Below the pieces are notes generated by a model. The model was not told where the DNA came from. It saw only the letters and a program-made list of their open reading frames with translations, and made no database searches. A stretch of 64,000 nucleotides of DNA from Acidobacteriota bacterium (GTDB lineage Bacteria; Acidobacteriota; UBA6911), in the NCBI GenBank assembly GCA_963664705.1, contig OY761556.1, forward strand, positions 5,600,001 through 5,664,000. Direction: 5' to 3'. The position numbers and the translations under genes were made by a program. This document shows positions 1 through 64,000 of the stretch, piece after piece (the stretch's first letter is position 1; the number at the start of each line of letters is the position of its first letter).

Positions 1-2685
1 TGGTATCTGCTTGAAATGCTGAAGAAGAAGTTCTCGGAATCGGCCAGTGACACCGCGAAATTCAAGCTCAGCAACGCTCTCTTTTCGGGAGATACATCAC
101 AATTTCCGCCGAACACCTATGCAGGCGATACCCGATACTCGCCCACTCCAGCGAGCCCGCCCAATCCGGCGCAGCAGCGAGCTATCGAAGCTTCTTTCAA
201 AAAGCCTTTGACCATCATTTGGGGGCCGCCGGGCACGGGCAAGACGACCACAATCGCCAAAGCCATAGAGGCCCATCTGAACGCCGGCCGAAAGGTCCTG
301 CTGGTCTCCCATGCCAACAACGCCGTCGACCAGGCACTGATGGACGTCGCCCAGCAGATGAAAGCCACCTCCTATTACCAGAACGGCGAACTGGTCAGGT
401 TAGGAACCCCGACGGATCCGGCAATCTACAAAGAGATGGAAGACAAGTATGAGATGGTCCTGATGGACCGGATCGGGCGCACGCTCGGTGCCTCGCTGGT
501 ATCGGAAAGGGACCAATTACAGAAGAAAAAGGCAGATGTCGACCAGAGGGTGGAGGAGCTGAAAACCGCAACAAACCTGATAACGCAGGTGGATTCTCTT
601 CTCGGCAAACTCGAAAGCAGCGTTCAAGCCGTTCAAGGGTACGGCACGGAGCTGATCCAGATAGAGCAAAGCCTCCGGCAACTGGAGCAGCTACGGACGG
701 CCGACCAGGCCAGACTCCAGGAAGCCATGTCGTCAGGTGCGCTGAAACGGTTCTTCAAGAGCTTGAACCCTCAAAAAATCCAGACGGAAATAAATAAGAC
801 GACAATCGCAATCGATTCCCAGCAGCGGCAGATTGCTGCGCTCAAGGAGAGGCTGGAAGCCTCAAAGAAAGAGCAGTCGGAGACCTTGGGAGAGGTCAGA
901 AAGGTGACAGCAGAAAGGGATCAGGCGCTCAAACGCTTTTCGATCAGCTCTCCGGAACTGTTCACGAAGATCAGCCTCGACCTCGGAGCCGAAATCAAAA
1001 CAATCCAGAAACGAATATCTGAAATTGATGGGCTCTTGGACGAACTCCAGAAAGGCGTGCTGGGCAAGGCGAAACTGGTGGCTACGACGCTCACCAAGAC
1101 GTTCTGCGACAAGAACCTCGAAAACCTGGGAGGTTTCGATGTTTTATTCGTGGACGAAGCCAGTATGGCACCCCTCCCCTACGTCTATTGGGCTGCCAGC
1201 AAATGCACGCAGTTCATCACGATCGTAGGCGATTTCCTGCAGCTTCCCCCGATTGCGATCTCGGACGGTGCAATGTCGAAGAAATGGCTGGCGAGAAGCA
1301 TCTTCGGCGTACTGGACATCAATACCGTGGAAAAGGCGGACAAAAGTCCGCTGGTCAACCTCCTCGACACTCAATACCGGATGGTTCCCGAAATTGCCGA
1401 AATACCGAGGACTTTCTTCTATCAGGAAAAACTGAAGACCGGCGAGAGCGCGAAGGCCAAGAACAAAAGCGACGGCATAACCGAAAAGCCGCTCGTCCTC
1501 GTGAAGACCGAACGGATGAACCCGTGGTGCAGCCGACTCTCGACCGGCGGCAGGTTCAATCTGTATAACGCTCTGGTCTGTGCCACATTGGCCAGGAGAA
1601 TACTCGAACGCGGCTATACCGGCAATATCGGGATCGCCACGCCCTATGTCGCGCAGGCGCGGCTCATCAACCATATCGCGAAGGACTGGGGCCTTGAGAA
1701 CGTGCACATCAGCACGATCCACAGATTTCAGGGAGGGGAAGAGCCCATCATCATCTTCGACACGGTCGAAGCCACCGGCACGTACATAGCCCCGATGCTC
1801 TCCGGCGGAGGCGTGGGATCGGAGACCGATCTGCTGCTCAACGTGGCGATCACCCGGGCTGAATCGAAATTCTATCTCGTCGCGCACACGGGCCATCTGC
1901 AAGGCGGACTCAGCTATAATTCCACCCTCGCCAAACTGCTCAAGTACATGGAGAAAAACGGCGAGAAAAGGGATTCCGACGAGTTCGTCGACAGCTATCT
2001 CGTCACCGATTTTGAGAAATACACCCAGGCGCCGCCGGTACCCCCTTTCATGCAGAACGACGGGAACTTCTATACGGAAAAGAACTTTTGGATGCATTTC
2101 GATCAGGACCTGAACACGGTCCAGGAACGCCTGATCATTTTGAGCCCGTTCCTGTCCATTCGCCGCAGCGACCGTTTCATGAACCGGTTCCAGGCGCTCC
2201 TGGCCAAAGGGGTCAAGATATTTGTCTATACCCGCCCCAAGGGCCAGCAGACCGGCGAAATGGTCCATCAGGCCGAGGTCGTCATAGAGCATTTGTTGGC
2301 TATCGGGGCCAAGGTGATCGAGCGGAAGGACATGCATCAAAAGGTGGCTATTATGGACGACCGGATCGCCTGGGAAGGGAGCCTTAACATCCTGAGTCAC
2401 CGTGACACCGGTGAGCAGATGCGCCGTTTGGAGGGCCAGGCCACAATCAGCGACATTGTCAAAAACCTGGAGCTCGATGGGGACGACGCGGTCGGGAATT
2501 ACTCCACCAAGGTCTGCCCCGTGTGCTCAAGACCACTGATCTACAAGACAGGCAAATTCGGCAAATTTCTTGGATGTTCAGGATTCTCAGCACACCCTCA
2601 ATGCACCTATACGGAGAATATCGGGAAACCTTACCGGAAAAAATCCGCTCACTCATCGAGGAAAACGTATAGCAAAACATACTAG
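1..2685 (+). CDS. Superfamily 1 (UPF1/DNA2-like) helicase with coiled-coil insert, C-terminal PLD-like nuclease domain and topoisomerase-type C4 Zn finger; may begin upstream of the window
   Basis: Walker A GPPGTGKT, FVDEAS, VGDFLQLPP, QYRM, TIHRFQG and NVAITRA motifs; HQKVAIMDD (HxK-x4-D) and GSLN; CPVC...GKFLGC...C. The frame is open from base 1 (WYLLE) into the ATG at 16. Confidence 0.85.
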   Translation, partial: WYLLEMLKKKFSESASDTAKFKLSNALFSGDTSQFPPNTYAGDTRYSPTPASPPNPAQQRAIEASFKKPLTIIWGPPGTGKTTTIAKAIEAHLNAGRKVLLVSHANNAVDQALMDVAQQMKATSYYQNGELVRLGTPTDPAIYKEMEDKYEMVLMDRIGRTLGASLVSERDQLQKKKADVDQRVEELKTATNLITQVDSLLGKLESSVQAVQGYGTELIQIEQSLRQLEQLRTADQARLQEAMSSGALKRFFKSLNPQKIQTEINKTTIAIDSQQRQIAALKERLEASKKEQSETLGEVRKVTAERDQALKRFSISSPELFTKISLDLGAEIKTIQKRISEIDGLLDELQKGVLGKAKLVATTLTKTFCDKNLENLGGFDVLFVDEASMAPLPYVYWAASKCTQFITIVGDFLQLPPIAISDGAMSKKWLARSIFGVLDINTVEKADKSPLVNLLDTQYRMVPEIAEIPRTFFYQEKLKTGESAKAKNKSDGITEKPLVLVKTERMNPWCSRLSTGGRFNLYNALVCATLARRILERGYTGNIGIATPYVAQARLINHIAKDWGLENVHISTIHRFQGGEEPIIIFDTVEATGTYIAPMLSGGGVGSETDLLLNVAITRAESKFYLVAHTGHLQGGLSYNSTLAKLLKYMEKNGEKRDSDEFVDSYLVTDFEKYTQAPPVPPFMQNDGNFYTEKNFWMHFDQDLNTVQERLIILSPFLSIRRSDRFMNRFQALLAKGVKIFVYTRPKGQQTGEMVHQAEVVIEHLLAIGAKVIERKDMHQKVAIMDDRIAWEGSLNILSHRDTGEQMRRLEGQATISDIVKNLELDGDDAVGNYSTKVCPVCSRPLIYKTGKFGKFLGCSGFSAHPQCTYTENIGKPYRKKSAHSSRKTYSKTY

Positions 2686-2720
2686 GATCTGAACCATGCC
2701 AGAGGGCAACAGGTGAAGAT

Positions 2721-3182
2721 ATGCCGACAATAACTATCGATGGTGAAGTGTATGCCTGGCTCCAAAAGCAGGCACGTCCTTTCCAGGACACTCCCAACTC
2801 GGTCCTGCGCCGCATAGCGGGATTTGATAGGGCCACGAAGGTCGAGGCCAAAGCTATACCGGTACAGACCGTGGAGCTCTCATCTTCCAGGAAGACTCCT
2901 CAGCCCGCCTATCGGAATCCCATTCTGAGGATCCTCAGAAAGCGGGGCGGGCAGGCCGACCGACTGAATGTCCTCAAGGAGCTCGAATCGGTGATGAAGG
3001 ATAAATTCACTGCTCGCGACAAGTCGGATATCAAATCGGGTTCTATCCGATGGCAAAAGACTGCCGAATGGGAAGTGAGGGTGATGCGAGAGACAGGACT
3101 GCTGAAACCTGTTGAGGACACTCCCCGCGGAGTATGGGCCTTAACCCAAAAAGGGAAAGAGGCCGCGGATTCACTTAATTAA
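2721..3182 (+). CDS. SeqA-N-like (RHH) domain fused to Mrr_N-like winged-helix domain
   Basis: MPTITIDGEVYAWLQKQA...TPNSVLRR resembles SeqA-type N-termini; YRNPIL...RWQK...W...GLL...RGVWALTQKG is typical of Mrr_N. Confidence 0.65.
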   Translation: MPTITIDGEVYAWLQKQARPFQDTPNSVLRRIAGFDRATKVEAKAIPVQTVELSSSRKTPQPAYRNPILRILRKRGGQADRLNVLKELESVMKDKFTARDKSDIKSGSIRWQKTAEWEVRVMRETGLLKPVEDTPRGVWALTQKGKEAADSLN

Positions 3183-3205
3183 TTCAGCGAAAGAAGCTAT
3201 AAGGC

Positions 3206-4285
3206 ATGATCTACAACGGCGTGTCGAAAATTCGGGCTGCAGAAGAGCAATTGAAGAGAGCCATTGTTTTATTTTTCAAAAACGAAGACCCAATTTCTAC
3301 TCATACGTTGGCCTCGGCCGCGCAAGAAATCCTCGAATCCCTGGGCAAAAGGCAGGGTATAACAAGCCTGAAACAACAGGTCGTGAACCAGGCCGACGAA
3401 AGCAGAAGGGGCCAGTTCATAAATGCAATGAATGATGCCAAGAATGCATTCAAACATGCCGACAGAGACCCCGACGGAATAACAAAACTGAACCCCGAAT
3501 ACACCGAGTTGGTGCTATGGGATGCTGTGAATCTCTTCTATAAGGTGACCCAGCAGAAGATTCCTGCATTCGTTGTGTATGATCTTTGGATTTATTCGAG
3601 ATATCCGGAAATGCGCGATTTCACACCGGAGATCGAAAAACTCTACAAGGACACCCTGAACGGGCACAGCTATCAGAAAGAACACTTCCTGGACATGATT
3701 TCCAAGCTCGAAAATGAGCTAAAGAAAAATATAAAACCCCATGAAGAGATCCTGCACTTTAACAACAAGAATTTCGGACCTCCGGCCATCTTTCTCGATC
3801 CTTATACAAAGGTATGGAATGTCCTCTTCCCCCTCAACGGCGAACGGCCCGACAAGGCTGAAGAGGAGGTCATGATCAACTTTTATCTAACCGGCGTATG
3901 GGCAAGCGGAGAATCCCCGGATTGTATGGCCGGCCAGATCGCAGGCCAAATGACAAGAGACAAAGACAGGCTTATCGGGTTCCCCTTCATAGCTCCCGAC
4001 AACATCACCCGAAAACCAGCCCACTTTATATGGTCCTTCGATCCCCAAAAAGATCATGCCGATGTTTTTATCAGCAAAGTGCTGCCGATAGAGGACGGGG
4101 CCTTGTCCATCATATATAGGAAGAGAATAATGGGCAGCGGCAAGATGCTTGAAGAAAACATAAATGCGTGGCTGCTTCAAGACCTGCAATCGAATTTCGG
4201 CATTTCGAAAGAGATAGGGAATACCGGAATGGACGAATCATGGGTGGGCTACTTAAAGAACAAACGAATCCCGCAAGGTAATTAA
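3206..4285 (+). CDS. Hypothetical two-domain protein; N-terminal domain possibly HEPN-like
   Basis: 359-aa ORF in tandem with its neighbours; the KNAFKHADRDPD motif resembles Rx4H with K in place of R. Confidence 0.6.
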   Translation: MIYNGVSKIRAAEEQLKRAIVLFFKNEDPISTHTLASAAQEILESLGKRQGITSLKQQVVNQADESRRGQFINAMNDAKNAFKHADRDPDGITKLNPEYTELVLWDAVNLFYKVTQQKIPAFVVYDLWIYSRYPEMRDFTPEIEKLYKDTLNGHSYQKEHFLDMISKLENELKKNIKPHEEILHFNNKNFGPPAIFLDPYTKVWNVLFPLNGERPDKAEEEVMINFYLTGVWASGESPDCMAGQIAGQMTRDKDRLIGFPFIAPDNITRKPAHFIWSFDPQKDHADVFISKVLPIEDGALSIIYRKRIMGSGKMLEENINAWLLQDLQSNFGISKEIGNTGMDESWVGYLKNKRIPQGN

Positions 4286-4315
4286 AGAACCGATCCCTTG
4301 GAGGAGTTAGCAACA

Positions 4316-4687
4316 ATGATTGATCTGGCCAGCATTGGTGCTGCGCTCGCGAGCGCCAAAACGATCTTTGAGCTTTTGAAGAACGCAAAAGACGCGCAAC
4401 TTGCCGTTGAGATCCGGAACGAGGTCAGCAACATTCAAGGAAAACTGATCGACGTGCAGCAACAAACCCTTTCTTTGCAGAGCGAGAATATGGCTCTAAG
4501 AGAGGAGATCAGCGGTCTGAAAGCCAAGCTCGCCGAAACGGTCGAGGCGGAACCTTGTCCTCATTGCCTGCGAAAAGGATGGCACGTCGAGTCGAGCAAG
4601 CCGGATGAGGAGTTTGGAATTGTCGGTGGATCTCGCCGCATATATAAATGCAGTTTCTGCGGGTTTACCGAAAGCAAAATCGTTTAG
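4316..4687 (+). CDS. Hypothetical protein with coiled coil and C-terminal Zn ribbon
   Basis: GGAGGAG RBS before ATG 4316; CPHC...CSFC. Confidence 0.7.
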   Translation: MIDLASIGAALASAKTIFELLKNAKDAQLAVEIRNEVSNIQGKLIDVQQQTLSLQSENMALREEISGLKAKLAETVEAEPCPHCLRKGWHVESSKPDEEFGIVGGSRRIYKCSFCGFTESKIV

Positions 4688-4715
4688 GCAATTGGATCTG
4701 CCGGAAAGGGAACGG

Positions 4716-5489
4716 ATGACCACTGAAGATTCTGTCGAGAGCTTCCTTACTTCACTCCACCTTGCGGTGAAACGAATCCCAGTCGGTTTACAAAAAACTC
4801 CCGACTTCCTGGTTTCGGACTCCGCCGCGACCTACCTTATCGAGGTGAAAGACAAATTCCCTGATCCGGAAATCGAGCAGCAACGGTGCGAGTCGCTGGA
4901 TCAAACCGGCATCTGGGAAGAGGAAATCTCCCTTGGGTTCCGGAACTCCGTATCCTCGGTCATACGGGAAGCCTGCGATCAGCTGGCTGCATTCGAGCCG
5001 GAAGCGGCCCATCTCCGACTGCTCTGGCTTCATGCAAAAGGCCGATACCCCGATGACCAACTGGAACAATTCAGGGCAACTCTCATCGGGGTCGTTGATC
5101 TTATCGACACAGCCGAGATCGACGGATCGGTCGAGGCGCGTCCCTGCTATTACTTCAGGGAGTCGGCATTCTTCCGGCACCGGAATGTCCTGGACGGGGC
5201 ATTCGTCTCCACGGATGAAAAAGGCCAACTGATCCTCAACACAATGTCTCCACGACACGGATCATTGAAGCAATCGAAGCTCTGCGAGGTTTTTCCGGCA
5301 ATCTGCGATCCCGCGGAAGGAGAAGCCGTGGGTAACAGTTATATAGCCGATTGCACCTGCAGCCGCTCCGATTCCAAGACCGTTCTCGATTACGTGAAAT
5401 CGAAATACGGCCGGCCCGGATTGGTAGAATTCGCGCCAAAGCACCACCTGGCGGAAATGGTAGTAAATCGTCGGATGAAACCTGATTAG
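4716..5489 (+). CDS. Putative PD-(D/E)xK-fold nuclease-like protein
   Basis: E...TPDFLV...YLIEVK motif; ATG 4716 follows a purine-rich RBS. Confidence 0.6.
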   Translation: MTTEDSVESFLTSLHLAVKRIPVGLQKTPDFLVSDSAATYLIEVKDKFPDPEIEQQRCESLDQTGIWEEEISLGFRNSVSSVIREACDQLAAFEPEAAHLRLLWLHAKGRYPDDQLEQFRATLIGVVDLIDTAEIDGSVEARPCYYFRESAFFRHRNVLDGAFVSTDEKGQLILNTMSPRHGSLKQSKLCEVFPAICDPAEGEAVGNSYIADCTCSRSDSKTVLDYVKSKYGRPGLVEFAPKHHLAEMVVNRRMKPD

Positions 5490-5543
5490 ACGAAACGCCA
5501 TTCTCTACCGCGCGCAGCGAGCCTATTTGGCCCGCATTTCAGA

Positions 5544-6212
5544 TCACCACACGAACGGTATGAGGCGGTAGCGCACCTCGCGCATATATTCGGAATATCC
5601 CTGCAGGTCCCGGGCAAGGACCTTCTCCTCGTTCGCCATGCGGAAATACAGGATCGGCAGGAAAAGCGGAACGAGAAGCAGCGCCCACCACGAACCGAGC
5701 CCAAGCGCCGTACCGACGAAGAGAATGAGCGCGCCGGAATACATGGGATGCCGGACGATGCCGTACACCCCGGTCGAGATCACCTTTTGCCCTTCCTCGA
5801 CGCGTACGTTCGCTGCCGCATAGGTGTTCACCTTCGATACGAGATAGAAGATATAGAAGGAGATCGCGACCAGGGCATCCCCGAACGCCGAGACGTACCA
5901 TTGCACATGCGACCAGCCGAACCGGAAATCGAGAGGAGGCAGGATCATGAGGGCGATGAATGCGACGTACAGGAAGGAGATGACTATCTTTTGCGCGGGT
6001 TCCTTTTCGTGCGAGACTCCGGCTTCCGTACGTCGTTTGAGGAGCGCCGGATCATGCCTGGCAACGTACACGGTATATGCAGTGCCGACGATGATCCAGG
6101 TCACGAGATAGGTCCATCCCTGCCAATAATGAAGGGTGCCGGCAGGAATGAAGATAAGCGCGATAAATGCGGCAATGCCGAATATCGAAGCGCGGATGAC
6201 GGAAGAGGTCAT
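5544..6212 (-). CDS. Isoprenylcysteine carboxyl methyltransferase (ICMT/PEMT) family membrane protein
   Basis: Several TM helices; QKVISTGVYGIVRHPMY, EEKVL and RYRLIPFVW motifs. Confidence 0.9.
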   Translation of the reverse strand: MTSSVIRASIFGIAAFIALIFIPAGTLHYWQGWTYLVTWIIVGTAYTVYVARHDPALLKRRTEAGVSHEKEPAQKIVISFLYVAFIALMILPPLDFRFGWSHVQWYVSAFGDALVAISFYIFYLVSKVNTYAAANVRVEEGQKVISTGVYGIVRHPMYSGALILFVGTALGLGSWWALLLVPLFLPILYFRMANEEKVLARDLQGYSEYMREVRYRLIPFVW

Positions 6213-6270
6213 GGTTTGATTATAGGCTATTCGGAACCGGGGCCGAATAAGCTCGTCAATCGATCTCGTC

Positions 6271-7337
6271 CTATTGGATCGCTATCGCTTGAACCCCTGA
6301 AAGGCTGAACGTCGCGAGGAGAGTGCCGCTCGCGTTGTATTCGACGACGGTGCTTGTGCTTGCTACGAAAATATCTCCGACGGCATCAAGAGCGACACCT
6401 CTTGAATTGACAACGCCAATCCGGGAAAGGTATGCCCCGGTGGGATCGAATTTGGCCACCCGATTATTTCCCAGATCAACCACATAGACGTTTCCAGCTG
6501 AGTCAAGGGCCACATAAGTAGGACTTGAGAGTTGTCCACTGCCGATCGTGAGGAGGGCGACGCCGGCGGGACTGTATTTCGTGACATTATTATTGTTGAA
6601 ATCCGATACATAGACGTTCCCAACAGCATCGATGGCGATGCCCCAAGGATGACCGCTGACAAAAGCCGCAATATATGTACCATCCGGACCGAACTCTTGG
6701 ACGTTCTGACGTGCACCGCTCCAATCCGTAACGTAAATGTTTCCTTTTGAATCCACAGCGACACCCTGCGGCGAAGTAAATTGAACTGTCGTTCCAATCG
6801 ACAGGAGGTAGTTGCCGTTGGGACCGAACTTTTTGACGCTATAATTAAGCAAATCCACAACATAAACATTCCCCATGGAATCGACCGAAATCCCGCGTAG
6901 GTCATTGAAAGCTGACCAGCACCGAAGTTGGAGACATAGGCGCGGTTGTTTATGTTGAATTTCGTTACATTGTTACCGGTAGCGGGTATCAAAAGAAACT
7001 GCCCCGCAAAGTCGATGGGAGCCAGGGAGAGGTTCGAGCCCTTTTCAAGGAGATTGATGAACTTTCCTCCGTCCGTGGAGACGAGGTCGTTTGAGCCTCC
7101 GAGACCGTACTTCGTTGAGTCCATAATGGAAGTCACCTCATACTGGGAGCCGTTCGTGACATAGGCGTAGTACTGGCCCGTGGAAGACTGCTGGACGGCA
7201 TCGATGGGGAGCTGGCTGAGAGGAGAACCTCCGGGCATCTGGGAGAAGTTCACGGGGAGCCATCCGGTGCCGTCGATCTTTCTGAAAGTACTGGAGGCGG
7301 AGCAGTGCCAGATCCAAGGAGAAGGAAGATAAGGCAT
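6271..7337 (-). pseudogene. 5'-truncated, frameshifted pilin-like/NHL-repeat beta-propeller gene
   Basis: NHL repeats (PQGVAVDSKGNIYVTD etc.) in 6271-6876. The upstream portion (RKIDGTGWLPVNF...PLSQLPID) is in another frame, with the shift near 6905-6912 (GQ|FNDLRGISVDSMG). Confidence 0.7.
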
Positions 7338-7345
7338 GGAGAAAA

Positions 7346-7690
7346 CGTGGGATCCGCGAGGGACTGGACCCGGAAAGCATCGCGATCTACGACCTTATCA
7401 AAAAGGAGAACCTCAATTCAAAAGAGATCGGGCGTATCAAGCAGGTTGCTGTTGAACTACTCACGAAACTCAAAGCCGAACAACTGCGCGTCAACCAATG
7501 GTGCGACAAAGAAGCAACACGAGACGCTGTGCGATCGACGATCTTCGACCTCTTATATAGCGACAACACCGGACTCCCCGAGTCCTATACGGACGACGAG
7601 ATCAAAGCGAAAGCAGAGGGCGTCTTCCAGCACGTGTTCTACGCATACCCCACGATCCCGTCGCCGATCTACGCCGTTCCCTCAAGGTAA
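7346..7690 (+). pseudogene. hsdR: 3' remnant of a type I restriction subunit R (DUF3387-like C-terminus)
   Basis: Hand translation, absent from the ORF track: RGIREGLDPESIAIYDLIKK...IKQVAVELLTKLKAEQLRVNQWCDKEATRDAVRSTIFDLLYSDNTGLPESY...VFQHVFYAYPTIPSPIY*; no in-frame start codon nearby. Confidence 0.75.
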
Positions 7691-8095
7691 GCAGGAAGGG
7701 ATAGCTCCTATCCTGGCAGCAGAGGACAAAGATATTTCTTTGGAAGTTGCATTTCCTTGTGCAGCGTGCTTGTCAAGGATTTCATTGTAAACAAGGTATA
7801 TCAAGGTAGACCTTGTAAACCTTGACAAGGGCTTGCTCGGCATGTGAGGATTTTTTGTCCCTTGATAGATGGCAACGGAAATATTGAAGGAGACCATATC
7901 TATGAAGGGAACCCGACAAAGCGATTTTCTCTACAAGATTAAAGTTGTTGCAATTGAGCTCACCGTTCTCATTATTACGCTCATCGCCTTATACAGGATC
8001 ATAGCCTTTGAGATTGCCTCGATTACGAAATGAGCCGAATGCTGGAGAAGGTTTATGAATGATACTACCCCAACCCCTATGGGAGGTGGAACGCG

Positions 8096-8317
8096 ATGGA
8101 CTTGCGGTTCAAGACACTGGAGCGTTATCAGACTGGCGGAATGAAGGATCGCATGCAACTTGCCGTGCCACTGCCGCGCACCCCAAAGGGGTTGATCTAT
8201 CGCTACTGCCCCAATGAATCATGCGCGCCACGATTATTCCTCCTCGGCGAAGCACACCCCAAGGCCTATCTCGGTGACGACACCACCATTATCGCTATCA
8301 AACGAAAGCCGGTATAG
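8096..8317 (+). pseudogene. Probable truncated N-terminal fragment of a Zn-binding hypothetical protein
   Basis: GGAGG upstream of the ATG; YCPNESC motif, then an early stop against the convergent gene. Confidence 0.35.
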
Positions 8318-8349
8318 TCGAACAGGGAGTATCTTTTGCGAGAGTGTGC

Positions 8350-9717
8350 TTAGCTTCGCAGCTTTGCTTCGATGTCGGCGATGTCGTTTTCAACTTTTTG
8401 CAGCTTTTCCTCTTTTGATTGTATGCGGTCTTCCACGTCGGAAATTTTCTCTTCGAGGCTGTCGCGTATTTCATCCGCGCGACCACCGTCTCGTAGGTTG
8501 TCGATCGTCTCGCGCCATCGTGTAATGTTGCCTTCGTCGTGGTCAATTGATTCGCGGAGGCGGGTGGCTTGTTCCCGCTTGGCTTGCAGGGTGTCATGCA
8601 TTTTGTCGCGCCATTCTTGTTGCTTGCGTTCCCATTCCTCGTGTTTGCGTTCTCGCTCTTCCTTTCTTGCTTTGTATTCCGCTTGGCGTTGCTCCCAGTC
8701 GCGCTGTGCTGCGGCGAACACCATATCGCAAGCGTGTCGAAACCGGTTCCAGAGCAGTTCATCCTGCTCTCGTGGTGCGGGACCGATGGTTTTCCAATCG
8801 GCTTGAAGTTCCTTCACGCTTGCTACGGCGGCCTTCAGGTCGTCCGAATGCCGCAGGGATTCGGCGGTTGTGCAGAGTCGTTCCTTTTGCGCAGCATTTT
8901 GTGCTCGCTGGCGATCGAGCATCGCAAAGTGTTCTGTCCGGCGTTTGAAAAAGCGATCGCAGTTCACGCGGAACCGCTGCCAGAGGTTGTCTTCATCGCT
9001 GCCGGCGTTGCCTGCATCCTTCCAGCGTGCTTGTAGGGACTTGATCTCAGTGGCGGTGTTTTTCCAGTCTGATGAATAACTTAGGCGGTCAGCTTCTGCT
9101 AGTAACGCTGTTTTTGCTGCAATCGTTGCGCGTCGTTTGGTGTCGATCTCGTTTGCCAGGTCTTCTTCAAGCCGCTTCAATCGTCGTATCAGGGTGTCGA
9201 AATCCCCTAGACCGTCGAATTCCGGGACGTAACTGAGCATGTGACGCACTTTCCCGAGGTATTTTCCCTTGTGATCGGCTTGTCGCGCTTCCTTGTCGAG
9301 TTGCTCAAACCGTTCGAGGAGTCCTTTGAAACGCAAAGCGTAGAATCCGAGTGCTGCTTCTTTGTTGTGACCGCGCATTTTCCCGATAATTCGCCCTCGG
9401 AAGATAATGCCGTCGCGTTGTCGTATGTTTCCGTCCTTGTCGACGTAGCCCCATTCTTCGCCCGAGAATATGATTCCGTCCTCAGCGTAGGCAGTTGTTC
9501 CCTTGACCTGCCCGACAATCTCACCCTTAAAAATAATCCCGTCAGGTTTGCGGATCTTCTTCTGACGGTCAACATATCCAATCTCATCTCCCTTGAAAAT
9601 CACGCCGTCAGGCTTGCGAATGTGAGATTCCTTATCAGCGTGACCTATCGTGTCGCCTTTGAAAATGGTTCCATCGGGTTTGTGGATATTCGTATCTTTT
9701 TGGTTAGGCATCACCAT
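8350..9717 (-). CDS. DUF349-repeat protein with five ~22-aa N-terminal beta repeats
   Basis: Repeats of IRKPDGxIFKGxxIGYVD; two LQAxWKxxG...LWxRFR..CD.F units; long coiled-coil tail. Confidence 0.8.
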   Translation of the reverse strand: MVMPNQKDTNIHKPDGTIFKGDTIGHADKESHIRKPDGVIFKGDEIGYVDRQKKIRKPDGIIFKGEIVGQVKGTTAYAEDGIIFSGEEWGYVDKDGNIRQRDGIIFRGRIIGKMRGHNKEAALGFYALRFKGLLERFEQLDKEARQADHKGKYLGKVRHMLSYVPEFDGLGDFDTLIRRLKRLEEDLANEIDTKRRATIAAKTALLAEADRLSYSSDWKNTATEIKSLQARWKDAGNAGSDEDNLWQRFRVNCDRFFKRRTEHFAMLDRQRAQNAAQKERLCTTAESLRHSDDLKAAVASVKELQADWKTIGPAPREQDELLWNRFRHACDMVFAAAQRDWEQRQAEYKARKEERERKHEEWERKQQEWRDKMHDTLQAKREQATRLRESIDHDEGNITRWRETIDNLRDGGRADEIRDSLEEKISDVEDRIQSKEEKLQKVENDIADIEAKLRS

Positions 9718-9988
9718 TCTCCATCAATGGACAGGGGCATCCACCTTTAGATGCATTCAGACGTATTTGTCACATTTCGCTGGAGCAATCCTGCAAATCT
9801 ATGGTGAGAAATTACACGTTCAAATGACATGATTCAATAATTGTATTTGCTCAACTAAGCCGTCGCTTTGCGAAGCCGTGACTCGATTGTGACTCCATTG
9901 GCAGCCAAATTGCGAAAACTGGGTTAACACGGTGCGCTTTGGTGTGCTTCGGTAGCCGTAGAATCCTGGATAAACGATGTCTATGCGT

Positions 9989-10025
9989 TTTCCCAAGCTG
10001 GAGGTCTCGGATTTTATCCGCCGCT
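9989..10025 (+). other. Possible degenerate 3' half of tRNA-Gly(CCC), an att-site scar
   Basis: TTCCCAAGCTGGAGGTCTCGG...CGCCGCT resembles the anticodon-to-acceptor half of tRNA-Gly, but the T-loop is decayed. Confidence 0.35.
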
Positions 10026-10084
10026 ATTACAGAAATCTGTTCACCTGAATCGCGGGCGCTTGTTCCTGATCCAGCTCATCGACG

Positions 10085-10645
10085 CTATTTGGCATGAGTT
10101 CTAGCAAGCAGTCGCCCAACCGTGGCAGGGTGGACTTTAAAAAGGCGTGCCGCATCAGCGGCAGTTTTATCTCCTTTTGTAACCATTCTGATAATCTCAG
10201 TCTGTTGTTGGGGGGTCAGCTTAGGTCTCCGTCCGCCAATGCGTCCTTCTCGTCGGGCAGCGTCCAAACCGGCTTTTGTTCGTTCCCGCAATATCGCCCT
10301 TTCAAATTCCGCAAATGCTCCAACCATCTGCATCATCATGCGCCCAGCCGGAGTCGTAGTATCGATAGCTTCGGTTAGGCTACGGAATCCGGTTTTGGCC
10401 TCACTTAATTTCTCCATGATTGTAAGAACATCGCGAAGGGAGCGAGACAATCGATCGAGTTTCCAAACTACAAGCACATCTCCTTTGCGCAGTTGTTCCA
10501 AAAGGCGATGAAGCTCCGGTCGGTCCCAGCGACCGCCTGAAGCCTTTTCACGAAAAATTCGCTCGCAGCCGGCACTTTTCAGGGCAGCAACCTGCAGGTT
10601 AGTTTCCTGGTCATTGGATGAAACACGAGCATAGCCAATAAGCAT
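10085..10645 (-). CDS. Serine recombinase (resolvase/invertase) with C-terminal HTH
   Basis: IGYARVSS, VWKLDRLSRS, AEFER and GRIGGRRPKL motifs. Confidence 0.95.
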   Translation of the reverse strand: MLIGYARVSSNDQETNLQVAALKSAGCERIFREKASGGRWDRPELHRLLEQLRKGDVLVVWKLDRLSRSLRDVLTIMEKLSEAKTGFRSLTEAIDTTTPAGRMMMQMVGAFAEFERAILRERTKAGLDAARREGRIGGRRPKLTPQQQTEIIRMVTKGDKTAADAARLFKVHPATVGRLLARTHAK

Positions 10646-10849
10646 TGCGTAAATGTATCGCCATTGCCTATATCAATGCAATACCTTTTCGCAATTCTGG
10701 AACCCTCTTAGATAAATGCTATATCTCTTTGTTGCAGAAAGGATCGTTTGAGCAAAGGGACTGTTGAATTCATGGCACATAACTTTAGGCAAGCGATAGC
10801 TACTTTTGATTAGCCAAAGCAAACAGATCCCGAACTGCATTAGTAAACA

Positions 10850-10886
10850 GGGGTTATTTCCTAGAAGGAACCGCAGGGAGGCCCCC
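10850..10886 (+). repeat. Cassette-boundary site A (degenerate)
   Basis: GGGGTTATTTCCTAGAA-GGAACC-GCAGGGAG; the left arm matches the family and the right arm is weak. Confidence 0.4.
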
Positions 10887-11005
10887 AGGTGAAGGAGATC
10901 CAAGAGATGTGCGCGAAAAGGGCGCTCCCGTCTTCGTCGCGGGTGCCGATCAGAAAGACCTGGCGGGTGAGGAAGCAGGCCGTTTCCGGCATAATGGGCT
11001 TCATC

Positions 11006-11431
11006 TTACAATTCCTCCACAGGCACGGTTGTATTGCTCAGACCGTGGTAATAATTGACCATCTCGGCTGTAAAGGCCAACACGCAGTAGTCTGGGTCGT
11101 CCACCCCTTTGGGATAATAAACCTCAAATCCCTCGCGCCAGAGCAGGGCCTTGGTCTCCCGGTCCGTGCGGACCTCCATGGTCCCTGTGAACAGCGCTCC
11201 CTTGAACTGCGGCCCGTCGCAGTAATAGACCGAGGCTTTTCGGTTTTTTAGAAACTGCTGCGCCCGCTTGGAACTGAGAGTTGTGGAAAAAAGCTGCGTG
11301 CGTGAGCTTTCATGTTCCAACACCAGCATGGCTTTGATCTGGGGGAAACCTTGCTCGTTAATGGATGCTACGTAGGCCACGGCGCTGCTTTCGCGCAACG
11401 CGCGGACTTCGGATGCAATCGCTTCATTCAT
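11006..11431 (-). CDS. Pyridoxamine 5'-phosphate oxidase-like FMN-binding protein
   Basis: ASINEQGFP, NRKASVYY and YYPKGVDDPDYCVL motifs; 4-nt overlap with the MarR gene. Confidence 0.85.
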   Translation of the reverse strand: MNEAIASEVRALRESSAVAYVASINEQGFPQIKAMLVLEHESSRTQLFSTTLSSKRAQQFLKNRKASVYYCDGPQFKGALFTGTMEVRTDRETKALLWREGFEVYYPKGVDDPDYCVLAFTAEMVNYYHGLSNTTVPVEEL

Positions 11432-11874
11432 TGCGTTTTTACCTTCCCTGTGAGGTTTTCAAGAATCCGGCGGAGCGCGCCCTCAAAGACCATGATCTCC
11501 GAATCCGTGAAGCCCTCGTAAAAGATGTTGTTCATTTGCCGGGATACGGCTTGGTAATCGTCCCTCAGCCCCCGCGCGTCTTGGGTCAGCCGGATCCGGA
11601 CCTTGCGGCGGTCGGTCGGATCCAGGATCCGCTCGATGTGGCCCGAGGCCTCCAGGCGGTCCAGCATGCTGGTCAAGGTCGTGGTGGCAAGGCCCGTCCG
11701 GTCCGAGAGGCTGCAGATAGGGATGCCGTCCTCCTCCCAAAGCACAAAGAGAATCCTTCCCTGCGCCCCGTTGAATTGGTCGATGCCGTGGGCGGCAAGG
11801 AGTTTTTCAAAGACCCGGCCTTGGATTTGCTTTATCTTGCTAATCAAAAAGCCGCCGTTCGTTTTTCTTTTCAA
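11428..11874 (-). CDS. MarR family regulator
   Basis: QGRILFVLW, TLTSMLDRLE and DPTDRR motifs; AGGAGG RBS. Confidence 0.9.
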   Translation of the reverse strand: MKRKTNGGFLISKIKQIQGRVFEKLLAAHGIDQFNGAQGRILFVLWEEDGIPICSLSDRTGLATTTLTSMLDRLEASGHIERILDPTDRRKVRIRLTQDARGLRDDYQAVSRQMNNIFYEGFTDSEIMVFEGALRRILENLTGKVKTQ

Positions 11875-12070
11875 ACCAAGCGCCTCCTCCTATATAGAAT
11901 AATACTATATGGTATTATAATAGTACATGGAATGCTTCTCACATGGTTTTTTGTTTGTAGGCGGAGTAGTGGCTGGTTGGTATCGACAGCTTGAAATCTC
12001 ATTGGCCAAGCTGAGGACCAAATAAAACATGTCAGCCTTAATGCCACCTTTGCTGATGGGAGAAATGCGA

Positions 12071-12119
12071 AATTGACATTTTGGCGTTATCTCCTCGAAG
12101 CCCGTTTTAAGACAATAAC
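12071..12119 (+). repeat. Cassette-boundary site B
   Basis: AATTGACATTTTGGC GTTATCTCCTCGAA GCCCGT TTTAAGACAATAAC. Confidence 0.8.
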
Positions 12120-12310
12120 TCATTTGAACCAACCTTAAGCTGCTCGAGTTACAAGAAACAGGCTATTCGCATATATATGCTAATAGCTGCCCTGGAAACG
12201 CAGATGGGCTTTGGTTTTCTCAACAGGTAACACGTTGGTAACAAATATTTGTTAACTTCTTATCCATTCGTTTTGTCCAGTTGCGCTTATTTGGAGTCGG
12301 AGGGCATCGT

Positions 12311-12793
12311 ATGAGAAAATTGATGTACCAAAAGAGCAATATGAAACTAAACATTTTCGTCTCTCTAATTATGCTGCTCGCTATTGTGAATTCTGGTATT
12401 GGAATTACATATTCTGCTCAATCATCATCCTCACCAACCTTGATTGGGCCTATAAAAGGAAAAGGGGGATATGAATTTTATTCTTGGCAGACGCAAGGAC
12501 GATGGAATTTTGCACTGCTATCTGCCACGAACATTCTAAAATCCGTGGAGCAAATCACGGTGTCGCCAGATACGGTAAGCGAAAACTATGTAAAACTGAG
12601 CGGTCAAGGCATTGAGGCCATCAAATCGCAGCTCAACCGGCTTCCCAGAAATGAGCATATTCTTTGGATTAGTAAACTGGCCCGAGTTCAATCTCTTGTT
12701 GATGCGGGGCCAATAGAAATGCCTTCGCAACCCATTATTGATGCGATTGCAGACCATTGCAAAAAGCTCGGTTTAGAGCTGAGTTTAGTGTGA
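12311..12793 (+). CDS. Hypothetical secreted protein
   Basis: Signal-like hydrophobic N-terminus; KGGYEFYSW motif; start codon uncertain (12311 or 12340). Confidence 0.7.
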   Translation: MRKLMYQKSNMKLNIFVSLIMLLAIVNSGIGITYSAQSSSSPTLIGPIKGKGGYEFYSWQTQGRWNFALLSATNILKSVEQITVSPDTVSENYVKLSGQGIEAIKSQLNRLPRNEHILWISKLARVQSLVDAGPIEMPSQPIIDAIADHCKKLGLELSLV

Positions 12794-12806
12794 GGAGGTC
12801 TTTAAT

Positions 12807-13232
12807 ATGAAGAAGATTCTGATTTGGTCAGCAATTGTTATCCTGCTGCTAATCCTGCCTTCGCTGGTTGGCAAGCTTCACCGTGCTAGCTATTCAGATA
12901 AACAACTTACGATCTTGTATCAGCACATCACTGCCAGGAATGTTAGATCAGCTAAAATCACTGGCGAATACCTGGAATGGGATGACCTTTCCGGGAACAA
13001 GTTCCAAACCACGATCCCTCCCGATAACGGCTATGAAATAGTTGAGAAGTTGAAGGACCATGGCGCAACCGTCAAATTTGTAAAATCCTCGGATATTTCG
13101 GGCTGGCCCATCATTCTAATTTCATGGCTGCCGCTGGTTTTAAACATAAGCATATTGGTTGCGCTTGTCTTTTTGATTATTTCGATTATTAAGTTAAGGC
13201 GTCAAACGGCTAATCCCTCGCAAAAACTGTAA
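12807..13232 (+). CDS. Stand-alone FtsH extracellular-domain-like membrane protein
   Basis: TM-periplasmic-TM layout with FQTTIP, EKLKDHG and LISWLP; no AAA domain; GAGGAGG RBS. Confidence 0.6.
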   Translation: MKKILIWSAIVILLLILPSLVGKLHRASYSDKQLTILYQHITARNVRSAKITGEYLEWDDLSGNKFQTTIPPDNGYEIVEKLKDHGATVKFVKSSDISGWPIILISWLPLVLNISILVALVFLIISIIKLRRQTANPSQKL

Positions 13233-13266
13233 TCCTATTTCTTTTAAGGTTAAACACTGGCGCGCG

Positions 13267-13300
13267 CGATTGTCCCGAAGTCCGATTCGGGGAAAGAATC
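13267..13300 (-). repeat. Cassette-boundary site C
   Basis: Minus strand: ATTCTTTCCCCGAA TCGGAC TTCGGGACAATCGC. Confidence 0.65.
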
Positions 13301-13365
13301 AGGAACTCATGCGAGCAGCAGTAGCGAGCCTCCGGGAGCACTGCACTCGTTGCCATGCGCCTGAA

Positions 13366-13869
13366 TCAGTTGACGAACGTAAGTTTTACCCTTTGCGACC
13401 GCAGGAAGTAGAATGTCCATATAGCACAGTGAATCGCGGTTCGTACCAGAGGGGAGGAATCGTAACCGCTGCCGGGATGGGCGGTAACAACGGCCACATT
13501 GTCGGATTGATTCAGGACTAACTTGGCAGCGTTTGATAGGAGTGGATGAAGACCGGCAGCTGCAACCATCACAACCAGCCATGCGATCATGATTTTGGGA
13601 AAAAGTTGTTTCTTTTTTACCAAGCAAAAAACGATTACCCCCTCAAGAATCAGTGGCACTGCGTTGAGCAAAAGCTCAGACGAGACAATGAACGCCAGTG
13701 AGTTTTGAAATCCATTGGAGCCCAAGCTGAAAGTTTCGCCTATGCCGCTATTCGAGAGAATATGGAAAATTGTATAAATTTGGTAAAAGGCGGAAATGGC
13801 AATCCATAGAACAGGAAAAATCAACCAGCCGCCAAATCCGCGAAGTTCCGATTGTCCTAAATCTTCCAT
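13366..13869 (-). CDS. DUF2569-like membrane protein
   Basis: GFGGWLIFP, KKKQLFP and IWTFYFLRSQRVKLTFV motifs. Confidence 0.8.
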   Translation of the reverse strand: MEDLGQSELRGFGGWLIFPVLWIAISAFYQIYTIFHILSNSGIGETFSLGSNGFQNSLAFIVSSELLLNAVPLILEGVIVFCLVKKKQLFPKIMIAWLVVMVAAAGLHPLLSNAAKLVLNQSDNVAVVTAHPGSGYDSSPLVRTAIHCAIWTFYFLRSQRVKLTFVN

Positions 13870-13988
13870 TCCAAGACCGTCCTATTTTGAGCAATGTAAT
13901 AGCTGGAGATTATTGCTGGAGCACCTTTGATGTCAATACTGGCATATGCTTCTTTGTAGAAATTGTCAGAAAGTAGAAGAATATCCTC

Positions 13989-14024
13989 CTTATTTTCCCT
14001 AAGTCCGGATATGAGAAAGAACCC
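13989..14024 (-). repeat. Cassette-boundary site D
   Basis: Minus strand: GG GTTCTTTCTCATAT CCGGAC TTAGGGAAAATAAG. Confidence 0.6.
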
Positions 14025-14054
14025 TGTTCGGAAGGATATGAGGTTGCAATCTAT

Positions 14055-14486
14055 TTAAACAAAATGCTCAACTAGATATTTGCCGATAGCTGTATCGAGG
14101 TCTTCCATTGGCGTGTAAAACATTTTCCATAACCGATCGTCATCATCGTCCGGAATCTCGCCTTTGTTTTGTTTGAATAATTCTCTGGCTTCCGACAGCC
14201 CAAGATAGCAATTAACCTTCCCGAATAGGGTCAATCCCAGCCTTACCTGCTCATCAAATCGCTCATCTAGATTTGACAAATAATTCTTGAATCCGTCGCT
14301 GCCAATCATTCCCCATGCTTGATGTGCTGCGATGATTTCTTTCAGAGGCGATTCGAACTCAGCAAGACCGTCCAAAAGCGATTCCTTGCTGAATAATATT
14401 GTCTCATACCAGCCGAAAAATGCTTCAAGGGCCTCTTTGGGATTATCTTTAGAGGCAATAATGCGTTCTCGCAGTCGTGGCAGCAT
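14055..14486 (-). CDS. Hypothetical protein, DUF4375/DMP19-like
   Basis: Acidic helical protein with DGFKNYL and LWKMFY; GAGGGA RBS. Confidence 0.55.
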   Translation of the reverse strand: MLPRLRERIIASKDNPKEALEAFFGWYETILFSKESLLDGLAEFESPLKEIIAAHQAWGMIGSDGFKNYLSNLDERFDEQVRLGLTLFGKVNCYLGLSEARELFKQNKGEIPDDDDDRLWKMFYTPMEDLDTAIGKYLVEHFV

Positions 14487-14566
14487 AAAAGATCCCTCAA
14501 AAGCGCTAAGCTCACTGTGTGACCGACTCTGATCGATTCAGTTTGAAATTTTAACACGAAACGATC

Positions 14567-14608
14567 GTTACTTTCCTGAAGTCGCATTCGCGGAGATAAC
14601 GCCAAATT
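14567..14608 (-). repeat. Cassette-boundary site E
   Basis: Minus strand: AATTTGGC GTTATCTCCGCGAA TGCGAC TTCAGGAAAGTAAC. Confidence 0.85.
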
Positions 14609-14802
14609 GTATATCTGCCACCATTAATGCTACATTCTACGCCAATCTACCCTTCTAGGATCGCCTTTTAATGGGAACTGGGCTAGATAATCGACCGTAT
14701 CATTAAGTATGAAATCATCTTCTTAGCGCTGGTAGGTGGACCCGGAGAAGTTGTTCGTCATAGCTCGTGGCTGACATACAATCTATCAAAAAGGAGCATA
14801 GA

Positions 14803-15555
14803 ATGCGCATCCGGTACCTGCTGCTTCTTGCTGCTCTCACGATCGCTCTTCAACACGGAATTACAAAAGACAAAATACTGAAGGAAAAGATTAACTCTGG
14901 CGATCGGGAGCGGAGCTATGTACTTTTCGTTCCAGAATCAATAGATCCAAACAAACCTGCACCTTTACTGATTACTTTGCACGGTTCCGGCCGCGATGGC
15001 TCGAGCCTGGTGGATCCTTGGAAGAAGCTGGCGAGAGAGAAGGGAATTATTCTTGCGGGTCCAAACGCATTGAGTTCTGGTGCCTGGATTACACCCACGG
15101 ACGGGCCCGTCTTCCTGCGGGATGTTGTCGATGCAGTGAAGGCCCGCTTCAGTATCGATTCAAAACGCGTGTACCTCTTCGGCCATTCCGGCGGAGGCGG
15201 TTTTGCAATCATTAATTCGATTTTAGAACCAAACTATTTTGCAGCCGCCGCAGTCCATGCTGGGGCTTTGCCGGTCCCAGAACAATTGGCTTCCTTCTTA
15301 CCGGCATCTCGAAGGGTCCCAATTTCAATTTGGGTGGGAGATCGCGATCCGTTCTTCCCCATGTCCGCCATGAAACCCACTGTGAATTTTCTACAGATCA
15401 ACGGATTTCCGGGGCAGTTTTCAGTATTGTTGAATCACGCCCACAATTACTACGGCATCGCAGATCGCGTGAACAAAGAGGCCTGGTTATTTCTTGAATC
15501 ACATGTCCTTGAAAATGAACCTGAATGGAACGAAATTCTTTTCAAAGAACGCTAA
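14803..15555 (+). CDS. Secreted alpha/beta hydrolase (PHB-depolymerase/esterase-like)
   Basis: LHGSG oxyanion motif, GHSGGG nucleophile elbow, GDRD and HAH. Confidence 0.85.
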   Translation: MRIRYLLLLAALTIALQHGITKDKILKEKINSGDRERSYVLFVPESIDPNKPAPLLITLHGSGRDGSSLVDPWKKLAREKGIILAGPNALSSGAWITPTDGPVFLRDVVDAVKARFSIDSKRVYLFGHSGGGGFAIINSILEPNYFAAAAVHAGALPVPEQLASFLPASRRVPISIWVGDRDPFFPMSAMKPTVNFLQINGFPGQFSVLLNHAHNYYGIADRVNKEAWLFLESHVLENEPEWNEILFKER

Positions 15556-15656
15556 GTACTGCCGTACTGGCCGCCCTTTCTTCGGCCAACGAATATTGCG
15601 ATGCTACAAAAGGCGAGAACCTTATCGAAGGGGGAAAACTGCGCAATTTTCATCGT

Positions 15657-15705
15657 GACGCTCCCATGATGTCGCGATCGGGGAAATTGTGCCAAAATGC
15701 TAATT
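15657..15705 (-). repeat. Cassette-boundary site F
   Basis: Minus strand: AATTAGCATTTTGGC ACAATTTCCCCGAT CGCGAC ATCATGGGAGCGTC. Confidence 0.7.
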
Positions 15706-15772
15706 TGCAGTCGTCCATGATGTGAGGAGGATGTTATAGTTGCGCGGTCCCACATCCCGCATGAGGAGTTCA

Positions 15773-16345
15773 ATGAAGAAATTATTTTTTATATTCTTTT
15801 TGTTCTCATCTTTGCCGGCAATTCTAGCCGCCCAAGAGGCACCCAAGTTTGAGGCATTCCTCGGTTATTCGCATTTCCGGATGCCAAGTGGATTTGATCT
15901 TGACGAGCTTTATCCAACCACAGAAGAAGCAAGGTTAAGTGGATTCGATATCACTATTACATGGAACATAAACCGATGGCTTGGTGCAGATGCCGATTTC
16001 GGGCATTATGATGGCAAGGTCAATTCAATGTTTGTAAAGACCGGTCGAATCAGCAGCCAAGACGCTTCAATCACCTCATATTTGTTTGGTCCCCGCGTGT
16101 TTTATCGCGTGAATCGATTTACTCCATTTGTCCATTCCTTATTCGGCGGTATGGCGTTAGGACGTGGACCGTACACTGGAAATGGGAGATCCGCAGCGGG
16201 TATTGCACTCGGGGGAGGCGTCGATATCAGCGTTGCCAGGCACTTTTCAGTTCGCGCAATTCAGGCTGATTACGTGAGAAGCGACTTTGTTCCAACGGGG
16301 CAAAATAATCTACGGTTATGCATTGGCGGAGTCCTTCGCTTCTGA
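15773..16345 (+). CDS. Outer-membrane beta-barrel protein
   Basis: Signal peptide; FLGYS, YLFGPR, PFVHSLFG and GGGVD; ends in Phe. Confidence 0.85.
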   Translation: MKKLFFIFFLFSSLPAILAAQEAPKFEAFLGYSHFRMPSGFDLDELYPTTEEARLSGFDITITWNINRWLGADADFGHYDGKVNSMFVKTGRISSQDASITSYLFGPRVFYRVNRFTPFVHSLFGGMALGRGPYTGNGRSAAGIALGGGVDISVARHFSVRAIQADYVRSDFVPTGQNNLRLCIGGVLRF

Positions 16346-16425
16346 GGTCGAGCCTTGGGGAATCTTACCGGCAAATATAAGTTAAGCCGCCGGTCTGATA
16401 CGCTTGGGTGTCACAGGATGGAATT

Positions 16426-16474
16426 GCCGTTGTCCTGAAATCAGCTTTGCCGAGATAGCGCCAAAATGGTAATT
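16426..16474 (-). repeat. Cassette-boundary site G
   Basis: Minus strand: AATTACCATTTTGGC GCTATCTCGGCAAA GCTGAT TTCAGGACAACGGC. Confidence 0.8.
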
Positions 16475-16525
16475 GACCTGTTTCAGAACTGTTTTCAACT
16501 TATCTGAAGCCTATAGGTTGGCGGC

Positions 16526-17290
16526 TCAATTTTCAGTTGGAATCCGCTTCGCATGATCGACGACTAGCATTTCAACCGGCGCTCTTCCAGGCTCCAGTTT
16601 CAACCCAAGCTGCTCCTGAATTGCGGTAAAAAGGCTCGGACCAGGTTGATTGCTGTCCTCTCCGTCTTCTGGAGTCCATTTCAGGCTGATGTCGAATGTC
16701 CCTGCCAATCCCGTGCGATCCACCACCTGGCATCCAGCAACGAACGACAAACTACCGGCAAGTGTTCCGATGAGCATGGACTTTCCAAATATTCCGCCGC
16801 GAAAGACCCTAACCGCCGGGCTTTCCCCGCGCACCTGTTCAGCCTCTTGGCCGCTATCCGTCTTTGGCACTTCCTTGAGCTTCGGCCCATTTTTTCCCAG
16901 CACCAGAAAGTACACTCGCTGCACTTTCATCTCTCGGTGGACCGACAGATTGAATCGTTCCGACAACAGTGCCCGCAACATGGCCGGAACTCGATCCTTC
17001 GGAGTGCCTGGAGGCAATTTTGCGGACAATCCATAGAATTGCTCATCCAGCCACTCGGGGCCACCCGTAACCAGGGGGCTGTCGAAGCCGTATGCGACAC
17101 TAATCAGGTTCTTGAGAGTGACGTTCGAATACCGCACCATGGCCGGATCGGAATCCATGGCGAAGAAAGCCGCGGTTCCCGTTTGCGGTTGGGCAAGCTT
17201 TACCGACGCTACTTCAAATGCCGCCGGTGCCTGCGGCCAGGCCGGAACAGATACGCAGCACAGAACGAGGGCGAGGACAATCTCTCTCAT
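16526..17290 (-). CDS. TIGR03435/DUF3738 family protein (Acidobacteria-expanded)
   Basis: AFEVASVK, GGPEWL, LLSERF, VVDRTGL, SLFTAIQEQLGLKLE and PTEN motifs. Confidence 0.92.
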   Translation of the reverse strand: MREIVLALVLCCVSVPAWPQAPAAFEVASVKLAQPQTGTAAFFAMDSDPAMVRYSNVTLKNLISVAYGFDSPLVTGGPEWLDEQFYGLSAKLPPGTPKDRVPAMLRALLSERFNLSVHREMKVQRVYFLVLGKNGPKLKEVPKTDSGQEAEQVRGESPAVRVFRGGIFGKSMLIGTLAGSLSFVAGCQVVDRTGLAGTFDISLKWTPEDGEDSNQPGPSLFTAIQEQLGLKLEPGRAPVEMLVVDHAKRIPTEN

Positions 17291-17373
17291 TGTTTCTACT
17301 CCTGCCGCTTTGGCTCCCAGAATACTCTATCCTACAGTTTCCTATTTTTATCAACAGAGTATCATCGGTCCTG

Positions 17374-17421
17374 GATTGTTCATGAAAAATCGCGTGCGAA
17401 GATAACTCCAGAATGGTAATT
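17374..17421 (-). repeat. Cassette-boundary site H
   Basis: Minus strand: AATTACCATTCTGGA GTTATCTTCGCACGCGATTTTTCATGAACAA. Confidence 0.7.
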
Positions 17422-17627
17422 GCCGTTTGGGGTCTTCTCACCGGTTGGATGCTCCTCTGATTGCGTTTCTCGAACCCGTGACGGATTACCCCCTTTATTT
17501 CATTTAAACACTCTCGAACTGCAACGAAGTCACATCCAACAAACTTTTTAGGAACTCACGAAAACATTGCTGTAATATGGGATCCTTTAAATGCGTAATG
17601 GACAGCCGAAATGAAAGGGATTTCTTA

Positions 17628-18008
17628 ATGGAATTTGCGTTAAGAGCTTTCATCCTTCTGGATGGCAAGATCAAGCGATTCGGAGTAAGCCGCTTGTCTC
17701 GGATTCACAACGATCTCATGCCTGAATATGCTGGGCTGAAAATTCCATATGCGATTCTTGTGTTCGAACGTGAAGAAGGAAAACTTGGAGATCTGCGTTA
17801 CCACGAATGCGGGTACCTTGTCTTTGACAATGAGGGAAAGTTGGATGAGAGCAAGGGGCTAAATCATCTCCGGTTGGTTCAGGCTGGCGAAAACGATCCC
17901 AAATCATTTGCCGCCAGGAGAGCGGAACAGGTCCGGCGGGAAAATACATGGTATGCCAGCGGCGACCAACTGAGTCAAATGATCGCACAAGCCAAACAAA
18001 GGAAATAG
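17628..18008 (+). CDS. Hypothetical 126-aa protein, paralog of 36915-37295
   Basis: Ungapped alignment to 36915-37295 sharing PEYAGxKIPYA, DLRY, GYLVFD and QMIA. Confidence 0.8.
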   Translation: MEFALRAFILLDGKIKRFGVSRLSRIHNDLMPEYAGLKIPYAILVFEREEGKLGDLRYHECGYLVFDNEGKLDESKGLNHLRLVQAGENDPKSFAARRAEQVRRENTWYASGDQLSQMIAQAKQRK

Positions 18009-18113
18009 CTATTCTAAATTAAAGTTCCCGGATAAATTGTGTTCAAGGAGATCCGCTGAGGACGGCGACAAGGGAAACTTCCATTTTGGATCAAAATCGT
18101 CATCGGCGGCAGT

Positions 18114-18148
18114 AATTACCATTTTGGCGTTATCTCCGCGAACGCGAC
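18114..18148 (+). repeat. Cassette-boundary site I, left part (right arm at 21585-21598)
   Basis: AATTACCATTTTGGC GTTATCTCCGCGAA CGCGAC | element | TTCCTGGGACCTTG. Confidence 0.85.
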
Positions 18149-18173
18149 ATAACCGGCCAATCGCTGCCCGTTT

Positions 18174-19310
18174 TTAGGCTCTGCGGAGTTTGCCCGCCTC
18201 TTTGATTATCTTGGTAAGGCGATTGGAGAGTCGGTTGAGGCATTTGCGTTCAACACCAATCGGCAGTCCGCGCCGAAACATCTCCATTGCACGTTGAGTG
18301 GCGTGCAATGAATCGATTACCCCATCTAAACCAGTTCGAATGGGATCTGACGGTCTCGGTTGAGGAACCAGGTGTCGGGGTTTTGAATGAGCCAGTTGAA
18401 ACTCTCTCTGAAGGTCTTTCAACGCCACTTCGATATAGAGCATTGTCATGTCCGGAGAAGTGTGGCCGAGTAATTTCATCAGTACAGGAAAACTGACGCC
18501 GGAGCGAAGCATCTCTGTGGCATAGGTGTGGCGAAACTGGTGTGGAACAATGCGAGTGGAGATTTCGAGAGAGTAACAAACTTCATGCAGATAATCGCGA
18601 AGTTGACGAACGAGAGCATACTTGGTGCTAGGCCGTGCAAGCAGTCGACCGTCAGGAGGACACGGATCTAGAAAACGAAAGAATCGCAAGCGTTGGATAA
18701 TCGCGACTATCGACGAATCCACCGGGACCATCCGTTCTGTTTTGAGTTTACCAAGTGGTACGTGAATGGCCCACTGGCGGAGACCGGTCGAGCGGAGGCA
18801 ATCGACGGGCAAATCGGCGCACTCGCCAATGCGCATGCCGGTATGGCGGAGGAGCAGAAAGACATTCGATCCCAGATCGTTGCGCTTGAGGAACTCCTTC
18901 TGCAGAAGCTGATCCTGTTCGGCGGTGAGCGGACGTGCAAGTCTGTGCGGGCGGCGAGGGATATCTTCACGACGAATCAAGCGGGCGACTTGAGGAAGCT
19001 GTTTGGTCCACGCCAGTTCTATGAACAGAGGGCGTAAAGCGATGAGCTTACCGATATAGGTGGATGTGGCGAGCGGAGGCGTCTGGGCGCGCAAGTGGGA
19101 CATCCAGCCGAGGAGGTGTGGCTCCCGCCGCAGTTGTTCGAGAGAATTCACCTCGGGGAAATGGGCGCCCAGATAAGTAAGGAAGTTGCGTACGGTCCCG
19201 CGATACTGGACCTGGCTTGCTGAGCCGAGCGCAATACAGAGCGAATCGACCGCGCGATCAAAGACATCAACCAGTGGATGTGAGAGGGGAGGACGCCAGG
19301 AGCGTTTCAT
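18174..19310 (-). CDS. Tyrosine recombinase B (copy 1)
   Basis: GMRIGE, GKLK, PHQFRH, LLGH and MLY give a complete R-K-H-R-H-Y set; helical C-terminal extension. Confidence 0.92.
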   Translation of the reverse strand: MKRSWRPPLSHPLVDVFDRAVDSLCIALGSASQVQYRGTVRNFLTYLGAHFPEVNSLEQLRREPHLLGWMSHLRAQTPPLATSTYIGKLIALRPLFIELAWTKQLPQVARLIRREDIPRRPHRLARPLTAEQDQLLQKEFLKRNDLGSNVFLLLRHTGMRIGECADLPVDCLRSTGLRQWAIHVPLGKLKTERMVPVDSSIVAIIQRLRFFRFLDPCPPDGRLLARPSTKYALVRQLRDYLHEVCYSLEISTRIVPHQFRHTYATEMLRSGVSFPVLMKLLGHTSPDMTMLYIEVALKDLQREFQLAHSKPRHLVPQPRPSDPIRTGLDGVIDSLHATQRAMEMFRRGLPIGVERKCLNRLSNRLTKIIKEAGKLRRA

Positions 19311-20353
19311 GAAGGGAGCCTCGGAAGGGGGCGGACTTGCAGCGCTACTGCGCGCGTATATTGCTGGTAAACGTCTTGTGGGGTGACCTGCACATAATGC
19401 AGGGTCGTCTGAATATCGGAATGCCCCATCAACTGCATAAGTGCCGGCAGGCTGATTCCGGCGCGTATCATATCGGAGGCGAAAGTGTGGCGGAACCGAT
19501 GCGGGTGAGCAAGCTTAATACCAGTACGCTTGCGGTGGTAACGGAACAATGACCTCAGTCCGGCCAGAGTCATACGGGTTCCGCGGGCCTGCCCCTTTAG
19601 CGAGACGAAAAGCGCAGCGGTGGCAACCTGGGGCCGTTCCATCCGCCGATAGTGGTCGAGGAGCTGCACGGTTTCCGGCGCCAGTGGCAGTAAGCGTAAT
19701 TTGTTGCCTTTGCCGCGTACGCGCAGCTGTGCTTCGGAGAGCAACAAGTCGTCCTGATTTAGACCCAACACTTCGGCCGAGCGCAGTCCTTGAAAAAGCA
19801 TCACTCCAACAAGAGCCAAATCGCGAGCCATGCGGAAACTGGACCAAAAACGTGCCACCTCGTCCACCGAGAGCGGAACAAGTTGGCGTTTGGGCACCTT
19901 CACTCGCAGCCGGCTCATGGCCAGCCGTCGACGGCCCAGGCCCAGCGGTCCACGCCGCAAATAAACATGCTGGAAGCCCTGTGCCATGGACGAGGGGGAG
20001 TCAGGAAACTGATTGCGAAGAGCGCGATCGGCAACGCCAACACGGTGATTGATTGTATAACTGGAAATCGGGGGTTGGTGGTTACACTGAAACTTCAGAT
20101 AATCCGGGAGAGTCGATTCGGTCAGGTCGGCTGTGCAAACATCGGCGGTGTGATGAAGACTCTCCCACCAGCGAACAAAATGTAGCAGGTAGTAAGCCCA
20201 TGCTCGCAGAGTAGTATCCGCCAACCGGCGGACATACTCGTGATCGAGGTAGCGATTGACCCAGCCAATCTCCTGACCAGTTTCTTGCTCGACCACACGA
20301 ACCGGGCTTTGTGCGGTGTTGCGAATCTGCGGGCGAATCACACAAAATTTCAT
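19307..20353 (-). CDS. Tyrosine recombinase A (copy 1)
   Basis: GLRSAE, GKGNK, PHRFRH, MGHS and LHY; likely start MKFCVI at 20353; ATGA overlap with B. Confidence 0.92.
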   Translation of the reverse strand: MKFCVIRPQIRNTAQSPVRVVEQETGQEIGWVNRYLDHEYVRRLADTTLRAWAYYLLHFVRWWESLHHTADVCTADLTESTLPDYLKFQCNHQPPISSYTINHRVGVADRALRNQFPDSPSSMAQGFQHVYLRRGPLGLGRRRLAMSRLRVKVPKRQLVPLSVDEVARFWSSFRMARDLALVGVMLFQGLRSAEVLGLNQDDLLLSEAQLRVRGKGNKLRLLPLAPETVQLLDHYRRMERPQVATAALFVSLKGQARGTRMTLAGLRSLFRYHRKRTGIKLAHPHRFRHTFASDMIRAGISLPALMQLMGHSDIQTTLHYVQVTPQDVYQQYTRAVALQVRPLPRLPS

Positions 20354-20390
20354 AGCAGAGCCAAGCTCCAGAAAAGAATGTGTATCAGAG

Positions 20391-20708
20391 TCAGGCAGCA
20401 GGAAGTTCAAGTACCTGGTAGACTCCATCTTTGAATGCGATCAGATCTCGCGCCAGGAGTTCATTACGGGCGCCGGTAAGTTCGTGGCGGTGATGAATCT
20501 CGAGGAGTTCCTCCATACGTTCGTCGGAGTAAAAACTCACACCATCTCGATTAGCAACTGAGACCAAGACCAAGTAGAGAAGCTTTTCCAAGCGGGTTAG
20601 TCCCTGATCGAAACCCTGCCGAAAAAAGCGATGGTCAATCCAACTGAAAGAACCGCTGATGGCGCGGAGTCGGTCCGGCTGTAGCGGTTGAGGTCGTTTG
20701 TTCATCAT
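20391..20708 (-). CDS. Small winged-helix/replication-initiator-like protein (copy 1)
   Basis: FSWIDHRF, LLYLVL, GVSFYSD and YQVLEL motifs. Confidence 0.7.
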   Translation of the reverse strand: MMNKRPQPLQPDRLRAISGSFSWIDHRFFRQGFDQGLTRLEKLLYLVLVSVANRDGVSFYSDERMEELLEIHHRHELTGARNELLARDLIAFKDGVYQVLELPAA

Positions 20709-20787
20709 GCTTTCCCCATTTTGTACATGCCGAAATTAACGAAGCTATATGGGATGAATCAATATGTCGGGACTAAATCTAACAAGC

Positions 20788-21291
20788 TCATCGGCGGCTG
20801 CGGTGACGCTCCGACCAACGCCTCTCTCGCTCCCAAACTCGTTCGAGAGCGCGGCGACATGCATAGGAACAGAAGCGTTGCAGGGGCGACCGCCGGCTGC
20901 GGTGGAATTCTTGGTATCAACCAGGGCGATCGCAGGAACACGAAAATAAGTTTCTTATAATGACCCTCGCTTCGGGGGCCGGGCCCTTGTTTTGTTGCGT
21001 GCGCTCCTTTTGCCGCACTCTGTATCTGTGGCTTTGAACGCGGCGAACCTGCTTTCCACCATCAGTTTTGCGGTACTTTTGCCGGGCTTTCCACTCTCTC
21101 CATTTTCCCGCCTCATTGCGGCAATGCTCGCTACAATAGCGTGCTCGGGGGTGTTCCGGCCGGAATATGCGACCGCAGTCTTTCAGCAAACACGCACGGG
21201 CGCGCGGCCATCTAGCTTTTCGCCTGGTATGGGGTCTTGTTCCTTTTGCTTGATTTTGAAGGAGAATTATCGGATGTTCACGAGGGCCCAT
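20788..21291 (-). CDS. Basic double Zn-finger protein with an in-frame TGA at 20917-20919 (copy 1)
   Basis: CLLKDC...YCSEHC, then CDRPG*Y...FCSYAC; the frame stays open for 42 more codons past the TGA. Confidence 0.65.
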
Positions 21292-21689
21292 GGGAGTTGC
21301 CTCTCCCAGAAGCTCAAGCCTCGAGGGGGACCCATTCCCCTTCGGGGCACACTGAGCACAATTGGATGCAATATCCTTAACCCTGCTCTTAGATTAGGAT
21401 CGGAAATAAAACCGGCGAGATTACTCGAAAATCAAATTCGATTTGCCGAGTAGTTGTTGTTGCGAAGCACCGTGAAAAAAAGCAGAAGTATAAGGGAAAA
21501 GCTATATTTATACTGCTTCACAACTTGAAGAATTACCGAAAGACTTTATAGACCAATTTTAAACATTGGCCGGTTATTTTGGACTTCCTGGGACCTTGGA
21601 AAACTTTCACAAATTAGGTAGGCATTCTTATACCTATTACGTTCTTGTTATTAGGAACAGTGGAGGACTTATAGGGAGGGTATTGCGCA

Positions 21690-22430
21690 ATGAGAAAGGC
21701 ATCTATTCTTATAATTTTCGCAGGGCTAGTTGTTTTTGTGCTCATTAATGTTCGATATATTTCGGGTTCTTGCATAACTCCCGGTCCTCCATGCCAGGAG
21801 TTTTGGCGTGCAAACGCGGTATTTGCTGGGCGTGTTATATCTGTCACCGACGACACAGCGAAATGGCCGTCTAATCTGAGCTATCAGGAACTGAATAAGC
21901 TTGATCCATCAACAGCCGTGCATGTGGTGTTTGATGTCAGCGAACCATTTCGAGGGGTAAGCGAATCCAAGATTGAAGTCCTAACAGGCAGTCGAGGTCC
22001 TAAGGTATGGTCTTCGGAGGCCTTTGATTTTAGAGTCGGGCAGGAATATATCGTCTATGCATCCCGGCTAACATCACGACCTGACCTTTATACCTCAGGA
22101 TGCGCACGGACTCGCTTGATCCAAAATGCGGCAGAAGATTTGGCCTATGCTCGATCTTTGGCTACGAGCACAGCAACCGGAGCCCAAATATTTGGAACAG
22201 TTTTTTCGCCCATAACTCAAAAACCCATAAGTGGCATCCAGATATCGCTCTTGCTGGGTCAAAAAAGTTGGAAAACTAAGACCAATTCGGATGGCGATTT
22301 CGTATTTACCGGAAAGCCCGTGGGTGATTATCAAGTATTGCTTCCCAGCGGAAGGCAAATTTCTGCCAGTGTTTTGGATGTCAAAGGATGCGCATGCATG
22401 GGAAAAATTCCGGATAGGTTGGACCGATGA
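21690..22430 (+). CDS. Secreted protein with TIMP/NTR-like domain and carboxypeptidase-regulatory-like domain
   Basis: SC...PCQEF...AVFAGRV, FRVGQEYIVYA, CARTR and TNSDGDFVF motifs. Confidence 0.75.
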   Translation: MRKASILIIFAGLVVFVLINVRYISGSCITPGPPCQEFWRANAVFAGRVISVTDDTAKWPSNLSYQELNKLDPSTAVHVVFDVSEPFRGVSESKIEVLTGSRGPKVWSSEAFDFRVGQEYIVYASRLTSRPDLYTSGCARTRLIQNAAEDLAYARSLATSTATGAQIFGTVFSPITQKPISGIQISLLLGQKSWKTKTNSDGDFVFTGKPVGDYQVLLPSGRQISASVLDVKGCACMGKIPDRLDR

Positions 22431-22450
22431 GAAGTAACTGATTTTGAGGA

Positions 22451-22485
22451 AATTTACTTTTTGGCGTTATCTCCCACAATCGGAC
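22451..22485 (+). repeat. Cassette-boundary site J, left part (right arm at 25922-25935)
   Basis: AATTTACTTTTTGGC GTTATCTCCCACAA TCGGAC | element | ATATTGGGATTTAC. Confidence 0.85.
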
Positions 22486-22510
22486 ATAACCGGCCAATCG
22501 CTGCCCGTTT

Positions 22511-23647
22511 TTAGGCTCTGCGGAGTTTGCCCGCCTCTTTGATTATCTTGGTAAGGCGATTGGAGAGTCGGTTGAGGCATTTGCGTTCAACACCAATCGG
22601 CAGTCCGCGCCGAAACATCTCCATTGCACGTTGAGTGGCGTGCAATGAATCGATTACCCCATCTAAACCAGTTCGAATGGGATCTGACGGTCTCGGTTGA
22701 GGAACCAGGTGTCGGGGTTTTGAATGAGCCAGTTGAAACTCTCTCTGAAGGTCTTTCAACGCCACTTCGATATAGAGCATTGTCATGTCCGGAGAAGTGT
22801 GGCCGAGTAATTTCATCAGTACAGGAAAACTGACGCCGGAGCGAAGCATCTCTGTGGCATAGGTGTGGCGAAACTGGTGTGGAACAATGCGAGTGGAGAT
22901 TTCGAGAGAGTAACAAACTTCATGCAGATAATCGCGAAGTTGACGAACGAGAGCATACTTGGTGCTAGGCCGTGCAAGCAGTCGACCGTCAGGAGGACAC
23001 GGATCTAGAAAACGAAAGAATCGCAAGCGTTGGATAATCGCGACTATCGACGAATCCACCGGGACCATCCGTTCTGTTTTGAGTTTACCAAGTGGTACGT
23101 GAATGGCCCACTGGCGGAGACCGGTCGAGCGGAGGCAATCGACGGGCAAATCGGCGCACTCGCCAATGCGCATGCCGGTATGGCGGAGGAGCAGAAAGAC
23201 ATTCGATCCCAGATCGTTGCGCTTGAGGAACTCCTTCTGCAGAAGCTGATCCTGTTCGGCGGTGAGCGGACGTGCAAGTCTGTGCGGGCGGCGAGGGATA
23301 TCTTCACGACGAATCAAGCGGGCGACTTGAGGAAGCTGTTTGGTCCACGCCAGTTCTATGAACAGAGGGCGTAAAGCGATGAGCTTACCGATATAGGTGG
23401 ATGTGGCGAGCGGAGGCGTCTGGGCGCGCAAGTGGGACATCCAGCCGAGGAGGTGTGGCTCCCGCCGCAGTTGTTCGAGAGAATTCACCTCGGGGAAATG
23501 GGCGCCCAGATAAGTAAGGAAGTTGCGTACGGTCCCGCGATACTGGACCTGGCTTGCTGAGCCGAGCGCAATACAGAGCGAATCGACCGCGCGATCAAAG
23601 ACATCAACCAGTGGATGTGAGAGGGGAGGACGCCAGGAGCGTTTCAT
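22511..23647 (-). CDS. Tyrosine recombinase B (copy 2)
   Basis: Translation identical to 18174-19310. Confidence 0.92.
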   Translation of the reverse strand: MKRSWRPPLSHPLVDVFDRAVDSLCIALGSASQVQYRGTVRNFLTYLGAHFPEVNSLEQLRREPHLLGWMSHLRAQTPPLATSTYIGKLIALRPLFIELAWTKQLPQVARLIRREDIPRRPHRLARPLTAEQDQLLQKEFLKRNDLGSNVFLLLRHTGMRIGECADLPVDCLRSTGLRQWAIHVPLGKLKTERMVPVDSSIVAIIQRLRFFRFLDPCPPDGRLLARPSTKYALVRQLRDYLHEVCYSLEISTRIVPHQFRHTYATEMLRSGVSFPVLMKLLGHTSPDMTMLYIEVALKDLQREFQLAHSKPRHLVPQPRPSDPIRTGLDGVIDSLHATQRAMEMFRRGLPIGVERKCLNRLSNRLTKIIKEAGKLRRA

Positions 23648-24690
23648 GAAGGGAGCCTCGGAAGGGGGCGGACTTGCAGCGCTACTGCGCGCGTATATTG
23701 CTGGTAAACGTCTTGTGGGGTGACCTGCACATAATGCAGGGTCGTCTGAATATCGGAATGCCCCATCAACTGCATAAGTGCCGGCAGGCTGATTCCGGCG
23801 CGTATCATATCGGAGGCGAAAGTGTGGCGGAACCGATGCGGGTGAGCAAGCTTAATACCAGTACGCTTGCGGTGGTAACGGAACAATGACCTCAGTCCGG
23901 CCAGAGTCATACGGGTTCCGCGGGCCTGCCCCTTTAGCGAGACGAAAAGCGCAGCGGTGGCAACCTGGGGCCGTTCCATCCGCCGATAGTGGTCGAGGAG
24001 CTGCACGGTTTCCGGCGCCAGTGGCAGTAAGCGTAATTTGTTGCCTTTGCCGCGTACGCGCAGCTGTGCTTCGGAGAGCAACAAGTCGTCCTGATTTAGA
24101 CCCAACACTTCGGCCGAGCGCAGTCCTTGAAAAAGCATCACTCCAACAAGAGCCAAATCGCGAGCCATGCGGAAACTGGACCAAAAACGTGCCACCTCGT
24201 CCACCGAGAGCGGAACAAGTTGGCGTTTGGGCACCTTCACTCGCAGCCGGCTCATGGCCAGCCGTCGACGGCCCAGGCCCAGCGGTCCACGCCGCAAATA
24301 AACATGCTGGAAGCCCTGTGCCATGGACGAGGGGGAGTCAGGAAACTGATTGCGAAGAGCGCGATCGGCAACGCCAACACGGTGATTGATTGTATAACTG
24401 GAAATCGGGGGTTGGTGGTTACACTGAAACTTCAGATAATCCGGGAGAGTCGATTCGGTCAGGTCGGCTGTGCAAACATCGGCGGTGTGATGAAGACTCT
24501 CCCACCAGCGAACAAAATGTAGCAGGTAGTAAGCCCATGCTCGCAGAGTAGTATCCGCCAACCGGCGGACATACTCGTGATCGAGGTAGCGATTGACCCA
24601 GCCAATCTCCTGACCAGTTTCTTGCTCGACCACACGAACCGGGCTTTGTGCGGTGTTGCGAATCTGCGGGCGAATCACACAAAATTTCAT
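23644..24690 (-). CDS. Tyrosine recombinase A (copy 2)
   Basis: Translation identical to 19307-20353. Confidence 0.92.
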   Translation of the reverse strand: MKFCVIRPQIRNTAQSPVRVVEQETGQEIGWVNRYLDHEYVRRLADTTLRAWAYYLLHFVRWWESLHHTADVCTADLTESTLPDYLKFQCNHQPPISSYTINHRVGVADRALRNQFPDSPSSMAQGFQHVYLRRGPLGLGRRRLAMSRLRVKVPKRQLVPLSVDEVARFWSSFRMARDLALVGVMLFQGLRSAEVLGLNQDDLLLSEAQLRVRGKGNKLRLLPLAPETVQLLDHYRRMERPQVATAALFVSLKGQARGTRMTLAGLRSLFRYHRKRTGIKLAHPHRFRHTFASDMIRAGISLPALMQLMGHSDIQTTLHYVQVTPQDVYQQYTRAVALQVRPLPRLPS

Positions 24691-24727
24691 AGCAGAGCCA
24701 AGCTCCAGAAAAGAATGTGTATCAGAG

Positions 24728-25045
24728 TCAGGCAGCAGGAAGTTCAAGTACCTGGTAGACTCCATCTTTGAATGCGATCAGATCTCGCGCCAGGAGTTCA
24801 TTACGGGCGCCGGTAAGTTCGTGGCGGTGATGAATCTCGAGGAGTTCCTCCATACGTTCGTCGGAGTAAAAACTCACACCATCTCGATTAGCAACTGAGA
24901 CCAAGACCAAGTAGAGAAGCTTTTCCAAGCGGGTTAGTCCCTGATCGAAACCCTGCCGAAAAAAGCGATGGTCAATCCAACTGAAAGAACCGCTGATGGC
25001 GCGGAGTCGGTCCGGCTGTAGCGGTTGAGGTCGTTTGTTCATCAT
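24728..25045 (-). CDS. Small winged-helix/replication-initiator-like protein (copy 2)
   Basis: Identical to 20391-20708. Confidence 0.7.
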   Translation of the reverse strand: MMNKRPQPLQPDRLRAISGSFSWIDHRFFRQGFDQGLTRLEKLLYLVLVSVANRDGVSFYSDERMEELLEIHHRHELTGARNELLARDLIAFKDGVYQVLELPAA

Positions 25046-25124
25046 GCTTTCCCCATTTTGTACATGCCGAAATTAACGAAGCTATATGGGATGAATCAAT
25101 ATGTCGGGACTAAATCTAACAAGC

Positions 25125-25628
25125 TCATCGGCGGCTGCGGTGACGCTCCGACCAACGCCTCTCTCGCTCCCAAACTCGTTCGAGAGCGCGGCGACATGCA
25201 TAGGAACAGAAGCGTTGCAGGGGCGACCGCCGGCTGCGGTGGAATTCTTGGTATCAACCAGGGCGATCGCAGGAACACGAAAATAAGTTTCTTATAATGA
25301 CCCTCGCTTCGGGGGCCGGGCCCTTGTTTTGTTGCGTGCGCTCCTTTTGCCGCACTCTGTATCTGTGGCTTTGAACGCGGCGAACCTGCTTTCCACCATC
25401 AGTTTTGCGGTACTTTTGCCGGGCTTTCCACTCTCTCCATTTTCCCGCCTCATTGCGGCAATGCTCGCTACAATAGCGTGCTCGGGGGTGTTCCGGCCGG
25501 AATATGCGACCGCAGTCTTTCAGCAAACACGCACGGGCGCGCGGCCATCTAGCTTTTCGCCTGGTATGGGGTCTTGTTCCTTTTGCTTGATTTTGAAGGA
25601 GAATTATCGGATGTTCACGAGGGCCCAT
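25125..25628 (-). CDS. Double Zn-finger protein with an in-frame TGA at 25254-25256 (copy 2)
   Basis: Identical to 20788-21291, including the TGA. Confidence 0.65.
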
Positions 25629-26008
25629 GGGAGTTGCCTCTCCCAGAAGCTCAAGCCTCGAGGGGGACCCATTCCCCTTCGGGGCACACTGAGCACAATT
25701 GGATGCAATATCCTTAACCCTGCTCTTAGATTAGGATCGGAAATAAAACCGGCGAGATTACTCGAAAATCAAATTCGATTTGCCGAGTAGTTGTTGTTGC
25801 GAAGCACCGTGAAAAAAAGCAGAAGTATAAGGGAAAAGCTATATTTATACTGCTTCACAACTTGAAGAATTACCGAAAGACTTTATAGACCAATTTTAAA
25901 CATTGGCCGGTTATTTTGGACATATTGGGATTTACTCCATTTATAAATTGGAAGGTGTGGGATCATGAAGCTGTAGTATAAAAGTATAATTCAGCACTTT
26001 GGTGAATC

Positions 26009-26878
26009 ATGAACTGGCCAGCCCGAATCACTCTCGGGATTTTGGGAGTCGTCCTTCTTTCCGTGTCATACCTCTGTATCCGCCATTACACTCGTGAGGA
26101 CAACTCGATCAGCACTTCGATCCATCTCGAACCAGTTGTTCGCAATTCCCCCAATTTCCCCACGGTGCATTCGGGTGTAGATCAATTACCACAAGAAAGA
26201 AAATCGTTATCAGCGACAATCCCCTTTGGACGTTCAAATCCAAATTCGGGAGATCTGTCTAATGCCACTGCTGCGGAAAGAACAGTTCGTGTTGCCCTTC
26301 AGATGATTGAAGAGGGTGATTACAAAAAGGCCCGAGATTTGCTCCTGACGAGAATCATGGCTACGCCTCGCGGTAGCAATTATCTCAGGTACGGTAAGCC
26401 AGATCGTGTATCCATGCGAAAGGAAATTACGCTCACTGGAAAGGATCAGGTCCAGTTCGAAAATTGGGTTTACGAAAATGGCCGAGGCAGGATCTCGCGT
26501 GAGCTTGAGTTTATGGCTAACCCAGCAGACCGACAGACAGAAGAACAAGGGGCGTCCGAATTGTGGGCCCTCGGCTACAGCTTTTATAGTGAAGGAGGGG
26601 TCGAAAACGAGAAAAAAGGCAAAAATATTTTTGAGGATTTCCTCGTAATTTTTGCAAATGGTCCTGAAGATTTGGTTCAAGCAGCTCAAATTGATATTGC
26701 CGTTATTGACATTAAGCTAATGCATTCTGCTTCTACTCTTGGATACAGGATTGCAGCAGCTTCTGAGGCAGTAGAAGTGCTTAAGAAATTTATATTGAAA
26801 TGGCCAAATCACCCTAGAGCCAATGACGCGGGTATTTCACTAAAAATTGCGCAGGAATTTTTGCTTAATCCTAGGTAG
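26009..26878 (+). CDS. Membrane-anchored TPR-like protein containing a GWxTD-domain-like segment
   Basis: N-terminal TM; EEGDYKKARDLL and FILKWPNHPRA (BamD/TPR-like); YLRYGKPDRV...FENWVY insert. Confidence 0.6.
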   Translation: MNWPARITLGILGVVLLSVSYLCIRHYTREDNSISTSIHLEPVVRNSPNFPTVHSGVDQLPQERKSLSATIPFGRSNPNSGDLSNATAAERTVRVALQMIEEGDYKKARDLLLTRIMATPRGSNYLRYGKPDRVSMRKEITLTGKDQVQFENWVYENGRGRISRELEFMANPADRQTEEQGASELWALGYSFYSEGGVENEKKGKNIFEDFLVIFANGPEDLVQAAQIDIAVIDIKLMHSASTLGYRIAAASEAVEVLKKFILKWPNHPRANDAGISLKIAQEFLLNPR

Positions 26879-26945
26879 TAGATCAACTTTCGATCCTATG
26901 ATACGTTCCAGATCGGGATATCCACTTACCCTACGGGGTGGCGGC

Positions 26946-26994
26946 ACTTTGCATTATGGCGTTATCTCCGCGAAGCCGACATCAAAGGAGTATC
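26946..26994 (+). repeat. Cassette-boundary site K
   Basis: ACTTTGCATTATGGC GTTATCTCCGCGAA GCCGAC ATCAAAGGAGTATC. Confidence 0.8.
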
Positions 26995-27085
26995 GGAGTA
27001 TCCTCTATTCCAGCTGAGCTCTGTTGATTGTTCCCTTCAGGAACAGAAATCAGTTGCCTTGGGCTACCAAATAGGGAGATAAGAA

Positions 27086-27463
27086 ATGAAATTTTCAGAT
27101 ATCTGCATCATTACCGAAGACGTCTCAAGACTTGCTCGGTTCTATGAATCCGTTTTCCAGACAAAGGCTGAGGGAGACGCCATTCATTCATCCCTATTAA
27201 CTGAGGGAGCAAGCATCGCTTTCTATTCAAAGAAGGCGGCTGAGACCGATATGTGTTTTGATTTCTCACAATTTTGGGGGTCAGGTAATTACACACTCGG
27301 ATACAACGTAGGTGATGTAGATCAAGAGTATGAGCGCCTGAAATCGCTAAAGATCGATTTTGTAACGATCCCTACAACTTGGCCTTGGGGTGCCAGGTCC
27401 GTGCATTTCAGAGATCCAGATGGGAACATTATCTGCTTTAGAAGCTTCCCGAAACAAAACTGA
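27086..27463 (+). CDS. VOC/glyoxalase family protein
   Basis: DVSRLARFY, VGDVDQEYERL and PWGARSVHFRDPDGN motifs. Confidence 0.92.
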   Translation: MKFSDICIITEDVSRLARFYESVFQTKAEGDAIHSSLLTEGASIAFYSKKAAETDMCFDFSQFWGSGNYTLGYNVGDVDQEYERLKSLKIDFVTIPTTWPWGARSVHFRDPDGNIICFRSFPKQN

Positions 27464-27480
27464 TATCTCGCTTTGGTGCC

Positions 27481-27529
27481 CATTGTATATAAGGCGCTAT
27501 TTCCTACAATGAGACTACAGGAAAACAAC
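27481..27529 (+). repeat. Cassette-boundary site L
   Basis: CATTGTATATAAGGC GCTATTTCCTACAA TGAGAC TACAGGAAAACAAC. Confidence 0.7.
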
Positions 27530-27564
27530 GATTTGCGGCAGAGTGATTGTGCTGAAACAATGCC

Positions 27565-28344
27565 TCATTTCTCTGGCCAAGATATTTTAATGACATTGGA
27601 CTGCAAACCGCCGAATTCGAACTGACATTTGTGTTCTCCTGATGAGATATTTTCAGTGTAATCAAACGGAGAAAGAAAGAATGCCCAGGATTTTCCTGGC
27701 CTAAGGCCTGGAACCCCGTCCCATGAAACTCCATTTCTCTTATACCGCTGGCCGTCCAGATAGAAAACGGAGGTGAACAATAGATCTGGCATGCTAACGA
27801 CTTCTTTATTGTCATTTCTAAAGTGGCCAGCAATTTTTATGTCTTTGGCTGATATGGTTTTGAGAGGGATACTCTCGATTTCGAATGGAGAACTTACCAA
27901 TCGGCCTTGAGGAGCCTGGACCTGAAAATATACAATGTTGGATTTGATACTGCCATTAACTATCCATTCGGCTCGGTAATTCCCTTTTTTGAGCTTTTTT
28001 GAAAAAAATGTGAATGCAGAGTAAGTACCCATTCGACTCTTGACCTGGACGGGTCGCGATTCTGAAATGTAGAATGCGTTGTCCTGAGAAAAGATAACAT
28101 GTCCTTTGGGGTCTTCCACTTTAACATTCGAATTTGCCAGCTCCACATCTTCTTCATGTCTGTTAATAATCAAACCACCGAATCCGATTTCATCAGTAGT
28201 CCGATAGAGTTTAGAATCGGTTATAAGATATAAAATCGGCTGACCACTTTCATCTTGACCGCTTATAAATCCAGAACTGAGGATTGTCAATGCGATTGGA
28301 ATTGCGGACAGACAAGGAATGGCAAATATTAATCTGCGTATCAT
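27565..28344 (-). CDS. Hypothetical secreted protein with two Ig-like beta domains
   Basis: Signal-like N-terminus; two modules ending G.Y...SNIVYF and G.H...SNVIKI. Confidence 0.65.
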   Translation of the reverse strand: MIRRLIFAIPCLSAIPIALTILSSGFISGQDESGQPILYLITDSKLYRTTDEIGFGGLIINRHEEDVELANSNVKVEDPKGHVIFSQDNAFYISESRPVQVKSRMGTYSAFTFFSKKLKKGNYRAEWIVNGSIKSNIVYFQVQAPQGRLVSSPFEIESIPLKTISAKDIKIAGHFRNDNKEVVSMPDLLFTSVFYLDGQRYKRNGVSWDGVPGLRPGKSWAFFLSPFDYTENISSGEHKCQFEFGGLQSNVIKISWPEK

Positions 28345-28740
28345 CGGGCACCTTCAGTTGTAGGCTATTGGATATATGCTCCTGGTAATTATACTCTGAT
28401 CATTGAGCATACTAACTCCCGAATTATTTGATGCTGTTTGTATCAGAATTTCGTGGATATAGCCCCCAAGTCCCAAGATACGGCCATCCTGGAATGTCAC
28501 CGAACACTGAAAAGCGGCCAGGAAAGAACACTTGAAAACCGGCCACTCCGATAGCGGAGAGTCAGTATCGAATAGATCCCCTCAAAGAATCAAGACAATC
28601 GAAAATTAAGCCAGCAGGGCCTGTGGGAAATGTGGGAAAGCCGCAGGCTTTTCCAAGTCTCCGTGGGAATCCGCGCTTTCCAGCGGATTTCCATGGAGAC
28701 GGCATTTTCCATAGGCCACAACGTGATGTCGACTGGACTT

Positions 28741-29493
28741 TCATGCGTCCTCCCCGGCAGCGCGACCAGCGCGTTGGTGAAGACGAAAACTCTTTCCCTG
28801 CATCTGAATGACTTCAGCATGAGCCAGGAAGCGGTCGAGAATGGCTGTGGCCGCCGGGATGTCGCCGAGGAACTGGCCCCAATCCTGAGTGGGCCGATTT
28901 GTTGTAATCAGCGTCGATGTTCTTTCGTGACGGCGCACGAAAATCTCCAATAAATCCTCCGCGCCACTGGGACCGAGCTTCTTCATGCCGAAGTCTTCGA
29001 GGATCAGAAGATCGACTCGCGTGAGTTGATCGACAAGCAAGCGCCGTTCGCCGGTGGCTTCCGCTTCCGCAAAATCCTGAGCCAGGTCGAAGACGCTCCG
29101 AACAAGGGCTCTATGCCCCGCACGAATGGCCCCGACGGCGATAGCGATTGCGATATGGGTTTTGCCGATGCCGGGCGGTCCAATCAGCAGGACGCCCTGA
29201 TGTGAGGCAATGAAGCGAGCTGTGGCCAAATCAACGAGCTTTGCGCGAGGAATCTTGGAGTTAAAAGAGAAATCAAAATCAGAAAGCTCCTTGATCTGGA
29301 CAATGCCGGCCTGTTTGAGACGGCGAGCGAAGAGGCGGTCCGAGCGCCGAGCAAGCTCGTCCGAGACGAGGAGTTCGAGAAACTCCATGTAATCCAGAGG
29401 GGCGCTACGGGCTTGTTCAAGGCGACCAGGCAGCGCTTGAACAATGCCGGAAAGACGGAGATGCCGGAGCTGTGACAGCAGTTGCGGGTTCAT
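28741..29493 (-). CDS. istB: IS21 helper ATPase
   Basis: GPPGIGKT, LLILEDFG, TTNR, AILDR and GKSFR motifs. Confidence 0.95.
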   Translation of the reverse strand: MNPQLLSQLRHLRLSGIVQALPGRLEQARSAPLDYMEFLELLVSDELARRSDRLFARRLKQAGIVQIKELSDFDFSFNSKIPRAKLVDLATARFIASHQGVLLIGPPGIGKTHIAIAIAVGAIRAGHRALVRSVFDLAQDFAEAEATGERRLLVDQLTRVDLLILEDFGMKKLGPSGAEDLLEIFVRRHERTSTLITTNRPTQDWGQFLGDIPAATAILDRFLAHAEVIQMQGKSFRLHQRAGRAAGEDA

Positions 29494-31064
29494 AAAAAAT
29501 CCTCCAGGCGATAATCGGTTAAGGGACGAATGATGGGATGTTCGGAAAGAAGAGTTTGGACTGGCGATTTTGCCGCCTGTTGTTCAGTTAGCCGCTGCAG
29601 ATCCTTATAGCGAAACAATCGGTTGACGGTGGCCGTCCGGGCAGCCGCCAACACACGTTCGCGGGGATGCTGACGCGTCAAACCGAGGACGCCCTGAATC
29701 AGCCGTAGAGCCCGCACGCCTCGTTCTTCGATGGCTGCTTCGGCCCATTCGCGCAGTGCCGTTCCGACACGTTCGCAACGGGCGAGCAACTGGGCTGCAA
29801 AAGCCTTCTGCGAGGAAGGTGCCACCCCCGGTTCACCGGAACGGGGAGCAAACTGGCCCGGTCGCAAGCGTGTATAGACGGCGACTTGGGTTTCGTCGTG
29901 ATACAGGCGCACGAGGTTGCGATCCCAACGCACCCGGATCTTTTGTCCCAGAAGATGTAACGGTGCCGGATAAAAAGCTCCGTCGACTTCGACATGCCCA
30001 TCGGGGTGAATGGTGCGTTGCCCGGTGCGGAAGAAAGCAAACGGCTCTGTAGCGAGCGGTTGCAATGCTGCTTTCTCCGCCTCAAGAAAATGGGTAAAGA
30101 CCTGACGGCGGGTGGTGCCGTGAATCCGCAAGCGAGCGATGGTTCTATTCCAGCGCCGGAGATGCTCGTTCTGCTCGGCGAGGCTATTGAAGCGGCGACC
30201 TTTGAGAGCGTTATCTTTGACATAACCACCGCTGCGTTCCTGCTTGCCGTTCTCCTGGGGATTGCGCGGACGGGTAGGCAAAGGCGTGAAGCCCCAGTGC
30301 GTGGCAAAGGCTGCATAGATCACGTTAACGTCCGGATCATAGAGGCATGCCCGGACAACTGCTGCCTTCAGATTGTCATGCCTAATAACCTTCGGAACGC
30401 CGCCCAGATCGGTAAAGGCGTTTTCGTGCAGGCGAAGAAAGGTCTCGAGGCTTTGATCCCAGACAGCTTCTTCATAACCGTGCCGGGAGTGACACAAAGT
30501 CAAACGGAACACCCATGGACGTTTCCATTGACCGCTTGTCTCATCAAGCGTGGGAACTCCCTGGAAAAAATCAACCTGGCCTTCTTCACCAGGCGCGCTA
30601 TGAAATACCCCGACTGCGCGACGAGCCCGGGGCAGTTTCCGGATGAAACGTTTGACAGCTTCGTAGCTGTATCCGAATCCGTAGTCCTCGCCCAGATCCT
30701 GCCAGATGCGCTGAACAGACAAACCGGCGTCCAGCTTGGAGACGATCACATCGCGATAGCGGGCTGCCGAAGATCGTGGTGGGGGATCGGACCCGGCGAA
30801 CACTTTGGCCGGATTTGAATCCGAGCCGGCGGTCACTTTGGCCGGTTTTGGCGGATCGGATCCCTCAAACTCGTTGGTTTCAGTGACTGCAGGCTCCCCA
30901 GAGCCGGGGAACACTTTGGCCGCTTTTGCTTTCTGCAGGCGATCGTATCGGGAGATGGTTTCTCGCCGGACTCCCGTTTCAGCTTCTATGCGCCGGTATG
31001 TCCAACCGAGTTCAAGAAGAGCAGTAACTTGTTGCAGCTTTGGCGTTTTCAAGTAGTTCGGCAC
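29490..31064 (-). CDS. istA: IS21 DDE transposase
   Basis: PGEEGQVDF, GGVP...DNLKAAV, ENGKQE and RIHGTT motifs. Confidence 0.95.
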   Translation of the reverse strand: MPNYLKTPKLQQVTALLELGWTYRRIEAETGVRRETISRYDRLQKAKAAKVFPGSGEPAVTETNEFEGSDPPKPAKVTAGSDSNPAKVFAGSDPPPRSSAARYRDVIVSKLDAGLSVQRIWQDLGEDYGFGYSYEAVKRFIRKLPRARRAVGVFHSAPGEEGQVDFFQGVPTLDETSGQWKRPWVFRLTLCHSRHGYEEAVWDQSLETFLRLHENAFTDLGGVPKVIRHDNLKAAVVRACLYDPDVNVIYAAFATHWGFTPLPTRPRNPQENGKQERSGGYVKDNALKGRRFNSLAEQNEHLRRWNRTIARLRIHGTTRRQVFTHFLEAEKAALQPLATEPFAFFRTGQRTIHPDGHVEVDGAFYPAPLHLLGQKIRVRWDRNLVRLYHDETQVAVYTRLRPGQFAPRSGEPGVAPSSQKAFAAQLLARCERVGTALREWAEAAIEERGVRALRLIQGVLGLTRQHPRERVLAAARTATVNRLFRYKDLQRLTEQQAAKSPVQTLLSEHPIIRPLTDYRLEDFL

Positions 31065-31232
31065 CTATATCCTCCGTCGTCGAAACGACAGAGAATAGCG
31101 GAAAGCCGCTACCTGGAGTGGCCGGTTTTCAAACGTTCGGTCGTGGCCGCTTTTGGGTGTTCGCTAACACCTGGAAATTGAGATCGACGTAGAATGTAGT
31201 ATTGTGGGTGGGATTGATCCTGAAAAACCCAA

Positions 31233-31784
31233 CTAATTCTTAGTCAGCAGCATTTTCCGATTGCGTGCATTCACACGAAAACGAAAAAGGAATGCGCCGA
31301 CAATAAATAGCGTGCAAAAAGGAATGCTGATAAGTGTTGTGTGCATGGCCTGCCTCAGCGACAGACCCCCAACCACCCAAATGCAGAATACAAAAACCAA
31401 GGCAATTGCTGAAGGAAATTCATGATCGTGAGAACGGGTTGCCACATGCCAGCCGATAAAAGCGGGGAGAATATAGCCCAAAATATGAAACAAAATATTT
31501 CCTAAATGAGTATGCTCTGCAAAATACAGTTTATTACAATACGCAAATAGGCATGCCATGACGAACAATTCCAAGAATCCTGAGAGGCCAAGCCATATCA
31601 TCCTAAGCCAATGAACCTGCAAATCGCGGCATATCAGGGATACAAAGATCCGCAACAATCCGCACCAAAACCAAAAAGGGCTTCTGTTCGAGGTTTCCTC
31701 CAGCAAATCGCCTATGATTGAGGCTGCGCGACTGGACGTAGTGATCGTTTCTAAGATTCGCTCGGCTATGGTTAGCTTAAGCAT
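31233..31784 (-). CDS. Membrane protein with permease-prefix-like N-terminus, coupled to PadR
   Basis: AERIL...IIGDLLEE...WFW, then 4 TM segments; 8-nt overlap with padR. Confidence 0.7.
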   Translation of the reverse strand: MLKLTIAERILETITTSSRAASIIGDLLEETSNRSPFWFWCGLLRIFVSLICRDLQVHWLRMIWLGLSGFLELFVMACLFAYCNKLYFAEHTHLGNILFHILGYILPAFIGWHVATRSHDHEFPSAIALVFVFCIWVVGGLSLRQAMHTTLISIPFCTLFIVGAFLFRFRVNARNRKMLLTKN

Positions 31785-32112
31785 GTGAAACTCCCGGTAA
31801 TTTCAATCCTTTCAGTAATCGCTGAAAACTGCGCTGTGCGGCGGTAACGGCCTTTAAGCCTGTCGGGGTAACCATAAAATACCGTTTCGAGCGTCCGCCT
31901 CTCTGAGGTGTTGGATCTCCTGTTCGGGATTCGACTAGGCCTTTTTCCTCAAGTCGGTCTAGAGTGGTATATAGAGCGCCGGGAGCAGGTCTTCTGCCAG
32001 TACAAAGTGCTATTTCCGAGTTGATCGATACTCCGTACGCATTATCTTCCAGCCGTAATATTGCCAACAAAACGATTTGTTCAAACTCTCCCAGGGACGC
32101 ATATGGAACCAT
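31777..32112 (-). CDS. PadR family regulator (acidobacterial type)
   Basis: LGEFEQIVLLA, AYGV, GALYTTLDRLE and RGGRSKRYF motifs. Confidence 0.92.
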   Translation of the reverse strand: MVPYASLGEFEQIVLLAILRLEDNAYGVSINSEIALCTGRRPAPGALYTTLDRLEEKGLVESRTGDPTPQRGGRSKRYFMVTPTGLKAVTAAQRSFQRLLKGLKLPGVSHA

Positions 32113-32156
32113 GTCTACATTGTATGACATATCATGAATAAAAACCATAAAAGACC

Positions 32157-32193
32157 ATAAATCCTAAGAAACGGGCTTGTAGGAAACTATCCC
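32157..32193 (-). repeat. Cassette-boundary site N
   Basis: Minus strand: GGG ATAGTTTCCTACAA GCCCGT TTCTTAGGATTTAT; same spacer as site B. Confidence 0.55.
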
Positions 32194-32251
32194 GTGCCGT
32201 GGCAAACTGGTAAAGGGTATTTGAGTGAAGCCGCTATTATTGGGAGATCCG

Positions 32252-33067
32252 ATGAATAATTCTTATGTCCATGGATATGATTTCAGGGAAGGCATACGCC
32301 TGCAAGATCAGGCATCCACATTGATTGAACTCCTGCACTCTGACACTGCCTATTCTGCAGGAAGCCGTGTGCTTGAGGCTGGCTGCGGTGTGGGCGCACA
32401 GACCATCACTCTGGCGAAAAACAGTCCTGGTGCGATCTTTACGTCAATCGATATTTCGCAAGCTTCATTGGCGGCTGCAAGACAAAGGATCATGGATACG
32501 GATATTTCGAACGTGCATTTTCAGCAGGCTGATCTCTTCAACCTGGAATTTCCGCCCGAGTCTTTTGATCATGTGTTCGTCTGTTTTGTGCTGGAACATT
32601 TGTCCCGGCCAATTGCGGCACTCAAGGCTCTGAAAGGAGTTCTAAAGCCGGGGGGCACGATCGTGTCAATTGAAGGTGATCACGGATCAGCCTTCTTCTA
32701 CCCGCAGAGTGAAGCGGCGCAAGCTGCAATACGATGCCAGGTTGAGCTGCAGAAACGTGGCGGCGGCAACGCTTTAATTGGGAGAGAGCTCTACCCGCTG
32801 CTGTATGCAGCCGGTTTTCAAGAGGTTAGTATCTCTCCTCGGATGGTTTATGTTGATTCAAGCAAACCCAAGCTTGTCGATGGCTTCACGCGGAAAACCT
32901 TTACTGCAATGATAGAAGGAGTGCGCGAGCCCGCGATATTGGCCGGCATGATCAATCCACAGCTTTTTGATGCCGGAATAAGGGATCTCCATAGGACGAC
33001 GGAATCTGATGGGGTGTTCTGCTACACGTTCTTTAAGGCCTGTGGCATAAGGGCTATCCGCCAATAG
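32252..33067 (+). CDS. Class I SAM-dependent methyltransferase
   Basis: VLEAGCGVG, SFDHVF and LKPGG motifs. Confidence 0.92.
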   Translation: MNNSYVHGYDFREGIRLQDQASTLIELLHSDTAYSAGSRVLEAGCGVGAQTITLAKNSPGAIFTSIDISQASLAAARQRIMDTDISNVHFQQADLFNLEFPPESFDHVFVCFVLEHLSRPIAALKALKGVLKPGGTIVSIEGDHGSAFFYPQSEAAQAAIRCQVELQKRGGGNALIGRELYPLLYAAGFQEVSISPRMVYVDSSKPKLVDGFTRKTFTAMIEGVREPAILAGMINPQLFDAGIRDLHRTTESDGVFCYTFFKACGIRAIRQ

Positions 33068-33230
33068 CCCCCTCACTTTCCGCAAACAGGCTGTTGTTTT
33101 TGCCCGGCCGCGATGCTAACCGGCTGAGATGGTTATTTATAATGTAAATTGCAATCGCTGAAAGGAACGAGACAACCATATGGGATACTGCAAAACGGCT
33201 GCGGACCATTTGCGCGACGTCGGAATGGCG

Positions 33231-35435
33231 CTAAGCCATTTTTGCAAGGCTTGTCAGCCTCTCCCGGAGTTTTGACCATCGTCCGCGGTCCTTATTTCCG
33301 CGCACGGCTAACCCTACGGCCTTCCTTTGACCTACGAGTACTACCAGCTTCTGACCGCGTGTGATGCCGGTATAGACGAGATTTCGTTCCAGCATCATGT
33401 AGTGCTGCATCATGATTGGGATGACAATGGCGGGGTACTCAGAACCTTGGCTTTTATGAATCGTGGTGGCGTAGCAGAGCATTATTTCATCGAGTTCGCC
33501 GAAACCATAGGTCACGGTACGCCCATCGAAGTTAATCATGACCTCATTGGCGTCGGTGTCGATGGCAGTGACAAACCCAATATCTCCATTAAAGGCTTCC
33601 TTTTCGTAGTCGTTCTCCGTTTGCATCACCTTGTCGCCGACCCGATAGGTATACCCGAAGCGTTCAACCGAGGGTTGGCCGGCGCTGCCGGAATTGAGCG
33701 CCTTTTGAAGCTCGACATTCAGCGATCGAGCTCCGACGCCGCCACGTTGCATTGGGCATAGAACCTGGATGTCGCGGATCGGATCGAGACCAAATCGACG
33801 CGGAATGCGAGTCTTTACCAATTCAACGATCTTGGACATCGCATCCTCAGGTTCTGAGGCATCGATGAAATAAAAATCGGTCTCATCGTCCTTGGATAGC
33901 GTCAGTTCCGGCATGTGCCCCTTATTAACACGATGGGCATTGGTGATAATCCTGCTCTTGGCAGCTTGCCGGAAGATTTCGGTCAGGCGAGTCACTGGCA
34001 CGATCCCGGAGGCAATGATATCTGCCAGCACCTGCCCGGGACCGACTGACGGCAATTGATCCGCATCGCCGACTATAATGACTGCAGCATGGTCGGGCAC
34101 CGCCCGTAAAAGCTGAGCCATCAGGGGCACGTCCACCATGGAAGTTTCGTCAATAACGAGCAGATCTGATTCAAGCGGGAAATCGGCGGATCGCTTGAAT
34201 CCACCATTGATGGGATCGAACTCCAACATACGGTGGATAGTTTTCGCTTCAAGCCCGGTACTCTCCGATAAACGCTTTGCAGCTCTCCCGGTGGGAGCGC
34301 CCAGCGCAACCTTGATGCCTTTAGCCATGACTATCTTGAGGATGGAGTTGACGATTGTAGTTTTGCCGACTCCCGGGCCACCCGTTATCGCCAAAGCCTT
34401 AGCCTTTAATGCGATGGCTACTGCCTCCTTTTGGCTTTCGGCCAGCGAGACTCCCAACTTGTTCTCGACCCACGGTATTGCCTTGGCGGGATCAATGGTT
34501 AGCCATGGCATGGCTCCCGAAGACAGCCTGCCCAGTTTTTCCGCAACGGTTTTTTCGGCATGCCATAAATGGGGCAGAAAGATGCAGTCCTTATCCCCGA
34601 TATTGTCGGCGATCACGTTGCCTTCCTGAAGTTCCAGTGCCAGAGCATCGGGAAGAGAAGCCTTTGGGACCTCCAGGATCTGGGCGGCAAGTTCAAGCAG
34701 GCCGTCTTTGGGAAGGGCGCAGTGGCCCTCACCGATGGCTTCCATTAGTGTGTGGGATATGCCCGCCCGGACCCGAACCATCGATGTCTTTTCTATGCCC
34801 AGGCGCTCGGCAATTTCGTCAGCGGTCTTGAACCCGATACCTCGAATATCGCGTGCCAGCCGGTATGGGTTTTCCATCATCAACGGTATCGCTTCAACTC
34901 CATACGTTTTATATATCCGGACTGCCCTCGCTGTGCCAACGCCATGAGATTGGAGGAAAAGCATGATTTCCCGAATGGCCTTCTGGTCTGCCCATCCAGC
35001 GGCGATTCTCTTCGCCCGCACGGGACCGATGCCGTCAATCTCCTTCAACTTGTCGGGGGTTTGCTCGATCACTTCGAACACTGCTTCTCGAAAAGCGTCA
35101 ACTAGTTTCTTTGCATAAACCGGGCCGATGCCCTTGATCATGCCGGAACCCAGATAGCGTTCAATGCCCTCGGTCGTTGTCGGCGGGGTTACTTTGAGAA
35201 AGTCGGCTTTGAATTGAAGGCCGTGATCACGGTGATTGTCCCATCGACCGCTTGCGTGGACGAATTCACCAGGCTGAATTGACGCGGCTGAACCCACGAG
35301 CGTCACCAAATCCCGGTTGCCGCGTGTTTTGACCTGGAGGACACAAAACCCGGTTTCCGGACTGTGAAAGGTAACCCTTTCAACCAACCCTGCCAAAGAC
35401 TCTTTCTCTGATTCTGTTTGCCGGTGCTGCGTCAT
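33231..35435 (-). CDS. recD2: RecD2-like ATP-dependent helicase (SF1B)
   Basis: HhH repeats (GIGP, GIGFKTAD); GGPGVGKT, DETSMVD, GDADQLPSVG, TIHKSQGSE and YTGITR. Confidence 0.95.
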   Translation of the reverse strand: MTQHRQTESEKESLAGLVERVTFHSPETGFCVLQVKTRGNRDLVTLVGSAASIQPGEFVHASGRWDNHRDHGLQFKADFLKVTPPTTTEGIERYLGSGMIKGIGPVYAKKLVDAFREAVFEVIEQTPDKLKEIDGIGPVRAKRIAAGWADQKAIREIMLFLQSHGVGTARAVRIYKTYGVEAIPLMMENPYRLARDIRGIGFKTADEIAERLGIEKTSMVRVRAGISHTLMEAIGEGHCALPKDGLLELAAQILEVPKASLPDALALELQEGNVIADNIGDKDCIFLPHLWHAEKTVAEKLGRLSSGAMPWLTIDPAKAIPWVENKLGVSLAESQKEAVAIALKAKALAITGGPGVGKTTIVNSILKIVMAKGIKVALGAPTGRAAKRLSESTGLEAKTIHRMLEFDPINGGFKRSADFPLESDLLVIDETSMVDVPLMAQLLRAVPDHAAVIIVGDADQLPSVGPGQVLADIIASGIVPVTRLTEIFRQAAKSRIITNAHRVNKGHMPELTLSKDDETDFYFIDASEPEDAMSKIVELVKTRIPRRFGLDPIRDIQVLCPMQRGGVGARSLNVELQKALNSGSAGQPSVERFGYTYRVGDKVMQTENDYEKEAFNGDIGFVTAIDTDANEVMINFDGRTVTYGFGELDEIMLCYATTIHKSQGSEYPAIVIPIMMQHYMMLERNLVYTGITRGQKLVVLVGQRKAVGLAVRGNKDRGRWSKLRERLTSLAKMA

Positions 35436-35949
35436 AATTTCGGTGACCGCATTTTATATTTCACGCCACTGATCCTGGCCAACTTTCATCGCTTGTCGAT
35501 TTGTCGCCTGAAATTCATGGGAATTCCTATAGCCCGGGTTTCCGTAATCATTCCATGGAGTCTCCCACCCAAACTCATTACTCCGACTTATTAGAGAGCC
35601 TATAACCTGACGGTTGCAGGGAGCAATAGAATCCCATAGAAACAAATATAGCCTCTCTTGCTCTTAGCAATGCTTTTCAATTTATAAGCCGCCGGATGAA
35701 GTATCGGATCTGACTTTTGCAAACAAGCCCGCCAGCCTGCACGAAAGTTTTATTCATCGCAAATTTGGGCGGGCTGGCCACAAACCTCATGGCATAAAGC
35801 AACCGGTATATAAATCCCTTACTTTATTCCTCAATTGGTTTGCCAATAATCCAAGGTACGATCGATGATGTGGACGGATAATCGCAAAATCAACATTGTC
35901 TTAGAACGCTTGGTTCCGTTATCCTGCCATCCATCTGAGGGTTCCAATC

Positions 35950-36834
35950 ATGCATAAGTTTCTTTTTGTCCTTATCGGAATTCCATTGCTCCTGTTCTGC
36001 CGCCTCGGCAACGCCCAACCGCAGGGCATTACAATGGATATGATAAATACAACCCTGCCCCTGGAAGGAGCTCCTCCCGCTGTGCCGGGTTCCTACAAAG
36101 TTACATCGGAGATTACATTCGGCTCCCCCGGCCATGTCCTATTCCGCCCCGCCGATCTTCGCGGATTCCCTAAGAAAGATATCTTGCCAGTGCTGGTTTG
36201 GGGCAATGGGGGCTGCGCCATCGACAGCACACGTTACGAAGGATTCCTAAGCACTATCGCATCACACGGTTTCCTCGTGTTGGCTACGGCTGGCGTGGAA
36301 GGCGAAAAGCAGCGACAGGCTACGGCCCAAGACCTCCTGTCTGCCATTGACTGGGCAGAAGCCGAAAACAAACGCGAAGGGTCGCCGCTCAACGGCAAAA
36401 TTGATACGAGCCGCGTTGCGGTCATGGGCCAATCCTGCGGCGGAATGTTGTCGGTAAGACTCGGCGCAGATCCTCGTGTCGACACAATCGGAGTCTTCAA
36501 TGCCGGCGTTCAGCCTGGGAACCCCAATGCGCTTCCGCTTCTGCACGGGCCGGTGTTGTTGATTAACGGACATGAACGGGATTTCATGATGAAAACCTCG
36601 GCGGCAAACTTTGCACTAATCAATCACGTACCGGTGTTTTACGGCGCTCGCCATAATGCAGGACACACGGCAACCGTCTTCCACCCGGGCGGCGGTGAGT
36701 ATGCCAATGTGGCGGCAAACTGGCTACGGTATTTGTTCAAGGGAGATAAAGACGCGGGCAAAATGTTCGTAGGTAAGAATTGCGGGCTGTGCACCAATCC
36801 GAACTGGGATACTAACTCAAAGAAGCTCGAATAA
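35950..36834 (+). CDS. Secreted alpha/beta hydrolase (chlorophyllase/cutinase-like)
   Basis: Signal peptide; WGNGGC, ASHGF, GQSCGG and AGH. Confidence 0.8.
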   Translation: MHKFLFVLIGIPLLLFCRLGNAQPQGITMDMINTTLPLEGAPPAVPGSYKVTSEITFGSPGHVLFRPADLRGFPKKDILPVLVWGNGGCAIDSTRYEGFLSTIASHGFLVLATAGVEGEKQRQATAQDLLSAIDWAEAENKREGSPLNGKIDTSRVAVMGQSCGGMLSVRLGADPRVDTIGVFNAGVQPGNPNALPLLHGPVLLINGHERDFMMKTSAANFALINHVPVFYGARHNAGHTATVFHPGGGEYANVAANWLRYLFKGDKDAGKMFVGKNCGLCTNPNWDTNSKKLE

Positions 36835-36914
36835 AGCGGTGACAGGCGCGTTCCCGGAATCGGAAGCCTCAACCCGCAATAACCAGGATCGTGCGTTTCA
36901 GGTAGATACTCCGG

Positions 36915-37295
36915 ATGGAATATGGAACGAAGTACTTTGTTCTTGCTGAAGGGAAGATCCAGGAAATCGGGATTGAACGTCTTGCGCAACTATACCATGG
37001 CGTGGTGCCTGAATATGCCGGGCAGAAGATTCCGTATGCAACCCTGATGTTTGAACGCGTGGGCGACAAACTAAAAGACCTGCGCTACTGGCAGGGTGGC
37101 TACCTTGTCTTCGATAAACAGGGAAAGTCAGATGAGATTAGCGGGCAGACTGTTATCGAATTGTCACTGACTACTGAAAAAGATCCCAGGTCTTTCGTCG
37201 CAAAAAGAGCGGACCAGATTCGAAGAGAAAGGGCCTGGCACCCGACGGACGAACAGTTGAACCAGATGATTGCACTCGCAAGAAGGAAAAGCTAA
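36915..37295 (+). CDS. Hypothetical 126-aa protein, paralog of 17628-18008
   Basis: About half of the residues match in an ungapped alignment counted by eye. Confidence 0.8.
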   Translation: MEYGTKYFVLAEGKIQEIGIERLAQLYHGVVPEYAGQKIPYATLMFERVGDKLKDLRYWQGGYLVFDKQGKSDEISGQTVIELSLTTEKDPRSFVAKRADQIRRERAWHPTDEQLNQMIALARRKS

Positions 37296-37401
37296 GGCTA
37301 TTCCGGCCATATTGATGAAGACGGGAGTCGCATCGGTTTTGCTTCGGACGCCACTCCTATTTCAGAACTAAGCACCCCCCACAGCAAGGCTATTCTCATT
37401 A

Positions 37402-37536
37402 CATCCGCTACACCGCTACAAGTGACAATTGGCGCGGGTTTGATGGGTTGAGGATCCGCTACAGATTTGCCCAATGAGGGCAATCAGAATCCTCCGGGAG
37501 CCGCACCAGAAGCGGGTTGTAGCGGTGTAGCGGATG
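37402..37536. repeat. Perfect 20-bp inverted repeat built of CCGCTACA units; candidate replication origin
   Basis: CATCCGCTACACCGCTACAA (37402-37421) and its reverse complement (37517-37536), plus ATCCGCTACA near 37453. Confidence 0.7.
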
Positions 37537-39682
37537 AAAAACCGGAGAGGTACCGGGAAAACCCGTCCGCAAAATCCTCAAGCTCATAACCCCGGATATT
37601 TGCTTCTTCCATCCTCAACTGCTTAGGGCGGATACCTAGTGGTTCCAGCAAGCGCGCCAGCTGTCGTACCGTAATTGGCTGTCCATTGCGCCATTCGGGC
37701 CAGGGGTGTTCTTCTATGTCGCCAAGTTTGGAACAGATTTCCGCGCTGGCTAACCGACCAACCTCTGCCTTTTTAAATATGGTCAAAATGTCGGCAAGTA
37801 ACAAAGCCCGTTTTGATGCATCGCTGTTTTCACGCGATAGCCTGATAGCGCATTCACGGCCGTATTCTGCCCATCTTTTACCTGTGAGTTCAGCGATTGC
37901 CAATAAAGGGCGCCATGAATCCTGGGCACGATCGTTCAGGGTTGCTGGAATCTGTGGTTCCCAATCGGTCAGACCGGCAAGATTATCCTTCGCCCATCGG
38001 ATCGCTTTTTGACGCAAGTGTTGAAGTTCCTCGAAGATGCGGTCTGAGCGCAGCCGCTCGGATTTCTCGCCCGGTCTTTTTCTTCGCATTTCTATGATGA
38101 TGCCGCGATCCATGATCGTCTCCTGCGGTTTGTCAATCTGGGCGATGGCCTTGGGTCCAAAGGTATTGAAAATCCTTGGCTCATAATCATCGCCCACGGT
38201 TCTGACAACATAGGAGCTTGAGCTTCGATAGCCGCTATTGATAATTCCTTTCAATTCGTCGTTGTTGTGGAGGAATGTATCTGCTTCGTCCAGCAGCAAT
38301 GTCGGTTTGTATTTTTCAATCGCCCGAAACAGTGAGGAAGCTGTGATATTTGATGCTGGCAATGGACGGAAAACCAGGTTCAGCAGCAGTTCCAGGAGTA
38401 AGGTTTTGCCGCATCTTTTTTCGGGGCTTTTGATTACCAGAATTGGACAGATGGAGGTTGCCTCGATAGCGTAGGTGTGCAGAATCCAAAGGGCAACGGC
38501 CTTTATTTCGTCGGAAGGCATGATGATGAATCGACACAGGGAATTGGCGATTTCATCCAACAGCAAAGCCCCGTCGACAGGGTGGGCCCATGGATCCGGC
38601 GTGGAAAAGGCAATTTTGTTCTTATCCTCCTCCTGATCCGGACGTGCCAATGCTGCGCTGACAAGCTGAGCGGGTGCCTGGATCCCTATATCGGAAAGAT
38701 GTTTTACCGCGTCAGCGCGAACGGCTGCTTCGCGAAGCATATCTACTCCGGCAACCTCGCGGCGGAGCTGCCGAAGAGCAGATTCGACGTCATCTATTGT
38801 GCTTTGGTCTGTCAATGCTCCAATGCCGGCCCTTTCCAGGAGCCTGCTTGCTGCATCTGGCTGCCTTCGGGCTGCGCTTTCAATCAATGACAGCATTCGT
38901 TTTGGACCACCATCGGGATGCGCCAGAAAATCATCGGCACCGGCCTTATCCAGACCGGGCAAATCGGGTAGATCCACCTGCAGCACATCGGAACCTCGAC
39001 GTTCAAGTTCACACACAAGCGCCTTCCTGGCTTGCTCAACTGAATGATTGCGTATCGCATCGCTATCAAAAATGACGATAACTTTTCTCTGCTTCCAGGG
39101 GATCCTATCCAGGTCCGGAATGGGACCTTTTACCGGACGAATGCCGCCGTCTGGACCGGGTTCCTTACCAATGGTTCCGCGCCAATTCCATACTCCGCTC
39201 AATCCAATTGGTACAAATCTCATCTCAGATGAGTCCTGACCCGCAAGCCTCCGGAAAGACAAAGCCTTTTTCTCTCCCTCAACGACTATTACCGGCACCG
39301 TCGTATCACTGAGAAGTTCGGGATCCACTCCGCATGGGATATACAAAAGATTACTTCGACCAGGTGCAGAGAGATATTTCCGCTTCTCTTTTACAGTTCC
39401 ATCGGGTTTGTGTTCCAATTCCGGGTGATCGCGCCGCAGGCGATAATCTCGTGGCGTGTCTTCACCAGGCCATTTGTAAGGGAATATCAGGCCTGCGTAG
39501 TCGCCCGTACCATTTCGGCCGACGACCTGAGATCCATCCTGTGATGTCACGCGCCTGATGCCGGCAGCGTTGGCAAGCTCGCGGGAAATCCAGGATCGCT
39601 CGAGCATCAAGTAATCCTGTTGCGTCAGGGCATTTCGAGCCATGCAATCTTTTTTCTTTGGAATCATTCCTCTGCCTTCCAT
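37484..39682 (-). CDS. Replication protein with DUF3854 (TOPRIM-like) and DUF3631 domains
   Basis: VEGEKKA, GLSGVWNW, FDSD and GADDF; SPEKRCGKT, PTLLLDEAD, DRAQDSWRPLLAIA and RGY. Confidence 0.85.
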   Translation of the reverse strand: MEGRGMIPKKKDCMARNALTQQDYLMLERSWISRELANAAGIRRVTSQDGSQVVGRNGTGDYAGLIFPYKWPGEDTPRDYRLRRDHPELEHKPDGTVKEKRKYLSAPGRSNLLYIPCGVDPELLSDTTVPVIVVEGEKKALSFRRLAGQDSSEMRFVPIGLSGVWNWRGTIGKEPGPDGGIRPVKGPIPDLDRIPWKQRKVIVIFDSDAIRNHSVEQARKALVCELERRGSDVLQVDLPDLPGLDKAGADDFLAHPDGGPKRMLSLIESAARRQPDAASRLLERAGIGALTDQSTIDDVESALRQLRREVAGVDMLREAAVRADAVKHLSDIGIQAPAQLVSAALARPDQEEDKNKIAFSTPDPWAHPVDGALLLDEIANSLCRFIIMPSDEIKAVALWILHTYAIEATSICPILVIKSPEKRCGKTLLLELLLNLVFRPLPASNITASSLFRAIEKYKPTLLLDEADTFLHNNDELKGIINSGYRSSSSYVVRTVGDDYEPRIFNTFGPKAIAQIDKPQETIMDRGIIIEMRRKRPGEKSERLRSDRIFEELQHLRQKAIRWAKDNLAGLTDWEPQIPATLNDRAQDSWRPLLAIAELTGKRWAEYGRECAIRLSRENSDASKRALLLADILTIFKKAEVGRLASAEICSKLGDIEEHPWPEWRNGQPITVRQLARLLEPLGIRPKQLRMEEANIRGYELEDFADGFSRYLSGFSSATPLQPASGAAPGGF

Positions 39683-39692
39683 CCATTGGTGG

Positions 39693-39953
39693 TTACCCTA
39701 CATTTTTAAGCAAAGCATCCCTTTTGATCAATTTCCCCTCGGCAACTTTCAAACTGCGCGAAGGCATCGGACCGCATTCCTTGTTGCGCGACTTTATCCA
39801 CTCATCAACTTCAGATTCATCCCAAGCTACCATCTTGCCCGTTACAAGCCGACGCTTGGGAAAGAGCCCGTCACGCTCTAGTCTCCAGATGGTTGTTCGA
39901 GACAGTCCCCCCGTTTTTGCCTGAACTCCCGAAAGCCGCAGAAGGTTTGCCAT
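39693..39953 (-). CDS. AlpA family regulator/excisionase
   Basis: LLRL..V...TGGLSRTTIWRLE..G.FP...VAWDESEVDEWI. Confidence 0.9.
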   Translation of the reverse strand: MANLLRLSGVQAKTGGLSRTTIWRLERDGLFPKRRLVTGKMVAWDESEVDEWIKSRNKECGPMPSRSLKVAEGKLIKRDALLKNVG

Positions 39954-40320
39954 AATTCTCTCCTCTAATTATCCCTGTTGGCTGGATGCCGTCCATCTTC
40001 TGGCCATTCCGTTGAACAGTGTTTAAGGGATGCCGTGCTGCTGTATGTTCACCTGGCATTGCCTTTGAGCCGGGTGGCGTACAGTTCCGAGTCTCCTTTC
40101 TTTCCCTTTCTCCCGGGCACTGCTTCGCTTGACGGCCAAGGGCCTAGCCGCGCCCTGCGCTCGCCTCCGTTCTGCTTTCCCGGCACCCCCAGACAAGATT
40201 CTGCACTTCGTGTCCGCAGAATCTTGACCGGTACCCCCAAGAAAGCACTCCGGCTACTTGGGAGCGGCTGCGCTCGCGTTGGCGTGCCCCGGGAGAAAGG
40301 GGCAGAAAAGGAGAAACAAA

Positions 40321-40833
40321 ATGAACAGAAAGCGAGCCACCCAAAATCAAAGCCTCTTCGCCATGATGAACCCTGAAACCACCGCAACGGCCAGATATAT
40401 CCCTGTTTATCATGTTGAACTTGTTCGCGATCGCTCCATTAAGGCGGCACCGAGGCCGTCGATTCACAATTCCGATGATGTCGTTGCAATCCTTCAGGAA
40501 GAACTCCTTTCGTCTGACCGGGAAAAGCTTGTTTGCCTCATGCTGAACGCCAAAAACGTTATCGTTGGCATGGATATTGTTTCGATTGGAACGTTGACCA
40601 TGTCGGTTGCGCATCCAAGGGAAATATTCAAATCAGCCATTCTGAAGAATGCAGCATGCATTATCCTCAGCCATGGACATCCATCAGGTGATCCGACGCC
40701 GAGCCGCGAGGATATTCAGCTAACGGAGCGAATTCGGCAGGCAGGTGAAATCCTTGGCATCAAGCTTCTTGATCACATCATCATCGGCGAGAACGGGACC
40801 TTCAGCTTTCGCGATAGCGGCAGATTGCCATGA
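40321..40833 (+). CDS. radC: RadC-like JAB domain protein (mobile-element type)
   Basis: DRE, HPREIFK, SHGHPSGDPTPSRED and LLDHIIIG; AAGGAG RBS before ATG 40321. Confidence 0.9.
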   Translation: MNRKRATQNQSLFAMMNPETTATARYIPVYHVELVRDRSIKAAPRPSIHNSDDVVAILQEELLSSDREKLVCLMLNAKNVIVGMDIVSIGTLTMSVAHPREIFKSAILKNAACIILSHGHPSGDPTPSREDIQLTERIRQAGEILGIKLLDHIIIGENGTFSFRDSGRLP

Positions 40834-40874
40834 CAGGCAGTATTTGTGGGTTCGCCGATGCCTGGCACAGTTTT

Positions 40875-41708
40875 TCACGCTGTCCGGGCAATAGAAGACT
40901 TTCTATATCCCCTAAATTGCAGCTTGCGCATACCTATGCCAAGCCCTTTTCGAAGTGCTCTGCTCAGTTTCTTTTGTGCAGTTTTTGCCTGCATTTTCAT
41001 GCACTCCGATGTCTCAGCCCATCCATGCTCCAAAGAAAGCCGCGAGTGCGCGATGCTTTTGCAGCCATGATCAAGCGAATCCAGCAATTCCCGATAGAGA
41101 ATTGAGTAATACATGATTCGCGCGTGCTTTCCCGAATCCGAGAAATTCCGAGTCCTGGCCGGATGAAAAGAACCAATGCGAACTGTTTTGTCAAATCCCT
41201 GAGCAAGTGCCACCGCCGAGGTTTCATGCCTGAATGCCGCAAAAATATATTTTCGTATGTCACGAATTTGTTCAGGATGGTCTTTATTACCGATGAGTTT
41301 ATCCACTACTGCATGTGTGGCTTTTGCCATGGCGTCAGCCGCGGCGGCAGGATCAACTCCCCGCTGCCTCGCAACTCTTCGGGATGTTCCCCACAGGCCA
41401 TATGCCTCAATCAAAATCTCAGCAGGCACATCATTGCCGCATTCGGTTCTGGGGTGGATCCAAAGAGCTTCCTTCTTGGCGAATAGGTTTGCCAGCGTTA
41501 CCTGCAGCAAGTCAGATTGCATATCTTGTGATGAGTTATCAATCCAATCCGGCCTCAATTCCCGATACGCTTCCTTGATGGTAGCGGTTAGCCCTGACTT
41601 TCCTTCCTTATGAGTCTTCAGCAAAAGCTGAATCCTTTTTGCCAAAGTGTTTTGAAATACTATTTGATCTTCAGGCGTGGACAATTTGCTCGCCCCTGAA
41701 TCAGACAT
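40875..41708 (-). CDS. Putative divergent sigma-70/ECF-like regulator
   Basis: AGGAGG RBS; C-terminal region-4-like HTH (ELLDSLD...GWAETSECM...TAQKKLSRAL); divergent from the T4SS operon. Confidence 0.5.
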   Translation of the reverse strand: MSDSGASKLSTPEDQIVFQNTLAKRIQLLLKTHKEGKSGLTATIKEAYRELRPDWIDNSSQDMQSDLLQVTLANLFAKKEALWIHPRTECGNDVPAEILIEAYGLWGTSRRVARQRGVDPAAAADAMAKATHAVVDKLIGNKDHPEQIRDIRKYIFAAFRHETSAVALAQGFDKTVRIGSFHPARTRNFSDSGKHARIMYYSILYRELLDSLDHGCKSIAHSRLSLEHGWAETSECMKMQAKTAQKKLSRALRKGLGIGMRKLQFRGYRKSSIARTA

Positions 41709-42474
41709 AAGAATCCTCCTTTCCAGGTAATTGTCAGAAAAGGAAAAACCCTTTCGATGAATGCCGCATTTGATTCGACTTGTGGCCTTGGGAAACAAAT
41801 TTGCTAAGCATCCGTTGCAAAATCAGGGCCACTCGACAGATTCGGGTGAATCGCGCATGGGTAAGTAAGGGATTCGGAGTGACAGAAGTGGCTAATGGGC
41901 TATAAAAGGAAAGGCTTAGGTTGCTCCCTGCTAATCTGAAACAAAACAAAGATGAATGCGGCACAGCCCGTGGCTGCCAGAAGAAATGTCGGAAATAGGA
42001 CAAAACATTTTTCAAAATATCGGCGCTGTTCTGCTCCCGGCTATGCAAATGAAGCTCATCTTTGCGGATTAAGTTACAAAGAGAAAGATTACTGCGGCCA
42101 ATAGCTCGACCGACCTTTCGGAAATCAATTCCCCAACAGATGGATGCTGCTTTATTTCGAAACAGAATGAACAGTCCTGAAACACAATGAATCGTCACTT
42201 CGAAAAAATCTTCAAAAACCCAAAATAATTTGTCGAATAACGCCCGCTTTTTTCACTCTTAACTAATGTAGGGGCACTCGTCAGAGAGTTTTGCTTCTAT
42301 TCCGATCTATCACTTGCTTTAGGCGAATCGTCAAGGGAAGGAAACCCGGAAAGGCTCGAGAAACACTGCAATGAGCGTTAAGCCCGCGAGCCTTTACCGG
42401 AGGTCGCTTTCCGTGAACCATGTTGGGTTGCCCCGCAGATCTATGTGTCACATTGCAAATCAAGGGGAGGTGGT

Positions 42475-42582
42475 ATGGAAATATTTCACCAGGCTATGAA
42501 TGTGTTCTATGGGGTTCTGGTGATCGGCGCAGTTTGCATCGGCGTCTGGTTCTACAGAAAAAAGAAGGAGAGTGACCAATGA
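42475..42582 (+). CDS. 35-aa single-TM peptide leading the T4SS operon
   Basis: GGAGG RBS; MEIFHQAMNVFYGVLVIGAVCIGVWFYRKKKESDQ*; ATGA overlap with the pilin gene. Confidence 0.65.
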   Translation: MEIFHQAMNVFYGVLVIGAVCIGVWFYRKKKESDQ

Positions 42583-42869
42583 GCTGCATACGCAAAAAAT
42601 ATCTGATCCTGGCTACATTGTTGTACCTGATCTGGCCGGTTCTTCTTCAGGCACAGACCTCAGTAGCTCCCACATTTCAGGGTGCGGTTGATGATATCCG
42701 GACAATCGCAATTGCCGCCGGCACTCTGGTTGCCGGAATGGTTGGCCTGGTGGGCCTGGGGCGCACTGCTTACAAGCTAAGCCAGGGAGATAACGATTCG
42801 ATGACTTCACTTATTTTTGCAATTGTCGGCATCGTGCTCGGATTCCTGGCCAATACCTTTATTACCTAA
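42579..42869 (+). CDS. VirB2/TrbC-like pilin
   Basis: Signal peptide plus two hydrophobic helices; position before the VirB3/VirB4-like genes. Confidence 0.65.
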   Translation: MSCIRKKYLILATLLYLIWPVLLQAQTSVAPTFQGAVDDIRTIAIAAGTLVAGMVGLVGLGRTAYKLSQGDNDSMTSLIFAIVGIVLGFLANTFIT

Positions 42870-42871
42870 CG

Positions 42872-43267
42872 ATGAACGAAAGACAAATCTTCCGGAATAT
42901 CCAGCACGTTCCCAAGGTCTGGGGAGTTACCTACCTGAAACTCTTCGCAACCCTGGGATCCGGACTTCTGGCGACCACCCTCGGATTCTTTTTGAGCTCC
43001 GGGGCTACGGCACTAGTGAAGGTAATGGTGATCGGGCTGGGAGTAGTTGTTACGGCCATCCTTTATGGAATCTCTTTCTGGATCGATAACACCGATCAAC
43101 TGGATCGGGATTCGGCCGGTTTTCTTCGTAACGAAATGAACTCCCAGTCCCTGTCGTTGCAAAGGCTTCAATTGTTACACGGAGAGGCGATCCATGCGGA
43201 TTCGCGATCTATTGCGGGACGTGAACCGGTACGAACAGAAGTTAGAGAACATCCTGCTGTATGTTGA
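42872..43267 (+). CDS. VirB3-like membrane protein
   Basis: IFR...PKVWGV then two TM segments; immediately upstream of virB4. Confidence 0.6.
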   Translation: MNERQIFRNIQHVPKVWGVTYLKLFATLGSGLLATTLGFFLSSGATALVKVMVIGLGVVVTAILYGISFWIDNTDQLDRDSAGFLRNEMNSQSLSLQRLQLLHGEAIHADSRSIAGREPVRTEVREHPAVC

Positions 43268-45683
43268 TTTCCTGAAGCATGAACTGCCAATCATTCTGCT
43301 CAAGGACGGTTCGCTACTGGTTCTTTTCCAGATTCCAGGACTCGACTACGAAGGGCTTTCCGAGGACCAGAAGGAACAGTTCAGTCATTATGCCCGGGCT
43401 GCATTCGAGCAAATGCCTGACGAAGGCGCGGGGTTCATGCTTTCGAACCTGCTGATCCGTGACACACCCAGACCGTTGCCGCTCCGCAGGAACGAGAGTG
43501 CTCCTCCTCTGATTCAGTTTGTGCAAGGCAGGAAACAGGCATTCTGGGATCAACTGATTGCACAGAGTTTCGGAAACCGGATCGTATGCGGCCTGCGCTA
43601 TCACCCGCCGAAGAAAAAGGATCCGCCGTGGGGCCTGTTTATACAGGAATCAAAACTGTTCCGGTTTTACCTGGAACAGATCCGAACAGCAGTGGATAAG
43701 CTGGAACAAGGGTATCTTGCGATCGCAAGCGGGTTTAATCGTTTCGGATTCCGGCCGCTTGATCGGGCGCAATCGTTCGCGGCCCTATATGAGCTCATCA
43801 ACTTCACGATTCCGCCGGCCTACCGGCCAGACCTATCGCTGAATACCCAACTGGCGCAAAGCCGCTATGTCTTCCGGCCGGCAGAGGAGTACCTGGTGAT
43901 AAACGGCCGGGAGTATGTATCGCTCATCGGGATGAAGTATCCACCCCCGACAACCCTGGCGATGTATTTGCGCCGGTTTTATGAACTCGGCTTCCCGCTG
44001 GTTCTTCGGCAATCGATCGGATTTGCTCAGAAAGAACGACTTTTCAAGCAGCAGGATTTTAATACACCCATTGCTTTGGCACTTTCCACGGTGGATCCCA
44101 AAAACCTCGCATATGTCGAAGAGGTCAAGGATTTCAGGAGTCGCATTGAGAATGATAAGGAGTTGCCGGTCTGGTGGCACTTTTCGGTGCTGGTGCGAGC
44201 GCAAGATAGGGAGACTCTGCGGGCAAGGCGTGCGGAAGTCATTACTCTGCTCAAGGAAATCGGATCTTTTGGGATTGCAGAAAAACGCAACCTAAAGACC
44301 GGCTTTTTCTCGATGCTGCCCGGCCACGACCGGTTTTATCTCCGGAAGGCATTGCTTGGTACCGCGAACATCGGTGACCTATTGAGTGCCTATGTTCTGT
44401 ACCAGGGCGACAGGGACCCGGTTGATTACCTTCAAGACCGGTTGCAGGGAGTCTTTGCCTACAATCCATTTACCAGCCGGGAAAGAGCGCACCACCGCGC
44501 CATATGCGGCCCCACGGTTGGCGGCAAAAGCTTTTTTGTCATAAAAGACCTGCTCTCCCATCTTGTGGTCAATCCAATGATCTGGGTTGTGGATCTGTCC
44601 GCCTCGTACCTGGATCTTTTCGAACTGCTTCGCGAAGAGATGCCCTCCGAGACGGCCATCATGCGGGTGTCCCGCCAGGAGAGTAATTTCGAGTTCAATC
44701 CGTTTTTGATGCGAGATCCGCAAGCACTGGTACCGGAGGAGCAGTTTGAGTTCTGTATGGGCTTACTGAAACTAATGGCAGGCCCCAATCTCACGAATCC
44801 TGCCAGTGAAATGGCCATGCGTAAAGGTCTGACCGAGTTTTTCAACGCATACCGGATTCTGCTGCGGAACCAGCAATACAAAACCCCGATTCCACCGATG
44901 ACGCTGTTGGCAAGCATTCTCGAGATGGAAATCCAGCATCCGGAACTCGCAAGCGCTTTTGCGCTCTGGACGGTCGGGCGCCGCGGAGAGCTTTTCAATA
45001 CAGGCCGGGATACGCTGCAAAGTGCTCGGTACTGTTACTTCGATTTGCGAGACCTTGATGGCGAGCCGGAACTGATGACGGCAATCATCTATGTGATCTT
45101 TTCAAAGGTATATCGCGATATTGCGGATGAACGGCTGCGTTCCGTCCAGAAGCGTTTTGTTCTGGATGAAGCACACCGGTACATCACGGATCCCGCATTT
45201 TCCTATTGGATTTCCCTGTTAGCCCGCACCGGCCGGCACTGGAACATCATGCTGGATCTGATTACCCAGTCACTGGCCGATCTTGACAGTCCGGACCAGC
45301 CCTGGTCCAAGGCCATCATAACCAATCTAAAACAGGCTTTCTTCTTCCCGGGACAAAAGGATGTGGAGACTTCGTTTCGCAAGTTGCAGCTGACCGACTA
45401 TCACATCGAACAGTACAAGAAACTCGACCCCTCACGATACGAAGTCCTCTACTGGTCCGATGGTGGATTGCGGAGGATGCTGCGTTCCGTTGCCGACCCA
45501 TATACCTACTGGCTTGCCACAACCGATGCCCGGGAACGCTCGATGAAGCGGCTGATGAAACAGCGCCATGGAGGCAATGTCCGCCAGGCAATTGAGGAGC
45601 TTGTTTTTCTGACCGGCAAATGCCGGACAACCGAAGAACGGCTAAGCATCCTGGAACCATTTTTTGAGCAACAAGTGAGGTAA
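43194..45683 (+). CDS. virB4: VirB4 family T4SS ATPase
   Basis: LKDGSL, GPTVGGKS, VLDEAH and ITQS motifs; 829 aa. Confidence 0.9.
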   Translation: MRIRDLLRDVNRYEQKLENILLYVDFLKHELPIILLKDGSLLVLFQIPGLDYEGLSEDQKEQFSHYARAAFEQMPDEGAGFMLSNLLIRDTPRPLPLRRNESAPPLIQFVQGRKQAFWDQLIAQSFGNRIVCGLRYHPPKKKDPPWGLFIQESKLFRFYLEQIRTAVDKLEQGYLAIASGFNRFGFRPLDRAQSFAALYELINFTIPPAYRPDLSLNTQLAQSRYVFRPAEEYLVINGREYVSLIGMKYPPPTTLAMYLRRFYELGFPLVLRQSIGFAQKERLFKQQDFNTPIALALSTVDPKNLAYVEEVKDFRSRIENDKELPVWWHFSVLVRAQDRETLRARRAEVITLLKEIGSFGIAEKRNLKTGFFSMLPGHDRFYLRKALLGTANIGDLLSAYVLYQGDRDPVDYLQDRLQGVFAYNPFTSRERAHHRAICGPTVGGKSFFVIKDLLSHLVVNPMIWVVDLSASYLDLFELLREEMPSETAIMRVSRQESNFEFNPFLMRDPQALVPEEQFEFCMGLLKLMAGPNLTNPASEMAMRKGLTEFFNAYRILLRNQQYKTPIPPMTLLASILEMEIQHPELASAFALWTVGRRGELFNTGRDTLQSARYCYFDLRDLDGEPELMTAIIYVIFSKVYRDIADERLRSVQKRFVLDEAHRYITDPAFSYWISLLARTGRHWNIMLDLITQSLADLDSPDQPWSKAIITNLKQAFFFPGQKDVETSFRKLQLTDYHIEQYKKLDPSRYEVLYWSDGGLRRMLRSVADPYTYWLATTDARERSMKRLMKQRHGGNVRQAIEELVFLTGKCRTTEERLSILEPFFEQQVR

Positions 45684-46453
45684 TGATGAAGAGGATTATT
45701 CTGATTGGAATCCTGTTGTGCTTCGTTATGGAAAACCGGGCCCATGCCTTCATATTCACGGACGTTGTGGCACATGCACAACGAATCCTCATGATGGGTC
45801 AGGCATCTCAATATATCCAGCAGATCAACACTTACCGTGGTGAGTTCGACAAATACAAAACCGTTTTCGATGATTATTTCAAAAGCTTCCACATCATCTA
45901 TCGACGGCTCTCTTCCGCCGACTGGAAAGATTTTGTTCCAAACAACTGGCTTCTTCTTAAAAACCACTTTGTCACAATGTGGAAGACCTTCGATGAACCT
46001 GCCTGGCAAAGCCAGGTGCTGGCGCTCAGGACTACACCGCTATACGCCGCCAATCCTGAATACAGGGCATATGCCGAAAGTCTGATCGCCCTCTCGGATG
46101 GACAGGTGGATCAACTGAAAAGGGAAGAGGCCCATCTGATTGAACTCGAGAAACAGGACCTTGCCCACCACGATGATCTCGAGAAATTCAAACTCCGGAA
46201 TGCAGAACTGGCAATTGGCGAAGATGAAGTTGGAAAAGAGATAGCCCTCAGTCAGCAGATAGCCCTGACCAATGCAATCCTGATTGAACTTGCTTCCATC
46301 CAAACCGAAATCAAGGTGGTTGAACAGCGTCTGCTTACGGATCAGAAGGAACAGCGGAACCTCATAACACGCATGAAGCAGCTCGAAATCGACGCTCAAT
46401 CCGGAGACCTCAAAAATCTCGATTACCTCCAGGGGTTAGCAAAGACAAAGTGA
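45683..46453 (+). CDS. VirB5/TrbJ-like protein
   Basis: Signal peptide, IFTD motif, helical Gln-rich body; lies between VirB4 and VirB6. Confidence 0.6.
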   Translation: MMKRIILIGILLCFVMENRAHAFIFTDVVAHAQRILMMGQASQYIQQINTYRGEFDKYKTVFDDYFKSFHIIYRRLSSADWKDFVPNNWLLLKNHFVTMWKTFDEPAWQSQVLALRTTPLYAANPEYRAYAESLIALSDGQVDQLKREEAHLIELEKQDLAHHDDLEKFKLRNAELAIGEDEVGKEIALSQQIALTNAILIELASIQTEIKVVEQRLLTDQKEQRNLITRMKQLEIDAQSGDLKNLDYLQGLAKTK

Positions 46454-46460
46454 GGATCTC

Positions 46461-47438
46461 GTGAATCTTTTCGACCTGCTTACAACCTTGTGGTCAGCGC
46501 TTCGCGGAAAGATTGGGACCGGACACGATTTTGTCCTGGTCTACACATCTCTTGGAGCAATCCTGTGGGCTTTTCTCCTTTTTAAGGTGTTCCTGCAGGA
46601 GGGTTTGCAGGTGGCATCCGGCCACCGGTCGGAGTTGCTGAAGATCCTGGTGAAGTACCTATTCGTTGCTGCAATGTTCGCTGTCTGGCCGACGGCCTCC
46701 AATAGCATTTTTTCGGCCGTCAAAACACTTGCCACGACCTTCTATCCAAGCATGAACGGACTCTTCGATGCCTTGGCCAACACAATGGCGTTCATGCAGT
46801 CGAATCAGCAGGCTACGGCAAACTCACAGGGCCTGGTCTCCACCGTCCTGGGTACTGTCTACAATTTTACTTTGGGTGGCCTTTTTGAACTGATCGGGAT
46901 GATTGTTCTCTTCCTTTGTTATGCCCTGATCCTGATCAATATGGCCGGGTCCCTGACGATCCTTGCAATGAATCTTGTCCTCGGTCCGGTTTTCTTCGCC
47001 CTCGCCTTCGACCGGGACTTCAGGACGCATGCACAACACTGGTTTGCTGCCGTATTGTCCTATTTCCTGTTGATTCCGCTTTATGGGGCAGCCCTGACAG
47101 TCGCCGCAACAATTGCTGCTGTTGCTGTTCCCACTAATGTATTTGGCCTCCCTTCAAGCGCCCAGGTGGCTGCACAAGTATTGGGTCCCCTGATGGCGGT
47201 CGGGGTTGTCTTTTCAACAAACAAGATAGTGAACGCGCTCGTTGGCGGAGCAGCGGGAGCTGGATTGGGATCCATGGCATTGGGTGTTGCGGGAGTTGGA
47301 GTCAGTATGGTCCCGGGAGGTGCGATGATTCGCTCCACTGCGGCAGCAGGCCGGTCGGCGGCAAGTGCCGCCGCAAGTGCGGGTAGGGCTGTGAGCGCAA
47401 AGATCAGTTCAACGGCAAGAGCAGCGATGGGGAAATAG
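46461..47438 (+). CDS. VirB6/TrbL-like inner-membrane protein
   Basis: Polytopic; LGPVFFA...HWF motif; Ala/Gly-rich tail. Confidence 0.8.
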   Translation: MNLFDLLTTLWSALRGKIGTGHDFVLVYTSLGAILWAFLLFKVFLQEGLQVASGHRSELLKILVKYLFVAAMFAVWPTASNSIFSAVKTLATTFYPSMNGLFDALANTMAFMQSNQQATANSQGLVSTVLGTVYNFTLGGLFELIGMIVLFLCYALILINMAGSLTILAMNLVLGPVFFALAFDRDFRTHAQHWFAAVLSYFLLIPLYGAALTVAATIAAVAVPTNVFGLPSSAQVAAQVLGPLMAVGVVFSTNKIVNALVGGAAGAGLGSMALGVAGVGVSMVPGGAMIRSTAAAGRSAASAAASAGRAVSAKISSTARAAMGK

Positions 47439-47448
47439 GGAGGGGCTG

Positions 47449-48099
47449 GTGTCGACAGCAACAGACGATTTCATCCGGTCAAGCGGCAACCTGGCGTACG
47501 TCAATACGTGGCTCAAGTTGATTGCTTTTGTTCTGGTGCTTATTTCGCTGGCACTCGGCGCTGCGCTGATCATCAAGATCATTGATGGCCGGGCAGAACA
47601 TGTTGTACCGATTGTTATTAATCAGGCCACCGGGGATGCTCTGGCTGTCGATTACCGTGTCATCGATGCTGCCGGCGAAGACCGGTCTCCATTTGAGGTG
47701 CGTAAATTCTGCGAAGATTTCCTGGCAGAGGCATACACATTTAATCGCTTTACCGTCAAAACCAACCTCGAATCTATTGCCCGCTGGACGGCGCCGGAAT
47801 CTCTGGCTCAGGTCCGCGAAGCAATCAACCTGGCGCACCGGGCAGAGCTGATCAGCAAAAACGCTCAGGGGCTTTCGGAAATCACAAGCTTTCTGATTAC
47901 CGAGACAAAACCACTTCTTAAAGCGCAGGCTTATTTTCATGCCAAGGCCATCGCAGGCTCGGATGATGTTATCGAAGAAGGAACCTATCTGGCTGTACTT
48001 GTGATTAAGCCGATCAGACGTTCCGCCCGTAGCCCCCACGGTCTTGTCGTTATCGAATACCGCCAGAGTCAATTTCAGAACAACCCGGAGGAACCATGA
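47449..48099 (+). CDS. VirB8/TrbF-like protein
   Basis: N-terminal TM, PIVI and C-terminal SPHGLVVIEY. Confidence 0.75.
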   Translation: MSTATDDFIRSSGNLAYVNTWLKLIAFVLVLISLALGAALIIKIIDGRAEHVVPIVINQATGDALAVDYRVIDAAGEDRSPFEVRKFCEDFLAEAYTFNRFTVKTNLESIARWTAPESLAQVREAINLAHRAELISKNAQGLSEITSFLITETKPLLKAQAYFHAKAIAGSDDVIEEGTYLAVLVIKPIRRSARSPHGLVVIEYRQSQFQNNPEEP

Positions 48100-48875
48100 A
48101 ACTTTTGTCAGTAGTAACCGCAGTGTCTTTATATGCAGCCTCGGTATTTGCCGGCACCTTACCGCGAACACAGGTTTGTGATTTTGACGGTGAAAACGCT
48201 TCGAAGGTTTACAGGATTGTCACCACTCCCGGGGTGGGGACCACATTCCGGCTTCCGGAGGGATGGAAGATAACGGATTTTGTGGTCGCCGATCCGAAGA
48301 GCTTTCATGGCGAATCAAACGGTACGATCGGGATCGTCACGCCTCTTATTCCGAATAAGAGCACTTCGGTCAGCATCCATACGGATAATGACAAGCTTTT
48401 TGTCTTTAATCTCTCGGCCGAACCGGATCCCGGCGGATATGTGGATCAGCTGGTTATCGTGCAATCGGACAATACCCAGTTTTTCCGCCAGCGGGTCCGG
48501 AACGAAGCGCAGAAGATAGCAAAAGATCAAAACGAAGCGGCTGAAGCACGCTTCAATGCCTCTCTTGAACAAAGGAGCCGTCAGCTCCGGGAACAGCTGC
48601 TTTTTGCCATCAGCAGTAACTATGAGTTTACGGACCACTCCTTCTCCATCACCCGAGTGGCCGATGATGGCATCTTCACATATGTCCAACTGGCCAAATC
48701 CCAGGAACGCCCGGTTGTTTACCTCGCTGAATCCAAGGATCTCAAAAAGCTCGAGCCGGTCAAATACACCGATGAAGGCGAATACTACGTCATTCACCGC
48801 ACATTGCCGTCGGGAGACAAAACTTTTGTCCTGAAGCTTGGCAACCAGGTCAGCGAGATAAGGAGATCCCGATGA
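48096..48875 (+). CDS. VirB9/TrbG-like protein
   Basis: Signal peptide; NY...VADDGIFTY...PVVY motif. Confidence 0.8.
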   Translation: MKLLSVVTAVSLYAASVFAGTLPRTQVCDFDGENASKVYRIVTTPGVGTTFRLPEGWKITDFVVADPKSFHGESNGTIGIVTPLIPNKSTSVSIHTDNDKLFVFNLSAEPDPGGYVDQLVIVQSDNTQFFRQRVRNEAQKIAKDQNEAAEARFNASLEQRSRQLREQLLFAISSNYEFTDHSFSITRVADDGIFTYVQLAKSQERPVVYLAESKDLKKLEPVKYTDEGEYYVIHRTLPSGDKTFVLKLGNQVSEIRRSR

Positions 48876-50185
48876 GCAAACTGGGAGAGCCGGTAAATAC
48901 GGATATTGCGGTGGAAGAAACCGCGGCGCCGCCAAAACGCAAAAGGCCCCGATGGTGGCTTCCTGTCAGCGCAGCTGTTTTGCTTCTTATCGTAGCGGGA
49001 GGGCTGTATCGAGCTCTATCGAAGTCAGGCGGTTCTTCGCATCAGCCAACGGCAGAAGAACTCCAGCAGCTGAAATACGACTCTGAACGGAAGGACCGGG
49101 AAAAACAAAAGGCAGCTCAACTTCGGGATCAGCCATTCCTTGTCCGAAATAATGATGACACGCAGGCTCGGATCAGCGGCTTCCTCAGGGATTTGAACCC
49201 GAAGAAGGAAAGCGAAAAAATCACAAAACCGCTGGATGAGGCCAAGGCCAAATCCGAGGAAGAGGCAATTTCCCATGTATTAAGGAATGCTCCGCCCCCT
49301 CGCTCTGCCGCGGCAACCCCTTCCTACGAGGCGCCGCGAAGAACCACTCCGAAAACTCAGAATGCGGCCGCGCCGGATGCCGGCAGCATGGGACCCATGT
49401 TCATCTACTCACGTGACTTTGGCGGAGCAAAATATGTGGATGCCCCTCAGAAGCAGACTGTGCAACAAGCGGCTATGCCTGCCAGCGATTCAGCAAAAAC
49501 TGCTAAGGCGGCTATTGATAAGCCCAAGCCTGAAGACCCCAAGACTGAAAAGACTCAGCTAATTTATACAAATTATCCGCCAGTCACCCTGTATGAGGGA
49601 GAGATGCTTGATGCGGTGCTGGTGAACCGTCTCATCGCGGATACTGAAAGCTCGCCTGTGATCTGTCACTTGTCCCGGGACCTCTATGACCAGAGCGCAA
49701 AATATGTGGTGCTTCCAGCAAACTCCAGGATTATCGGATCCTCCCAGGTAGTGAATTACAAAGGTGCGCACAGGCTCTTTGTGAGTTTCAGCCGGATCAT
49801 CCTGCCGAACGGCCCATCGATCGATCTTCCTTCGAGCCAGAAGGCCTTGAAAGCTCTGGATGAAACCGGAGCACTCGGCATTGTTTCCAAGGTTGAACGT
49901 CATTGGTTCCTGCAATTTGGAACATCAATCCTTTTTGGTGTGCTGGATGGTATTTCAGGATTAGCTCAACGCAATCAGGAGGCAAATTCAAGCCGCGCGA
50001 TAGTCCTTGGCCGCACGTCAGAGAATTTTGGCCGCATTCTGGATTCCATCATGTCGCAGTACTCGACAATCGTGCCCACGATCCGCGTGGATCAGGGTAA
50101 GACGATGAGGATTTACCTCGCTGATGACATTGTGATCTCCCCATACGCAAGGATCTCTGACAGGAGCTACTATGCGAGCCATTAA
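48872..50185 (+). CDS. VirB10/TrbI-like protein
   Basis: TM, Pro/Ala-rich linker, LPANSRIIG, RIILPNG, DETGALG and PTIRVDQG. Confidence 0.88.
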   Translation: MSKLGEPVNTDIAVEETAAPPKRKRPRWWLPVSAAVLLLIVAGGLYRALSKSGGSSHQPTAEELQQLKYDSERKDREKQKAAQLRDQPFLVRNNDDTQARISGFLRDLNPKKESEKITKPLDEAKAKSEEEAISHVLRNAPPPRSAAATPSYEAPRRTTPKTQNAAAPDAGSMGPMFIYSRDFGGAKYVDAPQKQTVQQAAMPASDSAKTAKAAIDKPKPEDPKTEKTQLIYTNYPPVTLYEGEMLDAVLVNRLIADTESSPVICHLSRDLYDQSAKYVVLPANSRIIGSSQVVNYKGAHRLFVSFSRIILPNGPSIDLPSSQKALKALDETGALGIVSKVERHWFLQFGTSILFGVLDGISGLAQRNQEANSSRAIVLGRTSENFGRILDSIMSQYSTIVPTIRVDQGKTMRIYLADDIVISPYARISDRSYYASH

Positions 50186-50798
50186 GGTCCTGCCTGTCGC
50201 GCTTGCAATGCTCCTGCCAATCGGATCTTTCTGTCAGGACATGACAAGGAAAACAGACGCGCGGGCGTACCTCGCCGAGCTAGCCCGCCTGGGCGCCCGC
50301 AAACCATTTATTAAGGACTCACCAGATGTATATCTCGAACGGGCAAGCCTCGGTCAGTTCTTTACTGACCCGATCTACAAACGACTCGAAGGGAATGCCT
50401 ATTTTGGATATCGCTATGACGAAGGTTTTGTATTTGAAGGAAACGATATCCAGATCGAGATCATCAGAGATCTGACGCCAGATAGAGGATGCTCCGCCGC
50501 CTATCGTCTGGCTCTTGAAAAAGCTCTTGAGGCCGCAGGCATCCAGATAAAGCCGTTAGCTGCATATCAGATCGGAATCTGCGTTGTCGGAATTGAGGCG
50601 CGCGAAACTGAAAACACTCTTCCTGGTGTAATGGTCGAATCCTACCTCAGAAACGCCAATCACAAAAAATCGTTTTTCATTAGGTACGGTGCCGGCAGCC
50701 CTCGCAGCCTTGCGGCAGCCATCAGGCTATCGGCTGAAATGCTGGTTGCGGAACTGCAGGCACGATGGAAAGGCCATGAACTCACAGGCACTCGATAA
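50172..50798 (+). CDS. Hypothetical exported protein within the T4SS operon
   Basis: Signal-like N-terminus; overlaps both neighbours. Confidence 0.65.
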   Translation: MRAIKVLPVALAMLLPIGSFCQDMTRKTDARAYLAELARLGARKPFIKDSPDVYLERASLGQFFTDPIYKRLEGNAYFGYRYDEGFVFEGNDIQIEIIRDLTPDRGCSAAYRLALEKALEAAGIQIKPLAAYQIGICVVGIEARETENTLPGVMVESYLRNANHKKSFFIRYGAGSPRSLAAAIRLSAEMLVAELQARWKGHELTGTR

Positions 50799-51885
50799 GG
50801 AGTTACTCAAACTCTCGCTCAGCCCGATTGCTCCATGGGTGGATGATCCGGAGGTAACGGACATCCTGGTCTATGGAAGCAGACATGTGTATGTCCGCCG
50901 TCGCGGAAGCGCATTCGAGGGGGTGGATGCATCCTGGTTTTCAGATGCGGATCTGATGACGGCCGCCAAAACCATCGGCAGGCAGATGGCCCGCCGCCTT
51001 GATTCGAGGGAGCCTATCCTTGATGCCAGGCTGCCGGATAAGAGCCGGGTCAATATCATTATTGATCCCTGCTACCATCGTGGCGCCTGCATCGTGATTC
51101 GCAAATTCCCGGAACACCAGCTAACGCTGGACCAACTCTGTGGGTATGGATCTATCGATAGAGCAGGCATCGCCATCCTGGAAGCAATCGTAAGGCTCGG
51201 AAAAAACCTCCTGGTATCGGGCGGAACGGGGAGCGGCAAGACCACTCTGCTTAATTGCCTGTGCTCTTTCATCCCTGCTAACCACGTTGTCGTGACGGTG
51301 GAAGATGCCCGGGAGATTTCCATTTCAAATGAGCTCTGGGTCGCGCTTGAGACAAAGCACTCACTCGGTAGCGATGATCGCGAGGTGACACTCCGGGATC
51401 TGATCCGCGCAAGTCTCAGGATGAATCCCCGCTGGATCCTGGTAGGCGAAGTGCGCGGTCCTGAAGCACTGGATCTTGTCCGGGCATTCAATACCGGCCA
51501 CTGTGGAGCTGGAACGATTCATGCCAATTCTCCATATGACGCGCTCCTGGCCCTTGAAGCCCTGATATTGCAGTCCGGGCTTGATGTCCCGGCACGCGCA
51601 GTTAAGGAGATGGTCTCGCGTGCCATCCAGATTGTGATCCAGATGGGTGAGCTTCCGGATCACTCCCGCAGACTGATGGAGATCTCTGAAATCCAGGGCC
51701 TTGATTACGATCGCTCCACCTCGTTTCCTCCCTACAAGCTTCGGACACTTTATCAGTTTGAGTTTGACCACTATGAAACTGACGGCCAGGCGTGCGGACA
51801 GTTTTTTGTCAGGGAGAAGCCCTCCTGGCTTCGCGAACTACAGCTGATTCCCAATTACCAATTGCCTGAATTCTGGATGTCGTAA
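50776..51885 (+). CDS. VirB11/CpaF family ATPase
   Basis: DARLPDKSRV, SGGTGSGKTT, VEDARE, LRMNP..ILVGEVRG, TGH and TIHAN. Confidence 0.92.
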   Translation: MNSQALDKELLKLSLSPIAPWVDDPEVTDILVYGSRHVYVRRRGSAFEGVDASWFSDADLMTAAKTIGRQMARRLDSREPILDARLPDKSRVNIIIDPCYHRGACIVIRKFPEHQLTLDQLCGYGSIDRAGIAILEAIVRLGKNLLVSGGTGSGKTTLLNCLCSFIPANHVVVTVEDAREISISNELWVALETKHSLGSDDREVTLRDLIRASLRMNPRWILVGEVRGPEALDLVRAFNTGHCGAGTIHANSPYDALLALEALILQSGLDVPARAVKEMVSRAIQIVIQMGELPDHSRRLMEISEIQGLDYDRSTSFPPYKLRTLYQFEFDHYETDGQACGQFFVREKPSWLRELQLIPNYQLPEFWMS

Positions 51886-51896
51886 TGGAGGAGGCC

Positions 51897-52691
51897 ATGG
51901 ATCGAAATGATCCGCTTTACTCGGATGGAGTTGTCAAACTACGAACCCTTAAAACTCTTTTCGAAGGATTGAACAATATCCCGCCACAAGAGATTTCTGT
52001 GGCGCCACGACGGGATAGCACACCAAGTCGGGAAGAGCGCCTGGTCGAAAAGTGTAGAGACAGGGCTTTTGACGAGCATCAGGAACATCAGAAAAGATCG
52101 GAGTCCTTTCATCTCCTTAGCGACCGGTACCGGGAACTTGGGATGAGCAATCTGGCAGTTACCTACGGAGACCAGGCACGACTCGAAGGAGCCACCGCAA
52201 GAGGGTTTCAGAGCGTGCTGACGGTTTACGAAAAGAAGATGCCGTGGGAAGTCAGCCCCTTTGAGGCCAAGGGCGATCTCAATCATGCGGAACAATATCT
52301 GGAAAGCTACCGTGGCGATCGCAATGCCTTTGAAGAACACACTCTTCAGGTATCCAAGATCGAAGAAACCATCAAAACGCTTCAAACCCAATTAGCTGAC
52401 CGCCCTCCCACCCACGCAGAAAAAGAGCAGTTGACCGAAACCATCCACCAGAGGGAAAGGGCCATCCGGAATGCTGAGTACGAAGCCAGTAATGCCGTAT
52501 TGGCTTACCGGGGTTACCAGCGGGAGATGCAGGCGGCAGAACGAAACTACGATGCATTGACCAGATCGCAGGAACCTGAACTCGAAAAGACGGGAACAGA
52601 CGACCGCAGCCCAAATCAAAACCGAACGAATAAGCTCGCTGTGGGTGTCGCTGTTTACCAAACCCTGAAAGTACTGGACCACGAACTATAA
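51897..52691 (+). CDS. Hypothetical coiled-coil protein
   Basis: GGAGG RBS before ATG 51897; charged and helical; ends LDHEL. Confidence 0.7.
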   Translation: MDRNDPLYSDGVVKLRTLKTLFEGLNNIPPQEISVAPRRDSTPSREERLVEKCRDRAFDEHQEHQKRSESFHLLSDRYRELGMSNLAVTYGDQARLEGATARGFQSVLTVYEKKMPWEVSPFEAKGDLNHAEQYLESYRGDRNAFEEHTLQVSKIEETIKTLQTQLADRPPTHAEKEQLTETIHQRERAIRNAEYEASNAVLAYRGYQREMQAAERNYDALTRSQEPELEKTGTDDRSPNQNRTNKLAVGVAVYQTLKVLDHEL

Positions 52692-52702
52692 GGAGCTTTG
52701 CG

Positions 52703-53167
52703 ATGAATTACCGAACACTTTCCCTTTTGCTGTTGATTCTGATGGCTTCGCCGGTCATGGCTCAGGAATTTTCAATTGAGGAGCTGAGTGCCGAAGAACC
52801 AACTTCTATAAGGCCATTTTCGATAACCGGCGTTTCCCCAGCAGATGGGGGCCTTAGGATTTTCATTTCCACAGATAACCCCGCGAATGTTGCCGGCTTG
52901 CTGGCTGACGGGAGTCTTCAGGCTCAACTATCGGACAATGAAGCAGAGTCTGAAACACTGCTTTCGATTACATTCGGTAAGGTTGTCGTGTGTACCGCTG
53001 GAGCCGATCCCGTTTACCTTGCCTATGCTGATCCGGATCCGGATTGTGGCGGTCAGCCGCCGGCAGCTATTGCCTACTTTTTCGCCGTGGAAGCAACCCT
53101 GGGACCCAATCGCGATCTGGCGATCGGAGAAGATCCGGACTTCATGTGGCTTATCGAGGAGCAGTGA
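52703..53167 (+). CDS. Hypothetical secreted acidic protein
   Basis: AAGGAG RBS; signal peptide ending in VMA. Confidence 0.7.
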   Translation: MNYRTLSLLLLILMASPVMAQEFSIEELSAEEPTSIRPFSITGVSPADGGLRIFISTDNPANVAGLLADGSLQAQLSDNEAESETLLSITFGKVVVCTAGADPVYLAYADPDPDCGGQPPAAIAYFFAVEATLGPNRDLAIGEDPDFMWLIEEQ

Positions 53168-53811
53168 TGATTGTTACCTCGTGGGATTACATCATCGAAA
53201 ATTTCCGGGCTGAGGACTGCCTGGCAGTAGTGATCAGAAATAGTGATTGGGTAATAGAGCAGGTTGTTACGGCTGAGCAGTTGGCTAGCCGAAGTTTTCA
53301 TGTATGGCTCCGCCATGAGAATGATCACGGCGGCAATATTTACATAAGCATGAACCCGCTAAAACCGGGCGCTCGTGGACGAACCAGGCAGGACGTTGCA
53401 GTTGTCCGGCATATCTGTCTTGATCTTGATCAGGGTGGGACCAGCACACTCCTTCGCATCCTTGCTGACACACAACTGCCGGCGCCTTCTTATGTGTTGA
53501 GGACCTCAATTGGCAGGTTTCAGGTTGTCTGGAGAGTTGAGGGTTTTGGAATTCCTGATGCCGAACATCTGCAAAGGGCTCTGTCTCTCAAACATGATAC
53601 GGATTGCGCAGCAACGGATGTGACCAGCTTGTTACGAATCCCTGGTTTCTACAACTGGAAATACACTCCGCCGCATCTGGTGTGTGCGGTGCGGGTATCC
53701 AATCCCATTTATTGCCCGTCGAATTTTTCAGTTGAGTCGCATCTTTATGTGGTTCCCAAACCCCAAATACCAGGTTCGAGAACCACTAAAGGAAGTGGCC
53801 GGCCAGTCTGA
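53167..53811 (+). CDS. RepB-like DNA primase domain protein
   Basis: NIYISMNP, CLDLD, TS.GRFQVVW and ATD...LRIPGFYNWKY; C-terminus may be truncated. Confidence 0.8.
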   Translation: MIVTSWDYIIENFRAEDCLAVVIRNSDWVIEQVVTAEQLASRSFHVWLRHENDHGGNIYISMNPLKPGARGRTRQDVAVVRHICLDLDQGGTSTLLRILADTQLPAPSYVLRTSIGRFQVVWRVEGFGIPDAEHLQRALSLKHDTDCAATDVTSLLRIPGFYNWKYTPPHLVCAVRVSNPIYCPSNFSVESHLYVVPKPQIPGSRTTKGSGRPV

Positions 53812-53938
53812 AAGAGACTGAGCTGACACAGGGCGAGCCAGACTCCAGGTATTACCCGGCAGGCACGGTAGAAAGAACACGTCAGGAGCATGAAAACAGG
53901 AAGTTGAATGAGACCGATTTTACCCAATAGGAGGAGCT

Positions 53939-54754
53939 ATGGATAAAGAAGACAGAAAGTACTTCATCACAGGAAACACTTTTGCAGTCAAGGATCAGCT
54001 CAAGGATCTGGGATGCAAGTGGGACCTTGATTCGGCTCAGTGGTATCACCTGGATAAGGATATGGCGGATAAGGCTCAAGTCCTGGTTCCGCCGGGAATG
54101 GAGCGACACATCATCGGGCAGGCTCCCTATGAGATGAGAGAGCAACTGAAACAGCTCGGTGCCAAATGGGACCAGGAGGCGGGCCATTGGTTTCACATGG
54201 ACAAGGACATGGCACTGCGCGCCCAGCAGCTGATTGCGGATGCCGGCCCGCGCCATTACCTGTCGGGCAATGCGCACGATGTCAAAAGCCAACTGAAGGA
54301 TCTTGGCTGCCAATGGGATTCTGAGACAAAACAGTGGTTCCATATGGATAAGGAGATTGCTGTCAAAGCTCAGGCCGTAATCGAGCATGGGGCCGAGAAA
54401 CATTTTATTCAGGGCAATGGCTTTCCAGTTTCCGAACAACTCAAGGAGATGGATTGCCGATGGGATCCGGAAGCCAGGGTCTGGTATCACTTCGATAAAG
54501 ATGTGGCAACCAGGGCGCAGGCTTTAGTCAATAATGGTGCCGAAAGGCACTACATACCCGAAGTCCCTTACAACCTGAACGAGCGTCTTAAAGAGATGGG
54601 ATGCCGTTGGGATGCTGATGCCCGTTGCTGGTACCACACTGATCCCGAGGTCGGGAAAGAAGCCAACCGCCTGGCTCAGGAGACCAGGGAAGGGCTCCAG
54701 GGGCATGAATCGATCCAGCCCGCACTTACAGCTGAAGTAGAACACGGTATGTAA
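53939..54754 (+). CDS. Protein made of five tandem ~46-aa DUF5710-like repeats
   Basis: K.QLK.LG(C/A).WD.....W(Y/F)H.DK..A.(K/R)AQ repeated five times. Confidence 0.8.
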   Translation: MDKEDRKYFITGNTFAVKDQLKDLGCKWDLDSAQWYHLDKDMADKAQVLVPPGMERHIIGQAPYEMREQLKQLGAKWDQEAGHWFHMDKDMALRAQQLIADAGPRHYLSGNAHDVKSQLKDLGCQWDSETKQWFHMDKEIAVKAQAVIEHGAEKHFIQGNGFPVSEQLKEMDCRWDPEARVWYHFDKDVATRAQALVNNGAERHYIPEVPYNLNERLKEMGCRWDADARCWYHTDPEVGKEANRLAQETREGLQGHESIQPALTAEVEHGM

Positions 54755-54756
54755 CG

Positions 54757-57468
54757 ATGTTTACCTGCGCAAAGATCCGGGAAGGCAGTACATACTTGGG
54801 CAAGCATCTGACGGCCAACGACTATTACTGCGAAAATGAGCATGTCGCTGGTGCCTGGATGGGTCAGGCCGCTGAGAAACTTGGGCTGGCCGGGAATGCT
54901 ATTAATAAGGATGATGAAGCCTTCGAGTCCATCCGGCGCAACCTCAAGCCGGACGGATCCGGCCGATTAACGCCGCGTACAGCCGAACAGGGAGTCCGTT
55001 TTTTTGATTTCCAGTGCTCTGCCCAGAAAAGTGTTTCAATTATGGCAGTCACGATGGACGACCGCCGGCTGTACGCGGCTCATGAGGCAGCCGCTTCCAA
55101 AGCCTTTGCAGAGCTTGAACGCTTTGCAGCATTCCGCGCCGGAGCATCACGGCAGGCTCAGATCACCGGGAACCTTTGTGCGGCAGCATTCAGGCATGAC
55201 GCTTCCCGTGCCCTGGATCCTCAGATCCACACCCATTTCGTAGTTGCCAATGCCACCTGGGATCCGGAGCGGAAACGCTGGGTGGCTTTGGATACCTGCG
55301 AAATGTTCAAAGCCATCCGCTACGCAGGTAAGGTGTATCAGAACGAGCTGGCACTCGAATGCCGGAAGCTGGGATACCAGATTGAAGCTGCCCGAAACGA
55401 AAAGGGCATTGTTGAGGGGTTTGAGATCAAGGGCGTTTCCAGGGAGATCCAGGAGAGATTCAGCAAAAGACGCGCGGAGGTTGAGGCCGGGATCGAGAGG
55501 TTTAAGAATGAGAAAGGCCGGGCGCCTACTGTTCGAGAGATTCATGTAATTACCCGGGAGACGCGGAATGTCAAACTGAGGGAAATTACCACTCCGCAGG
55601 TTCGCGAGCTTCAGCGCTCGCAGCTATCTCAGTCCGAGTTTGCAGCACTTGAAGAAATCCGGAACAGGGCAGGGGGAGAGACTGGAATTACTCCGATGCA
55701 ATCTGCCTGGAAAGTGCTGCTGCAGGCGCGAGACCATATCTTCGAACGGCAGTCGGTTGTGCGCGGTCACCAGCTCTTTGCCGAATCCCTTAACCGCCAG
55801 CTTGGTTTTTTAAACCTCGAAAGCCTTAAGCGATATGCAAAGAGTGCTTATAACGGCCTTGTCCGGTTAACCGAGCACGCACGCAATCCGCTTCTGTCCT
55901 GTCAATGGTCCTCCCTCCGAAGCCTGCACCTCGAACGCTGGGCTACCGAGTTCGTGAACCAGACGCAGGATACCTGTCTGGCACTGGGAAATACTCGAGG
56001 AGTGCCGTTTGATTTCAGGTCAGATGAGCAACGTGAAGCTATCCTTGAAACATTGCAAAACACAGATCGGGTATATGCCATACGAGGGTGCGCCGGTGCA
56101 GGGAAGACAACCTGCCTCACAGAAATCAACAAAGGGCTGAAGGCTGCAGGCAAAAGAGCGTTTTATCTGGCACCCACGGCATCGGCTGTTGAGGTGCTTC
56201 GTCGGGATGGATTTACCGATGCTAAAACGGTTGATGATTTTCTGGTCAATGTCCAAAAGACCGCAGATCTGCGTGGATCCGTAATCATCATTGATGAATC
56301 CAGCCTTCAATCCAGTGAAATGGGATCCCGATTACTCCGGGTTGCCCAGATTCACGATACGCGGGTTTTGTTCGTTGGGGATGTCCGTCAGCATGTTTCG
56401 GTTGAGGCGGGGGACTTTTTACGGGTATTGGAACAGCATTCCAGCCTGAATCGTTCCGAACTCAATGATATCCGGCGGCAGAAGACCCGGGAATATAACG
56501 CAGCCGTGCGCACCATGTCCCAGGGAGATGCTCCGGGAGGACTAAGACAACTGGATGCATTGGGTTGGGTGCACGAATCCAAAGGGGAGTATGTTCAGAA
56601 AGCCGCGGACGCTTACTTTGATGCGACAAATGGTGGCAAAGATCTGGCTCGATGTATTGCCATTTCACCGACATGGGAAGAAAACTATCGATTTACTGAT
56701 GCAATCAGAAATGAGCTCAAAAGCAGAAAGATTCTGGGCGACGGTTCCAGAATAGTTGTCCATGACCAGCTGGATTGGACGGAGGAGCAGAAAAGTAACG
56801 CTGCCAACTACCGGCCGGGAATGCTCATAACGTTTAATGCCCGGGTTCGTGCCATTGAACGTGGCCAGACAGTTGAAATCGATCGTATCAATTCGGGTGA
56901 ACTGTGGCTGAGGGGATTTGATCGATCGATCGACGTTCGAAAATTGGCAAAGAAGATAGCAGTTTCATTGCCGCGAACCATTGAGATTTGCTCCGGCGAC
57001 AAGATCCTTATCCGCTCCAATAATCGCAAGGCTGGTCTTGTTAACGGTCAGGTTCTTACCGTAAAGCACCTGAACAGGGATGGATCCATTGAAACGGAGG
57101 AAGGGAAGTGTATATCTCCCGGCTTCCGCCATTTCTGCCACGGGTATGTTGTAACAAGTCACAAATCCCAGGGCCGGACGCATGACGAGGTCGTCATTGC
57201 CGCCGAGAAACTCGATTCCAAATCTGCATACGTTGCCTGCTCCAGAGGTCGTCATGAAGTCCGGGTGTTCACGCCAGAAAAATCACATCTGTTTGAGCAG
57301 CTTGATCGCCCTTCGGACCGCGTTGCCGTCACCGACGTAATCGGATCATCTCGTAACGCCTTCTGGCGGCAGGATCAGGCCGCCTGGCGGCGAGCAACGA
57401 TGCGTCATTACCCTTCAGATATGGTTCCCAATCGACGACAAAACACTGGAATTGAGATTGGGCAATAA
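54757..57468 (+). CDS. trwC: MOBF relaxase-helicase (TrwC/TraI family)
   Basis: DYY, FDFQCSAQKSVS, HDASRALDPQIHTH and FSKRR; helicase motifs GCAGAGKT, IDES and TSHKSQG. Confidence 0.95.
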   Translation: MFTCAKIREGSTYLGKHLTANDYYCENEHVAGAWMGQAAEKLGLAGNAINKDDEAFESIRRNLKPDGSGRLTPRTAEQGVRFFDFQCSAQKSVSIMAVTMDDRRLYAAHEAAASKAFAELERFAAFRAGASRQAQITGNLCAAAFRHDASRALDPQIHTHFVVANATWDPERKRWVALDTCEMFKAIRYAGKVYQNELALECRKLGYQIEAARNEKGIVEGFEIKGVSREIQERFSKRRAEVEAGIERFKNEKGRAPTVREIHVITRETRNVKLREITTPQVRELQRSQLSQSEFAALEEIRNRAGGETGITPMQSAWKVLLQARDHIFERQSVVRGHQLFAESLNRQLGFLNLESLKRYAKSAYNGLVRLTEHARNPLLSCQWSSLRSLHLERWATEFVNQTQDTCLALGNTRGVPFDFRSDEQREAILETLQNTDRVYAIRGCAGAGKTTCLTEINKGLKAAGKRAFYLAPTASAVEVLRRDGFTDAKTVDDFLVNVQKTADLRGSVIIIDESSLQSSEMGSRLLRVAQIHDTRVLFVGDVRQHVSVEAGDFLRVLEQHSSLNRSELNDIRRQKTREYNAAVRTMSQGDAPGGLRQLDALGWVHESKGEYVQKAADAYFDATNGGKDLARCIAISPTWEENYRFTDAIRNELKSRKILGDGSRIVVHDQLDWTEEQKSNAANYRPGMLITFNARVRAIERGQTVEIDRINSGELWLRGFDRSIDVRKLAKKIAVSLPRTIEICSGDKILIRSNNRKAGLVNGQVLTVKHLNRDGSIETEEGKCISPGFRHFCHGYVVTSHKSQGRTHDEVVIAAEKLDSKSAYVACSRGRHEVRVFTPEKSHLFEQLDRPSDRVAVTDVIGSSRNAFWRQDQAAWRRATMRHYPSDMVPNRRQNTGIEIGQ

Positions 57469-57477
57469 GGAGGCGCC

Positions 57478-57831
57478 ATGACTTTTCAATGCTACACGCC
57501 ACGTGCTTCACTTGGATCAACACCGGTTGGCGGATTGTTTATTTCAAGCGACGGCAACAGGTGCATCATACCGGATTACTGCCTGAACCAGGCTGAGCTT
57601 CTGAATGGATCCCGCCTGCTTCGTCTCAATTATTCCTCCTGCATAGTCGAGGTTGCAGGTCGAGGGCTTGGCCCGATTTTCGAGGATGTCTCCATAGGCA
57701 AACTTGGTGAGATTCAAACCGCTCCACGTGACATGGCGCCCGGTATTGAGCCTTGGGTATCGAGCATCGTTACATTACCCCTTCCCCAATCACTTTTTCC
57801 GGTATCCGGAGAGGAGCGCTTCGATGGCTAG
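57478..57831 (+). CDS. Hypothetical protein
   Basis: AGGAGG RBS directly after the relaxase. Confidence 0.6.
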   Translation: MTFQCYTPRASLGSTPVGGLFISSDGNRCIIPDYCLNQAELLNGSRLLRLNYSSCIVEVAGRGLGPIFEDVSIGKLGEIQTAPRDMAPGIEPWVSSIVTLPLPQSLFPVSGEERFDG

Positions 57832-57903
57832 TCCTTGCCGGTTACCCACCAGGGGAGTGGTGGAAATTCTAGGATTGGTGCCTTCCAATCCTAGACGCAA
57901 TAC

Positions 57904-58061
57904 CTCGAAGAATTTCTTCGAGCCATCGCGAAGAGGAAATATAGTGGAAATGCGTTTCCGCCTCATTTCCTCTTCGTTTCCACTTAATTTCCACTTCCCC
58001 CGGCTTATGCCGGCCAAGTGGAAATTTAGCGGAAATATATTTCCACTCGCGTTTCCACTTC
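57904..58061. promoter_or_regulatory. Dense GTGGAAAT/ATTTCCAC inverted-repeat cluster; candidate oriT or operator
   Basis: CTCGAAGAA-T-TTCTTCGAG palindrome, GAAGAGGAAAT...ATTTCCTCTTC and multiple (A)GTGGAAAT units in both orientations. Confidence 0.55.
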
Positions 58062-58484
58062 ATGAATGCAGATAACCATCAAAATCAAAGGCTTACAATG
58101 CCCGGGAAACCACATCAATCAGTTCTGATTCCCTATGAAAATGAGATTGTGAGCCTGAGACGGCGCAGGCCTCCGGTTTCCTATTCAAAAATCGCTGACC
58201 TTCTGCAGCAAAAGTACAACCTGGCTATTCAGGCGCCAGCCATATTCAAATTCGTGAAAACCAGGTCTCGTGGCCGCAGAATTTATTATTACGAGAAAAA
58301 TTTAGTCACAGAGAATGCTTCGCCGGCAGTGTCGATACCGATACCGCAGCCTGCAAATAACAAAACCAGTTCACAAGACAAGCCTGTATTCGATTTTCCA
58401 TATAGCGAGCGCTACAACCTACACCGCCTGCCGCCGGAGGAAGCTGCGGCGCGACGGAAAAAACTCGAAGAGGAGGGGCACTAA
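58062..58484 (+). CDS. Putative HTH DNA-binding (relaxosome accessory) protein
   Basis: S.LIPYENEI..LRR...VSYSKIADLL...AIFKFVK; follows the repeat cluster. Confidence 0.6.
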   Translation: MNADNHQNQRLTMPGKPHQSVLIPYENEIVSLRRRRPPVSYSKIADLLQQKYNLAIQAPAIFKFVKTRSRGRRIYYYEKNLVTENASPAVSIPIPQPANNKTSSQDKPVFDFPYSERYNLHRLPPEEAAARRKKLEEEGH

Positions 58485-59227
58485 TGACTTCAATTCTATT
58501 CACAGCAGGTGCCAAAGGTGGAACGGGCAAATCCACAGCTGTCCGATTTCTGATCACATTCCTCAGGGATAACGGCATCAATCCGGTGCTGATGGATTTT
58601 GATGACGAGAACAGGACACTCTCTCGATTCTTTCCCGAGGCGCTAAAAGTTGAAATCAAGAAGAGATCGTCCCATGACGTCCTCATAGAGCGGGCTATTG
58701 AAGGCAACCAGGTCATGGTTGCGGATTTAAAGGCGGGGACTGGAAGGGAAGTGCTGGATTGGTGGCTTGATGTGCCATTTGATGAGCTCCGAGCGTTACA
58801 GGTTTCCATGGTATGCCTTGCTTCAATCACCAGTTCCCCCGACAGCGTCCAGTCATTCTTCAATTGGGTCTCTGCCCTTCAAAGTCAGGTTCGATATGTA
58901 ATCTTCAAGAACCATAAAGATGGAGAGTATCTGCCCGACTACGATTCAAGCGGTGAAGCGTTGGCCTTTAGGGAACGGTTCAAGCCATACCAGGTTATCG
59001 TGCCCCGGCTGGACGAGGAGTATATGACCGAACTGGAGCGACTGGATTTGACCATTGCGGAAGTGCTCAATTCTTCCAAGGGCAAATCGGATCGCGGAAA
59101 GGACATTGGCCCCATTCTCTGTCAACTGATGGTAAGGGCGCGTCTTCGCCGCTTCCAGCAGAACCTCTACGATCAGCTGGGTCCCATTCTTGATTTGCTC
59201 AAAATGTCAAAGCCTTCAAATCCGTAG
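58484..59227 (+). CDS. ParA/VirC1-like P-loop ATPase
   Basis: Deviant Walker A KGGTGKST, MDFD..N.T and ADL.AG. Confidence 0.75.
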   Translation: MTSILFTAGAKGGTGKSTAVRFLITFLRDNGINPVLMDFDDENRTLSRFFPEALKVEIKKRSSHDVLIERAIEGNQVMVADLKAGTGREVLDWWLDVPFDELRALQVSMVCLASITSSPDSVQSFFNWVSALQSQVRYVIFKNHKDGEYLPDYDSSGEALAFRERFKPYQVIVPRLDEEYMTELERLDLTIAEVLNSSKGKSDRGKDIGPILCQLMVRARLRRFQQNLYDQLGPILDLLKMSKPSNP

Positions 59228-59235
59228 GTGGCTGC

Positions 59236-60069
59236 ATGCCCGAGGAACAGAAGGAATCTCAATTTAAAGCGCTAGCCTCCGGCCTATCGGAGCAGCAGCA
59301 GACTGAGTTCTTTAAGACTCTGCACGAAGCGGGGATAAGCTCGAAGGATGTGGAGCTTGCCAAGCTGTTGCGCGCCCTTCAGCTTTACAAGGCTTACTAC
59401 GAAACCATCCCTGCGGCTGTCCAGAATATTGCCGCTGAAATCGACCGGTTGAAAAAGGACGCAGCGGAGTGCAGCCGGGATGCACGCCTGAGCGCAGAAA
59501 ACAGCGCTCAGCTTACCGGCCGGCTCCTCCAGGAAACCGATCGAATCCGCAAGGATTTGGGACAAGTCCATGAACAGATGGAAAAGGGCGTCAACCAGTG
59601 GTCTGCAAGCCTGGCAACCCAGACTTCTGAATTACTAAAGCTGGAAATAGAGAAGACACTTGTCCCGCCGCTTAAGGAATTGACTGGAGCGAATGAAGCA
59701 TTCGGCAAGGCATTGGTTCAAAGCCGGCAGGCGGTTGGCCTGCTGCGGGAAAACGTAGCGGTAATTCGCCGGGTTTATTTATGGATGTATGGGCTATGTG
59801 GAATCGTCGTCGTTCTTGCATTGGCCTTAAGCTCCTGGCTTTATTTGCACTACTGGTACCGGGAACAATTGGAGCAGGAGCGAGCTGCCTGTATCGGTCA
59901 GGTTGACAGGAACCGGGCGGTACTGCTCGAGCTTGCCAGATTCCATAGAACTCTTGATCTGATTAAAGATTCGAACAATCCAAAGCGGAAGCTTGTTGTC
60001 ATGAAAGATGCCTCAGGGTGGCAGGCGCCTGGGAACCTGGGAGTGATCGAATTCAGCGGAGGCAACTAA
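59236..60069 (+). CDS. Hypothetical coiled-coil membrane protein
   Basis: Coiled coil plus one TM; coupled to the T4CP gene. Confidence 0.7.
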   Translation: MPEEQKESQFKALASGLSEQQQTEFFKTLHEAGISSKDVELAKLLRALQLYKAYYETIPAAVQNIAAEIDRLKKDAAECSRDARLSAENSAQLTGRLLQETDRIRKDLGQVHEQMEKGVNQWSASLATQTSELLKLEIEKTLVPPLKELTGANEAFGKALVQSRQAVGLLRENVAVIRRVYLWMYGLCGIVVVLALALSSWLYLHYWYREQLEQERAACIGQVDRNRAVLLELARFHRTLDLIKDSNNPKRKLVVMKDASGWQAPGNLGVIEFSGGN

Positions 60070-61946
60070 TGGCGCGGGCCTATGTAGCGCATGACAGGGT
60101 TGTTACCACAGCCAGGATGTATATCCAGATGGGCGTCATCGGGTTTTTGCTGTCGGCCATCGTTTATGTGGGGGCAATGAGCGCGGTTATTGCGCACCAT
60201 GTTTCCGCTCCGATACCAGAATTGAAAGACATTGATGGAATTCCCAGACTGGTTGCTGCCCCTGAAAACCTGCGCCTCCCATTCTGTTGCTTAGTAAAAT
60301 ACTTTATTTCCCTGAATCCCAAAAACTACCTGACTCCGCAGCTCAGTTTCAGTCGAGTAACCAGGTTGGAGAAGTGGGAAACCGTGGAACCGGAATTGCG
60401 AACATTCCTTAGTGCGACTGAAGTGCCAAGAGAAGCCTATCGGAAGGCAGTCTTTTGGATTACCGAGGGCAGGGTTGAACAACTTCGCTGGATTTTCCCT
60501 TCAAGCCTGCTTTTCTTTCCTGTGTTTGGTGTTTTCTATTTTCTCACTTTCAGCTGGGTAAACAGACGCACGGAAAAGACCCGGTTTGTCCGGGGCGCGG
60601 ACTTGATGCCGTTTGAAAAAATGAAGGCGGAGTTGAGCCAGGCTATAGCGAAGGAGAATGGACCGGATCCATCGTTTGTGCCACTTTGCCTGGGTGCGGC
60701 TGAGTTGCCCGATTCCGTTTCACGCCGGCACATTTTGATTCTGGGGACATCGGGGACGGGAAAATCCGTCTGCCTGAATAATTATCTGGCTTCCGTAAAG
60801 GCCCGACGTCAGTCGGAGAAGCAGGTCAGCAAATGCGTTATCTATGATGTTAAAGGCGAGTTCTGCGGCAAGCACTGTGAAGATGATGACATCATCTTTT
60901 ATCCATTCGATAACAGATCTGTCCCCTGGAGCTTTTTTAATGAGGTTATCGATTATCCCGACCTGGATGTTTTATGTACGTCGCTTTATGAACCGCCGAA
61001 GGACTCAAAGGATGCCTATTGGTATAACGCCGCCCGCGATGTATTTCGAACGGGGTTGTTTTATTTGTACAGGGAAGGACGTAAAACGAACCGGGCTATC
61101 TGGGAATTCTTCTCCCAGCCCTTACAGCAAATCCGGAATGCTCTCTATACACTGCCAGTCCGGGAACTGGGTGCCCTGAAGCATATCGATAAGGCAGATT
61201 CAAACCAGGCGGCCTCAATCATTTCAATCCTTCAGGAACGGCTGACATTCTTTCGATATCTCACAGACCATGATGGCCCCTTTTCATTTCGCAAATTTAT
61301 CCAGGATAAAGAAGAGAAACGAAATCTGTTTCTGATGAATATCCGGCAATACGATGCTATCTTCCGGCCGCTGATGACCTTCATCATCGACATCATGATC
61401 AGGGAGGTCCTTTCGCTGACCGATAGCTTTGACCGCCGCATCACTTTTGTTGTTGATGAATTTGGGTCGCTGTCAAAGATGCCCTGCATTTTTGATTTTT
61501 TGACAATGGGCAGATCAAAGGGAGGATTTCTGGTTTTGGCCAATCAGGACCTCGGTTCTGTATCCAATGTATATGGGTCCGATCAGAAAGAAACCTTCTT
61601 CAATAACTTCAACGTGCACATGGTTTTTCGGCTGAACGATCCTACGACAGCCGATTTTCTTTCGAAGGCATTTGGAGAGCGGGAAGTAATCAAAAAGTTC
61701 CAAAGCAGCCAGTTCAGCCCAAGCGATTATGGGGATCGCTTCAGCATGAGTGAACAGGAGAAACTTGAGAAGATCATCCTTGCAACGGAGTTTCAAAGCC
61801 TCCCGGATTTCCAGGCCTATTTGAAAATTGCCAATTACGGGCTTACCAAGATGAAAACTCCGCGAAAATTCCTGCCTTCGCCCAACAAGGATTTTGAACC
61901 TCGCAATTTCGGACTGAAGGACATGTTTCCGGAAAAGTCTGCTTAG
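60069..61946 (+). CDS. Type IV coupling protein (TrwB/TraD family)
   Basis: Two TM segments; RG, HILILGTSGTGKS, YDVKGEF, VDEFGSL, GRSKG and QD. Confidence 0.93.
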   Translation: MARAYVAHDRVVTTARMYIQMGVIGFLLSAIVYVGAMSAVIAHHVSAPIPELKDIDGIPRLVAAPENLRLPFCCLVKYFISLNPKNYLTPQLSFSRVTRLEKWETVEPELRTFLSATEVPREAYRKAVFWITEGRVEQLRWIFPSSLLFFPVFGVFYFLTFSWVNRRTEKTRFVRGADLMPFEKMKAELSQAIAKENGPDPSFVPLCLGAAELPDSVSRRHILILGTSGTGKSVCLNNYLASVKARRQSEKQVSKCVIYDVKGEFCGKHCEDDDIIFYPFDNRSVPWSFFNEVIDYPDLDVLCTSLYEPPKDSKDAYWYNAARDVFRTGLFYLYREGRKTNRAIWEFFSQPLQQIRNALYTLPVRELGALKHIDKADSNQAASIISILQERLTFFRYLTDHDGPFSFRKFIQDKEEKRNLFLMNIRQYDAIFRPLMTFIIDIMIREVLSLTDSFDRRITFVVDEFGSLSKMPCIFDFLTMGRSKGGFLVLANQDLGSVSNVYGSDQKETFFNNFNVHMVFRLNDPTTADFLSKAFGEREVIKKFQSSQFSPSDYGDRFSMSEQEKLEKIILATEFQSLPDFQAYLKIANYGLTKMKTPRKFLPSPNKDFEPRNFGLKDMFPEKSA

Positions 61947-61958
61947 GGAGATCCACAA

Positions 61959-62084
61959 ATGGACAAGGAAAATATCGAAGGTAGTGCCAGGATTCTTGAT
62001 GAATTCGGGGGTGAGTGCCTCGATGGATCTGGATTTGAACATGAGATTCCCGAACCGGAGTCAGAATGGAGGAGCCCGAGATGA
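61959..62084 (+). CDS. Possible 41-aa acidic peptide coupled to ardC
   Basis: GGGAG RBS; MDKENIEGSARILDEFGGECLDGSGFEHEIPEPESEWRSPR*; ATGA overlap with ardC. Confidence 0.4.
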   Translation: MDKENIEGSARILDEFGGECLDGSGFEHEIPEPESEWRSPR

Positions 62085-63076
62085 AAAGGGACCTTCGGCA
62101 GGAAATTACTGATGACATTATTGCCGCTCTGGAAAAGGGCGTCGCACCCTGGCAGAAGCCCTGGCAAGCAGGTGCTTTTGAAATGCCGCTGAATCCTACT
62201 TCAGGGAAACCATACCGAGGAGGCAACGCAATCCATCTTATGCTGACCTCAGTGCGAAAGGGTTTTGAGGACCCGAGGTGGATTACCTATCGGCAGGCAC
62301 ATGAGAATGAATGGCAGGTTCGGAAGGGCGAAAAGGGAACACAAATAGAATTCTGGCAATTCCCCAAAACTGCTGATGACCGCCGTGAGTTTCGAGGTGA
62401 TTCAGATCGAGAACGGTTCATATATCGGGTGTATACGGTTTTTAATGCGAGCCAGATTGAGGGTATGCCTGCCCACGAACCCCGGATACGTCAAGAATGG
62501 CAGGTTATGCAGGATGCAGAAACTATCCTCCGGAATAGCGGAGCGCGAATCTATTACGATCAGCCGGACCAGGCTTTCTATAGTCGATCGAGCGACAGCA
62601 TCCATCTTCCTGTTCGTGTTGCCTTCAAAAGCGCCGGCGATTTTTACGGCACGGCACTGCATGAGCTTGGGCATTGGACCGGGCACCCGATAAGGCTGAA
62701 CAGAGAAACCTTGAACGAAAGCTATCGATTTGGAGATTTGGCGTATGCCAAGGAAGAACTCCGGGCAGAGCTGACCAGTGTTTTTCTGATGGCCGAACGA
62801 GGAATTCCCCACAATCCGGATAGCCACGCGGCTTATCTTGGTTCCTGGCTTAAGGCTTTGCGGGAAGATAAGAACGAGATTTTCCGAGCTGCCCGTGATG
62901 CTCACAGGGCTGCTGATCTTTTGATTGCCCTCGAGCTCCATAAATCGCTGGATCAGGCATTGGCAAATATTATCGGGGTTCCAGAAGCTATGAATACAAT
63001 TCCGGACTGCCCGGATGGCAGGTCGGTATCCCCAATAACTACCCAGCATGGCCACAATATCGAAATAGAATTGTAG
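62081..63076 (+). CDS. ardC: ArdC antirestriction protein (DUF1738 plus zincin-like MPTase)
   Basis: PWQKPW, YRGGN, RWITYRQ, VRKGEKG, VFNASQ, HELGHW and YAKEELRAEL. Confidence 0.93.
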   Translation: MKRDLRQEITDDIIAALEKGVAPWQKPWQAGAFEMPLNPTSGKPYRGGNAIHLMLTSVRKGFEDPRWITYRQAHENEWQVRKGEKGTQIEFWQFPKTADDRREFRGDSDRERFIYRVYTVFNASQIEGMPAHEPRIRQEWQVMQDAETILRNSGARIYYDQPDQAFYSRSSDSIHLPVRVAFKSAGDFYGTALHELGHWTGHPIRLNRETLNESYRFGDLAYAKEELRAELTSVFLMAERGIPHNPDSHAAYLGSWLKALREDKNEIFRAARDAHRAADLLIALELHKSLDQALANIIGVPEAMNTIPDCPDGRSVSPITTQHGHNIEIEL

Positions 63077-63267
63077 CTGAGAGAAATCACAGCGCTGACA
63101 GCACAGGATAGTGTGCCTATAGACAATACATGCCAACGGATCCAGATCATCTGCGCGGTCGGATAGAAATGCCGCCAACTGAACGGGTCAAAAGGCCATT
63201 GGGAAATCGTGGGATTTCCCGAATCTCCTGACTGCGGTAGAAAAGAGCGATGCTGTGCCAGTCTTAC

Positions 63268-63951
63268 TCAATTTGGCTGTGAGCTTTCGCTTGGAACATG
63301 ACTCTTTTCGTTCTGCCGTGATTTACTCTTTCTGTTGGCCTTGTTCAATGAGTTGTTCTCACGCGAAAATAGTTTTCCCAGCAAGGTGCTTTCAAATGAT
63401 GAAAAAAGCCATTCGGAGAATCCAACGAGCAGCGCGAGACTCAAAATCATCGGCAGATAAAGAGTCGAAGAACTATCGGCTGTGTTGAAGTTCTTTATAA
63501 CGCCTGCAATGGACTGTGGCTATCCATCGAAGGTGAAACTGAGGCTGAGGATACCTGAAGCCAGAAAGCCGAAGCCAATCATCGATGCGAGCGCTCCTGT
63601 GGCAGCTCTCCCAAAGATATCTAGCATCGTTGTCACATTTTCCCCATAATCCATAATGCGAGGGAACTTCAGAAGCACATTGACACATGCCCCGCAAACT
63701 CCAGCCACTAGGAACCCGGGGATCAGCTGACTTCGATTGAGCAGCATGATGGAGGCCACCAGACTGTATATGGCAATAACCGAAGATACAGAGTTCAATA
63801 TCAAATAGCTGCGGTTGGCCCAATCGACATAACCTTCCCTGGAATCATGCTCTTCCAAAATACTATAAAAAATCAGTAAATTTCGCGGCTTTTCCTCCCT
63901 TGTTAGGTTCTTTCCCCTCTCGCGAATTGCAGTCACAAAGAGTGCAAACAA
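63268..63951 (-). pseudogene. Membrane-protein gene interrupted by an in-frame TAG at 63520-63522
   Basis: ORFs 63520-63951 and 63268-63450 share a frame; the sequence between them is open (PQSIAGVIKNF...GFSE). Confidence 0.6.
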
Positions 63952-64000
63952 ACGGCGCTAGAAACTACGATGATTTATCCTCACATCGCCAAACGCGCAC

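Follow-up and report, generated by a model that had tools for sequence, protein, structure and literature searches.

We analysed a window of 64,000 nucleotides from an Acidobacteriota bacterium (UBA6911; assembly GCA_963664705.1, contig OY761556.1, positions 5,600,001 to 5,664,000, forward strand). The region under study, 10850..33067, holds rows of mostly single imported genes with a short repeated site between them, which likely represent an undescribed gene-cassette system; coordinates are those of the window unless called genome positions. A literature search found no paper describing these arrays, and Rfam and tRNA scans of the window gave no match.

The region opens with a half site (10838..10886, +), a left arm alone, with no triplet or right arm (model E 0.029), and a MarR and PNPOx gene pair (11006..11874, -). 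A site with the triplet CGT and a 15-bp extension (12071..12119, +) faces the GAC run on its right. The GAC sites of this run lie on the minus strand, at 13266..13314 and 13989..14037 without the extension, and at 14567..14615 and 15657..15705 with it; a site with a GAT triplet and extension (16426..16474, -) and a damaged site, in which the extension is present and the left arm is out of register (17373..17421, -), complete the run. The genes between them comprise two of unknown function (12281..13232, +), a DUF2569 gene (13366..13869, -), a weak DMP19-like match (14055..14486, -), an alpha/beta hydrolase or esterase (14767..15555, +), an outer-membrane beta-barrel (15740..16345, +) and a TIGR03435/DUF3738 gene (16526..17290, -). 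Cargo of unknown function (17577..18008, +) lies between this run and a second one, back to back with it.

The second run starts with a GAC site split by a transposon: extension, left arm and spacer (18114..18148, +; GAC at 18146-18148) precede copy 1 of a two-recombinase transposon (18149..21581, -; recombinase B 18174-19310, A 19307-20428, orfs 20391-20708 and 20917-21291), and a repeated GAC with the right arm follows (21582..21598, +). After a gene for a secreted protein with a carboxypeptidase-regulatory-like domain (21690..22430, +), a second GAC site is split in the same way, its left part (22451..22485, +) and its repeated GAC and right arm (25919..25935, +) enclosing copy 2 (22486..25918, -; 99.7% identical). 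The tandem copies are not an assembly artefact, because independent contigs cross the junctions (11767-18154, 21555-22512, 25892-29300). There follow cargo of unknown function (26009..26878, +), a GAC site with extension (26946..26994, +), a glyoxalase/VOC gene (27086..27463, +), a GAC site (27481..27529, +), a weak MG2-domain match (27565..28344, -), an IS21-family element (28495..31169, -; istA, istB, inverted ends), which is a later intruder without a site, a PadR pair (31233..32148, -) and a CGT-class site facing the GAC run on its left (32157..32205, -). The methyltransferase beyond this last site (32225..33067, +) has an 85% copy at genome position 4.459 Mb that shows no site. A serine resolvase (10085-10645) was ruled out as the origin of the mirror layout, no convincing inverted repeat being found between the two borders.

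Sites consist of a 14-bp arm, a 6-bp spacer, a second 14-bp arm and, optionally, the 15-bp extension. A preliminary description of this DNA had listed at least 13 degenerate sites, one per gap. Eleven of the 13 are sound and all are intergenic, but that at 17374 is damaged (arms -0.7 bits, extension 13.1 bits, model E 0.35), that at 10850 is a half site, and the gaps flanking the IS21 element have none (a candidate at 28463 scores -2.9). With an arms-only matrix, the sites at 12071, 13267, 13989, 14567, 15657, 26946, 27481 and 32157 score 19.6-34.8 bits; the arms of 16426 score 10.2 bits and its extension another 23.3 bits, and at 18114 and 22451 the left half of a site is separated by the inserted element from its right half, at 21582 and 25919 respectively. 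Leave-one-out scores range from 8 to 46 bits. None of the 15 site or half-site positions in the window overlaps a gene, and only 6 of 59 spacers lie inside called ORFs, against 74% of bases coding. A chance test in the window gave 6 matches against 0.68 expected, and 6 against 0.15 expected. The motif stands out from shuffled DNA genome-wide, with 36 matches above 20 bits (8 of them training sites) compared with 0-1 in three shuffles.

The layout of arm, 6 bp and arm agrees with the consensus proposed earlier (an NNNGAC spacer between inverted arms), but the right arm is more variable than stated there, and 12071 and 32157 belong to a second class, with CGT replacing GAC. The extra 15-bp motif of that description exists, but in the alignment it is found in only 42 of 66 GAC sites; its reading as a back-to-back CGT site was ruled out, ACG being at the expected place in 3 of 54. 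The first spacer triplet occurs in 16 versions among the 66 GAC sites. A triplet-neutral scan recovered 37 GAC and 8 CGT among 50 matches above 14 bits inside arrays; outside arrays the triplet bias is absent among 48 matches.

The motif extends beyond the window: there are five arrays in this genome, and sites occur in 35 of 50 family relatives. Orientation within the window is mixed (12071 +; 13267-17374 -; 18114-27481 +; 32157 -) and follows a strict polarity. Neighbouring GAC and CGT sites face opposite ways in 19 of 19 cases (13/13 in the own genome, 6/6 in relatives; in G138 the matrix recognised GAC sites alone). Neighbouring GAC sites point in the same direction in 51 of 56 (26/28 and 25/28). 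Replication direction as the source of this polarity was ruled out, as arrays point the same way on both replichores. The units are, as first described, one or two unrelated genes in either orientation: 20 of 38 hold one ORF, and 40 cargo genes run with the array and 36 against it. The preliminary description also tied the array to an adjoining conjugative element. This link was not borne out: around the other arrays, gene calling gave no conjugation gene, so the neighbouring cluster looks incidental. Phage-type integrases near two arrays (genome positions 6708214 and 1332458) lie in satellite-like islands.

Comparison of flanks among 113 sites showed a common flank in 18 of 6216 pairs: on the upstream side alone in 5, on the downstream side alone in 12 (10 of these transposon copies) and on both sides in 1, the last being the identical overlap of two contigs in one assembly. 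All seven cargo-flanking pairs with shared sequence share one side only and break at the site, and the part of the spacer common to junction pairs is the triplet only. A whole 1-kb unit, beginning at GAC and ending at the next GAC, is common to two G014 arrays at 83% identity. To judge from these alignments, the crossover is the fixed triplet adjoining the right arm, and related genomes swap neighbours there. The earlier expectation that units recur in other contexts with breakpoints in the spacer is supported, as is the proposal of a tyrosine-recombinase-type cassette platform with its own site. Within the window, direct evidence of swapping comes down to one junction, the 77 bp after the right arm at 21582..21598 that match a unit start at genome position 2935564, because three other stretches give none at site borders. 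The MarR/PNPOx pair, of which the 5.87-Mb array has a 91% copy, moved with no match at the site borders (homology ends 120-185 bp before the sites), the shared stretch 15543-15652 does not begin at the site, and cargo 25930-28500 has no match in 50 relatives. Contigs from the same sample, which drop rare forms, contained no cargo circles or excision joints at a site.

Two unrelated recombinase-coding elements insert at the triplet. One is the two-recombinase transposon of 3.4 kb, which has 13-bp terminal inverted repeats (copy 1: 18149, 21577) plus 4 fixed bases and encodes two adjacent tyrosine recombinases, A and B, of about 375 aa each with full catalytic motifs. Its upstream genes are two small orfs here, with no Pfam match over cut-off and no TnpC recognised, and a primase in most relatives; the best plasmid matches of A are actinobacterial recombinases (32-43% identity). 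All four copies in this genome lie directly behind GAC in intergenic array sites, a miniature copy is inserted in a CGT site, and 48 of 49 relatives with both ends repeat a 3-bp triplet. The A+B pair, found in only 2 of 29 genus relatives, is not an array integrase: A and B are transposon enzymes inserting at the triplet. Insertion of an element into a site shows that its enzyme uses the site; movement of cargo does not follow from it.

The other is an IS91-type element with an IntI-related integrase (Int-IS91), which inserts at the same triplet in relatives. It starts at GAC in 5/5 close copies, with a scoring left arm ahead in 4/5, and at GAC or CGT in 31 of 44 distinct start junctions; its end hairpin varies in step with the triplet. 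Both elements occur in GAC and CGT versions with common left-arm subtypes. Sites are present in 21 of 24 genomes with the integrase and in 14 of 26 without a match, a comparison confounded by kinship and assembly quality. No intact Int-IS91 integrase was found in this genome, where the element survives as fragments only. Since this genome lacks it and 27 of 29 genus relatives have no A+B match, neither enzyme accompanies every array. The relatives' integrase scores 181 with TIGR02249 (cut-off 265), and integrase and IS91 transposase are annotated together on Aromatoleum and rhizobial plasmids (seven plasmid loci were read by eye for hairpins). IS91-linked recombinases are the closest homologues of IntI according to 10.1101/542381. 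A literature search found no paper on IS91-type elements inserting at such sites or linked to cassette arrays.

The reading we favour, at a probability of about 0.58, is that the region comprises two back-to-back cassette rows with borders at the fixed triplet (GAC, or CGT for the class facing the other way) within a two-armed site, and that cassettes are moved by element-supplied tyrosine recombinases in trans, via a predicted single strand exchange at the triplet completed by replication. The driver is probably a tyrosine recombinase from mobile elements rather than an integron enzyme. A cassette would run from the triplet and right arm through the gene or genes to the left arm and three free bases, and recombination between two head-to-tail sites would let a circle leave or enter. 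Exchange would be confined to the strand that is cut next to the right arm, so that the other three spacer bases could vary freely and stay with the left flank; replication would finish the exchange. The second triplet would prevent inversion between sites that face opposite ways. Across the family, the 288-aa integrase of Int-IS91 is the likeliest candidate for the driver; the element's single strand, once circular, would form a complete site by folding. The candidates found intact in this genome are A and B, which would be supplied in trans. PMC9345347 describes integron and CTX integration as a tyrosine recombinase plus replication.

An unlikely though substantial alternative accepts the arrays and has host XerC bind the left arm, alone or with an element enzyme replacing XerD, which would make the system an offshoot of Xer-exploiting elements and dif modules. 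By hand counts, left arms agree with the XerC arm in the host's dif (genome position 2036985) at a mean of 5.9/11 against a background of 2.75, yet cross-lineage dif controls score as high as own-host comparisons, and right arms do no better against the XerD arm (4.9/11) than against the reversed XerC arm (4.8/11). Inspection by eye finds 9/11 matches between the host XerC arm and the left arm of the Int-IS91 hairpin in this genus and G138, though 6/11 in G139, and shows an Aromatoleum plasmid carrying a related element in a site whose right arm has TTATG. XerC, present in 50 of 51 genomes, is always available. However, its arm is near-constant across the Acidobacteriota checked while the target consensus varies by lineage, and co-variation of site arms with each host's dif was not seen. 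The exchange point adjoins the right arm rather than the XerC-like one, and arrays keep one direction on both replichores. It is less probable still that a dedicated recombinase away from the arrays owns the sites, with both elements mere parasites. The example is a 195-aa, catalytic-domain-only tyrosine recombinase (genome position 6325759). Homologues of it were found in 6 of 50 relatives, as 7 matches of which 6 are 78-94% identical; by hand tally, all six relatives are among the 13 with at least 13 sites, and the shared versions and subtypes of the two elements look as if adapted to a pre-existing system. Yet it was not found in 7 of these 13 genomes, 20-contig assemblies included. The locus here adjoins defence-type genes and has no array site within the surrounding 16 kb; at the relative loci, single site matches lie kilobases off in 4 of 7, and none at its ends.

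We likewise give little credence to the sites being preferred targets and leftovers of selfish recombinase elements, with the genes between as by-products and no working cassette traffic. Both elements do insert at sites, remnants lie inside them and part of the cargo moved without site borders; against this, whole site-bounded units occur in two places, 7/7 cargo pairs break at the site, the two classes keep their polarity, and the arms are conserved where no element sits inside. That the motif, intergenic and roughly palindromic, is a transcription-factor operator is scarcely credible, since sites lie in convergent gaps (13266, 16426, 27481), ignore gene direction, cluster in islands instead of scattering genome-wide as such a motif would, are split by insertions and mark homology breaks.

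Returning to element-driven cassettes, a wider claim is offered tentatively: that this could be a third kind of bacterial cassette system, in which plain attI-like sites, double-stranded and divided into two triplet classes that do not cross, serve Acidobacteriota as a shared currency. An enzyme linked to IS91 and sister to IntI would run it, a second family of transposons would reuse the sites, and the whole would represent integron evolution at a living stage that precedes folded attC and a resident integrase. Bacterial cassette systems built by recombinases have been described in two forms, integrons and dif modules. The arrays span a family within a soil phylum that is abundant and mostly uncultured, and attC/intI searches would miss them. 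Since no known enzyme is closer to IntI than the candidate, a site of 34 bp and a protein of 288 aa make the origins of integron cassettes and of single-strand recombination testable, and a recombinase requiring only three common bases could serve as a tool.

On the tests that define integrons and dif modules the system came out negative for each, yet cassette swapping is seen. As in integrons, head-to-tail sites surround mostly single genes and crossover is at a fixed triplet, both found here on testing; one-strand exchange finished by replication is predicted, and the candidate enzyme comes from the integron-like recombinase subgroup (10.1101/542381). Unlike integrons, and in line with the earlier statement that neither attC nor intI is evident, there is no intI here (best TIGR02249 score in the genome 87.6 bits, cut-off 265), and array sites do not fold (z -1.29 to +1.44 for 11 window sites on one strand and, for 3 of these, on the other as well). 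The consensus lacks the RYYYAAC...GTTRRRY layout, the attC motif as given in the preliminary description. Cargo genes point either way (40 vs 36) instead of being co-oriented, a second site class faces the opposite way, and a genome has several arrays with no integrase beside them.

The likeness to dif suggested earlier extends to the spacing and one arm only. Acinetobacter plasmid dif (pdif) modules, as described in PMC13141974, share arm-6 bp-arm sites around small gene modules and one arm resembling the XerC arm, but here there is no XerD arm, sites repeat directly rather than alternating as inverse C and D modules, and spacers are not identical, with three bases in common versus five or six. 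The arrays here are chromosomal. Other elements target the sites, as IS1202-type elements target pdif (10.1101/2022.12.17.520857). The A+B transposon resembles the Tn554 family and Tn554-like actinobacterial pairs, as portrayed in PMC3414803 and 10.1101/2021.05.26.445724, in its two adjacent tyrosine recombinases, catalytic motifs and site-specific insertion, but both enzymes have about 375 aa, with no long partner. It also differs in having 13-bp terminal inverted repeats and in targeting intergenic array sites (4/4 copies) rather than radC, and unlike RIT elements it carries two recombinase genes per copy, not three in a row. Like CTX attP, the Int-IS91 end is predicted to yield a full site on folding, with a bulge of 4-5 bases; unlike CTX-like Xer-exploiting elements, Int-IS91 elements carry their own recombinase, and they combine an integrase with an IS91 transposase as do ISAzo26-type IS91 elements with an upstream recombinase.

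Read on its own strand, the site has a 14-bp left arm, preceded in some copies by a 15-bp extension; three variable bases and then a triplet separate this arm from a right arm that is also 14 bp long. The preliminary description listed 13 positions in the window (C1:5600001-5664000 of a 6.89 Mb single-contig genome). Eleven of these are sound; the site at 17374 is damaged, and at 10850 there is no more than a left arm. All 13 positions are intergenic, three of them in convergent gaps. Two counts of window matches gave 6 against 0.68 expected and 6 against 0.15 expected. Genome-wide, 36 matches exceed 20 bits against 0-1 in shuffled sequence; eight of the 36 had been used for training and score 8-46 bits in a leave-one-out test. 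Over five arrays, only 6 of 59 spacers lie inside a crudely called ORF, at a coding share of 74%. A subset of cassettes, for example at the window 14600 site, has a longer common end of ~55 bp upstream of the extension, with a TAGAAT-like stretch. Three sites of one array (C1 5884037, 5887805 and 5894146; loci L010 and L011) have spacers shortened by five bases in the same manner, which may be repair scars.

The genome is probably acidobacterial, judging by a TIGR03435 gene and the named relatives of its recombinases. It carries five arrays, at 2.91-2.94, 5.02-5.03, 5.87-5.90 and 6.71-6.72 Mb and in the window, plus one lone site. Same-direction units in these arrays contain one ORF in 20 of 38 cases, two ORFs in 7 and no ORF in 3, and the cargo genes point either way relative to the array. 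Among genus relatives, a strict pattern search recovered the site in 10 of 29; in the rest of the class, none of 107 genomes matched. A profile built from 66 sites matched 35 of 50 family genomes, a figure for which 11 genomes had supplied training sites and only 117 candidates were scored per genome. The relatives' regions contain 50 sites against 0.2 expected, most in same-direction runs.

The 66 aligned sites were picked for GAC, and their constant triplet is thus by construction. With a matrix giving the triplet zero weight (matches >14 bits), GAC was found in 37 and CGT in 8 of 50 matches inside arrays; the 48 matches outside arrays showed no triplet bias. Neighbouring GAC and CGT sites are opposed, facing or back to back, in 13/13 cases in this genome and 6/6 in relatives, and neighbouring GAC sites are co-directional (26/28 and 25/28, respectively). 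The window comprises two back-to-back runs, each closed by a CGT site. Replication direction was rejected as the cause of polarity: array polarity does not track it.

We compared the 80-bp flanks of 113 sites in 6216 pairs. Flanks were shared by 18 pairs: upstream only in 5, downstream only in 12 and on both sides in one, which is an identical overlap between two contigs of one assembly. Transposon copies account for 10 of the 12 downstream-only pairs; the remaining cargo pairs are all one-sided (7/7). In the relative G014, one 1-kb unit is present in two arrays, with identity running from GAC to the next GAC, and the 77 bp following window position 21582, from GAC on, match a unit start at genome position 2935564. 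Several observations count against the cassette reading. A MarR/PNPOx pair is common to the window and another array, but its homology stops short of the site borders; a 110-bp non-coding stretch (window 15543-15652; 81-83% identity to three loci of two relatives) starts off the site; the cargo at 25930-28500 has no match among 50 relatives; and no excision joint at sites was seen in contigs.

The window contains two copies (18149..21581 and 22486..25918) of a 3.43-kb transposon whose inverted ends are 13 bp long and accompanied by four fixed bases. It encodes two tyrosine recombinases, A of 373 aa and B of 378 aa, both with all catalytic motifs. Each of the four copies in the genome has the site's GAC in front of it and another GAC, then the right arm, behind it. 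From 315 matches we retained 78 related loci; both ends are visible in 49, and the triplet is repeated at the ends in 48 of these. Their targets are two-armed sites of lineage-specific consensus, and further target-site copies lie nearby (59 matches against 7.6 expected, a count in which some matches figure twice, once per strand). Most related elements carry a primase where the window copy has two small orfs. Of the 29 genus relatives, no more than 2 gave an A+B match, and the element was not found in the 10 contigs of G014, which hold 36 sites. Insertion of these elements is use of the site, not proof of cargo traffic. A miniature non-coding copy (L005, C1 about 2937470-2937749) retains the two inverted ends and sits in a CGT site, with the CGT repeated. 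In Acidobacteriaceae (loci L092-L124), two transposon subfamilies enter opposite sides of one lineage-specific site family.

Relatives also carry a second element, in which an integrase of 288 aa precedes an IS91 transposase. Five close copies of this element start at GAC, in 4/5 behind a scoring left arm. The 44 distinct start junctions comprise 16 CGT, 15 GAC and 13 others, and the start motif is absent at 15 of 30 family loci. At the far end lies a hairpin. Its first half is complementary to the start of the same element, and a strand in circular form would thus fold into a complete site bearing a bulge of 4-5 bases. The fold of the linear end has z -2.2 on one strand and -0.9 on the other, and stem and triplet covary between subfamilies. 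This genome has fragments only, one of them inside a CGT site. Sites occur in 21/24 genomes with the integrase and 14/26 without (p 0.014, kin not being independent). On rhizobial and Aromatoleum plasmids (L325, L326, L329) the element abuts palindromic or dif-like sites, and recombinase trios adjoin it in three plasmid records of this group.

A complete tyrosine-recombinase reaction requires matching spacers, as passages of PMC13141974 report for pdif sites; in integron cassettes and CTX, one strand is exchanged and replication finishes (passages of PMC9345347). What exchanged sites have in common here is just the three bases next to the right arm; the other three remain with the left flank. 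This fits exchange of a single strand, predicted to occur at the triplet and to be completed by replication in the manner of integron cassettes and CTX; the element enzymes may move cargo in trans. Action of host XerC at the sites is a rival reading, given the likeness of the left arm to the XerC arm of the host dif (5.9/11 versus 2.75); the dif published for Solibacter carries an arm of similar sequence (a supplement row of PMC3025954). The sites, however, have no XerD arm, and their arms show no covariation with host dif. Ownership of the sites by a 195-aa recombinase, found in site-rich genomes only, is a weaker rival. Its gene at L298 7759-8346 encodes a catalytic-domain-only tyrosine recombinase, 78-94% identical across two genera, next to genes that we take to be BREX-like.

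A conjugation cluster at window 42579-61946 (VirB4-like, TrbL, TrbI, secretion ATPase, TrwC relaxase, coupling protein), with radC, ardC and a RecD2 helicase close by, is probably an integrated conjugative element. A serine resolvase/invertase (10085-10645), the sole full one in the genome, lies immediately to the left of the array; matching inverted repeats were not found. Locus L014, just left of the window, is a defence island with type I restriction, dCMP deaminase-like, E2/ThiF/JAB and TIR genes. An identical dif-like 28-mer, perhaps an element end, is repeated away from the chromosomal dif in the genomes G138 and G142 (L127, L132, L134).

Full-text searches, which reached neither subscription papers nor bioRxiv supplements, turned up no account of the arrays, so an earlier mention elsewhere is possible. 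The sites are not described in the portions covered of an Acidobacteria mobile-element review (PMC3469429) and an IS1202 preprint. The A+B pair resembles Tn554-type elements, as outlined in parts of PMC3414803 and 10.1101/2021.05.26.445724, but its element fails the radC insertion test. IS91-linked recombinases are named the closest homologues of IntI in passages of 10.1101/542381 and PMC8138268. Unlike in integrons, IntI was not found here, the array sites do not fold and the cassette genes are not co-oriented. Unlike dif modules, the sites have no XerD arm, do not alternate in orientation and have non-identical spacers. The arrays thus form a real cassette system. It uses a two-class site of its own and belongs with neither integrons nor dif modules; the enzymes proposed to drive it are candidates.

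Follow-up and report, generated by a model that had tools for sequence, protein, structure and literature searches.

The window analysed here is a stretch of 64,000 nucleotides from an Acidobacteriota genome (contig OY761556.1 of GCA_963664705.1, hereafter G000). It contains a two-recombinase transposon sitting in sites between single-gene modules. The element is present twice, and pairwise comparison found the copies identical at 3436 of 3436 bases. All coordinates are listed in Table 1. As the initial annotation listed, four open reading frames are present per element: two tyrosine recombinases, YR-A and YR-B, and two smaller genes upstream. Alignment with XerC and XerD of the same genome showed that catalytic residues are kept in both enzymes (R216, K240, H310, R313, H336 and Y345 in YR-A; R160, K188, H257, R260, H283 and Y292 in YR-B). 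The likely start of YR-A is Met26, near 20353, which would give 348 residues; this methionine is invariant in the family alignment. YR-B has two extra helices at its C-terminus, and its stop lies 13 bp short of the terminal repeat. The best plasmid matches are actinobacterial pairs of 350 and 640 residues. Their short partner is 34% identical to YR-A, while YR-B aligns, also with 34% identity, to residues 207-519 in the C-terminal part of a 637-residue plasmid recombinase.

The two upstream genes are less easily named. The 105-residue protein has 887 database relatives and belongs to no Pfam family. It had been labelled a winged helix-turn-helix protein, and this label is tentative: no fold matched at E<=0.001, yet the top rows were winged-helix proteins. 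For the 124-residue protein, labelled a zinc finger, the cysteine motif is visible but no family was found. Most relatives of the element instead carry a DnaG-like primase upstream of the recombinases. A promoter and terminator scan of 21200-21720 detected neither. Separately, an Rfam scan of 11000-33000 returned 0 matches.

Table 1. Features of the element copies, the module between them and surrounding array sites
Feature	Position	Strand	Remark
Empty site, second spacer class (CGT end)	12089..12116	+	long tail
Empty core-only site	13269..13296	-	no tail; found with foreign-insertion matrix
Empty core-only site	13992..14019	-	no tail
Empty site E	14570..14597	-	long tail
Empty array site	15660..15687	-	long tail
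Degenerate array site	16429..16456	-	long tail; spacer end GAT
Long conserved tail upstream of core site 1	18112..18131	+	only some array sites have the tail
Occupied site 1, left 11-bp arm	18132..18142	+	
Occupied site 1, 6-bp spacer	18143..18148	+	target-derived; GAC at end
Element copy 1	18149..21584	.	3436 bp, own 7-bp footprint included
Copy 1, 13-bp terminal inverted repeat, recombinase-gene end	18149..18161	+	kept across relatives
Copy 1, YR-B tyrosine recombinase	18174..19310	-	378 aa
Copy 1, YR-A tyrosine recombinase	19307..20428	-	373 aa as called
Copy 1, probable winged-helix protein	20391..20708	-	105 aa
Copy 1, basic protein with four-Cys motif	20917..21291	-	124 aa
Copy 1, 13-bp terminal inverted repeat, footprint end	21565..21577	+	
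Copy 1, fixed 7-bp footprint TTTGGAC	21578..21584	+	spacer of predicted circle junction
Single-gene module between copies	21585..22485	+	begins with right arm of site 1
Module ORF	21690..22430		246 aa, carboxypeptidase-regulatory-like domain
Occupied site 2, left arm	22469..22479		
Occupied site 2, spacer	22480..22485		
Element copy 2	22486..25921	.	footprint included
Copy 2, inverted repeats	22486..22498 and 25902..25914		
Copy 2, YR-B	22511..23647		
Copy 2, YR-A	23644..24765		
Copy 2, upstream ORFs	24728..25045 and 25254..25628		
Copy 2, footprint	25915..25921		
Occupied site 2, right 11-bp arm	25922..25932	+	
Empty array site	26964..26991	+	long tail
Empty site	27499..27526	+	degenerate tail
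Empty core-only site, second spacer class (CGT end)	32160..32187	-	no tail

Each copy lies exactly in the spacer of an array site, as first proposed, and the cut falls after the spacer GAC. Removing either copy rebuilds its empty site in the form originally written. Re-checking the sequence confirmed that the rebuilt sites match empty site E, which is on the minus strand at 14603. It also confirmed the perfect 13-7-13 site made by joining the element ends. The statement that junction homology is GAC only holds for copy 1; copy 2 has GGAC in common with the element 7-mer. Two further copies elsewhere in the genome also split array sites after GAC. Thus, all genome copies (4/4) occupy array sites with one polarity and one footprint. 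By sequence, the four fall into two variants that are 93.4% alike. The window copies, identical and 901 bp apart, might instead have been duplicated in assembly, or in tandem through homologous recombination, without two insertions. We find this barely credible. No two of the four flanks are alike, and a distinct site is restored from each pair. One single-depth contig spans the right end of an element, the module and the left end of an element. In the probable source sample, depth across the element is about 3-7 times that of the flanks (22-53 versus 7.6-7.9), a measurement from one sample that is not independent of the assembly.

The geometry of the host sites was assessed from the symmetry of their arms. 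As previously framed, symmetry is highest with a 6-bp spacer (5.24 of 11, compared with 4.13 at spacer 7; n=100). The maximum is at 6 bp in both lineages, indicating 11-6-11 sites, and a 12-7-12 alternative was rejected on these grounds. Within the spacer, conservation is concentrated in GAC (67/79 sites, partly by selection). The site matrix gave 0 matches in two reversed-genome controls, which, with all four genome copies in such sites, speaks against chance. Module homology between genomes ends no more than 11 bp from the cut in 9 pairs. In addition, an unrelated element, encoding a recombinase and an IS91 transposase, meets the same bond with its left end in 6 of the 8 copies having that end. 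These breakpoints and the second element type bear out the proposal that the repeats are recombination sites. Judged from such comparisons, a gene-module array probably uses them as genuine recombination sites.

Which part of the repeat is recognised can be judged from insertions in other genomes. Where both flanks are available, every insertion with this type of footprint (16/16) lies in a core site with the same polarity, upholding the view that the element recognises array sites. Twelve of the insertions of this type are foreign, two being full-length and ten being non-coding derivatives of 183-251 bp. All 12 occupy core sites with a GAC end. The long GGCGTTATCTCC-type consensus, previously taken as the recognised sequence, does not stand, since the long tail is present at 3 of the 12. 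Flanks of same-footprint insertions do rebuild the consensus core, mostly without the tail. When this genome is ranked with a matrix made from the 9 tail-less foreign insertions, 18 of the 30 best positions are array sites. The target is the 11-6-11 core, excluding the long repeat, and the tail is, by the same comparison, dispensable for targeting. Primase-type relatives are surrounded by sites that follow a variant consensus particular to them. Their neighbourhoods hold 13 extra same-strand matches (one is another element end), compared with 0 in controls, and their matrix finds just 2 array sites in the top 30 of this genome. In some subfamilies there are no sites nearby: same-strand counts were 0 for one set of 6 loci and 0 for another of 5. 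We also observed that element target and array core match very closely and shift with lineage.

We identified 80 related loci, 76 with Acidobacteriota in the record title, and used the 54 with both ends resolved to compare junctions. The footprint matches the target spacer at positions 1-3 in 52 loci and at position 4 in 47. At positions 5, 6 and 7 they agree in 13, 4 and 29 of the 54. While five footprints account for 42 loci, there are 31 different target spacers. The element-side 7-mer is largely constant within each subfamily, and the footprint side is invariant in multi-copy genomes (6/6 in G075, 4/4 in G000 and 4/4 in L007-L009/L011). A search of viral contigs for the footprint end gave 0 matches.

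These properties recall several known systems. The Tn554 family and actinobacterial Tn554-like tnpAB(C) pairs are described in PMC3414803. Like Tn554, the element encodes a side-by-side pair of tyrosine recombinases in one orientation, both with intact catalytic motifs, and inserts site-specifically without target duplication. However, one Tn554-family recombinase exceeds 600 residues whereas those of the element, as called, have 373 and 378; about 200 residues at the N-terminus of the long Tn554-like partner have no counterpart in YR-B. TnpC follows the recombinases in Tn554, but here there is no third gene downstream and accessory genes are upstream. The perfect 13-bp repeats also set the element apart. 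Finally, Tn554 carries 6 bp of the donor left flank. A carried-over hexamer of this kind does not apply: the right-hand 7-mer is constant while target spacers vary. SEs (PMC10214605) likewise have two catalytic tyrosine recombinases, inverted ends of 13-19 bp and few selected targets. They place the target spacer at one junction and the circle spacer at the other, and the spacer rule found here agrees with their features ii-iii. According to the same text, SEs are found in Gammaproteobacteria, need IntA, Tfp, large IntB and Srap, and copy 6 bp of the donor left flank. The element differs in its constant 7-bp spacer, two ordinary-sized enzymes and Acidobacteriota hosts and, judged by gene order and sizes, lacks the intA, tfp, large intB and srap core. 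RITs are described (PMC3414803, PMC10214605, PMC5737581) as having three overlapping tyrosine recombinases and longer repeats. Like them, the element is about 3.5 kb long, with recombinase genes that overlap, inverted repeats at its termini and several copies per genome; it has two recombinases rather than three. RIT trios do occur in G075 and G076, off core sites in the copies compared. We rejected such trios as array residents, their ends being unrelated to array sites.

Site-hunting insertion sequences, such as IS1111 at attC, also parasitise the recombination sites of module systems in fixed orientation. ISAjo2 and IS1202 target pdif sites, with ISAjo2 landing beside the site and generating a 5-bp duplication (PMC10132070). 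Those elements use DDE or DEDD transposases, while the present one is of tyrosine-recombinase type and enters the spacer edge. The host array itself resembles pdif systems in having 28-bp 11-6-11 sites between one-gene modules. Unlike dif modules, array sites are mostly direct repeats, rather than alternating, and a XerD arm is found on neither side. The two arms show a moderate likeness to XerC arms (4.9-6.4 of 11, with XerD-like scores of 3.1-5.4), and do not clearly track the genome's own dif. The long tail was tried as a XerD arm with the XerC half of dif, and rejected; spacing is one base short of the genome's dif and crossover is elsewhere. Mostly direct-repeat runs, far from an integrase, are reminiscent of integrase-less attC clusters. 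In contrast to integrons, crossover is after GAC, with no GTT, and no integron integrase (TIGR02249) was found in G000 or G075-G079, although 5 of 29 relatives have a match. The median folding z is -0.2 in G000 (35 sites) and -0.9 in G075/G076 (40 of 64 sites). An attC reading was therefore rejected, since IntI, GTT and a general hairpin signal are all missing.

The junction rule suggests a one-strand route like that of SEs and Tn554, but with a fixed footprint. The predicted steps are as follows. The recombinases would join the element ends on one strand only. Replication would then release a circle, in which the 13-7-13 junction always has the element's own 7-mer. The circle would attack an array site by exchange of one strand at the GAC edge, 3 bp of homology being enough. 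Replication would resolve the insertion, so that target spacer and footprint end up on opposite sides of the element. Each occupied site is split into two hybrids. One recombinase probably acts on the inverted repeats and the other on the host arms; such a division would explain why two are retained. The upstream genes (here the probable winged helix and cysteine protein) probably aid second-strand synthesis or have a regulatory role. SE circles form without an empty donor site; here, neither the circle junction nor the empty-site joint was seen in contigs from seven runs or in 2 reads of an eighth. This counts weakly against the model, since contigs drop rare forms.

Two-strand movement with a mismatched spacer is familiar from Tn916-type elements. 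A parasite might similarly use ordinary two-strand excision and integration, the mismatch being sorted by repair or replication. Both enzymes have full catalytic sets, and a G000 site at 5876379, with the element 7-mer as its spacer, might be an excision scar; against this, a rough product of spacer frequencies gives a chance expectation of about 0.07. Moreover, the two-strand route predicts target spacers on either side, but the footprint side is constant in the three multi-copy sets above. Because the donor junction is symmetric on 7 bp, and the host site on 6 bp, full reciprocal exchange is a poor fit. We regard this route as quite improbable.

Whether the element is the engine of the array, or its parasite, had been left open. 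The data lean towards a parasite, because arrays outnumber the recombinase pair in relatives and element ends are unlike module ends. Long array sites occur in 18 of 29 genus relatives and the pair in 2 of 29. In the other 27, searches for a solitary relative of YR-A or YR-B gave nothing that outscored generic Xer proteins. G076 has 39 pattern matches, yet a single, damaged element copy, and G014 (99% complete, in about 10 contigs) has 9 long sites but no recombinase match. We consider it probable that the element lives on array sites as a parasite, moving by the predicted one-strand exchange plus replication, and likelier than that it drives the array. The arrays would then probably be built by a recombinase other than the element's pair. 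Searches for recombinases in the genome and its relatives found no alternative engine. Phage-type integrases lie near two G000 clusters and are absent beside the remainder.

The competing possibility is of a visiting engine, whose host-arm-binding subunit also recombines array site with array site. This seems unlikely, as does the corollary that modules move whenever an autonomous copy is present, in the way that the short non-coding derivatives have to. Nevertheless, target and array core are one sequence, co-varying between two lineages. This is also expected of an engine and counts against a parasite. Module breakpoints near the cut, conservation of GAC and the site at 5876379 also fit an engine, and most clusters have no resident integrase alongside. 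Non-coding derivatives persist in G024, G029, G007 and G006, all without a recombinase match, so present absence leaves room for past action of the family on arrays. Besides the distribution described above, the dissimilar ends, the destruction of the site by insertion and the second element type at the same bond all argue against this role. That second element carries its own fixed right-hand 7-mer, and is near-full in 6 of 29 relatives, with only remnants in G000. Its distribution makes it an attractive candidate engine, but its ends are off the 11-6-11 frame and, in G017, the catalytic motif is altered by a substitution.

A broader form of the engine proposal is that the arrays are an undescribed, integron-like Acidobacteriota system. 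Its 11-6-11 sites would be symmetric, it would lack a resident integrase, and visiting elements, the two-enzyme element among them, would drive it in trans. We rate this as doubtful. Equally doubtful is the accompanying idea that one subunit reads array arms and shuffles modules on 3 bp of homology, while the other moves the element.

We found no published description of the element or the arrays, in a search that covered subscription journals thinly. The gene-module array occurs in many related soil bacteria. The sequence comparisons are evidence that a repeat widespread among Acidobacteriota works as a recombination site. The crossover maps to one bond, common to two unrelated element types and to miniature derivatives. 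The element is a compact test system for questions raised by Tn554, SEs and RITs: what favours the retention of a second catalytic recombinase, and how a donor spacer of 7 bp can be joined to a target spacer of 6 bp when they share 3 bp. Subfamilies that have the inverted repeat in common, yet differ in 3-bp code and in target arms, form a natural series for the study of target choice, and could serve site-specific integration tools. The array itself may be a larger discovery than the element.

The window contains one long repeat: two copies of a 3,436-bp two-recombinase transposon, identical at 3436/3436 bases. In both copies each end has a perfect 13-bp inverted repeat, and the element's fixed 7-mer footprint, TTTGGAC, lies beyond the right repeat. 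There are four ORFs per element, all on the minus strand. Two encode tyrosine recombinases, YR-A and YR-B, that match PF00589 and retain R-K-H-R-H-Y; neither reaches any named NCBIfam cut-off. The predicted YR-B model (mean pLDDT 73) matched XerA and Cre folds. The 105-aa protein has 887 relatives, and its low-confidence model gave winged-helix proteins as top, non-significant, matches. Family searches found no family for the 124-aa Cys protein. Among annotated proteins, the nearest come from actinobacterial plasmids, as pairs of ~350 and ~640 aa with 34% identity to YR-A and YR-B.

The source genome, G000, has two further copies, which share 99.97% identity with each other and 93.4% with the window pair; in one of the two, the Cys gene is frameshifted. 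Insertion is into array sites, the 11-6-11 cores between single-gene modules, with identical polarity and footprint in 4/4 copies. As the initial annotation had it, deleting either window copy recreates a site resembling nearby empty ones. Its further claim, that only GAC is shared at the junctions, holds for copy 1 but not for copy 2, where GGAC is shared with the footprint. In runs X19–X21, probably from the source sample (one sample, not independent), depth is 22–53 for the element versus 7.6–7.9 for its flanks. A single-depth short-read contig joins an element right end, the middle module and an element left end; neither the circle joint nor the empty-site joint was listed in these short-read contigs. 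Hypothetically, the 7.8-kb unit, two copies flanking one module, could be a composite mover. That the site-specific two-recombinase transposon is real is well supported.

Searching species genomes with YR-A turned up 315 relatives, and the analysis went on with the best 80. Among these 80, Acidobacteriota taxa are named in 76 titles, the inverted repeat is shared, and the window's two upstream genes occur only in locus L001. Instead, genes for a DnaG-like primase and a Zn-ribbon protein lie upstream in 12 of 13 loci inspected; only in L002 and L043 were the families confirmed. Both ends were resolved at 54 of the 80 loci, and junctions were compared here. Footprint and target spacer are the same at the three cut-adjacent positions in 52 of the 54; position 4 agrees in 47, position 5 in 13, position 6 in 4 and position 7 in 29. 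These loci have 31 distinct target spacers, and five footprints cover 42 of the loci. Within each multi-copy genome, targets vary and the footprint is constant.

A footprint-end search matched 8 metagenome contigs and 6 of 50 family relatives, and no viral contigs. Both flanks were available for 12 foreign insertions: 2 full-length elements and 10 non-coding derivatives of 183–251 bp with the same ends. In all 12 the left spacer ends in GAC inside a core site. The long tail, an upstream stretch in some sites only, is present at 3, and the other 9 were used to build a target matrix. When G000 is ranked this way, array sites take 18 of the first 30 places and 24 of the first 100. G000 has 21 positions above 20 bits, and the controls have 1 and 0; long-tail sites or their clusters account for 19 of the 21. 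The matrix also reveals intergenic sites without the tail in the same clusters. Note that placing 4/4 copies in long-tail sites has p ~0.18 under the matrix. Hence, this preference needs no further explanation. In 100 genus sites and 62 from another lineage, the symmetry of the core is centred on a 6-bp spacer, whereas that of the joined element ends is centred on 7 bp.

Direct observation covers the anatomy, the junction rule, the target, the copy number and the derivatives. Movement would begin with joining of the ends on one strand, then replication, giving a circle that carries the fixed 7-bp spacer. The circle would insert by exchanging a single strand at the GAC edge, followed by replication. 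This one-strand route is favoured because the spacers are unequal and the homology is 3 bp. Each enzyme might serve one arm type, and the upstream genes might prime or regulate. A parallel is CTX phage integration, which uses XerC only. The route would also parallel features ii and iii of SE (PMC10214605). However, SE and Tn554 copy the donor's left flank, while the element would copy its own spacer. The element probably works like SE/Tn554-type elements; membership in Tn554, SE or RIT was rejected on gene content and footprint. The ~350 plus ~640 aa layout is termed Tn554-like in PMC3414803, and the plasmid pairs are likened to it by layout. ISAjo2, found at pdif sites (PMC10132070), has an ecological likeness to the element. 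No published description of the element was found in the literature searched, mostly outside subscription journals and supplements.

Coordinates of the element, its targets and neighbouring features (G000, source genome; other G and L numbers, relatives' genomes and loci)
Feature	Location	Remarks
Element copies	window 18149-21584, 22486-25921	
Further element copies	G000 2926841, 5024300	
Non-coding derivatives	G000:C1 2937480-2937729; L174 1924-2107; L177 13221-13405	Same inverted repeat, other footprints; in core sites of second spacer class, ending CGT or TGT
Loose ends, X1 and X3	window 21553-21585	Suggest tiny palindrome of two back-to-back footprint ends in array site; two samples, one study
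Site without tail	window 13269-13296	Target matrix
Site without tail	window 13992-14019	Target matrix
Weaker site	window 27499-27526	Target matrix
Weaker site	window 32160-32187	Target matrix
Minus-strand array-site block	window 13269-17409	Amid plus-strand sites
Empty array site	G000:C1 5876379	Spacer is the 7-bp footprint
Long-tail sites	G000:C1 5884034, 5887802, 5894143	Apparent 5-bp spacer deletion
dif candidate	G000:C1 2036985-2037012	Adjoins xerD, near GC-skew maximum
Large other-lineage arrays	G076:C24 75-119 kb, C47 47-95 kb, C28 80-88 kb; G075:C2 4238-4286 kb	Inverted second-spacer-class site 45-60 bp upstream of many sites, forming imperfect hairpins
IS21-type element (IstA/IstB)	window 28741-31064	Right of array
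Conjugation region	window 43194-61946	Right of array; VirB-like genes, TrwC relaxase, coupling protein
Distant-subfamily copies (G028)	L165 6000-9921; L166	Two identical 3922-bp copies, 47% YR-A identity; different footprint; outside array sites
Three-recombinase element (G075)	L256 4303-7883; L257	Splits YR-A of a primase-type relative, same position twice
IS91-type element	L258 1067-3545; also L259, L260, L261, L281	
IS91-type remnants	G000:C1 5121731-5122277, 5018290-5018341	
Short hairpin pieces	L185 ~4119-4190; L201, L171, L103, L275	Match IS91-type right end only; immediately after an array site in L185 and L201

With elements removed, G000 has 35 long-tail sites, and almost all of them fall in five clusters; controls on the reversed genome have 0. 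Core matches around genus sites, in a selected sample of loci, number 84 versus 0 in controls. Among 79 sites, nine pairs have one-sided homology that starts or stops at most 11 bp from the cut. Three of the nine have common members, and the other rows are overlaps, or alignments that span the site or lie away from it. Judged from sequence, array sites appear to recombine without the element in view. The strand switch within the window array suggests an inversion, and the three sites with apparently shortened spacers are probably dead. The footprint-like spacer of one empty site is possibly an excision scar, or chance (about 0.07). Loci of primase-type relatives have 13 extra same-strand variant-consensus matches, in 7 of 20, and controls have 0; neighbouring variant-consensus sites were looked for in two other subfamilies and none was found. 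Five primase-type genomes have 10–39 pattern matches each, versus 0–1, some being element ends, and one G076 contig has 18 same-strand sites within 44 kb. Both array-site arms show only moderate resemblance to the host dif's XerC arm, with no clear lineage tracking. No integron integrase was found in G000 or G075–G079.

The element might be the engine that builds module arrays. Derivatives persist where genomes lack its recombinases, many of the assemblies are in fragments, the target's consensus and that of the arrays vary together, and no alternative engine has been named. However, of 29 genus relatives, 18 have long-tail sites and 2 have the element's recombinases, one of these being the distant subfamily outside array sites. 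G014, 99% complete in ~10 contigs, carries 9 long sites and gave no match; G076, with 39 pattern matches, has a single, damaged element copy. Insertion also ruins the array site. Furthermore, the same bond is used by a second, unrelated element, with a ~288-aa recombinase and an IS91-family transposase. This starts there in 6 of the 8 copies having a left end, and on the right carries a fixed 7-mer of its own that ends in GAC. Near-complete copies occur in 6 of 29 genus relatives; G000 has remnants only. We consider it unlikely that the element is the engine. Two elements with foreign ends share one bond, and the site is destroyed upon insertion, which argues for site-hunting parasites. Hence, the element is probably a parasite of array sites. 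The IS91-type element is a candidate second parasite, or a candidate engine of the arrays. It is from the arrays that much of the element's interest comes.
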